Source: an uncultured Alistipes sp.
GTDB lineage: Bacteria; Bacteroidota; Bacteroidia; Bacteroidales; Rikenellaceae
Length of the DNA stretch: 64,000 bases
Direction of reading: 5' to 3'
NCBI GenBank assembly: GCA_900770635.1
Contig: CAAGLB010000078.1
Coordinates: forward strand, 59,857-123,856
Below, one piece after another: positions 1 to 64,000 of the stretch. The notes under the pieces are model-generated. The model was not told the DNA's origin, did no database searches, and was given only the letters and a program-made list of their open reading frames with translations. The translations under genes and the position numbers were made by a program. Each line of letters opens with the position of its first letter. Position 1 is the stretch's first letter.

Positions 1-73
1 GGTAAAGACGGTTGTGAGCACGCTTAGTTGCTGTCTGACGAATTCTCTTCTTCGATGACTTGTGATTTGCCAT
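1..73 (-). CDS. rpsT: 30S ribosomal protein S20, 5' part (rest lies left of the window)
   Basis: Reverse-complement of 1-73 translates MANHKSSKKRIRQTATKRAHNRLY, the canonical S20 N-terminus. ATG at 71-73. AT-rich promoter region follows at 74-104. Confidence 0.8.
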   Translation of the reverse strand, partial: MANHKSSKKRIRQTATKRAHNRLY

Positions 74-315
74 AGTTTTAAATCTTTTTTTATTTTTACT
101 TTTTATGTTTTCAATGTTTTCCGGCTTTCCGCTTATTGTGGTGTGGCCTACTATTGTTCTCTCATCAACCACCACACCTCGTTGGCGAACTTTGCCCCGC
201 CGGACGGCAACTTCTCAAGACGGCCGTAGCCGCTGTCGGATAGGCCCAAGGCCCGCTCCTAAAAATATTCTTAACCGCAAGCACCACTCCACAAGGTGGA
301 GTAACGCCCCAAGTG

Positions 316-387
316 TAGTCCGTACGAGAGTCGAACTCGTCTTTCAAGAATGAAAATCTTGTGTCCTAACCGATAGACGAACGGACC
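316..387 (-). tRNA. tRNA-Glu (anticodon TTC)
   Basis: Manual cloverleaf on the minus strand. Acceptor GGTCCGT/ACGGACT; D arm GTCT..GGAC; anticodon stem CAAGA/TCTTG with loop TTTTCAT (anticodon TTC); T arm ACGAG-TTCGACT-CTCGT; discriminator A; no encoded CCA. Confidence 0.7.
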
Positions 388-515
388 ATACCACTAATGC
401 CCATCAATATAGCGAGCAATTTAGCGGTGCGAAGGTACGCAAAATTTTCTATTTGACAAAATGTTTCCCCTATTTTTTTATTATTGTGCTATATATTAGC
501 ACGTAGAGAGCCTTT

Positions 516-1271
516 TTAGCGCAATTTTATGGCCTTCGACAGTCGGTCAAACTGCACATAATCACTGTCGAACAGACGCTCGATACGTCCCGAGTTGATT
601 AGCTCGTGGGTGGGCATGTGTACTAAGTCGGGGGTGTCGACCAAGGCGATGCTATCGGCAAGCGACAAGGCTATATCGAGTTCATGTGTTGAGAATATCA
701 CGAGCTTGCCCTCGTCGTGTGCCAAGCGGCTAAGCAGCGTGCATAGCTCGTAGCGGTTTGGCAGGTCGAGAAATGCCGTAGGCTCGTCGAGGAGTATCAC
801 AGGGGTGTCCTGCGCCAAGGCACGTGCTATCATCACCCTCTGACACTCGCCATCAGACAATGTCTCTACCATGCGTCCTGCAAGATGCTCGATGCCCGTA
901 ATCTGCATAGATCGCTGGATTATTGCTCTGTCGGCATCTGTCAGACGACCAGTCCAGTCGGTATATGGCGAGCGGCCAATGGCAACGAGGTCGTAGGCAC
1001 TAAGTGCTTCTACATCAATCCTCTCGGTGTTTACGAATGCCACCAAGCGGGCGAAACTACGAATGTCGACATCGGCAATACTCTGTCCGTCAACAATAAT
1101 ATCGCCCCCAGCAACACTACCAAGCTTAGCAATGGCCCTGAGTAGCGTGCTCTTACCCGTACCATTACGACCAAGCAAAGCAACCATGCGACCACATTCA
1201 AAGCGTGTAGTAGCACTCTCGATAAGCGTGCGCTTATCGAATGCAAGTGTTATGTTACTTAGCTCGATCAT
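516..1271 (-). CDS. ABC transporter ATP-binding protein, iron-siderophore/cobalamin (FecE/BtuD-like) type
   Basis: Walker A GRNGTGKST, ABC signature LSDGE, Walker B ILLDEP. Overlaps the permease gene by 4 nt (operon). Confidence 0.85.
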   Translation of the reverse strand: MIELSNITLAFDKRTLIESATTRFECGRMVALLGRNGTGKSTLLRAIAKLGSVAGGDIIVDGQSIADVDIRSFARLVAFVNTERIDVEALSAYDLVAIGRSPYTDWTGRLTDADRAIIQRSMQITGIEHLAGRMVETLSDGECQRVMIARALAQDTPVILLDEPTAFLDLPNRYELCTLLSRLAHDEGKLVIFSTHELDIALSLADSIALVDTPDLVHMPTHELINSGRIERLFDSDYVQFDRLSKAIKLR

Positions 1272-2299
1272 TGACGGTTACGATTACGAATTACTACAAA
1301 TATGATGATAGGCACACCGAGCAACGCAGTGATGGTGTTTACAGGGAGTATCATGCTATGGTGCGCCACAAGGTCGGTGACCAGACAGCACAACAACATC
1401 GCAAAGGCGCCCCAAAGTATCGTTGCTGGCATCAATATTCGGTGGTCAGCTGTGCGGAAGGTCATGCGAGCGAGGTGTGGCATGGCAAGACCTATGAAGC
1501 CGATAGGGCCACAAAAAGCCGTTACCGTACCCGCAAGAAGTGTCGTTGAGAGGAAGATGATGGTGCGTGAGCGACGCACATTAAGGCCCATTGTGCGGGC
1601 ATAGCCCTCACCCAAGAGCAACATATTGAGCGACTTTATTGCCACGACGCCGAGCACAAGGCCAACGATGATAACAGGAGCGAATATTGCTATATCGGCC
1701 ATCGTAACTGTCGAGAGCGAGCCCATTGTCCACACCACGAAGGTTTTGAGCGACTCCTCGCTACCCACATACTGCAACACGCCCACAACGGCCGATATTG
1801 CCGAGCCGAGCATCATGCCTATGATAAGTATCGTGCTGACACTCTTTATCTTGCGTGACAACGCCATTACGAGCAAGAGTATCGCTGCCGAGCCGATCCA
1901 CGCCATGCCCGTGATGCCAAGACGCATAAACATCGAGCTCGACAAGCCGCCAAGCATCGGCAGTGCCAATGTGAAGAGCGCCACGCCGAGGCTTGCACCC
2001 GAGTTAATACCCAAGACGTATGGGCCAGCCAAGGGATTGCGAAACATCGTCTGCATCTCCAAGCCACTTGCCGAGAGCGCCATGCCCGCCAACACAGCAA
2101 CGATAATCTTTGGCAGGCGTAGCTCGGTGATAATCTTCACGTAGTTGGCATTATAGGAGCTACCCACAACAACCCTCCACACCTCGTCGAGAGGTATCGA
2201 CGTTGTGCCAAGCAGCAGGTCGCCAAATGCCGCCACGATGCTCAGCAGTGCTAGCACGATAAAGAGAGATGTATGTAGTCTTTTGTTGTTCATTATCAC
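1268..2299 (-). CDS. FecCD-family ABC permease (iron-siderophore/B12 importer)
   Basis: 343 aa, about 9 predicted TM helices with typical FecCD/BtuC composition. Translationally coupled to the flanking genes. Confidence 0.8.
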   Translation of the reverse strand: MIMNNKRLHTSLFIVLALLSIVAAFGDLLLGTTSIPLDEVWRVVVGSSYNANYVKIITELRLPKIIVAVLAGMALSASGLEMQTMFRNPLAGPYVLGINSGASLGVALFTLALPMLGGLSSSMFMRLGITGMAWIGSAAILLLVMALSRKIKSVSTILIIGMMLGSAISAVVGVLQYVGSEESLKTFVVWTMGSLSTVTMADIAIFAPVIIVGLVLGVVAIKSLNMLLLGEGYARTMGLNVRRSRTIIFLSTTLLAGTVTAFCGPIGFIGLAMPHLARMTFRTADHRILMPATILWGAFAMLLCCLVTDLVAHHSMILPVNTITALLGVPIIIFVVIRNRNRQ

Positions 2300-3419
2300 T
2301 AATTTAGTCGCTGGTGGTAGTACATGTCACTACCTCGCTGCATGATCTCGACCATGTCGCTGAGCACCACGTCGGGGCGCACTATGGCCGACTCCCAGAA
2401 GTCGCTGCCACCACCCTCGCCACGTCGACGGTTGTTGTTATATACATCGCCACGCTCGACAACATCCATATTGGCAAAAAGTGGCGCTGAGGCACGTAGT
2501 TCGTCGAGCGAGGTGCACTGGCCCGGGTTGAGCCAGATGTCAGCTTTCGACACGAGCTCCACAGCCTCTTCGAGGCTTATGCCCACCGAACTCTGCGACG
2601 GATTGTCGTAGATATACTCGCCACCCGCATCCTCCACAAGGCGCACCATGTAGCTGCTATTCGATGGCATGTACCACACATCTTGGTATGGGAGGTTAAA
2701 CATCACCTTAGAACGTTTGTCGCTATGTATAACGCTGTTACGCACACCTTCGTAGCGCTCCTCGATACCCTTAAATAGCTCCTCGGCATGCTCTCTACAT
2801 CCTACTACCTCGGCCATAGCAACCACCCACTCGGCCTTACCTAAGGGCGACTGCTCGCAGTAGTCGCCAAAGTAGATATAAGGTATCTGCATATCTCTGA
2901 GCTTCGATGTCACCGCACGGTTCTCTGCCGATATGCCATACAGCACCACAAGGTCGACACCGTTAAGGAGCATCGCCTCGAAGTCGAGGTTATTGTCGTA
3001 GCCCACATCGAAGACGCTATCGTTAGCCCTTACCGCCTCGTTCATTACATATTGCTTGCCCGACACCGCTGCAACAGCATCGCTTCGTGAAAGCTCGCTA
3101 AGCATCGCCACATAGCTCGACGACATGCAGACTATCTTCTCGGCACGGCCCACGATATGCTCGCCATCGTAGCCCTCGGCAGCCTCCTCAGTAGTAAATA
3201 TTGCAAGTGTCTGCTCCTCAATATTTTCGCCCTGCCAGGGACGTGTCACACGTAGCAGCTTGTTGCCCGCTTCGTCCGCCGAAATCACGAATCCCGTAGC
3301 ATGCTTAGGCAGATAGCTTTCGATCGTAAAGCTGTCGTTATCAACACCCTTCTGAGCGCCGCAACCCACGAATGCACAGAGCATAAGTAGGCACAATGTT
3401 ATTTTTGCGATATAGTTCA
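2299..3419 (-). CDS. Periplasmic substrate-binding lipoprotein of the ABC importer
   Basis: Likely true start is MNYIAKITLCLLMLCAFVGCG (lipobox) at 3417-3419. The longer stop-to-stop ORF runs through the tRNA-Pro gene and was trimmed. Confidence 0.7.
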
Positions 3420-3476
3420 TTTGGCAAAGGTACATTTTTTTTGGAATTAAATTTGTGCATTTCGAAAAAATATTAC

Positions 3477-3484
3477 TATCTTTG
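3477..3484 (+). promoter_or_regulatory. Bacteroidetes -7 promoter motif TATCTTTG upstream of tRNA-Pro
   Basis: Matches the TAnnTTTG consensus of Bacteroidetes sigma-A promoters, 17 nt before the tRNA 5' end. Confidence 0.45.
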
Positions 3485-3500
3485 CACCGCAATTTTGCAA

Positions 3501-3575
3501 CGGGATGTAGCTCAGCCCGGTTAGAGTACGCGTCTGGGGGGCGTGTGGTCGCAGGTTCAAATCCTGTCATCCCGA
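3501..3575 (+). tRNA. tRNA-Pro (anticodon GGG)
   Basis: Cloverleaf: acceptor CGGGATG/CATCCCG; D arm GCTC..GAGT; anticodon stem CGCGT/GCGTG with loop CTGGGGG; T arm GCAGG-TTCAAAT-CCTGT; discriminator A. Confidence 0.7.
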
Positions 3576-3594
3576 CAAAGCTGAGTAAGCAGAG

Positions 3595-3631
3595 GTCTGT
3601 CCAAAAGTTTATTTGGACAGACTCTTTTTTG
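3595..3631 (+). terminator. Rho-independent terminator after tRNA-Pro
   Basis: Stem GTCTGTCCAAA/TTTGGACAGAC followed by TCTTTTTT. Confidence 0.7.
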
Positions 3632-3737
3632 TCTATCCTCGAAAACAGAGCCTAACGAGCCGTGCCCCTTGCTCATTTCAAAATTTATGTTTAATTTTGT
3701 ACGATAACGCAAAAGATATACCTAAATATTATATGCT

Positions 3738-4172
3738 ATGAAAGTACAGATCGTAAATAAATCGGCATACGAAGCGCCATTCTATGCCACCGTGAACTCG
3801 GCAGGCATGGACCTTAAAGCAAATATCGACGAGCCTATCGTGCTAGAGCCCTTGCAGCGTACGATGGTGCCTACTGGCCTATATATCGCACTCCCCGAGG
3901 GCACTGAGGCTCAGGTACGCCCACGCAGCGGCCTTGCAGCCAAGCACGGCATCACGGTGCTCAACACCCCAGGCACTATCGATGCCGACTATCGTGGCGA
4001 GATAAAGGTTATCCTTGTCAACCTCTCGAACGAGGCCTTTATCATCAACCCTGGCGAGCGCATCGCTCAGATGGTTGTTGCCCGCTACGAGAAGGTAGAG
4101 TGGGACGTTGTTGACTCGCTCGACGCTACGGAGCGTGGTGCTGGCGGCTTCGGCTCAACAGGCACAAAGTAG
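3738..4172 (+). CDS. dut: dUTP diphosphatase
   Basis: 144 aa carrying the dUTPase motifs AGMDL, RSGLA, G(T)IDADYRGE and the C-terminal GFGSTG. Confidence 0.9.
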
Positions 4173-4201
4173 CACACACCAAGCAAGAAAGACAAACAAC
4201 A

Positions 4202-4230
4202 TTGGCAGCCATCTCAATAATGGCTGCCAA
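4202..4230. terminator. Bidirectional hairpin terminator between the convergent dut and esterase genes
   Basis: 11-bp perfect stem TTGGCAGCCAT/ATGGCTGCCAA. Confidence 0.5.
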
Positions 4231-4265
4231 TTTGCATTACCCCGTACCATTGTTTTGCTTTACAC

Positions 4266-5159
4266 TTAGAACAATCGCTGCATAAATTGGTTGGCAAATT
4301 CTGTCCAATTATACCATTGATGGCCACCACCTACTATGGTCATCTCATAGGGATACCCCTCTCTTTTGAGAAAGCGGACATAGCACTTCATTCGTGGATA
4401 GTAGAAATCCTTATTGCCAATCATTATGGAGTACAGCATAGGCGGGGCAGCGAACTGCACCTTCAACTTATCCTTGAAATCTTTGTAAAACGCCGAGTGG
4501 TCACTCTTGCGCAAAACGGGGTGTACCATAGCAGAAAATAGCCCCACATATCCGAAGATATCAGGAGCATTGGCCGATATGTGCATAGCCTGCATAGCTC
4601 CAATCGAGAGTCCAGCAATGGCACGATGATCCTTGTCGGACAGCGTGCGATAGAGGCTATCTACGGCGTTTACCACATCACCAACAAATGCTGCCTCAAC
4701 AGCTCCATCGGTTTCGAACAGCGACTCCACAGCACCTTTGATACGAGATTTATTAAAATCCTTGTCGTCGTTATACTGATTCACGTTGGGCAACACTACA
4801 ATCATCTCACGAATTAAACCACCAGCCCTAAGGCTATCGATGTTATGTAGCAGGTCACCCTTCTCTATCCACGATAGTTCATTGCCTCGTGCCCCATGTA
4901 GAAGATAGAGCACAGGGTAAGACTCATCGCTATCATAGTAGGTCTTTGGCAGGTAGACCATCATTCGGCGCTCGGTAGGACCGTCGACGGAGCACTTGCA
5001 CACTTGTTCTTCGAGTATCCCGTCATACTCTATGTTAGCCAAGAATTGAGGATACTCCTTATTAGCAACATATCGGTGAGTTGAACACGATGTCACGAGC
5101 ATTGCCATGAACAACAAGAATGCCCATCGTAAGCACCTATTTGCGCACGGCACTCTCAT
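4266..5159 (-). CDS. Secreted alpha/beta-hydrolase (putative esterase family)
   Basis: Signal/lipoprotein N-terminus, HGARG oxyanion-type motif, GLSIGA nucleophile elbow (GxSxG). Confidence 0.7.
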   Translation of the reverse strand: MRVPCANRCLRWAFLLFMAMLVTSCSTHRYVANKEYPQFLANIEYDGILEEQVCKCSVDGPTERRMMVYLPKTYYDSDESYPVLYLLHGARGNELSWIEKGDLLHNIDSLRAGGLIREMIVVLPNVNQYNDDKDFNKSRIKGAVESLFETDGAVEAAFVGDVVNAVDSLYRTLSDKDHRAIAGLSIGAMQAMHISANAPDIFGYVGLFSAMVHPVLRKSDHSAFYKDFKDKLKVQFAAPPMLYSIMIGNKDFYYPRMKCYVRFLKREGYPYEMTIVGGGHQWYNWTEFANQFMQRLF

Positions 5160-6276
5160 ACATCTCTATTATATTGCGAGTTGACTCCTCGGCACTATAT
5201 TTTTGTGTCGACTCAGCGTACAATCGGCTCATCTTACGTCGGTACTCAGGATGCTCTATCCACCAATCAATTCTTGCGGCCAGCGCCTTGTAGTCCGACA
5301 TAGGAAATACACTATGCTCGTCCAACGCAAATTGCGAAGTGGCAGATAAGCCACCCTCAGCAATAACAGGCACAAGGCCCTGATGAATCATCTCTAAGCA
5401 CGAGAGTCCCTCAACCTCTATCGTTGCACAATGAACATATAGCCAAGACGATGCTGCAATATTGCGCAACTGCTCGTGGGTGTAAAATCCAAATGTGGGC
5501 TCATGCTTGACAACACCATCCACGAATAGCTTGTGTGCAGCACGCTTTATTGCGTTAGCCTTAGGACCATTGCCTGCAAAGATAAGTTCGATATTTTTCG
5601 CATACTTAGAGTGTCGCATTGCCCTAATAAGCGTAATCTGGTCTTTCTCATTAGCCAATCGTCCCACACATAGTATGCGATATGGATTTGTTGATGGCAC
5701 ACCTTCTACTCGGGGAGTCGCTTCAACATCAAGACCGTTGGTTATAACCTTCAACTCTGATGTATATCCGTTTGCTTCGAGATGCTCCTTGACGGTCTGC
5801 GTTGGACATTGAACATATTTGCAGTGGTTGTAGACCGAACTGCTCCACCACTTATTAACAAGTTTATTTATGAAGGTGCTTCTTGTGATACCAAGATTCG
5901 CTGTTATGTTCTCTGTGAAGGTATGATATGTGCCAACACATGGTTTACCTAACTCTTTCGCAATCTTAGCAGCAGCCTCAATCGGGAAACCCTCCATGAG
6001 ATGAACAACATCTGCCCAACTGATAGCCTCCCTAATTGAGCGTTTGTCGATTTTAGAGTAACGATATCCGTTTTTTCGAACTATTGGCTCAAAAATCGGA
6101 AAGACAAAGTGCCCCTGGGGATAATCTGGCTGAGGACCTTGCTTGTCTGGATTCTCGCAAGCAAGAATACGAACATCTATTCCTCTATGTATCAGACGAG
6201 TGCGCAGCGCCACTACTGCCGTGCACACGCCGTTACCCTTCATATATGCGTTGTTACATACGAACAAAACCTTCAT
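5137..6276 (-). CDS. Glycosyltransferase family 4
   Basis: 379 aa, GT-B fold with the GT4 C-terminal domain pattern (CATIEVEGLSCLEMIHQGLVPVI..). Confidence 0.7.
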   Translation of the reverse strand: MKVLFVCNNAYMKGNGVCTAVVALRTRLIHRGIDVRILACENPDKQGPQPDYPQGHFVFPIFEPIVRKNGYRYSKIDKRSIREAISWADVVHLMEGFPIEAAAKIAKELGKPCVGTYHTFTENITANLGITRSTFINKLVNKWWSSSVYNHCKYVQCPTQTVKEHLEANGYTSELKVITNGLDVEATPRVEGVPSTNPYRILCVGRLANEKDQITLIRAMRHSKYAKNIELIFAGNGPKANAIKRAAHKLFVDGVVKHEPTFGFYTHEQLRNIAASSWLYVHCATIEVEGLSCLEMIHQGLVPVIAEGGLSATSQFALDEHSVFPMSDYKALAARIDWWIEHPEYRRKMSRLYAESTQKYSAEESTRNIIEMYESAVRK

Positions 6277-6460
6277 TGCTATGTAAATTTAATGGATTCA
6301 TAGCAAATGTAATCTATTTAAATTTGTAAAAAAAATAAATTCAACGAATCGCAATTTAGTTATAATATAAAGTCTTGCAACCTATTATTTTTCTCTTATG
6401 TGCTATTTCTCAGCAATTATTAGTTATCCTTGTGTTAAGAACTATTAAAACTTACCAAAT

Positions 6461-6624
<164 letters not shown>

Positions 6625-6807
6625 CGATACATATTATATATACAATCGGCCTTCACCATCGAAGTCCGCTTGTTTTTTTTGCAGCACGATTGCACACAGA
6701 AAAGTGTGTAGCAAGGAGATGTATAACCGCTGACATACTCCCGCATGTATGCCCTACTCTTGACCAAGTCGTACAACCAGGTCATCAGCCCCCTCAGATA
6801 CCATACG

Positions 6808-6874
6808 AAAAAAGAGGAAACCCTTTCGGATTTCCTCTATGGCAGGACACCATATCGAAATTTCTAACCGATTT
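6808..6874 (-). repeat. Terminator-like hairpin repeat, family 1, copy 1
   Basis: AAAAAAGAGGAAACCCTTTCGGATTTCCTCTATGGCAGGACACCATATCGAAATTTCTAACCGATTT. 8-bp stem AGAGGAAA/TTTCCTCT. Read on the minus strand it is a hairpin followed by a T-run. Near-identical to 8608-8677; the hairpin part recurs at 8814-8844. Confidence 0.6.
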
Positions 6875-6927
6875 GTAGATAACTTTGAGCGTGTTATTAG
6901 ATTTATGACGTTGGGTATAAAGATATG

Positions 6928-6970
6928 AAAAAGGCAATCGGCAGCGCTAACCACCGATTGCCAATAATGA
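6928..6970 (-). repeat. Terminator-like hairpin repeat, family 2, copy 1
   Basis: AAAAAGGCAATCGGCAGCGCTAACCACCGATTGCCAATAATGA. 9-bp stem GGCAATCGG/CCGATTGCC. A degenerate copy lies at 8408-8451. Sits downstream of the anti-sigma gene. Confidence 0.55.
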
Positions 6971-7033
6971 ATTAGAGTTTATAAGCGGAGAGTTCCCAGT
7001 GGGGGGGTATTGTTATAAAAGGATATGTAGCAC

Positions 7034-7786
7034 TTACTCAGTGGGTAGCACATCGAAATCAATCTGATCTACGGTTAGCACCGTAACTTGCTGTCCATTG
7101 TATAGTCCTGAGCACTCAGCACCGAGCAGGCGCCCCTCGCTTTTTGAGAAACGAGCAATAATCCCGACCTTGTCGCCCCTAGTGCTGACTATGATCGTAT
7201 CGCCTTCCTCTCGGAATTTTAGCAGTATACCCGTTAACAAAGCGTACTCATTCAATTTATCGATCGTAGAGAATGGAGTGAGGTCGATTCCTCCGTGGGG
7301 TCGTTCGAGTACCAATTGTCCGTTCTGGTAGCGTCGATAGTTCTCGCCGTCATAGAGTTCCATAGAACTAGACTGATCGTGCCATTTGATAGCCATTTTG
7401 ATTTTTGAGCCCTCTTTGCGAATCTCGACGGTGCCCTGCATCGGAGTGCCATCGAAATCAATATCATAGAGTTCCTGTGAACTCTTGTTTTCGGTAACAT
7501 TTGCGGTAAATCGAACGAGGCAGTTGTCAGATTCGAGTAGTTGAGTCATTGCTCGCTCAACAACATCGCGGGCGGTGCTGGTCTGCACTCCGCTAATGCC
7601 GATGACAACTGCGACTGTGACCACAGCGGCAACGGCACCAATGCGTATTGCCTGCCAGAGCGGACGTCGGCGCGGTGTGGGTGCAGTGACTTTAAATTCG
7701 AGGTTGGTTGATGGGGAGAATCGGGGCGAGAGAATATCGACCATGCGATTATCCGAAAAATTGTCTAAATTGTTGTTAGTTTTCAT
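7034..7786 (-). CDS. Putative anti-sigma factor (single-pass membrane protein)
   Basis: Immediately downstream of and co-oriented with the ECF sigma gene. One TM helix (AIRIGAVAAVVTVAVVIGI) separates a short cytoplasmic N-terminus from a periplasmic domain. No FecR signature. Confidence 0.5.
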   Translation of the reverse strand: MKTNNNLDNFSDNRMVDILSPRFSPSTNLEFKVTAPTPRRRPLWQAIRIGAVAAVVTVAVVIGISGVQTSTARDVVERAMTQLLESDNCLVRFTANVTENKSSQELYDIDFDGTPMQGTVEIRKEGSKIKMAIKWHDQSSSMELYDGENYRRYQNGQLVLERPHGGIDLTPFSTIDKLNEYALLTGILLKFREEGDTIIVSTRGDKVGIIARFSKSEGRLLGAECSGLYNGQQVTVLTVDQIDFDVLPTE

Positions 7787-7809
7787 AATGTTGCTCTTTT
7801 TGTAGTGGA

Positions 7810-8322
7810 TTAAATCAGCCTGCGCTTTTCGAGGGCTTCACGCAACTTATCAATGCCATAGCGAAACCGCGATTTGGCCGTTGTTAGAGGAATGTTGCAA
7901 ATCGAGGCAATCTCGTCAAATTGACGACCGCCATAGATTCGCAATCGGATCACCTCGCTCTGCTCGTCGGGTAGCAAAGCCATTAGTCGTTCAATCAATC
8001 GAAACTCCTGCTCGAAATCTTTGGGCGCAAGGTCTTCGCTCGATAGTGTGTCAAGTGTGTCGGTCGATGTAAAATTTCGGCGCGAACGCAACATAGATGT
8101 GCAACTATTTGTCAATGAGCGATAAACATAGCCTTTCAAGTCTTCAATTTCGGCAAGCCGTGCGCTCTGTTTCGAGAGCCTCAGGTATAGGTCCTGTACC
8201 ACGTCTTCAGCCTCTGAAGCAGACCCCAACCGATAGCAAGCATATCGAAACAGATCGCTGCGTTCGGACTGCATTAGCTCAGCGAGGCGGGTGAGTTGTT
8301 TGTTTTCGTTTGTTAGTTTCAT
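7810..8322 (-). CDS. RNA polymerase ECF-type sigma-70 factor
   Basis: 170 aa. Region 2 VVQDLYLRL; region 4 HTH (SEVIRLRIYGGRQFDEIASICNIPLTTAKSRFRYGIDKLR). Confidence 0.85.
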   Translation of the reverse strand: MKLTNENKQLTRLAELMQSERSDLFRYACYRLGSASEAEDVVQDLYLRLSKQSARLAEIEDLKGYVYRSLTNSCTSMLRSRRNFTSTDTLDTLSSEDLAPKDFEQEFRLIERLMALLPDEQSEVIRLRIYGGRQFDEIASICNIPLTTAKSRFRYGIDKLREALEKRRLI

Positions 8323-8407
8323 AATTTATTGTCGTTTGTTGGAAACGCGCTTCCAAATATATAACGCTCAAAGTTCGAAAAAGACTTAACACACACGCAA
8401 AAACACT

Positions 8408-8451
8408 AAAAAAGACAATCGGCAGAGCTAACCACCAATTGCCAATAATGA
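8408..8451 (-). repeat. Family 2 repeat, degenerate copy
   Basis: AAAAAAGACAATCGGCAGAGCTAACCACCAATTGCCAATAATGA. Same loop and flank as 6928-6970, with stem mutations. Confidence 0.5.
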
Positions 8452-8607
8452 TTTAGAATAAGTTTCGCGAATTTCATAAGCTAAAATTCCAAAACATCTG
8501 CTTTATTAAAGAGCCTTAAGGCTCTTTGGCCAAGTTCCTCCTTATCAAAAAAGGATTTGTAGAGGGATTGTAGATATAATTGAGGACATCTGTTCTCCTC
8601 CTGCTAC

Positions 8608-8677
8608 AAAAAAATAGAGGAAACCCTCTCGGATTTCCTCTATGGTAGGACACCATATCGAAATTTCTAACCGATTT
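8608..8677 (-). repeat. Family 1 hairpin repeat, copy 2
   Basis: Near-identical to 6808-6874. The preceding 8536-8607 also resembles 8745-8813 (a roughly 110-bp diverged duplication). Confidence 0.6.
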
Positions 8678-8794
8678 ATCCGCGACTATGTGGCTGTATT
8701 TCAGATTGCGAAGCAATGCAAGACAAAGTCTTGCCACAAGCCTCCCTTATCAAAGGGAGGTTTGGAGGGATTGTATATATGACTGAGGACATAA

Positions 8795-8864
8795 GTCCTC
8801 CCCCCGCTACCATAAAAAAAGAGGAAACCCTCTCGGATTTCCTCTATGGTAGCGGGGGGAGGAC
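8795..8864. repeat. 18-bp inverted repeat (copy of the tRNA-fMet 3' end) flanking the tRNA terminator
   Basis: GTCCTCCCCCCGCTACCA at 8795-8812 is the exact reverse complement of TGGTAGCGGGGGGAGGAC at 8847-8864, the last 18 nt of the tRNA including CCA. They bracket the hairpin at 8814-8844. Confidence 0.6.
8814..8844 (-). terminator. Rho-independent terminator of tRNA-fMet (family 1 hairpin)
   Basis: On the minus strand, hairpin AGAGGAAA..TTTCCTCT followed by TTTTTTT, starting 3 nt after the tRNA CCA. Confidence 0.65.
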
Positions 8865-8922
8865 TCGAACCTCCGACCTCCGGGTTATGAGCCCGACGAG
8901 CTGCCAACTGCTCTACCCCGCG
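8847..8922 (-). tRNA. Initiator tRNA-fMet (anticodon CAT)
   Basis: Sense sequence CGCGGGGTAGAGCAGTTGGCAGCTCGTCGGGCTCATAACCCGGAGGTCGGAGGTTCGAGTCCTCCCCCCGCTACCA. Position 1-72 is a C-T mismatch (unpaired, as for the C1-A72 of E. coli tRNA-fMet) on a CGCGGGG start, the anticodon stem has three consecutive G-C pairs, and CCA is encoded. All are initiator hallmarks, as in E. coli tRNA-fMet. Confidence 0.8.
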
Positions 8923-9089
8923 ATGTATCGTCAAATGGTCGACCGACCGATTTTTCGTAATTGCGAGTGCAAAGATAAGGCAAAATTTCTTTATCTGCAA
9001 ATATTTATTAAAAATTTTTACTTTATTTTATCACCATCATCTGCCAACACCCTATTATTCAAGGCTTTAACACATTAAATTCACAAGCC

Positions 9090-10895
9090 TCAAACGCTAC
9101 CATTTTCAACAATATTTCGGGCAACGACCTCCGAAAGGTCGACAACAGGGAGTTGTGACGCTCGGGCGATTGCCTTATTGCAGAGTGGGCACGACGTGAC
9201 AATCTCATCACACCCCGTAGCCTCGAGCTCGTGAGCAAGGCCCTGGGCGATGCGCAGCTGCTGGTGGTCATCAATAGTTGTATTGGCTAGCGACGAGCCG
9301 CAGCACAGGGCATCACGGCGACTATGCTTAGGCTCGACAAGGTGTCCCACGTTGGCAATAACACGACGTGGCTCGTCGTAGACTCCGCAGCCACGACCAA
9401 GTTCGCAGGGATCGTGATAAGTAAACAGGTGCTCCTCGGCACTCAGGCGAAGCCTACCCGCAGATACAAGGCGCTCGATATACTCGCTATGGTGCAGCAC
9501 CTCAACACCTTCGAGATGATAATACTCCTTAAAAACTCGCAGACATATTGGGCATGATGTCACGAGCGTAGTGATGTTGTGGCGACGAATAAGGTCGGTA
9601 TTATACGCCACCATCGTGCGTGCAGCATCTGTTTCGCCTGTGAGCATAAGTGGGCGGCCACAGCACACGCCACCATCTCTATCAGCATACCACACCTGCT
9701 CGCCAACAGCCGTAAATATCTTATCCATAGAGCGTTGCACAGCGGGCGTAAGCGATGTCATGCATCCTGCAAAGTAGCCCACACACCCCGAGCCCGACGA
9801 GCGGTCCAAGCCTCGAAGATAGCGATAGCGTCCCTCGTGCGGGATATTTCGGCGCATGGCACGTGAGTTTAGGCGCAACGTATTTAGATTGATGCCCACA
9901 GGACATATCTGCTCGCAGCGACCACACATAAGACAGTTGTTTGCCACCTTGAGGCTCAGCATGTTATAACGTCTATCACGCAAGAAATATACCGACTGGA
10001 CATCACGTATGCCGAGTTCTGATTGCAGCTGGCAAGGATCGATACATATACCGCAACGTGAGCATGCTTCAACCTCAAAGTTGTCATACGACGAGCGCTC
10101 GATAGATGGGCGCAGCTGCCAATGGCGCAGAAAGATAAGAGGTATCTCCGTGAATATGTGCATATAGCGAGAGAAGGGCATGGCAACAAAAAATAGGGCA
10201 AGAAGCGAAGAGTAGGCCCACCAAGCTGGATCGTAGGCGACATAAAGAGCATCTGCTGACAACACCTCGCCGAGCCAATGGCCAATAGTTCCCGTCAGGA
10301 AGCCACCACCGCCATACAGTGCCGCCGTGAGGCTTTCGGCAACAAGACGTGCGGGAAATATAAGCCACAAGGCCGACAGCGCCACCCTATCAAACAACAC
10401 ATGCTTTGTGGTTCGTCGCATGCCCAATGCCTTAGACCTCAGTCGCTTAAACCATGCAAGAGCAACACCCGACAAGACAACAAAAAGAAGTGCATCCATC
10501 AGGTGTTCGAACAAAAGTATATGATGGTCAAGGCCATTCAACGGCATGAAATATTTAAAGAACACATGACCTTGAAGAGGTACCCACACCACACCGAGAT
10601 ATGCGACAAGCTCAACGCACCCCACCACAATAAGCAAAAACCAACCGCAGGCCAACGAGGCGTGCATATATCCGAGCAACGGGTTGACACGAAATATCCG
10701 CACATGGAGCAACGACTCACGCACAACCTCCCACACAGCATCGAGCGTTGAGCGGCTGAAAAAATTGCGATAAATAAGCACCCTATCGACACGTTGTAGG
10801 CGCATAATCCAGAGCGTCCACTTAAACGCAACAACAAAAAAGAGGAAGGCACAACCCACAATAAAGGGTATGGTAAACGGAGCAAAAAATGTCAT
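9090..10895 (-). CDS. Fused membrane cytochrome-b (HdrE/DsrM/NarI-like) and HdrD/DsrK-like Fe-S subunit
   Basis: 601 aa. The N-terminus has 5-6 TM helices with conserved His pairs. Then two ferredoxin motifs (CSRCGICIDPC, CLMCGRCEQICP) and two CCG domains (VCCGRP, LCCGSS). Confidence 0.7.
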   Translation of the reverse strand: MTFFAPFTIPFIVGCAFLFFVVAFKWTLWIMRLQRVDRVLIYRNFFSRSTLDAVWEVVRESLLHVRIFRVNPLLGYMHASLACGWFLLIVVGCVELVAYLGVVWVPLQGHVFFKYFMPLNGLDHHILLFEHLMDALLFVVLSGVALAWFKRLRSKALGMRRTTKHVLFDRVALSALWLIFPARLVAESLTAALYGGGGFLTGTIGHWLGEVLSADALYVAYDPAWWAYSSLLALFFVAMPFSRYMHIFTEIPLIFLRHWQLRPSIERSSYDNFEVEACSRCGICIDPCQLQSELGIRDVQSVYFLRDRRYNMLSLKVANNCLMCGRCEQICPVGINLNTLRLNSRAMRRNIPHEGRYRYLRGLDRSSGSGCVGYFAGCMTSLTPAVQRSMDKIFTAVGEQVWYADRDGGVCCGRPLMLTGETDAARTMVAYNTDLIRRHNITTLVTSCPICLRVFKEYYHLEGVEVLHHSEYIERLVSAGRLRLSAEEHLFTYHDPCELGRGCGVYDEPRRVIANVGHLVEPKHSRRDALCCGSSLANTTIDDHQQLRIAQGLAHELEATGCDEIVTSCPLCNKAIARASQLPVVDLSEVVARNIVENGSV

Positions 10896-10906
10896 GATAG
10901 TGGTTA

Positions 10907-11242
10907 TTAGAAGTCGCCCAACTTACGTTTTATGAGCATGGCAAGACCTCGGGTGTTGATGCCTCGAGGGCATACCAATCGGCACTTGCCGCAGAGCATA
11001 CATTTGTTAAGCTCTTCGTATGCGCCACGATACTCGCCACGACGCACCAAAGTATGCAATCTTCGGAAGTTGAAGTCGACAAAAACACCCGCTGTACATG
11101 ATGCTGTGCACGAGCCACAACCAATGCATGCTTGAAGCTCGGGCATCTCTGCAACGATAGACACGCTCTTGCGTAAGTCATTATTATCAAGGTCGATAGC
11201 ACGTGGTCGGCTAATGACATATCCAAAGTTACTATTGCGCAT
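10907..11242 (-). CDS. Small 2x[4Fe-4S] ferredoxin-like protein
   Basis: 111 aa from ATG 11240-11242 (MRNSNFGY..). Motifs CIGCGSCTASC and CMLCGKCRLVCP. The longer upstream ORF extension overlaps the preceding gene and was trimmed. Confidence 0.6.
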   Translation of the reverse strand: MRNSNFGYVISRPRAIDLDNNDLRKSVSIVAEMPELQACIGCGSCTASCTAGVFVDFNFRRLHTLVRRGEYRGAYEELNKCMLCGKCRLVCPRGINTRGLAMLIKRKLGDF

Positions 11243-12257
11243 TGTTAAACTTTTTACGTAGATATTCGTCAACTGCCGATGCAGTGAGCGACGCCTCGGC
11301 AAGGGTGTCGGCAAGGCTCTTAGGCGCAGTGGCTGCACCAGCAAAAAATACCCCTTCATGCTCGCTACGCACCGAGCCAAGAAAGGCATCCTTAGCCTTG
11401 AAATAGCCGTTAGCCGACAGCCTAAGATTAGATCGCTCGGCCAACGCCTCATTCTCGTAGTTGGCGCACATGCCCACCAACAGAACAAGCATATCGACAC
11501 TCATGCGCAGCGGACGTCCCGTGAGCGTATCCTCGGCCTTAATCTGTATGCGCTCGTCGATGGTCTCGGCAGCCTCCGAGATGCGGCCACGCACAAAGTG
11601 GATGTTGTAGCACTCCTGGGCCACACGATATAGCTCCTCGTAGCCTGGGCCAAACATACGTATATCCATATAGAAGTTGAATATGTCGGCCGAGGGAAAC
11701 ATCTGTTTAAGCTCGATAGCCTGCTTCACGCCTGTTATGCAACACACCTTCGAGCAGTGACACTGCCCCACCTTCTCGTCACGTGAGCCCACACAGTGGA
11801 GTATGGCTATGCGTCGTGGCTCGGAGCCATCCGAAAGTAAGACGCTACCGCTGTTCATCATGCGTTCGAGATCTACCGAAGTGACAACATTGTTATATAG
11901 ACCGTAGCCATACTCCTGTTTGCGGTGAGCATCAAACAGCGTAAAGCCTGTGGCAACAACCACAGCATCGGCCATGACATGCTCGCCCGAGCGAAGTGTG
12001 ACACCATCGGGGGCTACGGCAACAACCTCCTGGCCATAGAAGCAACGTATGCGCTCGGCCTTAACACGCTCAGCCAACGGACGCAACACCTCGTCGGCAG
12101 GTGTGAACGTAGGAAAGAGCTTATGCCAGCCACGCACCTTGCCACCCAACACAACATCACGCTCGATAATCTGGGGCTCTATGCCTCGGCTTTTCAGTTC
12201 GAGGGCCGTCTGCATACCCGCAGGACCACCACCCACAACAACTACACGTCTTACCAT
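11232..12257 (-). CDS. HdrA-like FAD-dependent oxidoreductase (truncated HdrA/QmoA type)
   Basis: N-terminal Rossmann GGGPAGMQTA. The HdrA-type cluster signature C-x-G-x-R-D-x7-C-S-xx-C-C is present as HCVGSRDEKVGQCHCSKVCC. Confidence 0.7.
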   Translation of the reverse strand: MVRRVVVVGGGPAGMQTALELKSRGIEPQIIERDVVLGGKVRGWHKLFPTFTPADEVLRPLAERVKAERIRCFYGQEVVAVAPDGVTLRSGEHVMADAVVVATGFTLFDAHRKQEYGYGLYNNVVTSVDLERMMNSGSVLLSDGSEPRRIAILHCVGSRDEKVGQCHCSKVCCITGVKQAIELKQMFPSADIFNFYMDIRMFGPGYEELYRVAQECYNIHFVRGRISEAAETIDERIQIKAEDTLTGRPLRMSVDMLVLLVGMCANYENEALAERSNLRLSANGYFKAKDAFLGSVRSEHEGVFFAGAATAPKSLADTLAEASLTASAVDEYLRKKFNNAQ

Positions 12258-13348
12258 CTATCCAAATTCTCCTTCATTTCGTACAACGATCGCTGCTCAA
12301 CGCAGTTTACGGCCACCCTATCGGGGCAACCTATATACTTACCATCTTTACCCAGATACTTGGCGGCTGGATCATACTCTACACCCAACTTATCGAGCAG
12401 CGGCTCGACATCGACCTGATGAAACTGCATGCCCAAATCCCAAGGATCGTAGCCCAAGACAAGGCCCGCCATCTCCTCGTAGGTAAGCACAGGAATACCC
12501 TTGCCATCAGCGCCATACGTAGTGCCATCCATCTCGGCAATGGCATATTGCCACTTATCCAAAAACATGGCGCACCCAGGGCAGTTGGCAACAATAAAAT
12601 CGGGCTTATAGGGTGCCATGCTCTCGAGCTTCTTGTGTGAGTTTGCCACCGACGAACCACGATTGGCCTGCACCAGATAGTTGCGAAAACCAAAACCACA
12701 GCAGTGACGACGCTCGGGGTAGTCCACAACACTACCTCCCCACGACTCAATCATGCCAGCCAGAACATAGGGGAACTCCGAGCCACCAATGCCCGACTTA
12801 GGAAATATCTTGGCATAGTGGCAGCCTATATGCTCGACAACACGCAGCGGCTCGCCCGTATGCACATTCTGCAACATGCGCCGAGCCTTGCGAGCGATGG
12901 CCTCACGATGATAGAACATAATATCGGAGGTGTGGGCTATCGACCGAGGTTTTACCAACTCACGACCTGTCGCCTCCCTCAAATAACGGCGTGTGCGCTC
13001 CTCGGTTTCGGGAAACTCCTCCCACGTTGCAAGTATCTCGTTGTAGATGCCAAATGATGTTATGCACGACGACACAAAATTTTCGTAGCCCGCCTCGGCC
13101 ATAAGTGCAAATTGGCGTGCCACGACAGTCATTATCGTGGCCAGCGGAACAACGTCGCTATGATATCCGATGCCTGTGCACGAGGTGTGCAACGGATCGT
13201 CATATATATCCCTGCGAAGGTCGTTACGAAGAATATCTATAAAAGCACGCTCGCTGCCAGGAAAAAAGTTCTGGCGTATGCAGCTGCGTGCATAGTAGTA
13301 TCTATCATCAGCAATATCCTTCTGATACTCCTGCCATGATGCTCTCAT
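12251..13348 (-). CDS. HdrB-like subunit (CCG-domain protein)
   Basis: 365 aa with a CCG domain (RRHCCGFGF) and a Cys-rich N-terminal half. Coupled to the flanking genes by 4-7 nt overlaps. Confidence 0.6.
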   Translation of the reverse strand: MRASWQEYQKDIADDRYYYARSCIRQNFFPGSERAFIDILRNDLRRDIYDDPLHTSCTGIGYHSDVVPLATIMTVVARQFALMAEAGYENFVSSCITSFGIYNEILATWEEFPETEERTRRYLREATGRELVKPRSIAHTSDIMFYHREAIARKARRMLQNVHTGEPLRVVEHIGCHYAKIFPKSGIGGSEFPYVLAGMIESWGGSVVDYPERRHCCGFGFRNYLVQANRGSSVANSHKKLESMAPYKPDFIVANCPGCAMFLDKWQYAIAEMDGTTYGADGKGIPVLTYEEMAGLVLGYDPWDLGMQFHQVDVEPLLDKLGVEYDPAAKYLGKDGKYIGCPDRVAVNCVEQRSLYEMKENLDRW

Positions 13349-13352
13349 AGGC

Positions 13353-14048
13353 CTAATAGTGTGATTCTGAATTAAATGTATAGGTATGCATCATATACTC
13401 CTCTGTTGCGCCATCGTAGCCCATCTCACGGGCTTTGCGCTCGGAATAACGCTCAATAGTGTCGTAAAACTCCGCACCTCCCGACACTTCGAATATTCGG
13501 CGAATCTCAGCAATAGACTTCTCGTCGACACGGCGCAAAGCCCCAGCACCCTCCTTGCCATAACAATCTGAGAATCGGGAAAATATGTCGGCATCGTGCT
13601 CATATATCCACTCCCACACAGCACCCTGCTCGGGATGAAGCTCAGGACGTATGTTTAGGGGTGTTAGGCAGTAGCCCGTAGCGAGAATGTTGTCGCCAAT
13701 CATGCGTTTCAACGCCAGCTGCTGACGCCCCTTCTCGCTCTCGACAAAGAGGCCCAACCTTTGCGACAGTGTGCGTAGTGCCTGGATGACATATCCCGGA
13801 GTGTTGCCACGAGGACAACGTGGGCGGCACGACATACACTCGCCACAATACCAAATGGTGTCGCTGCGGAGCAACCGCTCGATCTCCTCGTCGTTGCGTG
13901 TCTGCACGATGGCCACAACCTGGCGAGGATCGTAATTGTAGAACTCGGCAGCGGGGCACACAGCCGTACATACGCCACAATTCATACAAGCTTTAAGGCC
14001 CTCGTGAAGGCGTACATCCTCGGCCAACATATCGAAATATTTACCCAT
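13353..14048 (-). CDS. HdrC-like 4Fe-4S dicluster subunit
   Basis: 231 aa. CMNCGVCTAVCP and CGECMSCRPRCP motifs. First gene of the operon. Confidence 0.65.
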   Translation of the reverse strand: MGKYFDMLAEDVRLHEGLKACMNCGVCTAVCPAAEFYNYDPRQVVAIVQTRNDEEIERLLRSDTIWYCGECMSCRPRCPRGNTPGYVIQALRTLSQRLGLFVESEKGRQQLALKRMIGDNILATGYCLTPLNIRPELHPEQGAVWEWIYEHDADIFSRFSDCYGKEGAGALRRVDEKSIAEIRRIFEVSGGAEFYDTIERYSERKAREMGYDGATEEYMMHTYTFNSESHY

Positions 14049-14071
14049 GTTTGCAACATTTTTCTCTGCGA

Positions 14072-14079
14072 CAAAGATA
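14072..14079 (-). promoter_or_regulatory. -7 motif (TATCTTTG on the minus strand) for the hdr-like operon
   Basis: CAAAGATA on the plus strand, 24 nt upstream of the HdrC-like start, matches TAnnTTTG. Confidence 0.4.
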
Positions 14080-14232
14080 TGTTTTTGACACTAAACCAAG
14101 GTTAGTATAAATGCGTATAATAGACAAAATTAGGTAAAAATACCTACACGTAAAAAGTTCAAATTTTAGCCACAAAACACAGAGCGTACTATTTTAATAA
14201 TGAAAAGTCGTAAATAATCCAAAAAAAATACA

Positions 14233-14240
14233 TATATTTG
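14233..14240 (+). promoter_or_regulatory. -7 motif TATATTTG for the lipoprotein operon
   Basis: TAnnTTTG match 40 nt upstream of the ATG at 14281, in the divergent AT-rich intergenic region. Confidence 0.4.
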
Positions 14241-14280
14241 TAACACATAAATAACTATTGTAAACAAGCAAACAACAATA

Positions 14281-15168
14281 ATGAAACACTTTTTCACAAA
14301 CCTACTTACGACACTTGCGCTGCTCATGGTGTTCATCATCATCGGCTGCGAAAAGGAGAAGCCCACATACGAAGGTCCTAACTTCGTGACATTCTCAAAG
14401 ACAAGCCACATGTTTGGCGTGCTGAGCGACGACGAGTGGTTCGAAGTTCCTGTGACAGCATCACACCCATCGGACAAGGATCGCAACGTTGGTGTCGAGG
14501 TGATTGTTTCGGAGAGTAGCGCTATCGAGGATATGCACTACACGATGGAGTCACACACGCTGACCATCAAGGCTGGCGAGCTCACCACCGCCGTGCGCAT
14601 AAAGGGCATTAGCGAGGCTATCACCCCCAACTACCCCGTCGAGATTAAGCTAAGCCTTGTGCTCGACGAGGAGGATATGCTCGATAGTTCCAACACCGTG
14701 ACAACGGTTGTTTTGCAGCGTTGCTGCCCCTTCGACATCAACAACTTTGCGGGCTATGCCGTACTCACGTCGACATGGTCGATGCAGTATATGAACGTAG
14801 ACTCACGCCTCGTACACACACATAGCGACACTGAGGAGGGCGTAATCGTCATCGAGGATATGTTTTATGAAAACTACGACATACGTGTAAAGCTACACAC
14901 CGACGATCGTCTTAATCCTATTGCCACCCTTGCAGGGGCACAGGTAGTGGGCTCTACGGGCGAGGCCTTCGGAACAATATATGGCAATGGCAAGCTGATG
15001 ATGGATGCACCCTCAGACAGCGTGTCATACTACAGCACATGCGAGCAGTTCTTGCTCCTCTACTCGGTTATGTATGTCGAGGAGGTGGGCACCGTAGGCG
15101 ATTATGTCAACATCCTCGAGTGGATCTCCGACGAGGAGGCCGAGCGCATAATGCGTGAAGGATTCTAA
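14281..15168 (+). CDS. Surface lipoprotein, function unknown
   Basis: Signal peptide plus lipobox (FIIIGC). First of eight same-strand genes. Confidence 0.6.
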   Translation: MKHFFTNLLTTLALLMVFIIIGCEKEKPTYEGPNFVTFSKTSHMFGVLSDDEWFEVPVTASHPSDKDRNVGVEVIVSESSAIEDMHYTMESHTLTIKAGELTTAVRIKGISEAITPNYPVEIKLSLVLDEEDMLDSSNTVTTVVLQRCCPFDINNFAGYAVLTSTWSMQYMNVDSRLVHTHSDTEEGVIVIEDMFYENYDIRVKLHTDDRLNPIATLAGAQVVGSTGEAFGTIYGNGKLMMDAPSDSVSYYSTCEQFLLLYSVMYVEEVGTVGDYVNILEWISDEEAERIMREGF

Positions 15169-15197
15169 ACTAACACCGAAAATAAAATAGTAGATAT

Positions 15198-16787
15198 ATG
15201 AAAAGAGCAACATTTAAGAGTATTATTGCACTTGCGCTATTAGCAATTTTTGGCGCATCGTGCAACAAGGAGGTGATAACCCCTATTCCGAATGTAATAG
15301 AGAAGGAGGTACGTGCTGGCGAGACTACGACAATCTCATTCTCTGTTACGGGCGACTGGTCATTGTCGTCAGACAAGGTATGGTGTAAGTTTGTGACCTC
15401 GGCTGGCATGCTTCAGGAGATGGCTGGTAGCTCGGGCAACCACACCATAACCCTCAAGATTAGTGACGAGAACAACAACAACCAGTGGAGCACAGCCAAC
15501 ATCGTAATGAAGAAAGATGGACAGAAGGGCATCATCGCCATCTTAAAGCGCCATCCTAAGGAGCTGTATCTTAAGCTATACGACATTACAGATACCCCTA
15601 TCAAGAGTTTCGAGCTCGGCTATCAGGACTGGATAACAACCCGCATCGAGGGCAACTTCCGCTATGCAGCAGTAGACTTCCCCAAGTGGATAGAGATAGC
15701 ATCGAAGAATGAGGCGGGCAAGATAGAGGTTGTAAACGCTATTACGGGTGTTCCTGGCGAGCAGACCGAGGTTTTGTTGCGCATAGTGAATGATGGTGAG
15801 CGTGAGAAAAATAAGTTCACCGAGAATGCTGGTCACAAAATTGTTCTTGCGGATGAGAAGCTCGAAAACACCTTTGAGTTCCCCATCATCTACGACGGCA
15901 TGGGCAAAGACCAACTTACGTTCGTAGGTCCTACCGAATACTATTTTGGTTGGGAGGTGTCACTCGACGGCAAGACCTTCCGCCAGACCGATCCAGTGAG
16001 TGGCGCTACAGTAGAATTCCCCGACGGCTTGGAATATACCATCACAGCGCAAGACGACGATTACGAGATCCTCTTCCTACATAATCTTATCGAGCGAGGC
16101 ATTCCCGAATACACCTTCTATCAAGAGACCGACACGAAATCGTGGATGAGCTTCGACAAGTCAACACAGACACTAACCATCAAAAAGCACTCGGGAGCAC
16201 CACGCTACGGCATGGTGATGGCATTGCCACGAACAATAAACGGCATGATACGAGGCGATTATTTGAAATATATCATCACCTTGGACTACTCGTCGGGAAT
16301 AGGCCTTCAGACCATCAGCGAGGACTACACAAAATACATTCTTGCCGAGTTTGTGCAGCACGACCTTGAGTCACAAGGCGAGTACAAGGGAATGTATGCC
16401 TACCACTCGATCACCACTCTCGAGATTCCATGCTTGCCACATAGCAACAAATCTCTTAGCGAGAAGTACGGCGTGGAGGATATTTACACCTGCGACTTCG
16501 TAAACTCTACGGAGGACAAGATCCCTGGCATCATCGTCGATCCACGCATCGAGAACTGGACAACCGACACCTTCGAGCAAGGCATAGCAAGTGTCGAGGT
16601 ATGGCATGGCAACAATCAGCTCACGATTGGCAAAAATGAGTACTACATAGGCGAGAACACCAACGAGAAGCTCGCAGTGCATCTTTGGGGCCCTAAGGAT
16701 GGCTGGAACAAGGAGAATGTGGTTATCGTCTTTAAGGTCGACAACGTAGCTAAGAAGCTATTGGTGGTGACACCTCCTGCATGTTAA
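15198..16787 (+). CDS. Surface lipoprotein with BACON-like N-terminal domain
   Basis: Lipobox GASC, then a BACON-like segment (TTTISFSVTGDWSLSSDKVWCKF). Confidence 0.6.
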   Translation: MKRATFKSIIALALLAIFGASCNKEVITPIPNVIEKEVRAGETTTISFSVTGDWSLSSDKVWCKFVTSAGMLQEMAGSSGNHTITLKISDENNNNQWSTANIVMKKDGQKGIIAILKRHPKELYLKLYDITDTPIKSFELGYQDWITTRIEGNFRYAAVDFPKWIEIASKNEAGKIEVVNAITGVPGEQTEVLLRIVNDGEREKNKFTENAGHKIVLADEKLENTFEFPIIYDGMGKDQLTFVGPTEYYFGWEVSLDGKTFRQTDPVSGATVEFPDGLEYTITAQDDDYEILFLHNLIERGIPEYTFYQETDTKSWMSFDKSTQTLTIKKHSGAPRYGMVMALPRTINGMIRGDYLKYIITLDYSSGIGLQTISEDYTKYILAEFVQHDLESQGEYKGMYAYHSITTLEIPCLPHSNKSLSEKYGVEDIYTCDFVNSTEDKIPGIIVDPRIENWTTDTFEQGIASVEVWHGNNQLTIGKNEYYIGENTNEKLAVHLWGPKDGWNKENVVIVFKVDNVAKKLLVVTPPAC

Positions 16788-16824
16788 TGGGCCTACGACA
16801 CCTTCACAAAACTGAGAGAAAAAG

Positions 16825-19440
16825 ATGAAAAACAGAGTTATACATTTATGGGGTGTTATGCTCGCTATTGCAGCCACCATGCTGTGTAGCTGCGAGAAGC
16901 AGAGCGAAAGCCTCGATGCGGAGTATGGCTACGTACAGTTCCGCATCATGAAGGAGGCACAGATGGACCTAAGCCGTGCTACGGATGCCTTGGAGTGGCT
17001 CTCGGAGGCGTCAAAAATTACGGTTGTATTGCAGCACGAGGGCTCGACAATTAGTCAAACGTTGCCGCTATCGAGCTACGACAAGCAGTCGGCAGAGTGG
17101 GGCTTGCAGAGCGAGAAGCTACGCCTGATGACAGGCACGTACAACATCATCGGCTACAAGATCTACGATAACCTCGACAACGAGATTTTGTCGGGTGACG
17201 ATGATGGCGAGTTCCGCATTGTGGCTGGTGGCCTCGAGATTAAGAAGATTGGCATCCCCGTTGTTGAACGAGGCATCGTGGGATTCGCCTTGCAGAAGGC
17301 ATTTCCCGCAACACGCTACGAGGCTGAGGGCAACTACCCATTTAGTAGCATCGCATCGATAGACATCACCGTGAAGAATAAGTTTACGAACGTGAGCACA
17401 ACCTTCGAGGCGATGCCTACGACATACTACGAAACATTTGTCGAGGGATCGTACGACGAGGAATTGTATGAGCGCAATGGCCGCTCGGCATATATGATTT
17501 GTCAGTCGCAGTATTGGTTGGAGGCGGGCAACTATGTTGTCACAAGCTACACCACATACTCCGATAGCAAGGGTAAAAGCCGCCTCGAAACAGCAACGAT
17601 TGGAGACCTCAAAACAGAGTTCTCGATTAAGGACAACGAGAGCACTATGGCCACCGTACCCATCATCCTGTCAACAACCTCGGAGCGAATCAAAGACTAT
17701 GAGGCGCTGCACGATATATGGATGGCACTCGATGGTCCCAACTGGACATTTCATGGCGAGGAGTACTTGGAGGGTGCCAACTGGGATTTCAACAAGGATA
17801 TCGACATGTGGGGCGAGCAGCCAGGCGTGACACTCAATGGCGAGGGCCGCATCGTCGGCCTCAACATTGCGGGATTCGGAGCTAAGGGCTTTGTGCCTGA
17901 GGCCATTGGCCAGCTCACAGAGCTTCAGACAGTCTACTTTGGTAACCACAACGAGCTTATTGGTGGCTACATCGACAGCGACAATGGCCGCATAAGCGCA
18001 CTCGACTACCACGAGCGAGTGATAAAGAGTGATGTGCGTCGCAGCCTCTCGCCCGAGCTTCAGCGTGCGATGATGACAAAGGAGGAAAGAGATGCACTAT
18101 ACAAGGCCGAGCGCAAGGATGTAGCCTTTGGCAACCTCACAAATGGCATCACAGGCATCTCACGAGCCATCATGCGCCTAACAAAGCTCGAGCAGTTCTT
18201 CATCGCCAATGCGCCTATCACGGCAGATGGCTTCTTCGTGGATGTTGACAATGAGTCGTCATACTATGCCGAGCAGGATGAGTGGAGCTGGAGCAACTTT
18301 GAGCTATTGATGGATGTTGAGATATACAACTGTCCTAACCTCGAGCGTCTGCCTATCGACTTTATCGCCAACCTACCAAAGATCCAGTCGCTCAACGTGG
18401 CGATGAACTACGGCATATCGGGCGAGCAGCTTAAAGAGGATTGGGAGGAAATCATCGATGGCGATGCGGGCGACGAGATTCAGATTCTCTATCTCAGCTA
18501 CAATAACCTACGTGAGACACCTTCGCACGAGTATATGAAGCGCATGACAAGACTCAGCTACTTGGACTGCACAACAAACAAGCTTGAAAAGGTCTATGCC
18601 CTGGGCAAGGAGATATCGCCAGCATCTGTCCTTCTGGACTATAATCAGATTAGCGAGATTGTTGTGCCCGAGGGCGGATACTTCTGTGGCATGAGCATGC
18701 TCGAGACATTCTCATGTTCGAACAACCGCCTCACAAAGCTACCCGACCTATTCTCGGCACGCTCGATATACACCATGCTCACCGCCGACTTCTCGTCGAA
18801 CAATATCTCGGAGTTGGAGAATGGCGACGAATGGCGAGGCATCAACACTGGCACACTCAACCTTGCCAACAACCGCCTAACGACGCTCCCCGAGCGCATA
18901 TTCGAGTCGGGATCTATTGTCGAGGTGTTGATGCTCAGTGCCAATGGCATGCGAACAATCGAGGAGGGAGCGCTCATTGGAACACATAGCGATGCGCTGA
19001 CAACCATCGACCTTAGCTTCAACCGCCTCACAAAGCTTCCAAAGGATGACCTCTCTGTGAGCAACCTACCCTATCTCTACGGTATCGACCTCTCGAATAA
19101 TGCCCTTACGGAGTTCCCTCGTGAGCTTCTCGAGATTGAAACACTCACCGTGATAAGCATCCGTCAGCAGCGTGACGACAGTGGCAACCGCACATTCAGC
19201 GACTGGCCAACAGGCATCGGTAAACACCCAAAGATGGCGGCCTTATACATGGGTTCGAATGACCTTGGCGTGATTGACGACGTCATCTCGCCTTACATCC
19301 TACTCTTCGAGATTAAGGACAACCCAAACATCTCGATAGATGTGTCGAACGTATGTCCATACATCGAGAAGGGATACTACGAGCTTATCTACGACTCGAC
19401 ACAGAATATTCGTGGTTGCGATGCACTAAACCTTGACTAA
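16825..19440 (+). CDS. Leucine-rich-repeat (LRR) surface lipoprotein
   Basis: 871 aa, lipobox MLCSC. The C-terminal half has many LxxLxLxxNxLxxLP repeats (LSYNNLRETP, LDYNQISEI, CSNNRLTKLPD, LANNRLTTLPE, LSFNRLTKLP, LSNNALTEFP). Confidence 0.7.
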   Translation: MKNRVIHLWGVMLAIAATMLCSCEKQSESLDAEYGYVQFRIMKEAQMDLSRATDALEWLSEASKITVVLQHEGSTISQTLPLSSYDKQSAEWGLQSEKLRLMTGTYNIIGYKIYDNLDNEILSGDDDGEFRIVAGGLEIKKIGIPVVERGIVGFALQKAFPATRYEAEGNYPFSSIASIDITVKNKFTNVSTTFEAMPTTYYETFVEGSYDEELYERNGRSAYMICQSQYWLEAGNYVVTSYTTYSDSKGKSRLETATIGDLKTEFSIKDNESTMATVPIILSTTSERIKDYEALHDIWMALDGPNWTFHGEEYLEGANWDFNKDIDMWGEQPGVTLNGEGRIVGLNIAGFGAKGFVPEAIGQLTELQTVYFGNHNELIGGYIDSDNGRISALDYHERVIKSDVRRSLSPELQRAMMTKEERDALYKAERKDVAFGNLTNGITGISRAIMRLTKLEQFFIANAPITADGFFVDVDNESSYYAEQDEWSWSNFELLMDVEIYNCPNLERLPIDFIANLPKIQSLNVAMNYGISGEQLKEDWEEIIDGDAGDEIQILYLSYNNLRETPSHEYMKRMTRLSYLDCTTNKLEKVYALGKEISPASVLLDYNQISEIVVPEGGYFCGMSMLETFSCSNNRLTKLPDLFSARSIYTMLTADFSSNNISELENGDEWRGINTGTLNLANNRLTTLPERIFESGSIVEVLMLSANGMRTIEEGALIGTHSDALTTIDLSFNRLTKLPKDDLSVSNLPYLYGIDLSNNALTEFPRELLEIETLTVISIRQQRDDSGNRTFSDWPTGIGKHPKMAALYMGSNDLGVIDDVISPYILLFEIKDNPNISIDVSNVCPYIEKGYYELIYDSTQNIRGCDALNLD

Positions 19441-21101
19441 TGATGAGAAAGATATATACATTGATTGTCACTGCCCTCGTGTTGGGCAGCTGCCAAAACG
19501 ATCCCACAGAAACCTTCGTAGGCTTCGAGAGCAACCTTAGCGAGATTAAGGCCAAGGCTGTGGGCGGCGAGCACAAGATTACCATTCGCTCCGACAAGGA
19601 GTGGACAGCACAAACCGACGTGCCTTGGTTGATGATATCGCCAGCGAATGGTCGTGGCGAGGTAGAGTGTAAAATAAAAATCGACTCGACGCTCATCAAC
19701 GACGAGCGCTGCACTGTGCTACGCTTCATGTCCGAAGGTCGCATAATGCAAAGTGTGGACATTGCTCAGGAGGGCTTCGAGCATAGCATTATGCCCGAGA
19801 GCGACATGATATCTATCGAGGCATCGGCAACACGCTCGGAGCGCTACGTGGAGCTCGACATCGAGACCAACGTTGAGTTTAATGTTATGAGCGATGCTTC
19901 ATGGATCACCGTTGACGACTACACGCTCACGCTCGATCGTGGTGCACGTCCTCGCACAACACGCCTACACATCAACTGGATGATGAACTCCGATCCCGAG
20001 GTGCGTGAGGCAACACTTGAACTAACACCTGCAAATGGCGAAACGCTATCCACACCCGCAACAATCAAGATACGTCAGGCGGCAGGCCCACTCATCGAGG
20101 ATAACCGCCAGGGCGACTCGTTGGCTGTGGTGACCATCTACAACAAGATGGAGTGCTGGAGCGAGGGTGTGATATCTACCACAGCGCCTATGACAGAGTG
20201 GGAGTGTGTGCGTTTGTGGAAGTCTACAGACGAGAGTCTACCATGCCAGGAGGCCATTGGCCGTGTGCGTGATCTCGACCTCAGCTACTTCAACACCGAG
20301 GACGACATACCATCAGAGCTAAAGCACCTCAAATATCTTGAGACCCTGTCGCTATATGGCAATGTCAACACCATGCTCAAAAATATCAACCTATGCCCTG
20401 AGGTGGCTACGCTGAACTATCTTAAGGATTTGCGTGTTGCCGCCATGGGTCTTGTGTCGTTGCCATCGAACTTTACCGACCTTGGCGACACTCTTGAGAC
20501 GCTGGATATCAACTCTAACAACTTCACGGCGATACCTGAGTGCCTCAATGCCGAGAACTTCCCTAAGCTCACCTCGTTGGATCTCACGAGCAATCGTCGC
20601 ACGTCGATTACCGACCTACGTGGCATAGGCTACAACATGGGAGTATATGTCAACATGCGCAATGACGATGCCGTGCACCGCCTACTTACATGGGAGAATC
20701 TGGAGGAGCTATCCCTATCCTACAACTACATCGAGGGTTCACTTCCAAGCTTCAAAGATGGCGAATATGGAGTACGTGCCTACACCATGGAGGATATCAT
20801 AGAGCGTGGCGACACCCTCAACTGGGCCGTTGAGAATAAGTTGCCACGTGTGCTTCCAAACGTACACACATTGCGCATCAACCTCAACTTTATGACAGGC
20901 GAGCTTCCCGACTGGCTGCTCTACCACCCTAACCTCATGGAGTGGGGTGCCGAGGTGTTGGTATATCCTCAGCAGGAGAAGGGCTACGACAGCGAGGGCA
21001 ACCTTGTTGGCTTCGACAATGTGCCAACATCTGCGGAGTATTACTTCGAGGCATATCCACTCTACCGTTCACGCTATGAGTTTAACGACGAAATGGAGTA
21101 G
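19440..21101 (+). CDS. BACON-domain plus LRR surface lipoprotein
   Basis: Lipobox LGSC. BACON-like segments (KITIRSDKEWTAQTDVPWLMISP, NVMSDASWITVDD). LRR units (LDINSNNFTAIPE, LDLTSNRRTSITD, LSLSYNYIEGSLP). Start ATG overlaps the previous stop. Confidence 0.7.
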   Translation: MMRKIYTLIVTALVLGSCQNDPTETFVGFESNLSEIKAKAVGGEHKITIRSDKEWTAQTDVPWLMISPANGRGEVECKIKIDSTLINDERCTVLRFMSEGRIMQSVDIAQEGFEHSIMPESDMISIEASATRSERYVELDIETNVEFNVMSDASWITVDDYTLTLDRGARPRTTRLHINWMMNSDPEVREATLELTPANGETLSTPATIKIRQAAGPLIEDNRQGDSLAVVTIYNKMECWSEGVISTTAPMTEWECVRLWKSTDESLPCQEAIGRVRDLDLSYFNTEDDIPSELKHLKYLETLSLYGNVNTMLKNINLCPEVATLNYLKDLRVAAMGLVSLPSNFTDLGDTLETLDINSNNFTAIPECLNAENFPKLTSLDLTSNRRTSITDLRGIGYNMGVYVNMRNDDAVHRLLTWENLEELSLSYNYIEGSLPSFKDGEYGVRAYTMEDIIERGDTLNWAVENKLPRVLPNVHTLRINLNFMTGELPDWLLYHPNLMEWGAEVLVYPQQEKGYDSEGNLVGFDNVPTSAEYYFEAYPLYRSRYEFNDEME

Positions 21102-21107
21102 TCATCT

Positions 21108-23144
21108 ATGAGAAAGTATTTATATATAGCAATGGCACTCATCGTAAGTGCCTGTGTCAATGACGATACAACAATTATTGCTCCTGAGCACGACAATGAT
21201 AATGTAACAGTGATACTCCCCGAGGATGCTACTCGAGGCGAGGTTATCATCAAGTTTAAGGCAGAGATGGAGGCTATCCTCGATGCTACGATGACACGCT
21301 CGGGAGGTGTTGCCACACGCTCGGGAATACCCTCAACCGACGAGGTATTAGAGATTTTGGATGCCTACCATTTCGAGCGAGTATTCCCCGTTGACCATCG
21401 CCACGAGGAGCGCACTCGCCAAAATGGTTTGCACCTATGGTATATCGTGAAGTTCAACCCCGATGAGGATTTGGCATCAGCCGTTGAGCGCCTATCACAG
21501 CTCGGCGAGGTCGATAAACTACAATGCAACCGCCCTATTCGACCTACATACAACCCATCATCTGAGCCACACTTCGTAAGCTGCGCCGAGGCAGATGCAG
21601 CCACTACACGTTCCGTTGAGTGGACATTCAACGATCCAGAGATCTATCGCCAGTGGTGCTACATCAACGATGGCACAGCACCTTTTACGCAGGAGTGGGC
21701 AGGTGTTGTTGCTGGTGCTGATGCTGGCTGCGAGGAGGCATGGGAGCTTACTACGGGCGACGAGGAGATCATCGTGGCCGTTATGGACGAGGCTGTCATG
21801 TGGAGTCATCCCGACCTTGCCGACAACATCTGGATTAACGAGGGCGAGGAGTATAACGCTGGCGTAGATGCCGATGGCAATGGATACATTGACGATAAGT
21901 ATGGCTATAACTTCGTGCGCAACACCCCTATCACGTCGTGGACATCGAACGGAAGCACAGGTCACGGCACACACGTAGCGGGAACCATCGCAGCGGTTAA
22001 CGACAATGGCATTGGCGTGGCGGGCATAGCTGGTGGCGGCAAGGGACATAAGGGCGTTAAGATCATGACCTTGCAGCTCTTCGACGGCATGAACGCATGT
22101 ACCTTGGCTATGGAGGCACGTGCCATGAAGTATGCTGCCGACAACGGAGCTGTCATCTTGCAGTGCTCGTGGGGCTACAACTCAGCAAAGGCCAACCTCA
22201 TCATGGGCTACACCCCTGGCCCAGCCACCGAGGAGGAGTGGGCAGCATTGTATCCACTCGAGAAGGAGGCTCTCGACTACTTTATCCACAACGCTGGCTC
22301 GCCTAATGGCGTTATCGATGGCGGCCTTGCAATCTTTGCCTCGGGCAACGAGTATGCTGCGCAGTCGTCGTTCCCAGCGGCATATTCGAAGTGTATCTCA
22401 GTATCGGCCATTGCTGCCGACTACACCCCAGCATCCTACTCGAACTATGGCCCTGAGGTGTTATTGTGCGCCCCTGGTGGCGACCTCGAGTATTATGGCA
22501 CACCAGGCTATAGCGACGATGCCTACGACGAGAATGGCGTGCTCAAGGAGCAGGGCGGCATCTACTCAACATTGGTGCTAAATGGCGTTGCTGGTTATGG
22601 CTACTATGAGGGAACGTCTATGGCATGTCCTCACGTATCGGGCGTTGCGGCACTCGGCCTTGCGTACGCAAAGCAGCAGAAGCGCCACTTTAGATGGGAG
22701 GAATTCAAGGAGCTGATGTACACCACAGGACGTGACATCGAGGAGTATTTCGTTGGCGAGAAGCTCTACCACATGCGCCACACCTCAGCAGGCGCTACAC
22801 CTATCAAGATGAACCTAGCGGATTATCGTGGCAAGATGGGACACCTCGTAGATGCTGGCGCACTGCTTAAAGCCATCGATGGCGGCGGCCGTGACATGCG
22901 CCTACCAAACATCTATCTTGCACCCGACAAGAGCGTAACACTCGAGCTTACCTATTATAATATAGAGGGCGCAAAGAGCGTATCGGTAGCCAACAGCGAT
23001 GTTGCCGACGCCAAGTTGGTGGACAACACACTAACCATCACCGCTAAGGGCGAGGGACAAACAACGCTAAGCATCGATGCCGAGAAGATATACACCGCAA
23101 CAATCACTGTGCGCAGTGGCGCAAACGACAACGGATGGCTATAG
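21108..23144 (+). CDS. Subtilisin-like serine peptidase (S8) lipoprotein
   Basis: Catalytic triad motifs AVMDEAV (Asp), HGTHVAGTIAA (His), GTSMACPHVSGVAAL (Ser). Lipobox VSAC. C-terminal Ig-like domain. Confidence 0.85.
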   Translation: MRKYLYIAMALIVSACVNDDTTIIAPEHDNDNVTVILPEDATRGEVIIKFKAEMEAILDATMTRSGGVATRSGIPSTDEVLEILDAYHFERVFPVDHRHEERTRQNGLHLWYIVKFNPDEDLASAVERLSQLGEVDKLQCNRPIRPTYNPSSEPHFVSCAEADAATTRSVEWTFNDPEIYRQWCYINDGTAPFTQEWAGVVAGADAGCEEAWELTTGDEEIIVAVMDEAVMWSHPDLADNIWINEGEEYNAGVDADGNGYIDDKYGYNFVRNTPITSWTSNGSTGHGTHVAGTIAAVNDNGIGVAGIAGGGKGHKGVKIMTLQLFDGMNACTLAMEARAMKYAADNGAVILQCSWGYNSAKANLIMGYTPGPATEEEWAALYPLEKEALDYFIHNAGSPNGVIDGGLAIFASGNEYAAQSSFPAAYSKCISVSAIAADYTPASYSNYGPEVLLCAPGGDLEYYGTPGYSDDAYDENGVLKEQGGIYSTLVLNGVAGYGYYEGTSMACPHVSGVAALGLAYAKQQKRHFRWEEFKELMYTTGRDIEEYFVGEKLYHMRHTSAGATPIKMNLADYRGKMGHLVDAGALLKAIDGGGRDMRLPNIYLAPDKSVTLELTYYNIEGAKSVSVANSDVADAKLVDNTLTITAKGEGQTTLSIDAEKIYTATITVRSGANDNGWL

Positions 23145-23917
23145 TTCGTGGCATACTCATCTGGTTGATGGTGCTCACGTTGGGCCTCGGCTCGCTAAGT
23201 GCTCAGCTACCCTCTCGCTCCGAAATCGACAAGGCGGTAAACCCCTCGCTTTCGGTCATAGCCAAGCGGGCGGTGCGTGCCGAGCTTAGCACTATTGAGT
23301 TAGGCACTATTAAGCATGACGAGCAACCCGAGGTAAGTTTCAAGCTACGAAACACCTCGGCAACGATGGTGGCAATAACCCAGCTACGCTCGACATGCAG
23401 CTGCCTAAAGGTTGCGACAAAGCCTAAGACACTTAGGCCCAACGAGGAGCTCGACGTGGTTGCAGTGTTCAACCCCGCAGGGCGCAGCGGCAAGGTTAAG
23501 TTAGATATATTTATCTACACCTCGCTCGACGAAAATAGCCCTACAGAGCGGCTAACGATAACGGGCACTATGGCACAAAGCACCGAATTTTCGCACCTCC
23601 GCATCGTCATGGGCGAGCTAAGGCTGAGTCGCAAGAGCGTGACCTTGGACAACATCAAGATAGGGACTACACGTAGCGAACGCATTGCGGTGGCAAATGT
23701 GGGCGATAGAGCAGTAACCCTATCTACAAGCTCCACAACACCAGGGCTTAGCCTACGCCTCGAGCCAAAGAGGCTACAACCAGGCGAGGAGGGCAACATA
23801 ATCGTAAGCTACACCGCATCAAAGCCACTTAGCGAGGATATTCAGACGGTGCTGATATTGGAGGGTTGCTCGGGACGACCAAGTGACAGAATGATAAAAA
23901 TAACGATAAAGAGATAG
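23135..23917 (+). CDS. DUF1573-like secreted protein (two Ig-like domains)
   Basis: Signal peptide. The S-C-x-C motif (STCSCLKV) typical of DUF1573. 10-nt overlap with the S8 gene. Confidence 0.5.
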   Translation: MAIVRGILIWLMVLTLGLGSLSAQLPSRSEIDKAVNPSLSVIAKRAVRAELSTIELGTIKHDEQPEVSFKLRNTSATMVAITQLRSTCSCLKVATKPKTLRPNEELDVVAVFNPAGRSGKVKLDIFIYTSLDENSPTERLTITGTMAQSTEFSHLRIVMGELRLSRKSVTLDNIKIGTTRSERIAVANVGDRAVTLSTSSTTPGLSLRLEPKRLQPGEEGNIIVSYTASKPLSEDIQTVLILEGCSGRPSDRMIKITIKR

Positions 23918-23920
23918 ACA

Positions 23921-24367
23921 ATGAGAGATTTCAGACTACTACTTCTAATCACGTTGGGAGCATTCACATTTCTGAGCTGCCAACAACCCGAGCCTGAGCC
24001 ACAGCCCATGCCCGAGATCGACGTTACTTACAAGGCGATGGAGGGAATGTGGCGACTCGAGGAGTGGAATGGCGAGGAGCTCGCTGACGAGGCGTTCCTT
24101 TTCATCGAGTTCGACCAGAAGCAGCGCTTCACAATGTGGGACAACCTCGGCTCGATGTACACCGTGCAGCGCACAGGAAGCTACTCGATAGACAAAAACC
24201 CAGACAACGAGTTTATACTCACAGGCACCTACGACAATGGCGTGGGCGACTGGGCACATAGCTATAAGGTCGAGATGCAGCGTGATGGCGAAGATATGCT
24301 ATGGAGCACCGACACCGAGAGCATGCTCTTTAGCTTCTGGATTGGCGACATTCCCGAAATAAACTAA
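23921..24367 (+). CDS. Small lipoprotein (lipocalin-like beta-barrel candidate)
   Basis: 148 aa, lipobox FLSC. Confidence 0.5.
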   Translation: MRDFRLLLLITLGAFTFLSCQQPEPEPQPMPEIDVTYKAMEGMWRLEEWNGEELADEAFLFIEFDQKQRFTMWDNLGSMYTVQRTGSYSIDKNPDNEFILTGTYDNGVGDWAHSYKVEMQRDGEDMLWSTDTESMLFSFWIGDIPEIN

Positions 24368-24381
24368 AACACTACATAATT

Positions 24382-26811
24382 ATGAAAGGACTAAAACAAC
24401 TTACATTTGCGCTTGTTGCGCTGTGCATAGCCCTCGTGGGCATAGGCTGCAACAACGAGCCAGAGCCAACACCGGCCAACAAGCCTACAATCGGCATTCT
24501 CGAGCATGAGTTCGATGCTAAGACAATGACCGTTAAGGTGATGATTGCTCCATCGACAGATGCCACAGCGTGGTACTACAAGGTGGAGAACACCGATGCA
24601 GCTGCCGAATACACAAAGGTGGAGGGCGCAGCAGCCAAGGCGATAGAGTTCGAGGCTACCTACGGCATAGAGTACACCATCTCGGCATACGCTGAGAACA
24701 AGGCTGGCAAGAGCGATGTTGCAACCAAGAAGATTTGTCAGATGCCCGAGGGCGAGGTAGCAATCTCAATTGGCGACATCACGCTCAACGCCGAGACTAT
24801 GGAGGCTGTGGCCATGATCTACCCATCGACAAACATCACAAAGTGGTATTGGCGAGCATACGAGAAGGATAGCATCACGTGTGAGTGGATTGGCGGCGAG
24901 GGTAAGGCCGAGCAGCAGATAAAGTTTAAGTACGAGTGGGGCAAGACCTTCGTTGTGGAGGCCTACGCCGAGTGTGGCGCTATCAAAAGCGAGGAGGTAA
25001 CGAAGGAGTGTTACTTCGAGCCAGCAGTACCAACAATCAACGTGTCGAAGCCTGAGTTTGACGAGGCAACTATGACCGTATCGTTCGAGGTAACACCTTC
25101 GGAGGATACACACCACTGGTACTGGGGCATCAAGACCATGGCAGACTCACCTGCTGAGTATGAGTACCACGAGGGTGCTGAGGCAAAAACAGTGAGCTAC
25201 AAGGTTGAGTACGACCACAACTACACCTTCTTATTCCGTGCCGAGAACGCTATTCTCAAGGGCGAGGAGAAGGAGGTAGAGTTTGCAGTGATGTCGCCAG
25301 GCGTGGAGATAGCCATCGAGAACCTCACAGCATACTCGTTGGATGTCGTAATCACCAAGAAGAGCCACTGCGTGAGATATGTTGCTGGTGCTGTTCACAC
25401 CAATGCCTACGATCGTAACATCTTCATCGAGCAGGCGCAGTCATCGCTAAATCCCGATGAGGACTACCCATTTGCCGTGTTCAACTCAGCTACCGAGAGC
25501 CGCACATTCTCGGAGCAGGACTTGGTGCGCAACTCACTCATTTCGAGCAACGAGAATGCAGGTATTATGCTTGTTCCAGGCACATCGTACACCATCGCCG
25601 TATATTGCGAGAATGGCGACGGCATGAGCACCGTGACAACCAAGGAGTTTGTAGCTCCATCGGCAACACTCAACGGCAACGTGGAGGTAGCTGTCGAGGT
25701 TAGCAATATCACCGAGACATCGGCCGAGATAAATGTCGAGGCTGCGGAGGCATGCAAAGTAATCGTAGGCTACATGGATCCTGCTGTGACTAAGGCCGAT
25801 AGCGACAATCCATTCGACTTCGAGGGCAAGAGCGACGAGGAGATTCGCAGCTACCTCATCTCGATGACTCACGCCATACCTTCGGTTTACAACGAGCCTA
25901 TCTCTCGCACCATCACAAACCTTGCAATAGGTGGCACATACTACGCATACGCCATTGCAATCAAGGATGGCAAGGTGGGCAACGTGGCATTCAAGAAGTT
26001 TACAACCAAGACTCCATCGCTTACGGGCATAGCAAAGATCACCTCAGCAGAGATCGTCGAGCAGACAACACACGAGACCCTAACTGTGGTGCTCAGTGCT
26101 GATAGCAACGCTACGAAGGTGCGTCTATATGCCGCTCCTGAGACTGACCACGCCTCATATGCCGACAACTTGGAGTATATCATGGATGCCAACAACTATC
26201 AGAACTACCGTGAGGAGTATGCGGTAGTGGATGGCGTGGCAACAGCAGTTGTGGACATCTACCACCCAGCAAGCAGATACTATCTATATGCCGTAGCCGT
26301 TGACCACGACGGCAAAGCTGGCGAGATGGTGTGTGTGGCACAGATGGCTGGTCTTCAGACCGAGTACTACACCACTATCGATGTTATCGAGGAGGAGATA
26401 AATATCGACCTTACAGGTACAGGTACTGTGGATTTGGTTGTGACCATCACCGGCAAAGTTGATGACCGCATTAGCCTCACTGTAAACACCGACACCCGCT
26501 CGGCAAATGCTCAGAAGGTTTGGCTTATTCGCTTCAATGGCGTTGTTAGTCAGATCGAGGATGAGGTGAAGTATGCATTCTCGGAGTATGCCGACACCAA
26601 GAAGGTAAAGGGCTCGTATAAGGAGGGCAAGGTTGGCTATCCACTCAAATATGAGGATGGTGGCAGCGACTGGGATCCTAAGTACGAGGCATTGCAGGAG
26701 TACAGCACAACATACGGTGGCGACGTTCTTGTAGCCGTAGTCCTCGACACTGAAGGCAAGCTAAACATTCACAGCTACTACACCGCTGGTGGCGCAGTAA
26801 CGCTCTACTAA
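24382..26811 (+). CDS. Large surface lipoprotein made of tandem Ig/Fn3-like repeats
   Basis: 809 aa, lipobox GIGC. At least three about 100-aa repeats with a conserved W-Y-W/K core (ATAWYYKVEN / TKWYWRAYEK / HHWYWGIKTM). Confidence 0.65.
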   Translation: MKGLKQLTFALVALCIALVGIGCNNEPEPTPANKPTIGILEHEFDAKTMTVKVMIAPSTDATAWYYKVENTDAAAEYTKVEGAAAKAIEFEATYGIEYTISAYAENKAGKSDVATKKICQMPEGEVAISIGDITLNAETMEAVAMIYPSTNITKWYWRAYEKDSITCEWIGGEGKAEQQIKFKYEWGKTFVVEAYAECGAIKSEEVTKECYFEPAVPTINVSKPEFDEATMTVSFEVTPSEDTHHWYWGIKTMADSPAEYEYHEGAEAKTVSYKVEYDHNYTFLFRAENAILKGEEKEVEFAVMSPGVEIAIENLTAYSLDVVITKKSHCVRYVAGAVHTNAYDRNIFIEQAQSSLNPDEDYPFAVFNSATESRTFSEQDLVRNSLISSNENAGIMLVPGTSYTIAVYCENGDGMSTVTTKEFVAPSATLNGNVEVAVEVSNITETSAEINVEAAEACKVIVGYMDPAVTKADSDNPFDFEGKSDEEIRSYLISMTHAIPSVYNEPISRTITNLAIGGTYYAYAIAIKDGKVGNVAFKKFTTKTPSLTGIAKITSAEIVEQTTHETLTVVLSADSNATKVRLYAAPETDHASYADNLEYIMDANNYQNYREEYAVVDGVATAVVDIYHPASRYYLYAVAVDHDGKAGEMVCVAQMAGLQTEYYTTIDVIEEEINIDLTGTGTVDLVVTITGKVDDRISLTVNTDTRSANAQKVWLIRFNGVVSQIEDEVKYAFSEYADTKKVKGSYKEGKVGYPLKYEDGGSDWDPKYEALQEYSTTYGGDVLVAVVLDTEGKLNIHSYYTAGGAVTLY

Positions 26812-26827
26812 GCGCAGCCGTAAACTA

Positions 26828-26866
26828 AGCGTAGGACAATCGTGTGGTTGTCCTACGCTTTTTTAT
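26828..26866 (+). terminator. Rho-independent terminator of the lipoprotein operon
   Basis: 12-bp stem AGCGTAGGACAA/TTGTCCTACGCT followed by TTTTTTAT. Confidence 0.7.
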
Positions 26867-26966
26867 AGGAGGAGCGCAGAGTGCTACACTCGGCAAAAAT
26901 GCCACCGATGGGTAACGCACAAATTTAGCGTCAGAATGGTTGCAGATGTGGCCTTGACATGAAATA

Positions 26967-27097
26967 AATTTGTTGTTAGAAGGGGTTAGATTTGGCTTAT
27001 CGCAAAAGTGAGCACCCGAGGATAGTACACTTAGTACAGCCTCGGGTGCTCAACTTTTAGCGATGGGCCGAAGATGACCCCTTATCACAACAAATTA
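26967..27097 (+). mobile_element. MITE-like element, copy 1 (subfamily A core)
   Basis: TIR AATTTGTTGTTAGAAGG ... CCTTATCACAACAAATT, TA on both flanks. Internal hairpin GAGCACCCGAGG..CCTCGGGTGCTC then CAACTTTT. Terminal TTA equals the lpxA stop codon. Preceded by a related fragment at 26871-26966. Confidence 0.65.
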
Positions 27098-27880
27098 TCG
27101 TCGGGATTGATACTGCTTGATAACACCTCGCTTCGAGCCACGTATAAACTCAATGAGCTTGTTGCGCTCAGGAGTCTCGGGGATCTCGGCCTCGGCCTTG
27201 TCGCAGCCAGAGAGATAGCTGAGGTCGCTCTGGAACAAAACACGGCAAGTGTTGTGGATAGACTCGATCTGCTCGGGGGTGAAGCCTCGGCGTGAAAGAC
27301 CTACCTTGTTGATACCCGCATAGTGAGCCTCGCCATTTGTAACGATGATGAATGGAGGAACATCCTGTGTGAGGAGCGCACCACCCTGAATCATGGCATG
27401 GTCGCCAACATGAATCCACTGGTGGATGGCTGTATGGCCACCGATGACAACCCAGTCGCCAATCTCAACCTCGCCAGCAAGCGACACACGGTTGGCGATA
27501 ACGCAGTGGCTACCAACAACATCGTCGTGGGCAACATGGACATAGGCCATAAGCAAGTTGTGGTCGCCAACAACAGTAGTGCCACGTGAGGCTGTACCAC
27601 GTGAGATGGTCACACACTCACGAATATCGTTATAGTCGCCAATAACGGCAGTAGTCTGCTCGCCAGCAAACTTCAAATCCTGGGGCAAACATGCGATACA
27701 TGCTCCAGGGTGCACCTTATTGCCCTTGCCCAGACGTGCGCCATTATAGATGATGGCATGAGGGCCAATCCAGCAATCGTCGCCAATGACCACATCGCCC
27801 TCGACATAGGCAAATGGCTCTATTGTAACGTTCTTGCCGATCTTTGCATCGGGGTGAACGTATGCTAAGTTACTAATCAT
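27095..27880 (-). CDS. lpxA: Acyl-ACP:UDP-GlcNAc O-acyltransferase
   Basis: 261 aa left-handed beta-helix with hexapeptide repeats, N-terminus MISNLAYVHPDAKIGKNVTIEPFAYV. Confidence 0.85.
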   Translation of the reverse strand: MISNLAYVHPDAKIGKNVTIEPFAYVEGDVVIGDDCWIGPHAIIYNGARLGKGNKVHPGACIACLPQDLKFAGEQTTAVIGDYNDIRECVTISRGTASRGTTVVGDHNLLMAYVHVAHDDVVGSHCVIANRVSLAGEVEIGDWVVIGGHTAIHQWIHVGDHAMIQGGALLTQDVPPFIIVTNGEAHYAGINKVGLSRRGFTPEQIESIHNTCRVLFQSDLSYLSGCDKAEAEIPETPERNKLIEFIRGSKRGVIKQYQSRR

Positions 27881-27918
27881 ATATAAAAATTGTTTGTGTC
27901 CTAAGTGTTGTGATACTA

Positions 27919-29304
27919 CTATCTATTCTTCACGATTTGCGCTGTGAGCACCGCCTCGCAAACAAGCTGACCACCAACAAATGCCTTGCACTCTGCTGTG
28001 CAGATGCCACGACGGAAGTCGCCAATATGGCACTCGAGCTGCAAGGTGTCGCCAGGCACCACCTTACGTTTCCACTTTACGCCATCGGCTTTAAGGAAGT
28101 AGGTAGAGTAGCTTGCAGGATCCTCAACGCCATTGAGCACCAAGATGCCGCAGCACTGAGCCATAGCCTCGATGATAAGCACACCAGGCATCACAGGCTC
28201 CTCGGGGAAGTGGCCCACGAAGAAGGGCTCGTTCATTGATACCTGCTTGATACCGCCGATATCGTTCTTGTCGATGTGGAACACACGATCAACCAACAAG
28301 AATGGAGGACGGTGAGGCAGAAGCTTCTTAATCTGGTTGATGTCCAACAGTGGCTGCTCCTTAGCGCTATACTTAAACATTGGGCGGTCGCCGCTACGAC
28401 GAATCTGGCGGCTGAGGTCCTTCATAAACTCGGTGTTGGCAAAGTGACCAGGACGTGTAGCCCACACACGGCCCTTGATGCGCATGCCAAGAAGTGCAAA
28501 GTCGCCGAGAAGGTCGAGGAGCTTGTGGCGTGCAAACTCATTGTTGGCACGCAGCTGCTGGTTGTTCAGATAGCCACCTGTGATGTGGATATCCTCCTTG
28601 CCAAAGATTTTTTTGAGGTGCTCGAGCTGCTCGTCGGATACAGGATTCTCGACAACGACGATAGCATTATCGAGGTCGCCACCCTTGATGAGGTTCATCT
28701 TCATCAATGGCTCAAGCTCGTGCAAGAATACGAAGGTTCGACACATCGAAATCTTCTCGGCGTAGTTGTCCGTAGGGTTGTAAACGGCATACTGGTTGCC
28801 GACAACCTTTGAGTTGTAGTCTACGTGTACCGATACCGAGAACTCGTCATCGGGATAGAGGACGATGGCCACACCCTTCTCTGGGAGGGTATATACCTGC
28901 TTCTCGGTTACCTCGTAGTATTTACGCTCTGCCGACTGCTCAACGGTGCCCACCTCTAATATTCGCTGAGCATACTCACGTGCCGAGCCATCCATGATTG
29001 GGGTTTCGGGAGCGTTGATATCTACAACTGCGTTATCCACATCCAAAGTCCAGAGTGCAGACATTATATGTTCGATGGTGCTAACCTTAGCCTCACCCTT
29101 CTCTATTGTTGTGCCACGTGACGTGTCGGTTACATAATCACACAATGCGGGAACCTCGGGGCATCCCTCCAAATCTACACGACGAAAGACGATACCTGTA
29201 TTATCTTCTGCGGGATTAACCGTCATCTTAACCTGCAAACCTGTATGCAAGCCCTTACCCTCAAATGAAATTGGCTGGGCAAGTGTACGTTGTTTAATAG
29301 CCAT
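27919..29304 (-). CDS. lpxC: Bifunctional UDP-3-O-acyl-GlcNAc deacetylase / 3-hydroxyacyl-ACP dehydratase (LpxC-FabZ fusion)
   Basis: The N-terminal 300 aa resemble LpxC, followed by a FabZ hot-dog domain (GHFPEEPVMPGVLIIEAMAQ). Start trimmed to MAIKQRTLAQ (ATG 29302-29304). This fusion is typical of Bacteroidetes. Confidence 0.85.
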   Translation of the reverse strand: MAIKQRTLAQPISFEGKGLHTGLQVKMTVNPAEDNTGIVFRRVDLEGCPEVPALCDYVTDTSRGTTIEKGEAKVSTIEHIMSALWTLDVDNAVVDINAPETPIMDGSAREYAQRILEVGTVEQSAERKYYEVTEKQVYTLPEKGVAIVLYPDDEFSVSVHVDYNSKVVGNQYAVYNPTDNYAEKISMCRTFVFLHELEPLMKMNLIKGGDLDNAIVVVENPVSDEQLEHLKKIFGKEDIHITGGYLNNQQLRANNEFARHKLLDLLGDFALLGMRIKGRVWATRPGHFANTEFMKDLSRQIRRSGDRPMFKYSAKEQPLLDINQIKKLLPHRPPFLLVDRVFHIDKNDIGGIKQVSMNEPFFVGHFPEEPVMPGVLIIEAMAQCCGILVLNGVEDPASYSTYFLKADGVKWKRKVVPGDTLQLECHIGDFRRGICTAECKAFVGGQLVCEAVLTAQIVKNR

Positions 29305-29388
29305 ACTAATAATTTTTTGGTATATCGTTGCAAAGATATAAATTTTCTCAAAAAAAATTACTATTTTTGCTCGGAATATTATCATAAG

Positions 29389-30222
29389 ATGGATAAGAAT
29401 AGTAACAAATCTCAGATAAATATGGGCTCTCGGCTATCAACCGAGCATCGTCGCTACGCACGTATCGACCTGGGCAACACACGCAAGGAGAGCATCGGCG
29501 AGTGGCTATTCAACCATCGTGTAGGTCTGCTCGTAGTTTTTGCCGTGTTCGTACTCTCGGGAACGGTGCTCGCCACAGCGAGCTACCATGTTGAGCGCAC
29601 CGACATCGAATATATCATAGAGATTGTGCCCGAGGAGATGGTCAAGGAGGAGGCTCCAGAAACCCAGCCTACTGACTTAGCCGAGGAGCTATACCAGCGC
29701 ATGGAGAATGTGCGTAACACGATATCGAACGACGCTGCACAGCACGAAGCATCATCGGGAAGTTCGGACATTGACAAGGAGATAGAGCAGATACTCAACG
29801 ATGCTATGCAAGGCGCTGACTCGCAATCATCTATTGACAAGGGTGCAACATCGGTTGCGGGCGAAGGCGAGAGCGGCACGGGTGGTGGCAACGACAAGGG
29901 CGACTCGAAAAGCGAGAACGACAAGGCGGGCAAGTATCATGGTACATGCACTGTGAACTACTGCTTCACCGATCCTGTGCGCAACCACAAAAGCCTATAT
30001 ATCCCCGCCTACACAGCACGTGGTGGCGGCGTTGTGGTGCTCGACGTAACACTCGACCGCAATGGGGCAGTCACCAATGCACGAGTGGCATCGTCGACAA
30101 ATTCGAGCCTCAACCAGATAGCAATACAGGCTGCACGCAACTATAAGACACGATTCAACATCGATGGCTCGGCACCTGCATCGCACAAGGGCACGATAAC
30201 ATATACGTTTGTAGCACAGTGA
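29389..30222 (+). CDS. TonB-family energy-transducer-like protein (N-terminal TM anchor, acidic linker, TonB-C-like domain)
   Basis: TM LLVVFAVFVLSGTVLATA. D/E/S-rich linker. The C-terminal 90 aa (GGGVVVLDVTLDRNGAVTNARVASSTNSSLNQIAIQAARNYK..F) fit the TonB C-terminal fold. TATTTTTG -7 motif at 29362-29369. Confidence 0.55.
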   Translation: MDKNSNKSQINMGSRLSTEHRRYARIDLGNTRKESIGEWLFNHRVGLLVVFAVFVLSGTVLATASYHVERTDIEYIIEIVPEEMVKEEAPETQPTDLAEELYQRMENVRNTISNDAAQHEASSGSSDIDKEIEQILNDAMQGADSQSSIDKGATSVAGEGESGTGGGNDKGDSKSENDKAGKYHGTCTVNYCFTDPVRNHKSLYIPAYTARGGGVVVLDVTLDRNGAVTNARVASSTNSSLNQIAIQAARNYKTRFNIDGSAPASHKGTITYTFVAQ

Positions 30223-30690
30223 TAAATAGGCATATAACATCTTTTCGCACCCTCATTCTTACGGTTGTGATGCTGCTTAGTTTTAGCGTTAAGCTATCTG
30301 CAACATCGCAGTTAAAGTTTGAGGCAAACAGCTACACCCCTACCACTCACACCGAAGATAAGACAACACCCAAATTTGAGCTTAGGACACCCTGTTCGGC
30401 ACTAAGCCTAAGTTCGGAGAGCTCGCAAGGCATATCGCCCATTGTGCGCACCCTGCCACGAACACTGCGCACAACATACCGCATAGTACATAACAGCGCT
30501 GCGATACGCTCGATAGACTCGACGACCGCAGCCCACAGATATGGATTGTATAACCATAAAATATTGTTCTACGCTCATCCTCGCCACTACTACCTTAATG
30601 GCCTGATGAGGCTTATTATTTAGCCGCTGAAAGTAGATAAGCCCTACTTCTAAATAACTAATATTAAGCTAAATACAGAACAAAAAAATT

Positions 30691-31194
30691 ATGAATACAG
30701 ATAATATCTGCAAGGCATTGTATGCCTTGCCTGGAGGTGTTGTTACATCTCGCCGCCAATCGTTGACTACCCCAATCATGATTGCCGTAGTTGGCATCGC
30801 TCTTTTGGTTATTAACTACGCTATGCTCAGCGAAGCTCCCGAGAGCTTGTCGATGCTGATGCTAACCGTTGGCATTGGACTGCTGCTCTATGGCTCACTC
30901 GTCGTTGTTATGCGCCAGATAAGCCCCAAGCAGGTGCCATACGACAACCGCTCGCATAGCTACTTTAAGTACAAAGAGCGCTACTTCGAACGTGAGCTTG
31001 TAGCACCACTACAGCAGGCATTGGGACGTGGCGACACGGCAGCCATCGACGAGATGCCAACAACAAACATTGCAGCAATAACCCTCGTGGAGTATCGCTC
31101 GAAGAGTGGCATCAGAGCATACTGCCTCTACGAATATGGCGAGAGCGAGTATCGGCCACTCGGCAAACCAACAATATTGGGCTACGAGGCGTAA
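30691..31194 (+). CDS. Hypothetical membrane protein
   Basis: 167 aa with two predicted TM helices. No recognisable family. Confidence 0.4.
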   Translation: MNTDNICKALYALPGGVVTSRRQSLTTPIMIAVVGIALLVINYAMLSEAPESLSMLMLTVGIGLLLYGSLVVVMRQISPKQVPYDNRSHSYFKYKERYFERELVAPLQQALGRGDTAAIDEMPTTNIAAITLVEYRSKSGIRAYCLYEYGESEYRPLGKPTILGYEA

Positions 31195-31238
31195 CATATT
31201 GTAAACAACGTAATTAAAAACCGAAAACATAATATACT

Positions 31239-32747
31239 ATGAACGACGGAGGCATACTTTTCAACCAAGAGAACTTCTTACTCGTAGGAGCTATGTTGCT
31301 CTTTGTAGCTGTGCTCGCTGGCAAGGCAGCATATAGGCTCGGAGCACCCGCCCTGCTGCTATTCTTGGGTGTAGGAATGTTGTTTGGCTACAACGATTTT
31401 GTGGCTTTCGACTCTGCAATGTTTGCCCAGTTCATAGGCATGATAGCGATGTGTATCATTCTCTTCACAGGAGGTATGGACACACAGTTTTCGGAGATCA
31501 AACCCGTCATGGCACCCGGCATAGCTATGGCTACGGTGGGTGTCATGCTTACGGCAGCCTTGGTGGGATGTTTCATCTACTTCTTAGCACCACACTTAGG
31601 CGTCGAGCTAAGCCTCAGCGTGGCGTTGCTCATAGCAGCGACAATGTCGTCAACCGACTCAGCATCAGTATTTTCGATACTACGTTCGAAGAAACAAGGA
31701 TTGCAAGAGAACCTACGTCCGCTGCTCGAGCTCGAGAGCGGTAGTAACGATCCTATGGCCTACATCCTGACCATCGTTCTTGTGGGCATAGTGTCGGATG
31801 GCAGCTCGGTAGATTGGTTGGAGGCGGTGCGAACATTCATCGTGCAGATGTTGGTGGGTGCGGGCCTTGGCTATGGCTTTGGACGCATCACGGTATGGAT
31901 CATGAACCGCATTAACATACGCAACATACCATCGCTCTACTCGGTGTTGCTGCTTGCCTGCGCCTTCTTCTCGTTCTCGTTCACTACGTTGGTATATGGC
32001 AACGGCTACTTAGCGGTCTACATCACAGGCCTTGTTGTGGGCAACTACCGCATAACATACCGCAATATGCTCGGTACGTTCTTCGACAGTTTCACATGGC
32101 TGCTGCAAATAGTACTCTTCCTACTCCTCGGACTATATGTCAATGTACACGAGCTTCTCGAGCCCGAGGTACTGTTCATGGGCCTTGGCGTCGGTCTGTT
32201 CATGATATTTGTGGCACGCCCCATCGCCTCGTGGACAACACTTATCCCATTTAGCAACTTCTCGGGTAAGGCTCGCTCATATATCTCGTGGGTGGGACTA
32301 CGTGGCGCTGTGCCCATCATCTTCGCCCTATACCCCATCACTCGTGGTGTGGAGAATGCCGACTACATCTTCAATGTGGTGTTCCTCGTGACAATAATCT
32401 CGCTCGTGGTGCAGGGCACAACGGTAAGTTCTATGGCCAACTGGCTGGGCCTCAGCTACGAGGAGCCAGAGTCTACGTTTAAGCTCACCGTGCCCGACCA
32501 TATTCGCAGCGAGTTCTCGGAGATTGGCGTTACTGCCTCGATGCTCCATCGTGGCGACACGCTCAAGGATATTCAGCTGCCAGGACACACGCTCGTAGTC
32601 ATGGTGTGCCGTGATAACAAGTACTTCGTGCCTAAGGGCTACACTCAGCTCAAGTCGGGCGATAAGCTTCTTGTGGTGTCGGACGACAACGAGGAGCTAC
32701 TCAAGAAGGTTGATGCTTTGGGCATTAAGCACGTTGTGAAGGTGTGA
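31239..32747 (+). CDS. K+/H+ (cation:proton) antiporter, CPA1 family, with C-terminal TrkA-C/RCK domain
   Basis: 502 aa. About 12 TM helices plus a soluble C-terminal domain (GDTLKDIQLPGHTLVVMVCRDNKYFVP..GDKLLVVSDD). Confidence 0.8.
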   Translation: MNDGGILFNQENFLLVGAMLLFVAVLAGKAAYRLGAPALLLFLGVGMLFGYNDFVAFDSAMFAQFIGMIAMCIILFTGGMDTQFSEIKPVMAPGIAMATVGVMLTAALVGCFIYFLAPHLGVELSLSVALLIAATMSSTDSASVFSILRSKKQGLQENLRPLLELESGSNDPMAYILTIVLVGIVSDGSSVDWLEAVRTFIVQMLVGAGLGYGFGRITVWIMNRINIRNIPSLYSVLLLACAFFSFSFTTLVYGNGYLAVYITGLVVGNYRITYRNMLGTFFDSFTWLLQIVLFLLLGLYVNVHELLEPEVLFMGLGVGLFMIFVARPIASWTTLIPFSNFSGKARSYISWVGLRGAVPIIFALYPITRGVENADYIFNVVFLVTIISLVVQGTTVSSMANWLGLSYEEPESTFKLTVPDHIRSEFSEIGVTASMLHRGDTLKDIQLPGHTLVVMVCRDNKYFVPKGYTQLKSGDKLLVVSDDNEELLKKVDALGIKHVVKV

Positions 32748-32748
32748 T

Positions 32749-32820
32749 GAGGTAAGATGGGTAAGATGAGTTTCGATGAGTTAATATGCGACGCATAGTA
32801 ACCCATATTAACACATTAGC
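32749..32820 (+). repeat. TACCCAT/GGGTAA-rich companion repeat, copy 1
   Basis: GGTAAGATGGGTAAGATGAGTTTCGATGAGTTAATATGCGACGCATAGTAACCCATATTAAC. Homologous to 54525-54650 and to the reverse-sense 48890-48990. Confidence 0.5.
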
Positions 32821-32852
32821 TCCTGACATACTGCTCGGAATCTAACAAGGGT

Positions 32853-32982
32853 AAATTTGTTGTTAGAAGGGTGCAGATGTGGCCTTGACATGAAAAAGCC
32901 CCAGATGGGCTGTACTAAAACGTACTGCCCATTTGGAGCTTTGATTGAAGGGCCGCAGATGCGCCCTTATCACAACAAATTA
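32853..32982 (+). mobile_element. MITE-like element, copy 2 (subfamily B core)
   Basis: Same TIRs, TA flanks. Internal hairpin ATGGGCTGTAC..GTACTGCCCAT followed by TTTGG. Terminal TTA equals the argR stop. Confidence 0.65.
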
Positions 32983-33444
32983 AAGGTTGCGGATTGAGGG
33001 AAACAACATATATAACTGATTCATAAGCGAATTCATGTCGAAGCCCTCACGCAGAATCAACAATATCGTATTGTCGCCAGCGATGGTTCCGAGCACCTCG
33101 GCAATGCCCTTGGCATCGATAGGCACAGATATGGCACTTGCATAGCCTGGCTTAGTGGTTATAACACACATGTTACCCGAAAAGGCGATGTCTGTGATGT
33201 TGTCTGTTACGTTCGTGGATATAGAGTGGTCGTTGCGGGTGTTGTTCGGAAGGACATATATGTAGCCCTTCTCCTTGTGAGGCACCTTGGCCACATGCAT
33301 AAACTTAAGGTCGCGCGACAATGTCGACTGTGTGATCTTCACACCGCACTCCTCAAGACGAGCTATAAGTTCCTCTTGCGACGATATAAACTCCGAGCGA
33401 ATGATTTTACGGATAAACGATAAACGTTGTGTTTTTTGATTCAT
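32980..33444 (-). CDS. argR: Arginine repressor
   Basis: 154 aa. Winged-helix N-terminus (ISSQEELIARLEECGVKITQSTLSRDLKFMHVAKV) plus ArgR C-terminal oligomerisation domain. Confidence 0.85.
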   Translation of the reverse strand: MNQKTQRLSFIRKIIRSEFISSQEELIARLEECGVKITQSTLSRDLKFMHVAKVPHKEKGYIYVLPNNTRNDHSISTNVTDNITDIAFSGNMCVITTKPGYASAISVPIDAKGIAEVLGTIAGDNTILLILREGFDMNSLMNQLYMLFPSIRNL

Positions 33445-33712
33445 ACCTTCCCACGATAGATTTTCTCATCAACGCAACATGCGTCATCAAAATTACATTA
33501 ACAGCGTACAAATTTAATATTTTTTTACGAATTTAGCAATCCACACAACATTTTTTTATCAACGGCCCTAAGTTTTATCACGGTCTGTTTAGTTTATTGC
33601 GGATAAATCATTATCTTTGCACCGACTTGCATAGCAAGCATAGTGTAAAACAGCAATAAATAACACTAAGAAAAGACTAAATTATTAATAACCAATAACT
33701 ATTTAACAGACC

Positions 33713-34966
33713 ATGAGAAAACTTTATTCGATTTTTGCGGTAGCAGTTGTGGCACTCTTTGCAGTGGGTTGCAATCCTGTAAGCCCAACACCTGACGAGC
33801 CAGAAGTGGTAATTCCAAGCGAGGTGGTATCGCCTGAGGATTTCAACATCGACATCCAGATTAAGGACATCAAGGCTAACTCGGCAGTGGCAACAGCTAC
33901 GCCTAACGGCTCTAACCGCTACTACTTCCGTGTGATCACCAAGATGGAGCTCGACGCCTTTGGCATCTACAATGACGACTACCAGATTTTTGAGTATATC
34001 ATCGAGAACCCTAACAGCGGCGACTGGATCACTGAGGGTTACACAACTCTACAGTGCTCGCTCGCTGCCGAGACCGACTATCTCGCAGTAGCCTTCAACT
34101 TCGAGAACTGGGAGGCTATGCACAATCAGGAGGTTGAGATGAAGCTCTTCCGCAAGGCGTTTACAACCCCAGAGGGCGCACAGGTAAACCCTGATGATTT
34201 GTTTGCAACATCGGACCTTGTTACCGACCACACAAACTTCAACCTCACAGTAACTCCTGCTAAGGCTGATGCTCACTGGACATACTACATCTGGACTAAG
34301 AAGTCATACGACGAGACTTTGGCAAATGAGGCTAAGGCAAACATCGTTATGCGTAGCTACTTCGGCCTTAACAACATCGCCGTAGAGCAGGGCTATGGCT
34401 TCGGCGACATCATCCAGGAGGGCAAACTTGGACACAAGGGTACTGCAACAATCTCTGCATACCAGCCTTTGAAGAACAACACCGACTACGTGGTAGTGCT
34501 ATTCTACGTGGACCCAACAACTGTTGATCCAACTTCGGTTTACGACTACAACTACGTAGCTGTTGAGTTCAAGACTAAGGAGCCATCAACAGATAATATT
34601 GCAACACTCAACGTATCGGAGCCTGTGGTTGTTAAGGACGGCTTCAAGTATAATGTTCAGTTCCTTGTTAAGACCGATGACAACGCTATTGACATGAAGG
34701 TTGGTGCACAGTTGTGGAACAACTACGACTTTGCTAAGTATTGGGATCCAAACGACTGGTCACAGATTCAGGCATTCTTCATGTTCCGCACATCGGTAGA
34801 GCCTACAACACTTGAGGCTGCAAAGACAGCTGAGGGCGCTACAGTATCATTCCCAGGCGTAGACAAGGATGATTATGTATTCTTCTTTGAGGTTATCAAC
34901 GAGGAGAATACACCAACACAGTATGCTGTACGCGTAACTCCTGATATGTTTGACAACGCACAGTAA
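33713..34966 (+). CDS. Surface lipoprotein, function unknown
   Basis: Lipobox AVGC. TATCTTTG -7 motif at 33612-33619. Confidence 0.55.
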   Translation: MRKLYSIFAVAVVALFAVGCNPVSPTPDEPEVVIPSEVVSPEDFNIDIQIKDIKANSAVATATPNGSNRYYFRVITKMELDAFGIYNDDYQIFEYIIENPNSGDWITEGYTTLQCSLAAETDYLAVAFNFENWEAMHNQEVEMKLFRKAFTTPEGAQVNPDDLFATSDLVTDHTNFNLTVTPAKADAHWTYYIWTKKSYDETLANEAKANIVMRSYFGLNNIAVEQGYGFGDIIQEGKLGHKGTATISAYQPLKNNTDYVVVLFYVDPTTVDPTSVYDYNYVAVEFKTKEPSTDNIATLNVSEPVVVKDGFKYNVQFLVKTDDNAIDMKVGAQLWNNYDFAKYWDPNDWSQIQAFFMFRTSVEPTTLEAAKTAEGATVSFPGVDKDDYVFFFEVINEENTPTQYAVRVTPDMFDNAQ

Positions 34967-34985
34967 TTTAATTTGACAAAAAACG

Positions 34986-36365
34986 ATGAAGAAGTTTTTT
35001 AGCATATTCGCAGTCATGGCCCTCGCCCTTGGCTTTGCAGCCTGCGAGGAGCCTACAGTAGAGCCACAGCCCGAGGCTAAGAAGCCTACGCTTGCGGCCG
35101 ACAAGAGCGAGATTGTGGCTAATGGTGCCGACAAGGTGACATTCACCGCAACTGTTGATGGCGTTGAGAATGCCGAGATTATGATTATCTCGCTCAAAGA
35201 CAACTCGGTGCTTAACGACAATACCTTCACCACAACAACACCTGGCACATACGAGTTCAAGGCTGTCTATGGCAACGAGTCATCAGACGTAGTGGAGATT
35301 ACGGCTACCGAGACCGAGAAGATCATCTTGCTCGAGGCCGACAAGAGCGAAATTTTGGCTGACAACACCGAGAGCGTGACATTCACCGTTAAGGTTGATG
35401 GCGCAGAGGTTAGCGAGGGTTACGAGATTATTAACCTCAACTACAGCGCTGCATTGGAGGCCAACACCTTTGTTTCTGACATAGCTGGCGAGTTCAAGTT
35501 CCAGGCTAAGTACGATGGTAAGTGGCTATCGAACGAGGTTACCATCACAGCTAAGGCTGTGGAGAAGCCTGTGGAGAAGGAGCTCAAAATTAAAGCAACG
35601 CCTAACCGCATCAAAGCAGATGGCTCGGAGGAGGCTGTCTTCACAGTATTGTACGGTGAGGATGACGTAACTGCCGATGCTGAGATCTACAACACCGCTA
35701 CACAGGAGGTTATCGAGAGCAAGAAGTTCTCGTCAACAACCATCGGCTCATACAACTTCCGTGCTCGCTACAACGGCAAGACTACTGGCGTGAGCGCCAC
35801 TGTCGAGGTCTACGATCCAGCGCTCGCTGGCAAGTATGAGCTTGGCACAATCCTCGAGTTCAGCGGCTCGAAGGGTGTTCTCTACGCCATCAAGACCGAC
35901 AAGAACGGCATTACATGGGGCTACCTATTCTCGATGGACGAGGAGGACTTGCAGTGGTCAACAAAGTATGAGTGGTGCAACTGCATCAGCGACAAGGGTG
36001 CTTGGAACACATACGATCCATTCAACTACTACGGCATGGATATCAACAACTACCCAGCATTTAAGTGGTGTATGGAGCATGGTGATGACTGGTTCTTGCC
36101 TTCATCAAAGGAACTTAATTGGATGTGGGAGGCTATTACCGAAGGTGCTCGCGACTTCAACGCACCATCAGTAGCAAAGTATAACAAGCTTCTTACCGAC
36201 AATGGCGGCGAGCCATTCGTTGAGACCTACTATTGGTCGTCAAACGAGACATCAGATGATTTGATCGAGGTTATCGCCTTTATGGACGACAGCGTAGTAT
36301 GTCTTGATCCTGCTAAGGATAACGTATACACTGCACGTGCAGTTTATCGCTTCCAGGTAGAGTAA
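34986..36365 (+). CDS. Surface lipoprotein with three Big-2-like Ig repeats and a C-terminal DUF1566-like domain
   Basis: Lipobox GFAAC. Three about 90-aa repeats (ADKSEIVANGADKVTFTATVDGV.. / ADKSEILADNTESVTFTVKVDGA.. / KATPNRIKADGSEEAVFTVLYGE). C-terminal W..LPS.KEL..MW motif. Confidence 0.6.
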   Translation: MKKFFSIFAVMALALGFAACEEPTVEPQPEAKKPTLAADKSEIVANGADKVTFTATVDGVENAEIMIISLKDNSVLNDNTFTTTTPGTYEFKAVYGNESSDVVEITATETEKIILLEADKSEILADNTESVTFTVKVDGAEVSEGYEIINLNYSAALEANTFVSDIAGEFKFQAKYDGKWLSNEVTITAKAVEKPVEKELKIKATPNRIKADGSEEAVFTVLYGEDDVTADAEIYNTATQEVIESKKFSSTTIGSYNFRARYNGKTTGVSATVEVYDPALAGKYELGTILEFSGSKGVLYAIKTDKNGITWGYLFSMDEEDLQWSTKYEWCNCISDKGAWNTYDPFNYYGMDINNYPAFKWCMEHGDDWFLPSSKELNWMWEAITEGARDFNAPSVAKYNKLLTDNGGEPFVETYYWSSNETSDDLIEVIAFMDDSVVCLDPAKDNVYTARAVYRFQVE

Positions 36366-36387
36366 TAAAAATACCAAAAGTTTCAAG

Positions 36388-36424
36388 ACGGGGTGTCAGA
36401 CGATGACACTCCGTTTTGTTTTTA
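36388..36424 (+). terminator. Rho-independent terminator
   Basis: Stem ACGGGGTGTCA/TGACACTCCGT followed by TTTGTTTTT. Confidence 0.65.
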
Positions 36425-36449
36425 ATAGGTTTATCCCTATCTTTGCACT

Positions 36450-37385
36450 ATGAAAAAGTCGGAATTTGGATTTATTGGCGATATAGCCACAATGTTTGGT
36501 GCACTACCCCACTCGGGCTTCGAGCCTATTGGCGACGACTGCACGGTGCTACCTATGGGCGATGAGGCGTTGGTGATGACCACCGACATGCTCATCGAGG
36601 ATGTTCACTTCTTGCGCTTCGCATCGTCAGCCGAGGAGGTGGGCAACAAGAGCCTCATGGTAAACATCTCAGATGTGGCGGCTATGGGCGCTAAGCCTGT
36701 GGCTACGCTCCTAAGTATCGCCCTACCCGAGTCGGCACAGGGCGAATGGGCCGAGCACTTCATGCGTGGCTACTACGAGGCATCAGAGCGTGAGGGTGTA
36801 GCATTGGTTGGTGGCGACACCACAGCCTCTAAAGATAAGATTGCTATTAACGTGGTGGCGATAGGACGTGCTCCATTGGCAAATATCAAGCGCCGTAGCG
36901 ATGCTAAGGTGGGTGACGTTGTGGCAGTTACTGGCAAGCTCGGCACATCATCAAAGGGATTGGTTGACATAATGTTTGGCGACCTTAACACCTCGGCAGC
37001 AAAGATACATCGACGTGGTCAGGCACGCACAGCGGAGGGAGCATGGCTCGGCACACGCAGCGAGGTGCACGCCATGATGGACATCTCTGACGGCATAGCC
37101 TCGGACATCAAGCATATCATGGAGCTATCGAAGGTGGGCGCTGAGATACGCCTCGAAAAGATACCCACAGACTACGACATACGCTTTGCCACGACGGGTG
37201 GCGAAGATTACGAATTGCTACTTACTGTAGATAGTGCCTCATTCGACATCGTTGCCGAGGAGCTATACAAGGCTACGGGGACAACGCTCACGGCAATAGG
37301 CACAATAACCGAGGGTGACACACTATCGTGGCTCGATAATGGTGCACCCACAGAGCTTGAATTAAAGGGATTTACGCACTTTTAG
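36450..37385 (+). CDS. thiL: Thiamine-monophosphate kinase
   Basis: AIR-synthase-related fold. N-terminal DDCTVLPMGDEALVMTTDMLIEDVHF matches ThiL. A TATCTTTG -7 motif at 36438-36445 suggests a near-leaderless transcript. Confidence 0.8.
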   Translation: MKKSEFGFIGDIATMFGALPHSGFEPIGDDCTVLPMGDEALVMTTDMLIEDVHFLRFASSAEEVGNKSLMVNISDVAAMGAKPVATLLSIALPESAQGEWAEHFMRGYYEASEREGVALVGGDTTASKDKIAINVVAIGRAPLANIKRRSDAKVGDVVAVTGKLGTSSKGLVDIMFGDLNTSAAKIHRRGQARTAEGAWLGTRSEVHAMMDISDGIASDIKHIMELSKVGAEIRLEKIPTDYDIRFATTGGEDYELLLTVDSASFDIVAEELYKATGTTLTAIGTITEGDTLSWLDNGAPTELELKGFTHF

Positions 37386-38826
37386 ACCTAAGCTCACGAA
37401 GAAGAGTAACGGCCTCGTTAAAGGCACGAAGGCGGAAGGTATAGGCCAGGGCGGCATAGGAGATAGCGCCGATAGCAACATCGGCCACGAGGTGTGCTCC
37501 GCACGACAACGCCGACAGCAGAGGGTTAAGAGTATGGAGGGCTGCAAACATGGCAACAGCAACAAATAGTTGCGGCATGAGAGCACGAAGAACTGAGCCC
37601 ACACCAATATTTAAATAGCGCATGGCTGCTGCGAGATTTACAATAAAATCTACGGTAGCCATCGTTGTCATACCCCAAGCCACAGCCGTGATGCCCTGAG
37701 GGATAGTGATGGCAAGTATGATGGTCATGACGATGCGCTTAACGACTTCCAAGCGTAGGATAACACGTCCGTCGCTCTTTACCTTTATTATATTATAGGA
37801 AACAGCGGCCAGAGGATAGAACAAGCCCGAGAGCGCCAAGATCTTGAAATAGGGAACTGTGGGCATCCACTTGTCGCCAAGCAACAGCATAAACATCTCG
37901 GGGGCAATAGCCACAAAGCCGAGCATAAGGGGGAATAAGACAAACGACAAGAGGTTGATAATGCGCAGATAGCCCGCAGCAAACTTATCGCTCGAGTCAG
38001 CAATCTTGGCAAGAGCAGGATATGTCACACCCTGCACCGCCTGCACCGACGATGTCACGGGCAGGTCCTTGAGCTTCTGCGCCTGCGAGTAGAAGCCGAG
38101 CGAATGCGCCGAATATATCTTACCGATAAATAGCTGAGCTACATTATTATACACAGCCGATATTAGATCAGTAGCAAGCAGACGTAGGCTAAAGGGTGCC
38201 ATGCTACGTAGTAGCGCTATACTGAAGCGCTCCGTACTACGCCAACGACGTATCCACCAGAAAGCCGCCGCCTTAATGCCCATCATAAGGAGTCGCTGTG
38301 CCACGAGCGACCAGATGCCACACCCAGCAAGCGCCATGACCACAGCTATAATACCGCTAATAAGCGATGAGGCAAATACAATTTTTGAGAGGAGCGCAAA
38401 CCTAAACTCACGGGTAAACATCACCGTCTGCACCACACATAGCGAGTTGATAGGCAGCACCAAAAACAACACAGGGGCTATAGTTGCTATGATAGGCTGC
38501 TCGTAGAACGATGCCAAGGGATAGGCCAGCGCAACGAGCACAACATACAACACAACAGACATAGCCACATTGAAGCCGAGCACCGAGCGATACTCGCCAT
38601 CAGTGGGGTTCTCCTTGCGAATGAGCGTCTGCGAGAAGCCACTATCTACAATCGTGAGAGCGACGGAGGTAAAGAACGTTAGGATAGCCATCACGCCAAA
38701 GTCGGCAGGGGCAAGCTGGCGAGCAACTATGATGCTGACGACCATCTGCACGACCATCGAAAGGAGCTTCTCGGAAAAGCTCCAAGCAACACCGCTCACC
38801 ACCCTATGTTCCAACTTCTCGGCCAT
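37372..38826 (-). CDS. Polysaccharide/oligosaccharide flippase (Wzx/MOP superfamily)
   Basis: 484 aa with about 12-14 TM helices. 14-nt convergent overlap with thiL. Confidence 0.65.
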   Translation of the reverse strand: MAEKLEHRVVSGVAWSFSEKLLSMVVQMVVSIIVARQLAPADFGVMAILTFFTSVALTIVDSGFSQTLIRKENPTDGEYRSVLGFNVAMSVVLYVVLVALAYPLASFYEQPIIATIAPVLFLVLPINSLCVVQTVMFTREFRFALLSKIVFASSLISGIIAVVMALAGCGIWSLVAQRLLMMGIKAAAFWWIRRWRSTERFSIALLRSMAPFSLRLLATDLISAVYNNVAQLFIGKIYSAHSLGFYSQAQKLKDLPVTSSVQAVQGVTYPALAKIADSSDKFAAGYLRIINLLSFVLFPLMLGFVAIAPEMFMLLLGDKWMPTVPYFKILALSGLFYPLAAVSYNIIKVKSDGRVILRLEVVKRIVMTIILAITIPQGITAVAWGMTTMATVDFIVNLAAAMRYLNIGVGSVLRALMPQLFVAVAMFAALHTLNPLLSALSCGAHLVADVAIGAISYAALAYTFRLRAFNEAVTLLRELRSKSA

Positions 38827-38829
38827 AGG

Positions 38830-39246
38830 CTAACCTACAAAATACTGAATAGCAAGATCATACGACCTTAGACCGAAGCCCATGATTGTGCCTACGGCCT
38901 TGGGGGCAATCATCGACACATGGCGAAACTCCTCACGACTAAGGATTGAGGATATGTGCACCTCGACAACAGACGTAGCGATAGCTGCCACAGCATCGTG
39001 CAGCACCACAGAGGTATGGGTATATCCTCCTGCGTTGAGCACAACACCATCGTAGCGTCCATCGCTCTCCTGAAGCTTTGTCACAAGCTCACCCTCGACA
39101 TTCGACTGGTAGTAGTCGATAGTATGCTCCGAATAACGTGCACGAAGAGCCTCGAGGTAGTCCTCGAAGCTCTCGTGTCCGTATATCTCAGGTTGGCGAC
39201 GCCCCAACAAGTTGAGGTTCGCACCGTTGATAATCAAAATTTTCAT
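38830..39246 (-). CDS. aroQ: Type II 3-dehydroquinate dehydratase
   Basis: 138 aa. MKILIINGANLNLLGRRQPEIYG and the HISSILSREEFRH region are typical of AroQ. Confidence 0.85.
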   Translation of the reverse strand: MKILIINGANLNLLGRRQPEIYGHESFEDYLEALRARYSEHTIDYYQSNVEGELVTKLQESDGRYDGVVLNAGGYTHTSVVLHDAVAAIATSVVEVHISSILSREEFRHVSMIAPKAVGTIMGFGLRSYDLAIQYFVG

Positions 39247-39290
39247 CGCCTAAAAATTTAGCGAAAATTTAGCACCTAGATTAGCGCACT

Positions 39291-39420
39291 AATTTCTTGT
39301 TAGAAGGCATTAGATACAACGCTCGGCGAAATTGGTGTCGATGGGCTGTACTTGAGCGTACTGCCCATTGACAACATATTTCGTTAGCGGCAGTAGATGA
39401 TGCCTTATCACAATAAATTA
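39291..39420 (+). mobile_element. MITE-like element, copy 3
   Basis: TIR variants AATTTCTTGTTAGAAGG ... CCTTATCACAATAAATT, TA flanks. Internal GGGCTGTAC..GTACTGCCC hairpin. Terminal TTA equals the buk stop. Confidence 0.6.
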
Positions 39421-40485
39421 ATACTCTTTGGCAACAGTCTCACCCTTCAAAACTCGAAGTGCGTTCTCTGCCAACGACTCAAGCTCGTTCTCGCCAGGAT
39501 AGATCTTGATAGGAGCAAGGAACTTACAGTAGTCGATGATAACATCGTTAACGCAGTCGTTCCAAGCGATACCACCTGTGAGAAGGATAGCATCAACCTT
39601 ACCCTTTAATACAACAGCCATCTCGCCGATGTACTTAGCAACAGAGTAAGCCATAGCGTCGAGCATGAAGCGAGCCTCCTGGTCGCCATTTGCTGCACGT
39701 ACCTCGTTGAGCTCCTGAACATTGTTGCAGTTTACGTGGTCAACAAGACCGCCCTTACCTGCCAACAACTTCTTGATCTCAGCCTTGTCGTACTTGCCTG
39801 AGAAGCAGAGGTCAACAAGGTCGCCTGCTGGCAAGCAACCAGCACGCTCTGGAGCCAATGGGCCATCGCCATCGAGTGCGTTGTTAGTATCAACAACACG
39901 GCCCTGGAGGTGAGCAGAAACAGAGATACCGCCACCCATGTGTACAACAACAAGGTTGAGCTCCTCGTAAGGACGACCTACCTCCTTAGCATAGCGGCGA
40001 GCGATAGCCTTCTGGTTCAAGGCGTGGAAGATAGAGCGACGTGGAAGCTCCTTAAGACCGCTAACACGTGCCATATCCTGCAACTCATCAACAACAACAG
40101 GATCAGCGATATAAGCCTCAACGCCTGCCTCGTCAGCAATGCGACGAGCGATGAGTGCGCCAAGGTTACTTGCATGCTGGCGCTTAGGTGCTACGAGGTC
40201 AGCAATCATAGCCTCGCCAACACGGTAAACACCACCCTCGATAGGACGCATCAAGCCACCACGACCGATGACAGCATCCAACGACTTAAGCTCGATGCCA
40301 TCAGCCTTCATTGCGTCGAGGATAATCTGCAAACGCCACTCGAGCTGGTCAGCAACAGAGGCAAACTGCGCAATCTCCTCGGCAGAGTGGCTGAGCTTCA
40401 AAGTCTTAACCTGCTCCATGTCCTCAAACACAGCAACCTTAGTAGAGGTAGAGCCTGGGTTAATTGTCAATATTCTGTAAGCCAT
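39418..40485 (-). CDS. buk: Butyrate kinase
   Basis: 355 aa. N-terminal ILTINPGSTSTKVAVFED ASKHA-family motif typical of Buk. Confidence 0.8.
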   Translation of the reverse strand: MAYRILTINPGSTSTKVAVFEDMEQVKTLKLSHSAEEIAQFASVADQLEWRLQIILDAMKADGIELKSLDAVIGRGGLMRPIEGGVYRVGEAMIADLVAPKRQHASNLGALIARRIADEAGVEAYIADPVVVDELQDMARVSGLKELPRRSIFHALNQKAIARRYAKEVGRPYEELNLVVVHMGGGISVSAHLQGRVVDTNNALDGDGPLAPERAGCLPAGDLVDLCFSGKYDKAEIKKLLAGKGGLVDHVNCNNVQELNEVRAANGDQEARFMLDAMAYSVAKYIGEMAVVLKGKVDAILLTGGIAWNDCVNDVIIDYCKFLAPIKIYPGENELESLAENALRVLKGETVAKEY

Positions 40486-40513
40486 AATGTTAAGCTATTA
40501 ACTTAGTTCAAAA

Positions 40514-41416
40514 TTATTTTGCTGACAAGCAAGCCAAAGCGATTGAGTAAAGCTTAGTCTTAGTTGAGTCGCCACGTGAAGTGAGTACACATGGAGCAGT
40601 AGGACCAGCAACCATAGCTGCAAGCTCAGCGCCACCAAACTTAGAGCAAGCCTTGAAGAATACGTTACCTGACTCGAGGTTAGGGAACAACATACAGTCT
40701 GCGTCACCAGCAACAGGACCTGTAAGCTTCTTAATCTTAACAGACTCCTCGTCGATAGCTACGTCCAATGCCAAAGGACCCTGGAACAAAGCGTTGCCAA
40801 GCTCGCCAGCCTGACCGAGGTCAGAGAGCTCCTTAGCCTCAACTGAGCTAACAACCTTTGGAAGAAGCTGCTCTGATGGAGCAAGCAAAGCCACCTTAGG
40901 CTGCTCGATGCCGAGGTTGTTAGCAGTCTGGATAAGATACTTAGCAATCTGCTTCTTCTGCTCGAGTGATGGGCATGGAAGAACAGCTACGTCGCTCACT
41001 ACAAGAAGCTTGTGGTAAGCAGGAACCTCCAAAACTGTAACGTGGCTAAGAACAGTGCCCTGTGGCAACAAGCCCCACTCCTTGTTCAAGATACCACGCA
41101 TATACTTATCTGTTGGCACAACGCCCTTCATCAAAACGTCGTACTCGCCATTGTGAACAGCCTTAACTGCAATCTCAACAGCCTTAACATCCTCAGACTC
41201 AGGGATGATAGTATACTGGTTGATATCTACGCCCTCAGCCTCGCAAGACTTCTTAATCTCCTCAGGGTCACCAACCAAAGTTACGTCAGCAAGACCTGCC
41301 TTGATAGCCATATCGGTAGCACCGATAGAGTGAGTATCCTGACCGTAAGCCACAATCATCTTCTTCTTACCACGTGCGACAGCTGCCGCTACGAGCTCGT
41401 CCAAATGCTTAATCAT
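40514..41416 (-). CDS. ptb: Phosphate butyryltransferase (phosphate acyltransferase family)
   Basis: 300 aa Pta/Ptb-fold. Its size and position directly upstream of buk favour Ptb over Pta. Confidence 0.7.
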   Translation of the reverse strand: MIKHLDELVAAAVARGKKKMIVAYGQDTHSIGATDMAIKAGLADVTLVGDPEEIKKSCEAEGVDINQYTIIPESEDVKAVEIAVKAVHNGEYDVLMKGVVPTDKYMRGILNKEWGLLPQGTVLSHVTVLEVPAYHKLLVVSDVAVLPCPSLEQKKQIAKYLIQTANNLGIEQPKVALLAPSEQLLPKVVSSVEAKELSDLGQAGELGNALFQGPLALDVAIDEESVKIKKLTGPVAGDADCMLFPNLESGNVFFKACSKFGGAELAAMVAGPTAPCVLTSRGDSTKTKLYSIALACLSAK

Positions 41417-41518
41417 AGTAGTTTTAGTTTTATTGTTAGTTAAATTTATACGAATAAAGTAGTGTTGCGCTCAAAATCCGTTAAATCTATGTTAAAGAAT
41501 TTGAGCTATTTTTAGGCT

Positions 41519-41578
41519 TGCTGCTAAAGGCAAACCGCAGCATACTGGGGCGTATGTGAGGATTTGCCTTTAGCAGCA
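41519..41578 (-). promoter_or_regulatory. Long perfect hairpin between ackA and ptb (processing/attenuator candidate, not a canonical terminator)
   Basis: 16-bp perfect stem TGCTGCTAAAGGCAAA / TTTGCCTTTAGCAGCA enclosing a nested CATAC..GTATG sub-hairpin. No adjacent T-run on either strand. Confidence 0.5.
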
Positions 41579-41597
41579 TAACGCCAAAAGAGCCAAA

Positions 41598-42806
41598 TTA
41601 TTTGGCATTGACCAAGCGGAAGGTATCTTTTGCAATAACCAACTCCTCATCAGTGCAAATAACGGCAGCCTTAACACGTGAGCCCTCCTTAGAAATCTCA
41701 TAGTCTGTGCCACGCTTACCACGGTTACGAACCTCGTCGAACTCAAGGCCCATGAACTCCATGTTGCGCAAAACGTACTCACGAACCTCTGGAGAGTTCT
41801 CGCCAACACCACCAGTGAAGATTACGAGGTCAACACCACCCATCTCGGCAGCATACTCACCCACAAACTTCTTGATGCGGTTGCCATACATGTCACGAGC
41901 GATGATAGCACGCTCGTTGCCCTCATCGTAAGCAGCGTCGATATCACGCATATCGCTTGATATGCCTGTAAGGCCCTGAACACCAGACTTCTTATTGAGC
42001 ATGTTGTCGAGCTCAGCGTATGACATACCCTCCTTCTGAGCGATGTATGTTGCTGCGCTAACATCCATAGAACCAGCACGAGTACCCATCACAAGACCAT
42101 CGAGTGGCGAGAAGCCCATAGATGTGTCGTATGACTTACCATTCTTGATGGCTGTAACAGATGCACCGTTACCGATGTGGCAAGTAACGATTTTTGAGTT
42201 CTCGAAATCGAGGCCGAACATCTCAGCACCTACACGTGCAACAAACTTGTGGCTTGTACCGTGGAAACCATACTTACGAACACGATACTTCTCGTAGTAC
42301 TCGTAAGGGATAGCATACAAATAGTTGATCGCTGGAATAGTGTGGTGGAACGATGTGTCGAACACAGCTACCTGCTTAATACCTGGCAACACCTTCTCCA
42401 TTGAGAGGATACCCTCGAGGTTCGCTGGGTTGTGCAAAGGAGCGATAGTGTACAACGACTCGATCTTAGCCTTAACCTCCTCGTCAACGAGGCAGCTGTC
42501 GTGGAAGAACTCGCCACCATGTGCCACACGGTGACCAGCAGCCTTAAGCTCGTCGAGCGACTTGATTACGCCGTGCTTCTCGTCAGTAAGTGCGTCGAGA
42601 ACAAGACGAATACCTGTTGTGTGGTCAGGAATTGGGCAGTGAAGCTCAAACTTATCCTTACCCTGAGGCTTGTGAGTAAGATCACCCTCAGCCAAACCGA
42701 TACGCTCTACCAAGCCCTTGGCAAGTAGAGTCTGCGACTGCTCCTGAACATCGAGTACCTGGTACTTGATAGACGAGCTACCGCAGTTGAGAACAAGAAT
42801 TACCAT
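41598..42806 (-). CDS. ackA: Acetate kinase
   Basis: 402 aa. N-terminal ILVLNCGSSSIKYQV. Conserved ASKHA motifs throughout. Confidence 0.9.
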   Translation of the reverse strand: MVILVLNCGSSSIKYQVLDVQEQSQTLLAKGLVERIGLAEGDLTHKPQGKDKFELHCPIPDHTTGIRLVLDALTDEKHGVIKSLDELKAAGHRVAHGGEFFHDSCLVDEEVKAKIESLYTIAPLHNPANLEGILSMEKVLPGIKQVAVFDTSFHHTIPAINYLYAIPYEYYEKYRVRKYGFHGTSHKFVARVGAEMFGLDFENSKIVTCHIGNGASVTAIKNGKSYDTSMGFSPLDGLVMGTRAGSMDVSAATYIAQKEGMSYAELDNMLNKKSGVQGLTGISSDMRDIDAAYDEGNERAIIARDMYGNRIKKFVGEYAAEMGGVDLVIFTGGVGENSPEVREYVLRNMEFMGLEFDEVRNRGKRGTDYEISKEGSRVKAAVICTDEELVIAKDTFRLVNAK

Positions 42807-43179
42807 GTTGATATAGTTTTAGTTAAATACGTTGACTCCGTCAGTGAAGGGATAGCTTCCCCTTAAAACTCAACAAAGGTAATAATTTTAGTGCGATTCT
42901 CCAACTATTTATCACGTTATTTCAATGTTATTTTTCTAACAGCCAATTAAAGCGAAATAGTGGGTATTTTTTATTCTTATCTGAAGTGAAAATTTAGTCT
43001 TTAACCCACTTCTTATATATGCTATTTTTTGACAGTTTTACGCATACACCAAGCAGCATACGCAAAATAAAAGTAGGGCTTTGCTTCCACCTTTGAAAAA
43101 GATTTATTATATTTGCACGAATAAGTGCGTGTAGCACACAAGCGCACACGCACGATAACCAATCTAAAACACGAAAGCG

Positions 43180-45129
43180 ATGGCTACTGAAAAATTGAAC
43201 CTTACGGCTCCCGAGGAGCTTGTCGGCAATGTTGCCGAAGATGCGCAGACGACTTCTACGATCACTACCGAGACATCAACAACCGAGGCTCTTGATGCCG
43301 AACATCCCCACACTCAGTCGATGGGTGCCGAGTTTGCCGACGAGGAGGCAGCACTTGCCGCCGACGCAGCAGGACTACACATTGGCGACGAGACAAGCGA
43401 GGAAGAGGAGGCACAGCCCACAACAAACGACGACATCTCGGGACTCGACGAGGCAGAGCTCGTAGCACTCTTCGCCTCGAAGATTGAGTCGGAGCCAGTG
43501 CAGACTTTGCGTTCAACAGTTGAGGCCATAAAAATAGCATTCTACAAGCAGCACCGTGCAAAGGTGGAGGCCGAGAAGAAAGCCTTTATCGAGGCAGGTG
43601 GATCGGAGGAGGCATTCACCCCATCGGAGGATGCTTTCGAGCAGCGCTTCAAGGAGCTGTTCGCAATATATCGTGAGCAGCGTGACAAGCATATTGCCGA
43701 GATGGAGGCAGCAAAGGAGGAGAACCTCAAAATAAAGCTTCAGATTATCGACGAGCTCAAGGAGTTGGTAAACTCTGACGAGACAATGACAACCACATTC
43801 ACCCGTTTCCGTGAGTTGCAGACACGCTGGAAGGAGACAGGCCTTGTGCCACAGCAGAATGTGAAGGACTTGTGGGAGACATACAACCTCCATGTAGAGA
43901 ACTTCTACAACTTCATAAAGATAAACAAGGAGCTTCGTGACCTCGACCTTAAGAAGAACTACGAGATAAAGCTATCGCTCTGCGAGCAGGCTGAGGCTCT
44001 CACCCTCGACAGCCAGATTGTCGAGTCGTTCCGCAAACTACAGAAGCTTCACGACGAGTGGCGTGAGACAGGCCCTGTGGCTATCGAGTTCAAGGAGACT
44101 CTATGGGAGCGCTTCAAGGAGGCATCGAGCCGCATCAACAAGCGCCACCAGGAGTATTTCGAGGGCATCAAGGCTGAGCAGACCAAGAACCTCGCACTCA
44201 AGAGCGAGCTCTGCGAGAAGGTGGAGGCATTCACCCAGCAGTCGACACTATCACGCAAGGAGTGGAACAAGCTTAGCGACGAGTTGCTCGAGATACAGAA
44301 GATTTGGAAGACCATAGGCTATGCTCCAAAGAGGGACAACAACCGCATATATGAGCGTTTCCGTGCTGCATGCGACAAGTTCTTCGAGCTTAAACGTGAG
44401 TTCTACGCTGGCGTAAAGACCGAGATGGAGCACAACCTATCGCTCAAAGAGGAGTTGTGCGCCCAGGCCGAGGCATTGTCTGTATCGGAGGATTGGAAGC
44501 ATGCCACAGACGAGCTTATCGCCCTTCAGGCAAAGTGGAAACAGGTGGGCCCTGTAGCACGTCGCCACTCAGATGCTATATGGAAGCGTTTCCGTGCTGC
44601 ATGCGACAAGTTCTTCGAGCGCAAGGCAGCACACTTCTCGACTATCGACTCGGAGCACGAGGAGAACCTCAAACTCAAGCAGGCACTCTTGGAGGAGATG
44701 CGTGCAGCAGATGTTAAGGCTGGTGGCTTCGACCTTATCAAGGAGTTCCAGCGCCGCTGGAGTCAGATTGGCTTTGTGCCTATCAAGCACAAGGATGCTT
44801 TGCAGAAGGAGTACAAAACTATTGTCGACTCGATGTTTGGCGTACTTCGCTCATCGGAGCGTGACCGCTCGATGAACCGCTTTAAGGAGCGTGTGCAAAA
44901 CATGAAGAGTGGTCAGCAGCTACGCTCGGAGCGTGAGAAGCTATTCAACAAGGTGCGTCAGATGGAGCAAGACATTGCTACATTGGAGAACAACATAGGC
45001 TTCTTCTCGAAGTCGAAGAATGCCGATGCACTCATCGCTGACGTGCGTGAGAAGATTGAGCGCACAAAGCGTGACATGCAGCAGGTGATCGAGAAGATTA
45101 AGCTCATCGACCAGCAGGAGAACAACTAA
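43180..45129 (+). CDS. DUF349-repeat protein
   Basis: 649 aa. Acidic N-terminus, then more than 7 helical repeats with the recurring motif W..FRAACDKFFE(R/L)K. TATATTTG -7 motif at 43108-43115. Confidence 0.7.
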   Translation: MATEKLNLTAPEELVGNVAEDAQTTSTITTETSTTEALDAEHPHTQSMGAEFADEEAALAADAAGLHIGDETSEEEEAQPTTNDDISGLDEAELVALFASKIESEPVQTLRSTVEAIKIAFYKQHRAKVEAEKKAFIEAGGSEEAFTPSEDAFEQRFKELFAIYREQRDKHIAEMEAAKEENLKIKLQIIDELKELVNSDETMTTTFTRFRELQTRWKETGLVPQQNVKDLWETYNLHVENFYNFIKINKELRDLDLKKNYEIKLSLCEQAEALTLDSQIVESFRKLQKLHDEWRETGPVAIEFKETLWERFKEASSRINKRHQEYFEGIKAEQTKNLALKSELCEKVEAFTQQSTLSRKEWNKLSDELLEIQKIWKTIGYAPKRDNNRIYERFRAACDKFFELKREFYAGVKTEMEHNLSLKEELCAQAEALSVSEDWKHATDELIALQAKWKQVGPVARRHSDAIWKRFRAACDKFFERKAAHFSTIDSEHEENLKLKQALLEEMRAADVKAGGFDLIKEFQRRWSQIGFVPIKHKDALQKEYKTIVDSMFGVLRSSERDRSMNRFKERVQNMKSGQQLRSEREKLFNKVRQMEQDIATLENNIGFFSKSKNADALIADVREKIERTKRDMQQVIEKIKLIDQQENN

Positions 45130-45170
45130 CGAAATTACGACTAACAAAGAAGCACAAAAACATAGATGTT

Positions 45171-46796
45171 ATGAAACTATCTAAACCAAAGTACATTTTC
45201 GTGACTGGAGGCGTTGCCTCGTCATTGGGCAAGGGCATTATCTCTGCATCAATAGCACGCCTACTTCAGGCTCGTGGCTACTCGGTAACAATCCAGAAGC
45301 TCGATCCATACATCAATGTTGACCCAGGTACGCTCAACCCCTATGAGCATGGCGAGTGCTATGTAACTGAGGATGGCACCGAGACCGACCTTGATTTGGG
45401 CCACTATGAGCGTTTTACCTCGATACAGACAACAAAGAACAACAACGTTACCACAGGTAAGATCTATCAGTGTGTAATCGACAAGGAGCGTAGCGGTGAG
45501 TTCTTGGGTAAGACCGTGCAGGTTATCCCTCACATCACCGACGAGATTAAGCGTCGTGTGCAGCTACTTGGCGCAACAAAGAAGTACGACGTTATCATCA
45601 CCGAGATTGGTGGTACTGTAGGTGATATCGAGTCGTTGCCATTCATCGAGTCAGTACGTCAGCTTCGCTATCAGCTTGGCTACCAGAACACCGTGTTGGT
45701 GCACCTAACGCTCATTCCTTACATGGCAGCATCGGGCGAGCTTAAGACAAAGCCTACACAGCACTCTGTAAAGGAGCTCTTGTCATATGGTCTTCAGCCA
45801 GACATCCTCGTACTCCGCTCGGAGCACGTTCTTAGCGCCGACATTCGTCGCAAGGTAGCCTTGTTCTGCAACGTAGCACCTGAGGCTGTTGTCGAGTCTA
45901 TCGACGTGCCTACCATTTATGAGGTGCCTTTGCGCATGCACGCACAGAACCTCGATGGCGTATTGCTCGAGAAGCTCGGCTTGGAGTCGGAGCAGGAGCC
46001 AGACATGACAGAGTGGGAGGCATTTGTTGAGCGCATCAAGAACCCTAAGAGCGTCGTAGATATCGCCTTGGTGGGTAAGTACACCGAGCTTCCTGATGCC
46101 TACAAATCAATCAGCGAGTCGTTCATTCACGCAGGTGCTGTAAACGAGGTTAAGGTTAAGCTCCACTACGTGAACTCGGAGCGTCTAACGATAGACAACG
46201 TAAACGACTATCTCGGCAAGATGTCAGCAGTGATGGTTGCCCCAGGCTTCGGTAATCGTGGTATCGAGGGTAAGTTGGTTGCTGTGCGCTATGCTCGTGA
46301 GAATAATGTTCCATTCTTCGGCATCTGCCTCGGTATGCAGTGCGCCGTTATCGAGTACGCACGCAATGTCCTCGGCTGGGCTGACGCTAACTCGAGCGAG
46401 ATGGCTCAGACAAAGCATGCTGTAATCGACCTCATGGAGGAGCAGAAGAAGGTTACAGCCAAGGGTGGCACAATGCGTCTTGGTGGCTATCCTTGTCACC
46501 TCGCTAAGGGCTCACGTGTAGAGGAGGCTTACGGCACTCAGGATATCGTTGAGCGTCACCGCCACCGCTACGAGTTCAACAGCTCGTTCCTTGCCGACTT
46601 CGAGGCTGCAGGCATGAAGGCTGTGGGCTTGAACCCTGACACAGGCCTTGTTGAGGTTGTCGAGGTTCCAGCACACCGTTGGTTTGTGGGTACTCAGTAT
46701 CACCCTGAGTATCACTCAACAGCAGCTAACCCACACCCATTGTTCGTGCGTTTTGTGAAGGAGGCATTGGCATATCGTGACGAGAACAACAAATAA
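45171..46796 (+). CDS. pyrG: CTP synthase
   Basis: 541 aa. N-terminal KYIFVTGGVASSLGKGI synthetase domain. C-terminal glutamine amidotransferase with GICLGMQ. Confidence 0.95.
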   Translation: MKLSKPKYIFVTGGVASSLGKGIISASIARLLQARGYSVTIQKLDPYINVDPGTLNPYEHGECYVTEDGTETDLDLGHYERFTSIQTTKNNNVTTGKIYQCVIDKERSGEFLGKTVQVIPHITDEIKRRVQLLGATKKYDVIITEIGGTVGDIESLPFIESVRQLRYQLGYQNTVLVHLTLIPYMAASGELKTKPTQHSVKELLSYGLQPDILVLRSEHVLSADIRRKVALFCNVAPEAVVESIDVPTIYEVPLRMHAQNLDGVLLEKLGLESEQEPDMTEWEAFVERIKNPKSVVDIALVGKYTELPDAYKSISESFIHAGAVNEVKVKLHYVNSERLTIDNVNDYLGKMSAVMVAPGFGNRGIEGKLVAVRYARENNVPFFGICLGMQCAVIEYARNVLGWADANSSEMAQTKHAVIDLMEEQKKVTAKGGTMRLGGYPCHLAKGSRVEEAYGTQDIVERHRHRYEFNSSFLADFEAAGMKAVGLNPDTGLVEVVEVPAHRWFVGTQYHPEYHSTAANPHPLFVRFVKEALAYRDENNK

Positions 46797-46845
46797 GAGA
46801 ACAAAATACTCAATAATTCATAAAACTAAAGAGGTAAAAAATTAG

Positions 46846-48771
46846 ATGGATAAGAAGACGATTATTGGCCTTGTGCTGATGGTAGCAGTATTTGTCGGTT
46901 TCTCGTTCTACGAGAGCAAGCAAGCCGCAAAATACGACGAGTGGAAGAAGGGCCAAATTGAGATGCAGAGGGCTCTTGAGGAGCAGCAGAAGCAGGAGCG
47001 TATGGCAGAGGCTCAGCTAAGCCCCGAGAAGCGTGCCGAGCGTGACTCGCTGGAGCTTGTGCGATTGACAAATGCCGAGCTCTACAAATATGGAGCAGAG
47101 CTCAAGGCTGCACGTGACGCTAAGGGCGAAGTGTTTAGCGTAGAGAATGACGTTATCAAGGTAGACTTCTCGACTAAGGGCGGTAAGATTGCCAACGTAA
47201 CACTTCTCGACACACGCTATACACGCTATGCCGATGGCGAGCGCAACGAGCAGGTGGAGATGATGCAGCCCGAGCATGAGGCATTTGGCATCGAGCTTAA
47301 GTCGAAGATGGAGAATAGCACATTCTCGAGCGACGAGTTTACGTTCGACGTCGAGCAGCTCACGACAGAGGATGCTAAGGTTGTGCGCATGACACTTAAC
47401 ATGGCTGCGGATAGCTCGCTTACCTATGTATATAAGATATACACCACAGGTAACCCAAGCCGTGACTATCTCATCGACTTCGACATCGTGCAGAACAACA
47501 TAGCAAGCTACCTTAGCTCGAGCGAGGAGCTAAAGCTAAGATGGGCAAGCCGCACAAACAAGAATGAGCGTAGCTACCAGATGGAGAACCTCGCAACCAA
47601 CATCGTCTACTTCGAGGAGGGCGACATGGAGACTTTCGACGCTTCGGGCGAGAAGGAGAGGTTGGAGAACATCAGCTGGTTGGCCTACAAGCAGCAGTAT
47701 TTCACCTCAGCATTTATCTCGTCAGAGCCTTTTGCTGCCGATGCCGAGTTTAAGAACTCGACAAAGGAGGGCCAGGACTTTATGAAGGCCTTTACTTCGA
47801 CAATAAGTCTGCCTATAAGCAAGGATAAGTCGACATACAACTTTGCCTTCTACTACGGTCCTAACGACCTTAAGGTGATGGAGGATGTTGAGTTTGGTGG
47901 CGAGAATGCACATATCGACGAGATCATACCTCTTGGTGGCTGGCTTATCGGCTGGGTAAACCGCTACGGTACTGTGCCTATCTTCCAGTGGCTCAGCAAT
48001 CATGGCTTGGGCTTCGGCCTTATAATCCTCATTCTCACAATCCTCGTGAAGCTCGTCATCTTGCCGCTCACCTATAAGAGCTACATGTCAACAGCTAAGA
48101 TGCGTGCTATACGTCCCGAGATGGAGGAGATTGCTAAGAAGTATCCAAAACCTGACGATGCCATGAAGAAGCAGCAGGCTACGATGGAGCTATACCAGAA
48201 GGCGGGTATCAACCCTATGGGTGGCTGTCTACCATTGCTCATCCAGATGCCTATCTTGTGGGCGATGTTCCGCTTCTTCCCAGCAAGTATCGAGCTTCGT
48301 GGCGAGGGCTTCTTGTGGGCTAACGACCTGTCGTCATACGATAGCGTGCTACAGTTGCCTTTCAACATCCCATTCTATGGCGACCACGTGAGCTTGTTCG
48401 CCTTGCTCATGGCTGTGGCATTGTTCGGCTACTCGTTCCTTAGCTACAACCAGCAGGCAGCAACAACAGCAGGACAGCCAGGCGCTGGCATGATGAAGTT
48501 TATGATGGTCTACTTCATGCCACTCATGATGCTCTGCTTCATGAATAGCTACTCGGCAGGTTTGTGCTACTACTACTTCCTCTCGCAGATGTTCACCATG
48601 ATTATCATGTGGGCTATCCGCCGCACAGTGGACGACGAGAAGGTGCGTGCTAAGCTCTTGGCACACAAGCCCAAGAAGAAGTCACGCTTCCAGGAGCGCT
48701 ACGAGGAGGCTTTGCGACAGCAGCAAGACCAGATAACAATCAATCGTGAGCAGCGCCGCCAGAAGCGATAA
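46846..48771 (+). CDS. yidC: Membrane protein insertase YidC (long Bacteroidetes form)
   Basis: 641 aa. Large periplasmic domain, then the conserved 5-TM core (GWLIGWVNRYGTVPIFQWL .. LPLTYKSYMSTAKMRAIRPEMEEI). Confidence 0.85.
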   Translation: MDKKTIIGLVLMVAVFVGFSFYESKQAAKYDEWKKGQIEMQRALEEQQKQERMAEAQLSPEKRAERDSLELVRLTNAELYKYGAELKAARDAKGEVFSVENDVIKVDFSTKGGKIANVTLLDTRYTRYADGERNEQVEMMQPEHEAFGIELKSKMENSTFSSDEFTFDVEQLTTEDAKVVRMTLNMAADSSLTYVYKIYTTGNPSRDYLIDFDIVQNNIASYLSSSEELKLRWASRTNKNERSYQMENLATNIVYFEEGDMETFDASGEKERLENISWLAYKQQYFTSAFISSEPFAADAEFKNSTKEGQDFMKAFTSTISLPISKDKSTYNFAFYYGPNDLKVMEDVEFGGENAHIDEIIPLGGWLIGWVNRYGTVPIFQWLSNHGLGFGLIILILTILVKLVILPLTYKSYMSTAKMRAIRPEMEEIAKKYPKPDDAMKKQQATMELYQKAGINPMGGCLPLLIQMPILWAMFRFFPASIELRGEGFLWANDLSSYDSVLQLPFNIPFYGDHVSLFALLMAVALFGYSFLSYNQQAATTAGQPGAGMMKFMMVYFMPLMMLCFMNSYSAGLCYYYFLSQMFTMIIMWAIRRTVDDEKVRAKLLAHKPKKKSRFQERYEEALRQQQDQITINREQRRQKR

Positions 48772-48778
48772 AAAGATT

Positions 48779-48809
48779 GGGTGTTCCGTACGGGACACCT
48801 AATTTTTTT
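48779..48809 (+). terminator. Rho-independent terminator after yidC
   Basis: GGTGTTCCGTACGGGACACC hairpin followed by TAATTTTTTT. Confidence 0.65.
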
Positions 48810-48889
48810 ATAAGGGACTGCATAGTAGCTGGTTTATATCGTATGTCATTCTGAACGTAGTGAAGAATCTCTCAGCCGGAGAGAGTAGG

Positions 48890-48990
48890 TATCATGGGTA
48901 GAGTGGGGATGATGGGTAAAATAGGTAACGAAACTACCTATAGTACCCTATATACCCACTAATACCCATATTACACCCTGCAAGATGTTT
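48890..48990. repeat. TACCCAT/GGGTA-rich companion repeat, copy 2 (mixed orientation)
   Basis: ATGGGTAGAGTGGGGATGATGGGTAAAATAGGTAAC followed by TAGTACCCTATATACCCACTAATACCCATATTACACCC. Confidence 0.45.
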
Positions 48991-49037
48991 CGCATACGCT
49001 CAACATGACAGTCCAATTAGACTTATCATCGGAAATT

Positions 49038-49230
49038 AATTTTTGATTAGAAGGTAGTAGATACAACGCTCGACAAAAATCCCGACGATGGGCTGTACTC
49101 TAATTTTTGATTAGAAGTGTGCCGAGTGCTACACTCGGCAAAAATGGTGACGATAGGTAGTACTGAAGTACGTCCCATTGTCACCATTTTTTGTTAGGGG
49201 CCGCAATCGACCACTTATCATCAAAAATTA
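49038..49230 (+). mobile_element. MITE-like element, copy 4 (composite/variant TIR)
   Basis: Variant left end AATTTTTGATTAGAAGG, repeated internally at 49101-49117. Right end CCACTTATCATCAAAAATT. TA flanks. Internal hairpins GAGTGCTACACTCGGC and GTACT..AGTAC. Terminal TTA equals the stop of the XRE/S24 repressor gene. Confidence 0.55.
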
Positions 49231-49908
49231 CCCAATGGTGTGCATGCGGACAGAGGCTTTAATTAAAGCTATGGCACGTATGCGGCTGATCTCAACCTCC
49301 TTGTCAGCATGATGCTGATTCTGGCTTACGAGCTTGACATAGCCTTCGTGCTCGGACTTCTGAACATACTTAACAGTGATATACTCCTCGCCATCAATCT
49401 CGATGGAGAGAAGATACATGTCGCCCCAAAAGACATCACGAACATCGCTAAGCTGCTTATACAGAATAATATCGCCACTCTTGAGCAGCGGATACATCGA
49501 GTCGCCCTGAACATATATCGCACCATCGCACTTTGGCAAGTTAGGGATGTGGATGAAGTTGGCAGGGGTAATCTCGCTCTTAGCATCGAATATCGGCACA
49601 AGGCCCGCAGTACCCTCAATCGAGTAGAGAGGCACGCTCTGCAACGGCAGCGACTTGTCGGTGCGGTGGATGTAGGCCGTCATATCGGGCTCGGCGTTAA
49701 ACATCTTTCCCTCACCCGAATCCAACCAATCTGGGTTAATGTTCAAGTCTTGAACAAGGATGTTTTTGTTTCGCTGCGACAACCCAGCCTTACCTGTTTC
49801 GATCATCGAGAGTGCAGCCTTGCCAATGCCAAGTCGCTGAGCGAGTTGATCTTGAGTCATATTCAACTGCTTTCGCATAAGTCGAACACGCATTCCGACA
49901 GTTTCCAT
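49228..49908 (-). CDS. XRE-family HTH / S24 peptidase (CI/LexA-like self-cleaving) repressor
   Basis: N-terminal HTH_XRE (LMRKQLNMTQDQLAQRLGIGKAALSMIETGK). C-terminal S24 domain with Ser motif GDSMYP and Lys in ILYKQ. Confidence 0.8.
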   Translation of the reverse strand: METVGMRVRLMRKQLNMTQDQLAQRLGIGKAALSMIETGKAGLSQRNKNILVQDLNINPDWLDSGEGKMFNAEPDMTAYIHRTDKSLPLQSVPLYSIEGTAGLVPIFDAKSEITPANFIHIPNLPKCDGAIYVQGDSMYPLLKSGDIILYKQLSDVRDVFWGDMYLLSIEIDGEEYITVKYVQKSEHEGYVKLVSQNQHHADKEVEISRIRAIALIKASVRMHTIG

Positions 49909-50043
49909 ATAAAAAGATTTGATATTAAATTTTTGTACTAAACTATTGACAAATCAAGTTATTGAACGTATATTTGTACCACAAAGTTAAGCAATTTATT
50001 TTAAATTCCAATAATTTTATAACAAATTTACAAATAATCAACA

Positions 50044-50334
50044 ATGTACGAAGTTTCTCATCAACTATATCTTGAAGTATGGCAAAGATTGATGGACGAG
50101 ATTGCAGGTCGTGAGTTCTTTGCTGGAAACGTAAGCGTGGTGGCGGGCAACGTAGACTGCAAGCTCACATGCACGCTCATCGTGGGCTACGACCAACTAA
50201 ACGACGCAGGGTGCTCGGGAAGCATAGCATCGAAGATTACGCCCGTATGGTGGGAGTTTCACACCACCGAGGGCAACGAGGAGATGATCAACGACTTCTC
50301 GTTTCGAGAGATGTGCCAAGCAGCAGCCATCTAG
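50044..50334 (+). CDS. Hypothetical 96-aa protein, divergent from the repressor and upstream of the terminase-like gene
   Basis: ORF with good coding look. No recognisable domain. Confidence 0.4.
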   Translation: MYEVSHQLYLEVWQRLMDEIAGREFFAGNVSVVAGNVDCKLTCTLIVGYDQLNDAGCSGSIASKITPVWWEFHTTEGNEEMINDFSFREMCQAAAI

Positions 50335-50450
50335 CCCACCATCTTAAAAGGAGTTTGGCCCGTTCCCACCCCAAAGCGATGCCTTAGCCAAACTATAACA
50401 TGGTGCCACACCGTCAGCATCGTGACGTGCACCACTAAACCCTACATCCA

Positions 50451-51881
50451 ATGAACAATTTAGAACATTTAGGTGCGGAGTTCAGCTTCACGGACTTCGC
50501 ACTAAGGGTATATCCCTTTCTTGAACTTAGCGAGTTTCATCGCACCTACTACCGAATACTGGAGGCATACGCACATGGGCGAATACGCAAGCTCATAGTT
50601 TCTGTGCCACCACAACATGGCAAGAGCGTGGGGGCTACAACCCTACTGCCTGCCTACATGCTTGGCCTCAACCCCGACATGCGCATAGCTATAGCCTCGT
50701 ACTCGGGAACATTAGCCTCGAAATTTAACCGCCGTGTACAGCGAATAATAGAGTCGAGGGAGTATGCCGAGATATTTCCCGACACAACCATCAAGCAGGG
50801 CACAAAGCCACTGGGATACATACGCACCTCGGACGAGGTGGAGATTGTCGGCCACAAGGGCGAGCTGCTGTCGGTAGGCCGTGAAGGCTCGCTCACGGGC
50901 AACCGTGTAGACTGCTTCATTCTCGACGACCTATACAAAGATGCTATGGAGGCGCAGTCGCCTGTGGTGAGAGAGAACTGCTGGGAGTGGTACACCTCGG
51001 TGGTGCGCACACGCATGCACAACACCTCACGTGAGCTTATAGTCTTCACACGCTGGCACGAGGAGGACCTCATAGGCAAGCTTATGGAGACAGAGCGTGT
51101 GCGGCCACTAACATCGTTCGCCGACATTGACAAGGTGGAGGATGACGAGTGGCTATACCTCAACTTCGAGGCTTTGAAGTCGTCGCCCGCAACCGAGATA
51201 GACCCACGCAGCGAGGGCGAGGCGCTATGGCCCGAGCAACACAGCAAGCAGCTGCTAATGACCAAACGTAGGCTCGATCCCCAGCGCTTCGAGGCGATGT
51301 ATCAGGGACACCCTGCCTCGCACGAGGGGCTGCTCTATGGCAACAACTTTCAGGTGTACGATACCCTGCCGCACGACATAATCAAGCGTAGCTGCTACAC
51401 CGACACAGCAGACACGGGCGAGGACTACCTATGCTCGGTAGCCTACTCGGTAGATACCGATGGCGTGATATACCTTAGCGATGTGGTATATACACAAGAG
51501 CCCATGGAGATTAGCGAGAAGCTCGTTGCGGCGATGCTCGTCATGAACGACACACGCATAGCATACGTCGAGAGCAACAATGGCGGTCGAGGCTTTGCCC
51601 GTGCCTTACAGCGTCAAGTACCAAACACCAAGGTAGAGTGGTTTCATCAGAGTGGCAACAAGGAGGCACGCATATTGTCGAACTCGGCAACGGTGCTCCA
51701 CACCCTACGCATGCCTAAGGGGTGGCATCTGTTGTGGCCCGAGTTCTACGCCCACCTGACCACCTTCAAACGACTCATCAGGGCCAACACCCACGACGAT
51801 GCTGCCGACGCCATAACGGGCATTATAGAACGTGAGGTGGGTAGCACAAAGCCAAGATGGCAGAGGGCAAAGTTCTTGTAA
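50451..51881 (+). CDS. Phage terminase large-subunit (TerL) homolog, apparently intact and orphan
   Basis: 476 aa. ATPase Walker A PPQHGKS, Walker B CFILDDLY, coupling motif FTRWHEEDL. C-terminal RNaseH-like nuclease region with acidic residues (TDTADTGEDY.., YVESNNGGRG). Confidence 0.7.
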   Translation: MNNLEHLGAEFSFTDFALRVYPFLELSEFHRTYYRILEAYAHGRIRKLIVSVPPQHGKSVGATTLLPAYMLGLNPDMRIAIASYSGTLASKFNRRVQRIIESREYAEIFPDTTIKQGTKPLGYIRTSDEVEIVGHKGELLSVGREGSLTGNRVDCFILDDLYKDAMEAQSPVVRENCWEWYTSVVRTRMHNTSRELIVFTRWHEEDLIGKLMETERVRPLTSFADIDKVEDDEWLYLNFEALKSSPATEIDPRSEGEALWPEQHSKQLLMTKRRLDPQRFEAMYQGHPASHEGLLYGNNFQVYDTLPHDIIKRSCYTDTADTGEDYLCSVAYSVDTDGVIYLSDVVYTQEPMEISEKLVAAMLVMNDTRIAYVESNNGGRGFARALQRQVPNTKVEWFHQSGNKEARILSNSATVLHTLRMPKGWHLLWPEFYAHLTTFKRLIRANTHDDAADAITGIIEREVGSTKPRWQRAKFL

Positions 51882-51925
51882 GCAAACAGACAAGGAGGGT
51901 CAAGAGCATCGGCCACCACACGACA

Positions 51926-51965
51926 GAAAAAGGGCCTGTACAACCGACAAGGGTTGGACAGGCCC
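51926..51965 (-). terminator. Terminator hairpin shared by the convergent TerL-like and S9 peptidase genes
   Basis: 14-bp stem GGGCCTGTACAACC / GGTTGGACAGGCCC (one mismatch) with an A-run on the plus side (T-run for the minus-strand transcript). Confidence 0.55.
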
Positions 51966-51987
51966 ATAGGTAGCAATATGCTAAATA

Positions 51988-54423
51988 TTAGTAGATCTCG
52001 TTGTTGAGCTCAGGGATGTCAACACTCTGGCAGCGAGTGCCCAACAGGTGCTCCGAGAAGTAGTCGGCCATACGCCAGAAGAAGTACTCGTTCATGTCAC
52101 CGAAGCCATGACGCTGACCAGGCAAGATGAGCATGTCGAAGCGCTTGTTAGCACGAATCAACGCATCGACAACACGCAAGGTGTTACCTGGGTGTACATT
52201 CTCGTCGATGTCGCCATGTACCAACAACAAGTTACCCTTAAGGCGGCTGGCGATCTGTGGGTTAGAGGTAATCTCATACTCGAACTTAATCTCGCCATCC
52301 TGCTCAACCTCCATGATGCCGTGATGCTTCTCCGACCACCAGCGGTTGTAGATGTTGTTGTCGTGGTTACCTGCGCACGACACTGCAACGTCGAAGAAGT
52401 CGGGATACATCAATATCGCCGCTGTCGACATGAAACCGCCACCCGAGTGGCCATGAATACCTACACGGTCGATGTCGATGAAGCTGTGGCGTGCTGCAAG
52501 CTGCTGAGCAGCAACAACCTTATCCTTGAGGCCGTAGTCACGCATATTGCCATAGCCATAGTTGTGATACCACTTCGAGCGGTCGGGGTGGCCACCACGG
52601 TTACCTACAGTGATTACGATGAAGCCCATCTGTGCAAGGCGGTCGGTGCGCAACTGTGGCAAGTACCACGACTGCTCTACGGCCTCGGTCTGAGGACCTG
52701 GATATACGTACTCGATAATTGGATACTTCTTCGTTGGATCAAAGTCATAAGGCTTGTACATCACACCATGAAGGTCGGTGATGCCATCGGCAGCCTTAAC
52801 AACAAATGGCTCTGGGAACTTATAACCAGCATCGAACAATGGCTGCAAGTCCACAGTCTGCAACGTGAGAAGCTTCTTACCCTCAACAGAGTATAGCTCT
52901 GTAGTAGGCGCAGTGTTCACACGTGAATAGGTTGTTGTGAAGTAGCGGCGGTCGTCCGACAACGAGAACTCGCCATTGAAGTCCTTAGGATCGAGCTGTT
53001 TGAGGCCTGTGCCATCGTAGTTCACACGGAAGAGGTGCAAATAATAGGGGTTCTCCTCCTTGTTGTAGCCCGTAGCAGTGAAGTAGATAACTCGCTTAGC
53101 GTCGTCAGCACCAAGAACATTCGACACATGCCACTCGCCCTTAGTAATCTGGTTGATAAGCTTACCATCAGCCGAGTAACGATAGAGGTGTGCCCAGCCT
53201 GTGCGCTCCGACCACTGGATAAACTCCGAGCCACTGCTTACGATTGTTGGGTTCTGCCACTCGATAGATGTCTCCATCTCCTCGCACACAAGCTCCTTGG
53301 CAGTAGCCGTAGCCACATCTACAACGCATAGGTCGGCACGCTTGATGTCACGGCTCTGACGCACAACGTAGAACTTGTCGTTGTCGCCAAGCCATGTAAC
53401 ACGCATTGGGCGCTCGTAGCGGTCAGCATGGGTGTAAGGCTCGTTGCAGATGAAGACCATCTGCTCCTTATACTTGTCCAAATCTACCTTTCTACGCTCA
53501 AAGTTCTCGGTGTCGAACAACTCCAACCAGAAGTCGGGGCTCTGCTCGCCAGGCATCTGATACTTATATGTAAATAGCTCAGGGCGCTTCTTGAGGATAT
53601 TGATAACCCAGAAGTCGATAAGCATAGAGGTGTTGCTACGCACTGTTGCAAAGTGCTTAGAGTCGGGCGACCACTGCAACAACACACGGTAGCGCTCACC
53701 CTCCTTCACCTGCTCTATGCAGTCCTCAAACCAGTGGTAGGCGGTGTCGAACGTAGCGTCGGTAGTAATCTGGTGCTCCACGATTGTCGAGTCCTTAGCA
53801 TCTACTGCGAGCTTCTCGACATCCTCCATCGACATATACCAGAGGTTGTTATCCTTCTGATACACAGCGATGCGGCCATCAGGCGACACGTTAGCCCACT
53901 CAGGAATACGCTTTAAACGCTCAACACGCTTAAGCTCACGCTTAGCCAAGTCCCACTCGTAGTGCAACACAAGAGTCTTGCCCTCATCATCCTTTGGCGT
54001 GTATCTGTTATGCTCGACGTATGCCGCAGCGGGAGTGATGTCAAACTGAACATACTTGTCCTCTTTAAGCTCGATATTCGAGATAGGCAGGTGCTGTGCA
54101 TCGAAAGGATGGCCCGAGTCGAGAGTCACCTTCTCGGCAAGCTCAGCCATCGACCATAGCTCGGTCTGACGACCAGTCTTTGCATCGACAACATAGTAGT
54201 TGATGGCATCACTTGTTCTCCACGAGTACCAGAACTTATCTCCCGACTTAAACCAGTTAGGGCGAATGGTTGTCTGAGGCACCATGCGACGAATCTTTGC
54301 AAGCGAGAACTGCTCGGCAAGGTTGTAGTTAGGCTTCACAGCCTCTGGCTCTGAAGCAGTTAGCGTAGTTGCCGAAGCAAGAGTAGCAACCGCCGCCAAC
54401 AGTAAAGACAGTTTCTTAATCAT
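51988..54423 (-). CDS. S9-family serine peptidase (dipeptidyl-peptidase IV-like)
   Basis: 811 aa. Signal peptide, DPP-IV-type beta-propeller N-terminal region, C-terminal alpha/beta-hydrolase with nucleophile GHSGGG and downstream Asp/His. Confidence 0.8.
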   Translation of the reverse strand: MIKKLSLLLAAVATLASATTLTASEPEAVKPNYNLAEQFSLAKIRRMVPQTTIRPNWFKSGDKFWYSWRTSDAINYYVVDAKTGRQTELWSMAELAEKVTLDSGHPFDAQHLPISNIELKEDKYVQFDITPAAAYVEHNRYTPKDDEGKTLVLHYEWDLAKRELKRVERLKRIPEWANVSPDGRIAVYQKDNNLWYMSMEDVEKLAVDAKDSTIVEHQITTDATFDTAYHWFEDCIEQVKEGERYRVLLQWSPDSKHFATVRSNTSMLIDFWVINILKKRPELFTYKYQMPGEQSPDFWLELFDTENFERRKVDLDKYKEQMVFICNEPYTHADRYERPMRVTWLGDNDKFYVVRQSRDIKRADLCVVDVATATAKELVCEEMETSIEWQNPTIVSSGSEFIQWSERTGWAHLYRYSADGKLINQITKGEWHVSNVLGADDAKRVIYFTATGYNKEENPYYLHLFRVNYDGTGLKQLDPKDFNGEFSLSDDRRYFTTTYSRVNTAPTTELYSVEGKKLLTLQTVDLQPLFDAGYKFPEPFVVKAADGITDLHGVMYKPYDFDPTKKYPIIEYVYPGPQTEAVEQSWYLPQLRTDRLAQMGFIVITVGNRGGHPDRSKWYHNYGYGNMRDYGLKDKVVAAQQLAARHSFIDIDRVGIHGHSGGGFMSTAAILMYPDFFDVAVSCAGNHDNNIYNRWWSEKHHGIMEVEQDGEIKFEYEITSNPQIASRLKGNLLLVHGDIDENVHPGNTLRVVDALIRANKRFDMLILPGQRHGFGDMNEYFFWRMADYFSEHLLGTRCQSVDIPELNNEIY

Positions 54424-54524
54424 AGTATTTAGGTTAAAATATTATCTTAGAATACAAAGATACAAAAAAAAGTGAAAAGGACAAACAAAAAGTGCAGCGA
54501 GCTAAGCAGAGGGAGTTAGTGAGG

Positions 54525-54650
54525 GGAGAGTGGGCATCTATGGGTAATATGAGTTTCTATGAGATAATATGCGTGTGCATAGTAACACCGTAGTAACCCT
54601 TCTTAACCCATAATACCCATACTACCCATAGATACCCATCATAGTTTCTT
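54525..54650 (+). repeat. TACCCAT/GGGTA-rich companion repeat, copy 3
   Basis: GGGTAATATGAGTTTCTATGAGATAATATGCGTGTGCATAGTAACACCGTAGTAACCC..ATACCCATACTACCCATAGATACCCATCATAG. Confidence 0.5.
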
Positions 54651-54665
54651 GCCTCAGCGCACAGC

Positions 54666-54796
54666 ATTTGTTGTTAGAAGGGGTTAGATTTGGCTTATCG
54701 CAAAAGTGAGCACCCGAGGATAGTACTCAAACGTACAGCCTCGGGTGCTCAGCTTTTTGGGATAGGTCAAAGATGACCCCTTATCACAACAAATTA
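54666..54796 (+). mobile_element. MITE-like element, copy 5 (subfamily A, near-identical to copy 1)
   Basis: ATTTGTTGTTAGAAGG..GGTTAGATTTGGCTTATCGCAAAAGTGAGCACCCGAGG..CCTCGGGTGCTCAGCTTTTTGG..CCTTATCACAACAAATT. Terminal TTA equals the proS stop. Confidence 0.65.
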
Positions 54797-56278
54797 ATAG
54801 CTCTTGGCGAATAGAACACGGAACTTAGATGGCTTGCCTGAGAATACGCAAGTACCCTCCTCCTCAACAACATCCATAGGGATGCAGCGGATAGTCGCCT
54901 TGGTAGCATCCTTGATAGCCTGCTCAGTCTCAGGTGTACCATCCCAGTGTGCTGAGATGAAACCACCCTTCTCGGTCAACACCTTCTGGAACTCCTCCCA
55001 TGTGTCAACCTTAGTAATCATCGAGTTACGGTAGTCGAGAGCCTTCTGGAATATATTCTGCTGGATCTCATCGAGAAGTGCTACGATACGCTCAGTAAGG
55101 CCCTCCTGCGACACAACCTCCTTGCTAAGAGTATCACGGCGAGCAAGCTCGATAGTGCCATTCTGGAGGTCACGTGGGCCGAGAGCCAAACGCACAGGCA
55201 CACCCTTAAGCTCGTACTCAGCAAACTTAAAGCCTGAACGCACATTGTCACGAGCATCAACCTTAACAGATACGCCCTTAGCACGAAGCTCCTTAGCAAT
55301 CTCCTCGAAGCGTGCAACAACCTCCTGGCGCTGCTCCTCGCCCTTGTAGATAGGCACCATAACAACCTGAATAGGCGCCAACTTTGGAGGCAACACAAGA
55401 CCATTATTATCAGAGTGAGCCATGATGAGAGCACCCATCAAACGTGTTGACACACCCCACGATGTTGCCCACACATACTCCTGCTTACCCTCCTTCGATG
55501 TGTACTGCACGTCGAAGGCCTTAGCGAAGTTCTGGCCAAGGAAGTGCGATGTGCCACTCTGCAAAGCCTTACCGTCCTGCATCAAAGCCTCGATAGTGAG
55601 GGTGTCGACAGCACCTGCGAAGCGCTCATTAGGCGACTTGTGGCCAACAACAACTGGGACACCCATCCACTCCTCAGCGAATGTCTTGTAGACGTTAATC
55701 ATACGCTCTGTCTCCTCAATAGCCTCCTCGGCTGTGGCGTGAGCAGTATGTCCCTCCTGCCACAAGAACTCGGCAGTACGCAAGAAGAGGCGGGTACGCA
55801 TCTCCCAACGAACAACATTTGCCCACTGGTTGCAGAGGATAGGTAGGTCACGATATGATGTAATCCAGTTTTTGTATGTGTTCCAGATGATTGTCTCCGA
55901 TGTAGGGCGCACGATAAGCTCCTCCTCGAGGCGTGCAGCAGGATCAACAACAATACCCTTACCCTCCTCGTCGTTCTTCAAGCGGTAGTGTGTCACTACG
56001 GCGCACTCCTTAGCGAAGCCCTCAACGTGGCTTGCCTCGCGAGAGAAGAATGACTTAGGGATGAAGAGTGGGAAGTAGGCGTTCTCGTGACCTGTCTCCT
56101 TGAACATACGGTCCAACACATCACGCATCTTCTCCCAAATAGCATAGCCATAAGGCTTGATAACCATACAGCCACGAACTGCCGAGTTCTCGGCCAAGCC
56201 CGCTTTAATAACCAAGTCGTTGTACCACTGCGAGTAGTTCTCGTCGCTCTTGGTCAAATCTTTAAGTTCAACTGCCAT
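54794..56278 (-). CDS. proS: Prolyl-tRNA synthetase (archaeal/eukaryote-like class II type)
   Basis: 494 aa. Class II aaRS motifs and a C-terminal domain ending in the conserved tyrosine (..FAKSY*). Confidence 0.9.
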
Positions 56279-56793
56279 ATCTAAAGTTTTAAATTATTTC
56301 GTCGATACATTATATAATAATCGGCCGCAAAGATACAAAATAAACTCTAATTTTCAAAACCATTTTTAAGAAAGCTCACACCGCAAAACAAATAACCAAA
56401 TTTACAATATTCTAACCGCCGAATCAAGGCTCGTTGTAGCAACATTCTACTACCGAAACAGCGTTGAGCTATTCAATCAATTTTAGTAAGGATTTAGCCC
56501 TAAAAATCAAAATATTTTTTACTCACTAAAAACGATGTAACAATCTATCTATCAGCATATAGCACCACATACCATAACAACCCCACGAGCAAATAGTAGA
56601 AAAATTTAGACACTACCCGATTTTTATAGCTAAAAATTCGTATATTTGCGTACAATATATACGCAAGTATATAGTTTGTAGATTTTTTGTGCAACACGAG
56701 AACCGAGGTGTCGAAAAGCTAAAATAAACATATTTCCACACTTTTGCGAAATGTTGCATGGGGTTTATTAACTACTAATACTTTATTGCATAC

Positions 56794-58176
56794 ATGGTGA
56801 AATCAAATTACATCATCGAGCTTAAGAACATCACCAAGACATTCCCCGACAAGGTGGTTCTCGACGATGTCAGTTTGTCAGTAAAGAAGGGTGAGTTTCT
56901 AACAATCCTCGGCCCTTCGGGTTGTGGCAAGACCACACTACTGCGTCTTTTGGCGGGCTTCAACAGCGCCACAAAGGGTGAAATCAAGATTGGCGGCGAG
57001 GTAATGACCGACGTACCTCCACACTTGCGTCCTGTGAACACCGTATTCCAGCGCTACGCCCTATTTCCAAACTACAATGTCTACGATAATATCGCCTTTG
57101 GCTTAAAGCTCCAGAAGGTCGACAAGAAGGAGATCGAGCAGCGTGTACACCGTGCCCTCAAGATGGTGGGCATGACCGACTACGAGCATCGTGACGTGCA
57201 GTCATTGTCGGGTGGTCAGCAGCAGCGTGTGGCCATAGCACGAGCTATCGTCAACCGCCCACAGGTGTTGCTCCTCGACGAGCCACTTGCAGCGCTCGAC
57301 CTCAAGATGCGCAAGGATATGCAGATGGAGCTCAAGGAGATGCACCGCTCACTCGGCATCACATTCGTATACGTGACGCACGACCAGGAGGAGGCATTGA
57401 CACTCTCCGACACCATCGTTGTTATGAACGAGGGTAAGATTCAGCAGATTGGCTCGCCTACCGACATTTACAACGAGCCATGCAACGCCTTTGTTGCCGA
57501 CTTCATCGGCGAGAGCAACATCCTCAACGCCACAATGGTGCGTGATCGCCTTGTACGATTCATGGGCAAGGAGTTCGAGTGTATCGACGAGGGCTTTGGC
57601 GAGAATGTCGAGGTTGACGTTGTTGTACGCCCCGAGGACGTATATATCATTCGCAACGCCGAGGCAGCAATGTTTCATGGCAAGGTGCGCTCATGCATCT
57701 TCAAGGGCGTTCACTACGAGATGTTTGTCGAGACGCCTGATGGCTACGAGATAATGATTCAGGACTACAACTGCTTCGAGGTGGGCAGCGAGGTGGGCAT
57801 GATGATCAAGCCCGCCGACATCCACGTCATGCATAAGGAGCGCACCGAAAACCATGTCGAGGGTAAGATGCTCGACTCGACACATGTCGAGATTCTTGGC
57901 GAGAGCTTCGAGTGCTTGGCACACGAGGGCATCGTGGCAGGCGACGAGGTGGACGTAGCCTTCGACTTCGACGCTGTGGAGCTCACCGACGACTCGGAAG
58001 ATGGAACATCGTGGGGTACAATACGTTTCATCCTATATAAGGGTGACCGCTACCACCTCACAGTGCGCACCGACGAGAACGAGAATGTCTATGTCGACAC
58101 CCACGACGTGTGGGAGGATCTCGACGAGGTGGGTATTAAGATTGCGCCTGAGGCACTGCGCCTTACCAAGAAGTAA
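56794..58176 (+). CDS. potA: Spermidine/putrescine ABC transporter ATP-binding protein
   Basis: Walker [10 protein letters not shown], signature LSGGQQQR, Walker B LLLDEP. TOBE-like C-terminal region with an extra roughly 90-aa extension. Confidence 0.85.
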
Positions 58177-58207
58177 TATTGCTAACCATTAAGCTTATTC
58201 TTACAGA

Positions 58208-59002
58208 ATGAATAGTGTGGTAAAATACTTTTCACGACGACGCACATGGAGCATTCCCTATGTGATATTCCTTGCGATATTTGTTGTGTTGCCGCTTATT
58301 CTTATCATGGTCTATGCCTTTCAGTCGAAGAGTGGAGAGTTTTCGTTGGAGAACTTCGAGCGCTTTATCAACCAGCCCGAAGCTGCCAACACCTTCATCT
58401 ACTCGATAGGCATTGCCCTGATAACCACCATTATATGCATCATCTTGGGCTACCCTGCAGCCTACATCCTCTCACGCCTGCGTGTGTCAACAGCACGCAT
58501 CGTGGTGATGCTCTTTATCCTTCCCATGTGGATCAACGTGCTTGTGCGCACGCTCGCAACAGTCGCCCTGTTCGACTTCTTGCGCTTGCCACTTGGCGAG
58601 GGAGCATTGATCTTCGGCATGGTCTACAACTTCTTGCCGTTCATGGTCTACCCCATCTACAACGTGATGCAGAAGATGGACCACTCGCTTATTGAGGCGG
58701 CTGAGGACTTGGGAGCAACGCCACGTCAGGTCTTCACACGTGTGGTATTCCCACTCTCGATACCTGGTGTGGTGAGCGGCATCATGATGGTGTTCATGCC
58801 AACAATCTCGACCTTCGCCATCTCGGAGCTCTTGACAATGAACAACATCAAGCTATTTGGTACTACCATTCAGGAGAATATCAACAACGGCATGTGGCAC
58901 TATGGTGCAGCGCTCTCGCTCATCATGCTTATAATTATAGGTATCACTTCGCTCTTCACCGACTCGCAGTCGGAGAGTGGCGCTAACGAGGGACTACTAT
59001 AA
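58208..59002 (+). CDS. potB: Spermidine/putrescine ABC permease
   Basis: 264 aa, 6 TM helices, EAA-like loop (IEAAEDLGATPRQ). Confidence 0.8.
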   Translation: MNSVVKYFSRRRTWSIPYVIFLAIFVVLPLILIMVYAFQSKSGEFSLENFERFINQPEAANTFIYSIGIALITTIICIILGYPAAYILSRLRVSTARIVVMLFILPMWINVLVRTLATVALFDFLRLPLGEGALIFGMVYNFLPFMVYPIYNVMQKMDHSLIEAAEDLGATPRQVFTRVVFPLSIPGVVSGIMMVFMPTISTFAISELLTMNNIKLFGTTIQENINNGMWHYGAALSLIMLIIIGITSLFTDSQSESGANEGLL

Positions 59003-59826
59003 TGAGGAAGTTTCTATCATGCAGCTACTTGGTCGTATTGCTCGTAATGCTCTACGCACCAATCATCATCATCGCCATCTTCTCGTTCACCGAGTCGAAG
59101 GTGCTGGGCAACTGGACAGGCTTCTCTACCGAGCTATACACCTCGCTCTTTACGGGTGGCGTGCGCTACTCGTTGGTCGATGCCCTGAAAAACACCTTTA
59201 TCATCGCCCTCACCGCAGCCGTAGTGTCGACAATATTGGGCACTGTGGCAGCCATCGGCATCAACGACCTACGCTATGGCAAGCGCCGTGCTATCAACTT
59301 CGTGAACAACATACCTATCCTCAACCCCGATATCATCACAGGTATCTCGTTGTTCTTGTTGTTCGTGTCGTTGGGCGTTACGCAGGGCTACACTACGGTT
59401 ATCCTTGCCCATATCGCCTTCTGCACGCCCTACGTCGTTCTTAGCGTCATGCCACGCCTCACGCAGATGAATCCCAACATCTACGAGGCAGCTCTCGACC
59501 TTGGTGCTACACCTATGCAGGCTATGCGCCGAGTGATCATCCCCGAGATTCGTCCAGGCATGATTTCTGGCTTTATCCTCGCCTTCACGCTCTCTATTGA
59601 CGACTTTGCGGTGACCATCTTCACGAACGGTACTGACGGCTTGCAGACCTTGTCGACATACATTTATGCCGATGCTCGCAAGGGAGGTCTTACGCCCGAG
59701 CTACGTGCCTTGTCGACAATTATTCTTGTTGTGGTTGTAGTGTTGCTCATCGTGGTAAACTATCGTGCCAGCCGCCAGGCAAAGCGTGCCGAGGAGCAGC
59801 AGAAGCAGCTTAAAATCAAAAAATAG
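59002..59826 (+). CDS. potC: Spermidine/putrescine ABC permease
   Basis: 274 aa, 6 TM helices, EAA loop (YEAALDLGATPMQ). Start overlaps the potB stop. Confidence 0.8.
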   Translation: MRKFLSCSYLVVLLVMLYAPIIIIAIFSFTESKVLGNWTGFSTELYTSLFTGGVRYSLVDALKNTFIIALTAAVVSTILGTVAAIGINDLRYGKRRAINFVNNIPILNPDIITGISLFLLFVSLGVTQGYTTVILAHIAFCTPYVVLSVMPRLTQMNPNIYEAALDLGATPMQAMRRVIIPEIRPGMISGFILAFTLSIDDFAVTIFTNGTDGLQTLSTYIYADARKGGLTPELRALSTIILVVVVVLLIVVNYRASRQAKRAEEQQKQLKIKK

Positions 59827-59835
59827 CAAAGGCCT

Positions 59836-61266
59836 ATGCAGAGATATATCTACAATATTGCAACCTTAGTAGCAACCCTTGCTGCTATTGTGTTGGTGGG
59901 CTGCGGCATTAGCGACGAGCGTGCCCACACCCTCAAGGTATACAACTGGGGTGACTATATCGACGAGAACCTCATTGCCGAGTTCGAGGAGTGGTACGAG
60001 GAGCAGACAGGCGAGCCTGTGTCGATTATCTACCAGACCTTCGACATCAACGAGGTTATGCTCGCAAAGATCGAGAATGGCCATGCCGACTTCGACGTGG
60101 TGTGCCCTTCGGAGTATATCATCGAGCGTATGATGCGAGGCGACATGCTTCAGCCTATCCTCACACCAGAATTTGAGGCGGAGATTAACGACAAAAACAT
60201 CAACTACTTCGACTGCGTATCGCCATATATCAAGGAGCAGTTCTCGCTGTTGGAGGCCCCCGAGGGCAAAGATCCTAACGACTACTCGGTGGGTTATATG
60301 TGGGGTACTACGGGTATCTTGTACAACGAGAAGTATGTCACCGAGGAGGAGGCTATGTCGTGGAGCTTGATGTTCGACAAGAGGCTTCAGGATAAGATCT
60401 TCGTCAAGGATGCCTTTCGTGATGTCTACTCTCCTATCTTGGTATATGCCAAGACCTTGGAGAAGCGAGCAAGTGGAGAACTTGGCGAAAATGAGATGCT
60501 CGACATCGAGACCATACGTGAGCTAATGTACGACTCGTCGGACGAGTCTATCGCCTTGGTCGAGAGTTACCTTAAGCGCATGAAGGAGCTTGTAGCGGGC
60601 TGGGAGGCCGACTTCGGCAAGGAGATGATGACGCAGGAGAAGGCGTGGATCAACCTCATGTGGAGTGGCGATGCCGTATGGGCTATTGAGGAGGCTACTG
60701 AGGTGGGCGTTGAGTTGGCATATACCGTTCCTAAGGAGGGCAGCGTGGTGTGGTTCGACGGCTGGGTGATACCTAAGTATGCCGTAAACACACGTGCTGC
60801 ACGCTACTTCATCAACTTTATGTGTAAGCCCGAAAATGCCATTCGCAATATGGACGCTACGGGATATGTGAGCGTTGTCACCACCGAGGAGGTCATGGAT
60901 TATATGTCGAGCGAAGAGGACTACGACGAGGCTATCGACCTAAGCTACTTGTTTGTACATGCCGATGGCACACCTATCGAGGGTGCTGACAGTGTGTTTA
61001 CCGATCCAGTGTTGTACCCATGTCGCTCGGTTATAGACCGTTGCGCCGTTATGCACGACTCGGGCGACCGCACCGACAAGATGCTCGAGATGTGGTCACG
61101 TGTCAAGGGCGACAACCTATCAACAGGCATGCTCGTGGGCATCATCTTATTCTTCTCGGCAATGCTCATCTGGGGCATCGCACGCAAGATAGCTGCCTAT
61201 CGCAAGCACCGCAAGCACATGAAGCGTCGCCACAAATATGCCAAAGAGGCAAACAACAAAAAATAA
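59836..61266 (+). CDS. potD: Spermidine/putrescine-binding lipoprotein with an extra C-terminal TM helix and basic tail
   Basis: Lipobox LVGCG. PotD/PotF-type periplasmic binding fold. C-terminal MLVGIILFFSAMLIWGIA then RKIAAYRKHRKHMKRRHKYAKEANNKK. Confidence 0.75.
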   Translation: MQRYIYNIATLVATLAAIVLVGCGISDERAHTLKVYNWGDYIDENLIAEFEEWYEEQTGEPVSIIYQTFDINEVMLAKIENGHADFDVVCPSEYIIERMMRGDMLQPILTPEFEAEINDKNINYFDCVSPYIKEQFSLLEAPEGKDPNDYSVGYMWGTTGILYNEKYVTEEEAMSWSLMFDKRLQDKIFVKDAFRDVYSPILVYAKTLEKRASGELGENEMLDIETIRELMYDSSDESIALVESYLKRMKELVAGWEADFGKEMMTQEKAWINLMWSGDAVWAIEEATEVGVELAYTVPKEGSVVWFDGWVIPKYAVNTRAARYFINFMCKPENAIRNMDATGYVSVVTTEEVMDYMSSEEDYDEAIDLSYLFVHADGTPIEGADSVFTDPVLYPCRSVIDRCAVMHDSGDRTDKMLEMWSRVKGDNLSTGMLVGIILFFSAMLIWGIARKIAAYRKHRKHMKRRHKYAKEANNKK

Positions 61267-61296
61267 ACTATTTATAAACTATAAAACCTATTAAAG

Positions 61297-62157
61297 ATGA
61301 CAAGAAAGGTATTTTCCCTCCTTGCCACCCTTGCGCTCTCGGTATCGGCGCAGGCAACAACATTTACTCCAACAGACGATTTTGAGCCCACAGCACAGCT
61401 CGCCCCACAGCCAGCATCGGATAGCGATGACGACAAGTGGGAGTTTTGGTGGGAGGGAGGCTTCGACCTCGCATCAAACTATATGTGGCGTGGCTACGAC
61501 CAGTCGTACACAGGTAACCTCTTTGATCCATCGTTCCAGCCATCACTAACACTTGGCTATGGCAAGTTCTACATCAACCTATGGGGTAATGCCTCGCTAT
61601 TGAGCGACTATAAGGAGTTTGACATGTTCCTCGGCTTCGACCACGAGAATCTATCAGTTACCATCTACGATGTGTTCTGTGGCGTAGGCCCCGACTTTGG
61701 CAACAGCAGCTTCTTTGATGGCGAGAAGCACAACCTCACAGCAACCGTCGACTATACCCTCTTCGACTGCTTGCGCCTACACTGGGCAACGACCTTCCTC
61801 CACGCCTCCGACTGGCACTACAACGAGGATGGCTCACGCAACCGCCGTGCCTTCTCGTCATACTTTGAGTTGGCTTATAGCCACACTTTTGGCGACATTG
61901 TCGAGATGGAGGTTATCGCTGGTGCAGCACCCTGGACAGGTCCTTTCTGGATGGCAGGTCCTCGAGTTATGGTTGATGGCGCTTACACCCTCGACTTCGA
62001 CAACCAGCCACAGGGCTTCAACGTCACTAACCTAAGCCTCGCTCTACGTCGCAACTTCGAGCTTAGCAACATCACAATCCCTGTTGAGTTGGGCTACACC
62101 TTCAACCCTACCACCAAGCGCCACTACGGATTGCTCAAAGCGGGATTTGCGTTCTAA
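61297..62157 (+). CDS. Outer-membrane beta-barrel protein, function unknown
   Basis: Signal peptide (ALSVSAQA). Alternating amphipathic strands. C-terminal aromatic residue (..GFAF*). Confidence 0.5.
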   Translation: MTRKVFSLLATLALSVSAQATTFTPTDDFEPTAQLAPQPASDSDDDKWEFWWEGGFDLASNYMWRGYDQSYTGNLFDPSFQPSLTLGYGKFYINLWGNASLLSDYKEFDMFLGFDHENLSVTIYDVFCGVGPDFGNSSFFDGEKHNLTATVDYTLFDCLRLHWATTFLHASDWHYNEDGSRNRRAFSSYFELAYSHTFGDIVEMEVIAGAAPWTGPFWMAGPRVMVDGAYTLDFDNQPQGFNVTNLSLALRRNFELSNITIPVELGYTFNPTTKRHYGLLKAGFAF

Positions 62158-62188
62158 CAGAGTAGAAAACACATTAATCAGCACACAC

Positions 62189-62318
62189 ATTTCTTGTCAG
62201 AAGTTGTGCTATGTGACATATCGCAAAAGGGAGCACCCGAGGATAGTAGTAGACCTACAGCCTCGGGTGCTCAACTTTTCGGGATGTGCCGCAGAGTGCA
62301 GCTTATCACAAGAAATTA
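62189..62318 (+). mobile_element. MITE-like element, copy 6 (subfamily A, diverged ends)
   Basis: ATTTCTTGTCAGAAG ... GCTTATCACAAGAAATT with the conserved GAGCACCCGAGG..CCTCGGGTGCTCAACTTTT core. Terminal TTA equals the stop of the MFS transporter gene. Confidence 0.6.
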
Positions 62319-63551
62319 TCTCAACTTATGTTGGTGAAAATGCGGTGTGACAACATACTTGAAGAAGATGAGCGCCAAGACGATAAGTCCTGCACCAATC
62401 ATATAGCAATAGGAATAATCGAACTCCGAGATATAGCCACCCAACAACATACCGCCACCGATGCCCACGTCCCAGCCAGTGAGGTATGTGGCATTTGCAG
62501 TAGCACGACGTGAGTTGGGAGCGAGGTTGATAAATAGCGTGTTATAGGCAGGGAACATCGTGCCATAGCCATAGCCAAACAAGAAGGCTGTGAGGAAGTA
62601 GCAGACATATCCCGCTGCGATGCTCCACGACGACACCGTAGAGAGTATCGCCTCGCCAAAGCCACCAACAAGGGCGATACATATTCCCACCAATATCGTT
62701 TCGGTGACAAATCCCCTATCTACACGCTTGCCCGAGTGCAGTCGTGAGGTGATGAGTCCCGCAGCCATAACCGTGAAGAACAGGCCTGCATTGTGCGTTA
62801 TGCCCGATTGCTCAGCATAGAGTGCCATGTAGCTGGTGGTCATACCATAAGGCATGGCCAAAAGGAAGAAGGCAAAGCATGCACGAACACCCTCTTTAAG
62901 GAAAAATCTATCTGCCGAAAGCTTAAACTCCGTTTTCTCGAGTTGCTTACGTGGCGCACGCACCAAAGCACCCAGCGTCAAGCCTACTATACCTGTAACA
63001 AGCGATGTAAGGAACAATAGCGTATAGTTGCCTGACGACACAACGAACAGACCTACCATAGGGCCAAAAGCCATAGCGAGGTTGTTCGTAACGCCATAAT
63101 AGCCAAGGCCTTCGCCACGTCGTGATGAAGGCATAACGTCGATAACAAGCGTATTACCCGCAGTTGTAAGCATGCCGAACGAGAAGCCATGAAATACACG
63201 CAACAGGATAAATAGAGCCAAGGTCTGCGTTATAAAGAAGTAGCCGAGGAATGAGGCCACAAATATTGCATAGGCAGTGATATATACCTGCTTACGTGGC
63301 AACGTGTCGGCGATGAATCCCGTCATAGGGCGTATCGACAACACTGCAATGACGTAGCACGACAGCACCACGCCCACCAACGCAGGGCTAATACCAAAGG
63401 TATCTTTGAGATACATCGGCAGCGTGGGCACAAGGATAAAGAACGAGAACGACATCATAAATGCTGCAATGCAAACAAATATGTAGTCACGAGTAAATAG
63501 CCTATCTTGCTTAGTGTCAGACATATCGCACAATAAATTAATCGTTATCAC
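62316..63551 (-). CDS. MFS transporter
   Basis: 411 aa, 12 TM helices. Confidence 0.75.
   Translation of the reverse strand: MITINLLCDMSDTKQDRLFTRDYIFVCIAAFMMSFSFFILVPTLPMYLKDTFGISPALVGVVLSCYVIAVLSIRPMTGFIADTLPRKQVYITAYAIFVASFLGYFFITQTLALFILLRVFHGFSFGMLTTAGNTLVIDVMPSSRRGEGLGYYGVTNNLAMAFGPMVGLFVVSSGNYTLLFLTSLVTGIVGLTLGALVRAPRKQLEKTEFKLSADRFFLKEGVRACFAFFLLAMPYGMTTSYMALYAEQSGITHNAGLFFTVMAAGLITSRLHSGKRVDRGFVTETILVGICIALVGGFGEAILSTVSSWSIAAGYVCYFLTAFLFGYGYGTMFPAYNTLFINLAPNSRRATANATYLTGWDVGIGGGMLLGGYISEFDYSYCYMIGAGLIVLALIFFKYVVTPHFHQHKLR
63524..63540 (+). repeat. Solo right-end fragment of the MITE-like element
   Basis: TATCGCACAATAAATTA matches the element right terminus (TTATCACAA[C/T]AAATTA). 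Again its TTA is the stop codon of the adjacent minus-strand gene. Confidence 0.4.
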
Positions 63552-64000
63552 GCTCTACTGACGCACCTCCCGACTTCGACACCTCGACTTTTGCGGGGTT
63601 GCCCTTGTAGCTGACATCTGCACCGCCCGAGGCGATAACCGTCAACGACTCAGCGACATACACCTCGACATCTGCGCCTCCCGAGGCAGCTACGTTAGCA
63701 CTTGCAGCACATAGCTCGTCCAACGACAGGTCGGCACCTCCTGAGGCTGCCGCAGTCAAGTATTTACACACGCCATCAATATCTACATCGGCACCACCAG
63801 ACGCAGCAATGGTAAGCTGCTCGCCACGATAGCCATCATCTGAGAACTCAGCACCGCCCGACACAGCCAACGTAGAGTAATCAAACTTTGGGATACGCAC
63901 CTCAAGGCTATTTGTCGATAGGGAGCGAGGAGCATCGAGCTTAATATTGAGGGTATTATTCTCGACATATACCTTTACATAGTCTATGACGTCGCTATGC
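63538..64000 (-). CDS. DUF2807/DUF4097-type (GIN-domain, adhesin-head-like) protein, C-terminal part
   Basis: Repeated ASGGADV beta-helix units. The reading frame stays open to the window edge (..HSDVIDYVKVYVENNTLNIKLDAPRSL..), so the N-terminus lies beyond 64000. Confidence 0.6.
   Translation of the reverse strand, partial: HSDVIDYVKVYVENNTLNIKLDAPRSLSTNSLEVRIPKFDYSTLAVSGGAEFSDDGYRGEQLTIAASGGADVDIDGVCKYLTAAASGGADLSLDELCAASANVAASGGADVEVYVAESLTVIASGGADVSYKGNPAKVEVSKSGGASVERDND

Follow-up and report, generated by a model that had tools for sequence, protein, structure and literature searches.

Palindromic repeats of Alistipes that lie on the stop codons of upstream genes

Within the 64,000-nt stretch of Alistipes DNA analysed here (the window), members of a family of small repeats occupy the 3' ends of seven minus-strand genes. 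Pfam assignments made on the same genes in near-identical contigs (LpxA, ArgR, acetate/butyrate kinase, HTH_3 with Peptidase_S24, ProRS, MFS and DUF2807) agree with the identities (lpxA, argR, buk, XRE/S24, proS, MFS and DUF2807) given in a preliminary description of this DNA, and the coordinates that it listed for six full copies and an end fragment, all co-oriented, are likewise upheld. Its list was incomplete in that two more remnants lie at 26869-26964, and the stretch at 49038-49230, which it took for a single copy, consists of the distal half of one unit followed by a full unit. With these corrections the window contains, all in the same orientation, six full units, a half unit, a pair of remnants and an end fragment of 12-17 nt (Table 1). 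The two core subfamilies that it recognised stand, and related strains add three or more others. The window contains 10-13 TIR-like 16-mers where 0.5 would be expected by chance, and units c1 and c5 have an identical stretch of 61 nt in common, though the genes upstream of them are unrelated. As had been proposed, the repeat is multi-copy, non-coding and evidently mobile or exchangeable, and like a MITE it is small, bears terminal inverted repeats (TIRs) and lacks an ORF. In line with the earlier statement, no transposase family is among the Pfam matches listed for the called genes in near-identical contigs that cover most of the window. Three tRNAs alone reach an Rfam gathering threshold in the window, and the units give sub-threshold matches to miRNA-type hairpins.

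Table 1. Repeat units, remnants and associated motifs in the window
Feature	Position	Strand	Description
Remnants of two older units	26869..26964	-	Distal to c1
Remnant	26869..26921	-	Piece of another distal half
Remnant	26922..26964	-	Distal arm and distal TIR (CTGACGCTAAATT, gene orientation)
Unit c1	26967..27097	-	GAGCACCCGAGG core type; TAA stop of lpxA at 27095-27097
Unit c2	32853..32982	-	ATGGGCTGTAC core type; TAA stop of argR at 32980-32982
Tail motif GTGCGCTAATCTAGGTGC (gene orientation)	39272..39289	-	Directly past the distal TIR of c3
Unit c3	39291..39420	-	TAA stop of butyrate/acetate kinase gene at 39418-39420
Distal half of older unit	49038..49100	-	Displaced by c4; profile positions 64-125
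Unit c4 (full)	49101..49230	-	Covaried TIRs TTTTTGAT/ATCAAAAA; TAA stop of XRE/S24 repressor gene at 49228-49230
Short tandem repeats, 9-10 nt	54545..54643	.	ACCCATAAT x4 and others; in palindromic, strain-variable 'tail' distal to c5
Unit c5	54666..54796	-	TAA stop of proS at 54794-54796
Unit c6	62189..62318	-	TAA stop of MFS transporter gene at 62316-62318
Proximal-TIR-only fragment (TAATTTATTGTG...)	63524..63540	-	In the 13-nt spacer from DUF2807 stop to MFS start codon

The placement of the units with respect to the genes is exact. The minus-strand ORFs end at 27095, 32980, 39418, 49228, 54794, 62316 and 63538, in each case on the final triplet of the copy or fragment, and all seven adjoining ORFs end in a TAA made by the last bases of the unit. 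If any non-coding TAA were equally likely to be occupied, the chance of finding seven of seven at stops would be ~4e-8 (the window has 33 TAA stop codons versus 345 intergenic TAA triplets), which bears out the earlier view that the coincidence is far from random; the association also holds across species. Among the matches listed, a stop codon immediately precedes the unit in 41 of 57 distinct gene-adjacent contexts. Again among the matches listed, 23 proximal ends lie at offset 0 from the stop of a same-strand ORF and 10 more at +1 to +6; a stop on the opposite strand is touched by 0-1 distal ends. The link is polar, stops being abutted solely by the GTGATAAGG end, and filled sites have a TAA stop in 24 of 25 instances versus 62% of the window genes without a unit. 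The data support the earlier proposal that the element's end falls on the upstream gene's stop codon and is able to provide it. This end holds stops in two frames; a response-regulator gene just outside the window continues into the TIR, where the TGA of GTGATAAGG ends it, and so uses the second-frame stop. Fragments that retain the proximal end alone also sit at stops (loci L035, L064, L092 and L116, and window positions 63524-63540). At two loci, L127 and L128, the called 'genes' fall inside units.

A unit is about 125 bases long, and an alignment of 72 units gives its termini as (T)AATTTGTTGT ... ACAACAAATT(A). The TIRs of the preliminary description are present, but the whole unit, rather than TIRs and a core, forms one long imperfect hairpin. 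Read in gene orientation, it consists of (T)AA-TTTGTTGT-GAT-AAGG, variable paired arms, the apex GTAC-N4-6-GTAC, and CCTT-CTR-ACAACAAA-TT(A), with an internal loop and a GTAC...GTAC apex that are invariant across units. A set of 73 distinct full units was gathered from the matches listed. Compensatory changes were found at 22 of 30 consensus pairs and 95.6% of cells were paired; the covariation score was 0.409 versus 0.150 in shuffles (0 of 500 reach 0.409) and ~0.06 when the partners were slid. The terminal repeats also covary between units, with at least seven TIR variants within one lineage. The fold is markedly asymmetric between strands: the antisense strand, complementary to the mRNA, is the more stable in 68 of the 73 units (mean -64.3 versus -50.1 kcal/mol), and its fold contains 349 G:U pairs versus 38 on the other strand. 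Conservation of G:U positions from one subfamily to another shows separate inheritance of the two arms, and the family is defined by structure, not by sequence.

The family is present in many Alistipes/Rikenellaceae MAGs among the matches listed, a sample obtained with an exact 15-mer of the proximal TIR as the query of the genome scan and skewed towards one TIR type. The number (1-3) or the type of units differs among strains that share the same flanking proteins. For example, strains with identical ArgR carry one, two or three units, the first of them with TAA or TAG, and argR alleles, filled and empty, are patchily distributed across species of 76-100% identity. At the lpxA, XRE, proS and buk sites the unit types differ or are chimeric, strain by strain, and the remnants at 26869..26964 have a distal boundary common to all strains compared and a proximal content that varies. 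Two chimeric units (L130 and L142) have an exact proximal junction and a distal junction resolved by homology. Within one MAG, two loci (L022 and L043) carry the same composite behind different genes, and the repeat that they share starts inside the final codons, to which it contributes a TAG or TAA stop. Orthologues in sister species carry ordinary short terminators in place of units.

Several known repeat families resemble the units in part. REP/REPIN sequences are extragenic palindromic repeats that lie mostly at gene 3' ends, are most conserved at their own ends and occur in clusters or tandem arrays; their long hairpin shows compensatory changes, and they lack a target duplication, are thought to use a single-stranded intermediate and are mobilised by RAYT (IS200-like Y1) transposases. 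Our units too are 3'-end palindromes with conserved ends, a hairpin kept by compensatory substitutions, tandem arrays and no target duplication. They differ in that the unit is a single 125-nt hairpin and abuts the stop in a polar and nucleotide-exact manner, and no RAYT was found in the loci and contigs searched. Furthermore, neither of the tags that mark the REP classes, GTAG and CGTC (PMC3733652), nor a short palindrome within each end is present in the 72 aligned units. Bacterial MITEs (Correia/CREE, ERIC, RUP, SPRITE, BrickBuilt) are, like the units, 100-150 bp long, flanked by TIRs, non-coding, multi-copy, confined to one lineage and possibly folded into RNA hairpins; SPRITE is terminator-like (PMC10969869), and BrickBuilt of Porphyromonas gingivalis is a Bacteroidales MITE with an internal minisatellite (PMC4596501) that resembles the short-repeat tails of our units. 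Unlike these MITEs, the units have no regular target duplication, their TIRs covary and their fold is strongly strand-asymmetric; moreover, BrickBuilt lies 49-591 nt away from coding sequences (PMC4596501), whereas the units lie at 0 nt. Stop codons are mentioned nowhere in the text of a 2024 review of prokaryotic MITEs (PMC10969869). Mycobacterial interspersed repetitive units (MIRUs) share with the units a codon-precise placement, believed to keep damage to the gene low, a single orientation and a variable tandem number (PMC12548453). However, MIRUs occupy start codons, contain a small ORF for translational coupling and are not hairpins, whereas the units are non-coding palindromes on stop codons. 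Stop-codon placement is shown by no described bacterial repeat family that we found, and our searches retrieved neither a publication on this repeat family nor phage or plasmid copies of the unit.

The explanation that we favour, with slightly better than even confidence, draws on the observed anatomy, covariation, strand asymmetry, polarity, stop-codon precision, strain-level turnover and second-frame stop use; it holds that the units are lineage-specific (Alistipes/Rikenellaceae), non-coding, non-autonomous palindromic repeats, recognised as a folded single strand and specialised for gene 3' ends. We infer a single-stranded intermediate, insertion with the proximal end first and an enzyme that acts in trans. 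Structure would be selected on the strand complementary to the mRNA of the upstream gene, and a putative structure-specific enzyme would recognise this strand in its folded single-stranded form, be it ssDNA or an antisense transcript. Units would be placed, replaced and stacked at the gene-proximal boundary, where the terminal (T)AA would become or regenerate the TAA stop; the second-frame TGA-TAA inside GTGATAAGG would catch insertions one base off, and the protein would therefore be essentially unchanged. Older units would be shoved distally and truncated, and arrays might grow, shrink and swap units through recombination between them. Against this explanation, no candidate enzyme was found in the loci and contigs searched, and the antisense-strand bias could reflect selection for an antisense RNA function instead of a mobility intermediate. 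The loci compared yielded no clean pair of empty and filled alleles of a single site, and no insertion event, exact boundary or duplication was seen directly; part of the differences between strains could be due to allelic exchange of whole intergenic regions. The window has a weakly negative GC skew, by which the lagging-strand template would be the other strand and not the one that folds; this speaks, if weakly, against an IS608-type mechanism involving ssDNA at the replication fork.

An origin as a classical cut-and-paste MITE, derived from an IS of the IS630/Tc1-mariner (or IS5) type, with a duplicated TA or TAA target and selection purging the insertions elsewhere, would fit the unit size and the 16-nt TIRs, the TA on both sides of c3 and c4, the many distal flanks that start with TA(A/G), the tandem junctions that often read ...AAAT-TAA-TTTG and the strong over-representation of TAA at filled sites. 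Nonetheless, the TA reported earlier on both flanks of four of the six copies is reduced to two of six (c3 and c4) once one consistent boundary (ATTTN...NAAAT) is applied; the direct repeat is missing at four of the six window copies and no duplication at all surrounds the copies off stops, so that a target-site duplication of fixed length was not found. Distal flanks start with TTA in ~29% of arrays and with TTT or TTG in most others. Since the flanks contain no consistent target duplication, the IS630/Tc1 origin proposed in the preliminary description lacks support, and TA or TAA at both ends can equally be read as an extension of the paired terminus. The covariation of the TIRs is not required by a transposase that binds them sequence-specifically, TAA-like triplets occur on both ends yet one end alone abuts stops, all seven window units chose stops despite the 345 intergenic TAA triplets on offer, and no pair of TIRs 0.4-4 kb apart, as expected of a DDE-type parent IS, was present in ~260 fetched loci, nor did the Pfam lists of window-equivalent contigs reveal such an IS. 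We regard this origin as unlikely. Also in need of weighing is a host-selected RNA element, in which a 3'-end hairpin would serve as a bidirectional or antisense-blocking terminator or as a stabiliser of the mRNA, selection keeping it at the stop and recombination spreading it. On both strands the core combines an A-tract with a GC-rich hairpin and a T-tract, the units lie 3' of co-oriented genes, four of the six in the window between convergent genes, lpxA has no other terminator, and selection for the folding of an antisense RNA would account for the G:U bias. However, the earlier label 'terminator-like' is only weakly borne out, the T-run past the core hairpin being ~4 T: in a simple terminator scan (GC-rich stem-loop and, after it, a T-rich tract of at least 5 T in 8) all cores fail save that of c2, a weak match on the gene strand, and the others have ~4 T at 2-3 nt from the stem. 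Unit number and type vary among strains whose flanking proteins are identical, sister species manage with ordinary short terminators, stacks of two to three units, half units and TIR-only fragments are unlike a tuned regulator, and termination does not need the nucleotide-exact placement seen at 41 of 57 sites. Such a host function seems to us unlikely.

Integron attC sites are imperfect palindromes directly 3' of ORFs, polar and defined by structure with conserved unpaired bases, and the strand that recombines is complementary to the mRNA. The units, at ~125 bp, share these traits, including an outer stem, a conserved unpaired spacer, an inner stem and a variable top, a structure kept while the sequence varies, and folding of the mRNA-complementary strand. 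That they are comparable folded sites, recombined by a tyrosine recombinase and attached to chromosomal genes, is nevertheless highly improbable: the R''/R' core motifs RYYYAAC...GTTRRRY are missing from the unit termini in the alignment of 72 units, there is no apparent cassette logic, and the units follow housekeeping genes and are stacked without ORFs between them. An integron integrase with a cassette array was looked for and not found: the Pfam lists of window-equivalent contigs contain no integrase, and the flanking genes are lpxA, argR, proS and similar. RNA-templated spread, in which the 3' end ...ACAACAAAUUA of an antisense transcript would pair with a DNA 3' end ...TAA and be copied proximal end first, would leave one junction exact and the distal end variable or truncated. 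It would suit the G:U-rich fold of the antisense strand, which has its 3' end at the stop codon, the proximal-only fragments at stops, the two chimeras and the lack of a target duplication. We judge it very unlikely, however; no reverse transcriptase was found nearby, the transcript and its promoter are hypothetical, distal-only remnants exist too, overwriting and deletion can account for partial units, and the nicking of DNA at stop codons is left without an explanation. Likewise improbable is a mobile element whose homing to translation stop codons is gene-polar and guided by the direction of gene expression, not by a DNA motif. Either an antisense hairpin RNA might be copied proximal end first onto the ...TAA 3' end, or integration might be tied to the site at which the ribosome becomes uncoupled from RNA polymerase; in both versions the multi-frame stop module would render insertion harmless.

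In the reviews and literature searched, a nucleotide-exact placement of a dispersed repeat on stop codons in one orientation is undescribed among MITEs and REPs of bacteria. If our finding holds, a new targeting or selection rule would be called for, MIRUs at start codons being the closest precedent. The antisense-strand folding bias would point to a single-stranded intermediate or an antisense RNA, which is testable in a cultivable gut genus. Through the units, the sequence 3' of housekeeping genes would also be hypervariable from strain to strain, with consequences for the assembly of MAGs, the typing of strains and gene-end annotation; MAG assemblies, for their part, may collapse or misjoin repeat arrays. 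The preliminary description had overlooked the strand asymmetry of the fold, the tandem arrays, the turnover between close strains and the linked tail motifs. The tail motif GTGCGCTAATCTAGGTGC is seen solely after distal unit ends and never alone at a stop; degenerate forms lie past c5 (54651-54665) and c6 (62170-62188), and tracts similar to the c5 tail repeats are found at 32746-32816 and 48882-48957.

The association of this hairpin repeat with gene ends in the Alistipes window is real, and it is richer than the preliminary description had suggested. Repeat finding, alignment and mismatch searches all recovered the six copies (c1 to c6) and the end fragment, and the window contains 10–13 16-mers resembling the terminal inverted repeat (TIR) where about 0.5 would be expected by chance. 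For all seven minus-strand ORFs concerned (7/7), the TTA that closes the copy or fragment is the gene's TAA stop codon, and the gene identities (LpxA, ArgR, acetate/butyrate kinase, an HTH_3/Peptidase_S24 repressor, ProRS, an MFS transporter and DUF2807) were confirmed by Pfam matches for their counterparts on public contigs of near-identical sequence. TAA serves as a stop codon 33 times in the window and occurs 345 times between genes, so that under a model in which every noncoding TAA is equally likely the placement of 7/7 units at stops has p ~4e-8. A hexamer target, TAATTT, was rejected as the cause of this pattern; it is carried by three natural stops and 14 intergenic sites, which lessens the surprise and leaves both the 7/7 and the polarity unexplained. 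The c4 copy, which had been described as one, turned out to combine one full unit with one half unit, and two additional remnants had been overlooked.

Coordinates of the repeat units and associated features (window positions unless a public locus, L plus number, is named)
Feature	Locus	Position	Gene or remark
ORF end at edge of c1	window	27095	lpxA
ORF end at edge of c2	window	32980	argR
ORF end at edge of c3	window	39418	buk
ORF end at edge of c4	window	49228	XRE/S24 repressor
ORF end at edge of c5	window	54794	proS
ORF end at edge of c6	window	62316	MFS transporter
ORF end at edge of end fragment	window	63538	DUF2807 gene; fragment 63524-63540
c4 copy	window	49038-49230	half unit + full unit
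Additional remnants (two)	window	26869-26964	
XRE/S24 repressor gene with c4, and its neighborhood	window	49228-51881	
End of OmpR-type response-regulator gene that runs into a unit's proximal TIR	L245	17396-17410	~3 kb past right end of window, same contig
Short-repeat tails	window	32746-32816, 48882-48957, 54545-54643	distal to units
Short-repeat tails	L117, L088, L036, L075, L153		distal to units
~18-nt tail motif GTGCGCTGATTGAGGTGG (gene orientation)	window	39272-39289, 54651-54665, 62170-62188	
~18-nt tail motif GTGCGCTGATTGAGGTGG (gene orientation)	L040, L075, L117, L151, L153, L155, L241		
Called 56-residue "protein"	L127, L128, L133	2340-2510	lpxA spacer, other strains
42-67-nt repeat, three copies	window	6804-6874, 8607-8677, 8811-8852	also 6928-6976 / 8409-8457
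tRNA gene	window	8850-8922	minus strand

The proteins of the window have sequence-identical matches on metagenome and MAG contigs, one of which (133 kb) apparently includes the window itself. A pattern scan of one genome per species used the exact 15-mer of the gene-proximal TIR, with the stop triplet deliberately left out; among the matches listed, practically every true one belongs to a MAG from human or animal gut whose title reads Alistipes sp. or Rikenellaceae, and the rest are chance matches. A profile derived from these copies gave 242 matches, both strands counted, in the loci collected by then, and profile search of the collected loci yielded 73 distinct full-length units. This sample is based on loci gathered by one TIR 15-mer and on MAG assemblies, and genes outside the window were called from ORFs alone. 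Rfam, searched with the window at the gathering threshold and with two units by E-value, returned only tRNAs and sub-threshold miRNA-like hairpins, and the literature, searched specifically for MITEs or repeats associated with stop codons in Bacteroidetes, Alistipes or Rikenellaceae, yielded nothing relevant and no description of the family.

Each unit is a single long imperfect hairpin. Read in gene orientation, the proximal TIR on the stop-codon side, (T)AA-TTTGTTGT-GAT-AAGG, is followed by a variable arm of ~40 nt, a conserved apex (GTAC-N4-6-GTAC), the complementary arm and the distal TIR, CCTT-CTR-ACAACAAA-TT(A). A 3x3 internal loop in which GAT faces CTR is invariant, and it is this feature that tells the two ends of the unit apart. 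The outer stem, by comparison, differs among units, with both of its sides covarying (TTTAGCGT/ACGCTAAA, TTTTTGAT/ATCAAAAA, TTTCTTGT/ACAAGAAA). Over 72 units, double changes affect 22 of the 30 consensus pairs, 95.6% of the cells are paired, and the covariation score reaches 0.409, compared with 0.150 for shuffled data (0/500 as high) and ~0.06 with slid partners. Since a transposase that reads the TIR sequence would have no need of such covariation between the TIR sides, the family is defined by its structure.

The fold is also asymmetric between the strands. In 68 of the 73 units the better folder is the strand complementary to the mRNA of the adjoining gene, with a mean folding energy of -64.3 kcal/mol versus -50.1 kcal/mol for the mRNA strand (Wilcoxon p = 5e-13), and G:U pairs number 349 on the complementary strand versus 38 on the mRNA strand. 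In our judgment, a ninefold difference is probably more than mutation bias could produce by itself. At several positions about half of the units have G:U and the others C-G, across subfamilies, which indicates that the two arms have been inherited separately while pairing was kept by selection on the complementary strand. The selected fold is consequently not the one that the 3' UTR of the gene itself would form, and must belong either to template-strand single-stranded DNA or to an antisense RNA.

The precision and polarity of the units at stops extend beyond the window, an enrichment that the preliminary description had proposed as a test. Among the matches listed for the pattern-scan loci, the proximal end lies at offset 0 from the stop of a long same-strand ORF in 23 cases; a further 10 have offsets of +1 to +6, and the other 15 are mostly inner units of arrays (tandem runs of units or part units behind one gene). 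The distal end falls on an opposite-strand stop in 0–1 cases, despite its own TAA-like triplet. Over all distinct contexts, abutment is exact in 41/57, and the stop is TAA at 24 of 25 filled sites, versus 62% of the unit-free genes in the window. The few first units that are off stops are situated 19–170 nt 3' of a co-oriented gene, several of them right behind the T-run of an intrinsic terminator, and on sequence inspection the ORFs beside units away from stops are ordinary-looking genes. The reported co-orientation holds for all eight arrays observed on the window's contig. Other genomes have units of opposite orientation within 6 kb, each behind its own gene, so orientation is set by the gene and not by the replichore.

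That the unit can itself supply the stop, as had been proposed, is borne out by two cases. The proximal TIR offers TAA in one reading frame and TGA-TAA in another. The response-regulator gene (L245) passes the out-of-frame TAA, takes its three final codons (N-F-S) from the unit and terminates on the TGA of GTGATAAGG. In one MAG the same composite (26-nt head, unit and tail) stands behind two different genes, where the shared sequence starts within the last codons and gives TAG to one gene and TAA to the other. ArgR orthologues with and without the unit end at an identical residue, which places the argR junction exactly at the native stop.

Strains with identical flanking proteins differ considerably in what follows the stop. 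The argR gene has one, two or three units, the first sometimes of another core type with TAG; the XRE gene has 1, 1.5 or 2.5, and proS one or two. At lpxA the distal boundary is constant, and the stretch between it and the stop is occupied by a third core type, by a full unit with a remnant, or by a chimera that has no distal TIR of its own, while buk can have another unit with another junction (TAA+AA), the swapped segment including the tail motif. The leftover pieces are distal parts found on the far side of intact units from the stop, and the pieces located at stops consist of a TIR only or of a proximal half. New material would thus enter on the stop-codon side, and unequal recombination and conversion among units may then follow. 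Among 80 argR loci both filled and empty states occur, with wholly different intergenic regions and no clean empty/filled pair, the empty sites (other species) having an ordinary short terminator; look-ups with other window proteins gave filled sites only. The insertion event, and hence a target duplication, was therefore not directly observed.

We rate the units as of the REP/REPIN and MITE kind, in a form that is structure-defined, folded on the strand antisense to the gene, polar and exact on stops, equipped with a two-frame stop module and subject to strain turnover. The evidence leans toward a non-autonomous element that is recognized as a folded single strand by a putative enzyme encoded elsewhere. 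The classical TA-MITE, the IS630/Tc1-type origin first suggested, shares TIRs, size and copy number with the units, and c3 and c4 do have TA on both sides; the remaining copies do not (2/6, where 4/6 had been reported), no consistent direct repeat flanks the window copies, 29 listed pattern matches or 58 array ends, and the TIR sides covary, all of which makes it the less probable origin. Moreover, the TA/TAA at both ends is indistinguishable from an extended paired terminus, and no TIR pairs 0.4–4 kb apart, as for an autonomous element or parent IS, occurred in any fetched locus. Phage and plasmid collections queried with one unit, and IMG/VR scanned with a two-TIR pattern, gave zero matches and hence no carrier or autonomous copy.

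A role as host terminator or regulator is likewise considered less probable than recognition of a folded strand: the cores had been called terminator-like, but their post-hairpin T-runs are short, and a simple terminator scan picks out c2 alone, and that weakly. The distal ends of c1 and c2 (TAAATTTG), and of no other copy, match the Bacteroidetes -7 promoter box TAnnTTTG. Integron attC sites are folded, lie 3' of ORFs, are polar and recombine through the strand complementary to the mRNA; the units share this architecture, position, polarity and strand choice, but the attC core sites are missing, as is an integrase from the Pfam lists of window-equivalent contigs, and an attC-like site is accordingly given less credence. 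To RNA-templated spread, the antisense RNA alternative for the selected fold notwithstanding, we also assign a lower probability. REP/REPIN elements are clustered hairpins with compensatory changes and no target duplication, as are the units, which however lack their GTAG/CGTC tag. A precedent for codon precision is MIRU, polar repeats in variable number, which carry a coupling ORF and are placed at start codons rather than at stops (PMC12548453). The Bacteroidales MITE BrickBuilt, which has an internal minisatellite, is found 49–591 nt from genes (PMC4596501), unlike the abutting units, and stop codons go unmentioned in a 2024 review of prokaryotic MITEs (PMC10969869).

Many spacers past the last unit contain long imperfect palindromes of tandem 8–10-nt repeats, G-rich on one side (ATAGGGAA, TATGGGTA or AATTTAAGG) and complementary on the other. 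These tails fold strongly, without the antisense bias of the units, and are entirely different among strains at one locus (at proS, the TATGGGTA type versus the ATAGGGAA/CGTCCTAAT type). The ~18-nt motif lies behind the distal TIR in about one third of arrays; it was dismissed as an independent stop-abutting element, since it is always behind a unit and never alone. A second tail type, TTAGCTTGCCCCGGGAATGCTCATTTACGC, is common to three public loci (L022, L043 and L111). What moves may therefore be larger than the 125-bp unit.

On one side the XRE/S24 repressor gene adjoins a 96-aa ORF and a gene resembling a terminase large subunit (Pfam Terminase_6N), perhaps a prophage remnant; YidC is on the other side. 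The 56-residue "protein" publicly called inside a unit-bearing spacer has no Pfam match and is probably a false gene call due to the repeat. A separate 42–67-nt repeat is built of a hairpin, GAGGAAACCCTCTCGGATTTCCTC, followed by TATGGTAG; its copies bracket a sigma-70 family gene (Pfam Sigma70_r2/r4) and a 250-aa neighbor, the third extends into the 3' end of a tRNA gene, and the set looks like remnants of attachment sites that were duplicated by elements integrating at a tRNA 3' end.
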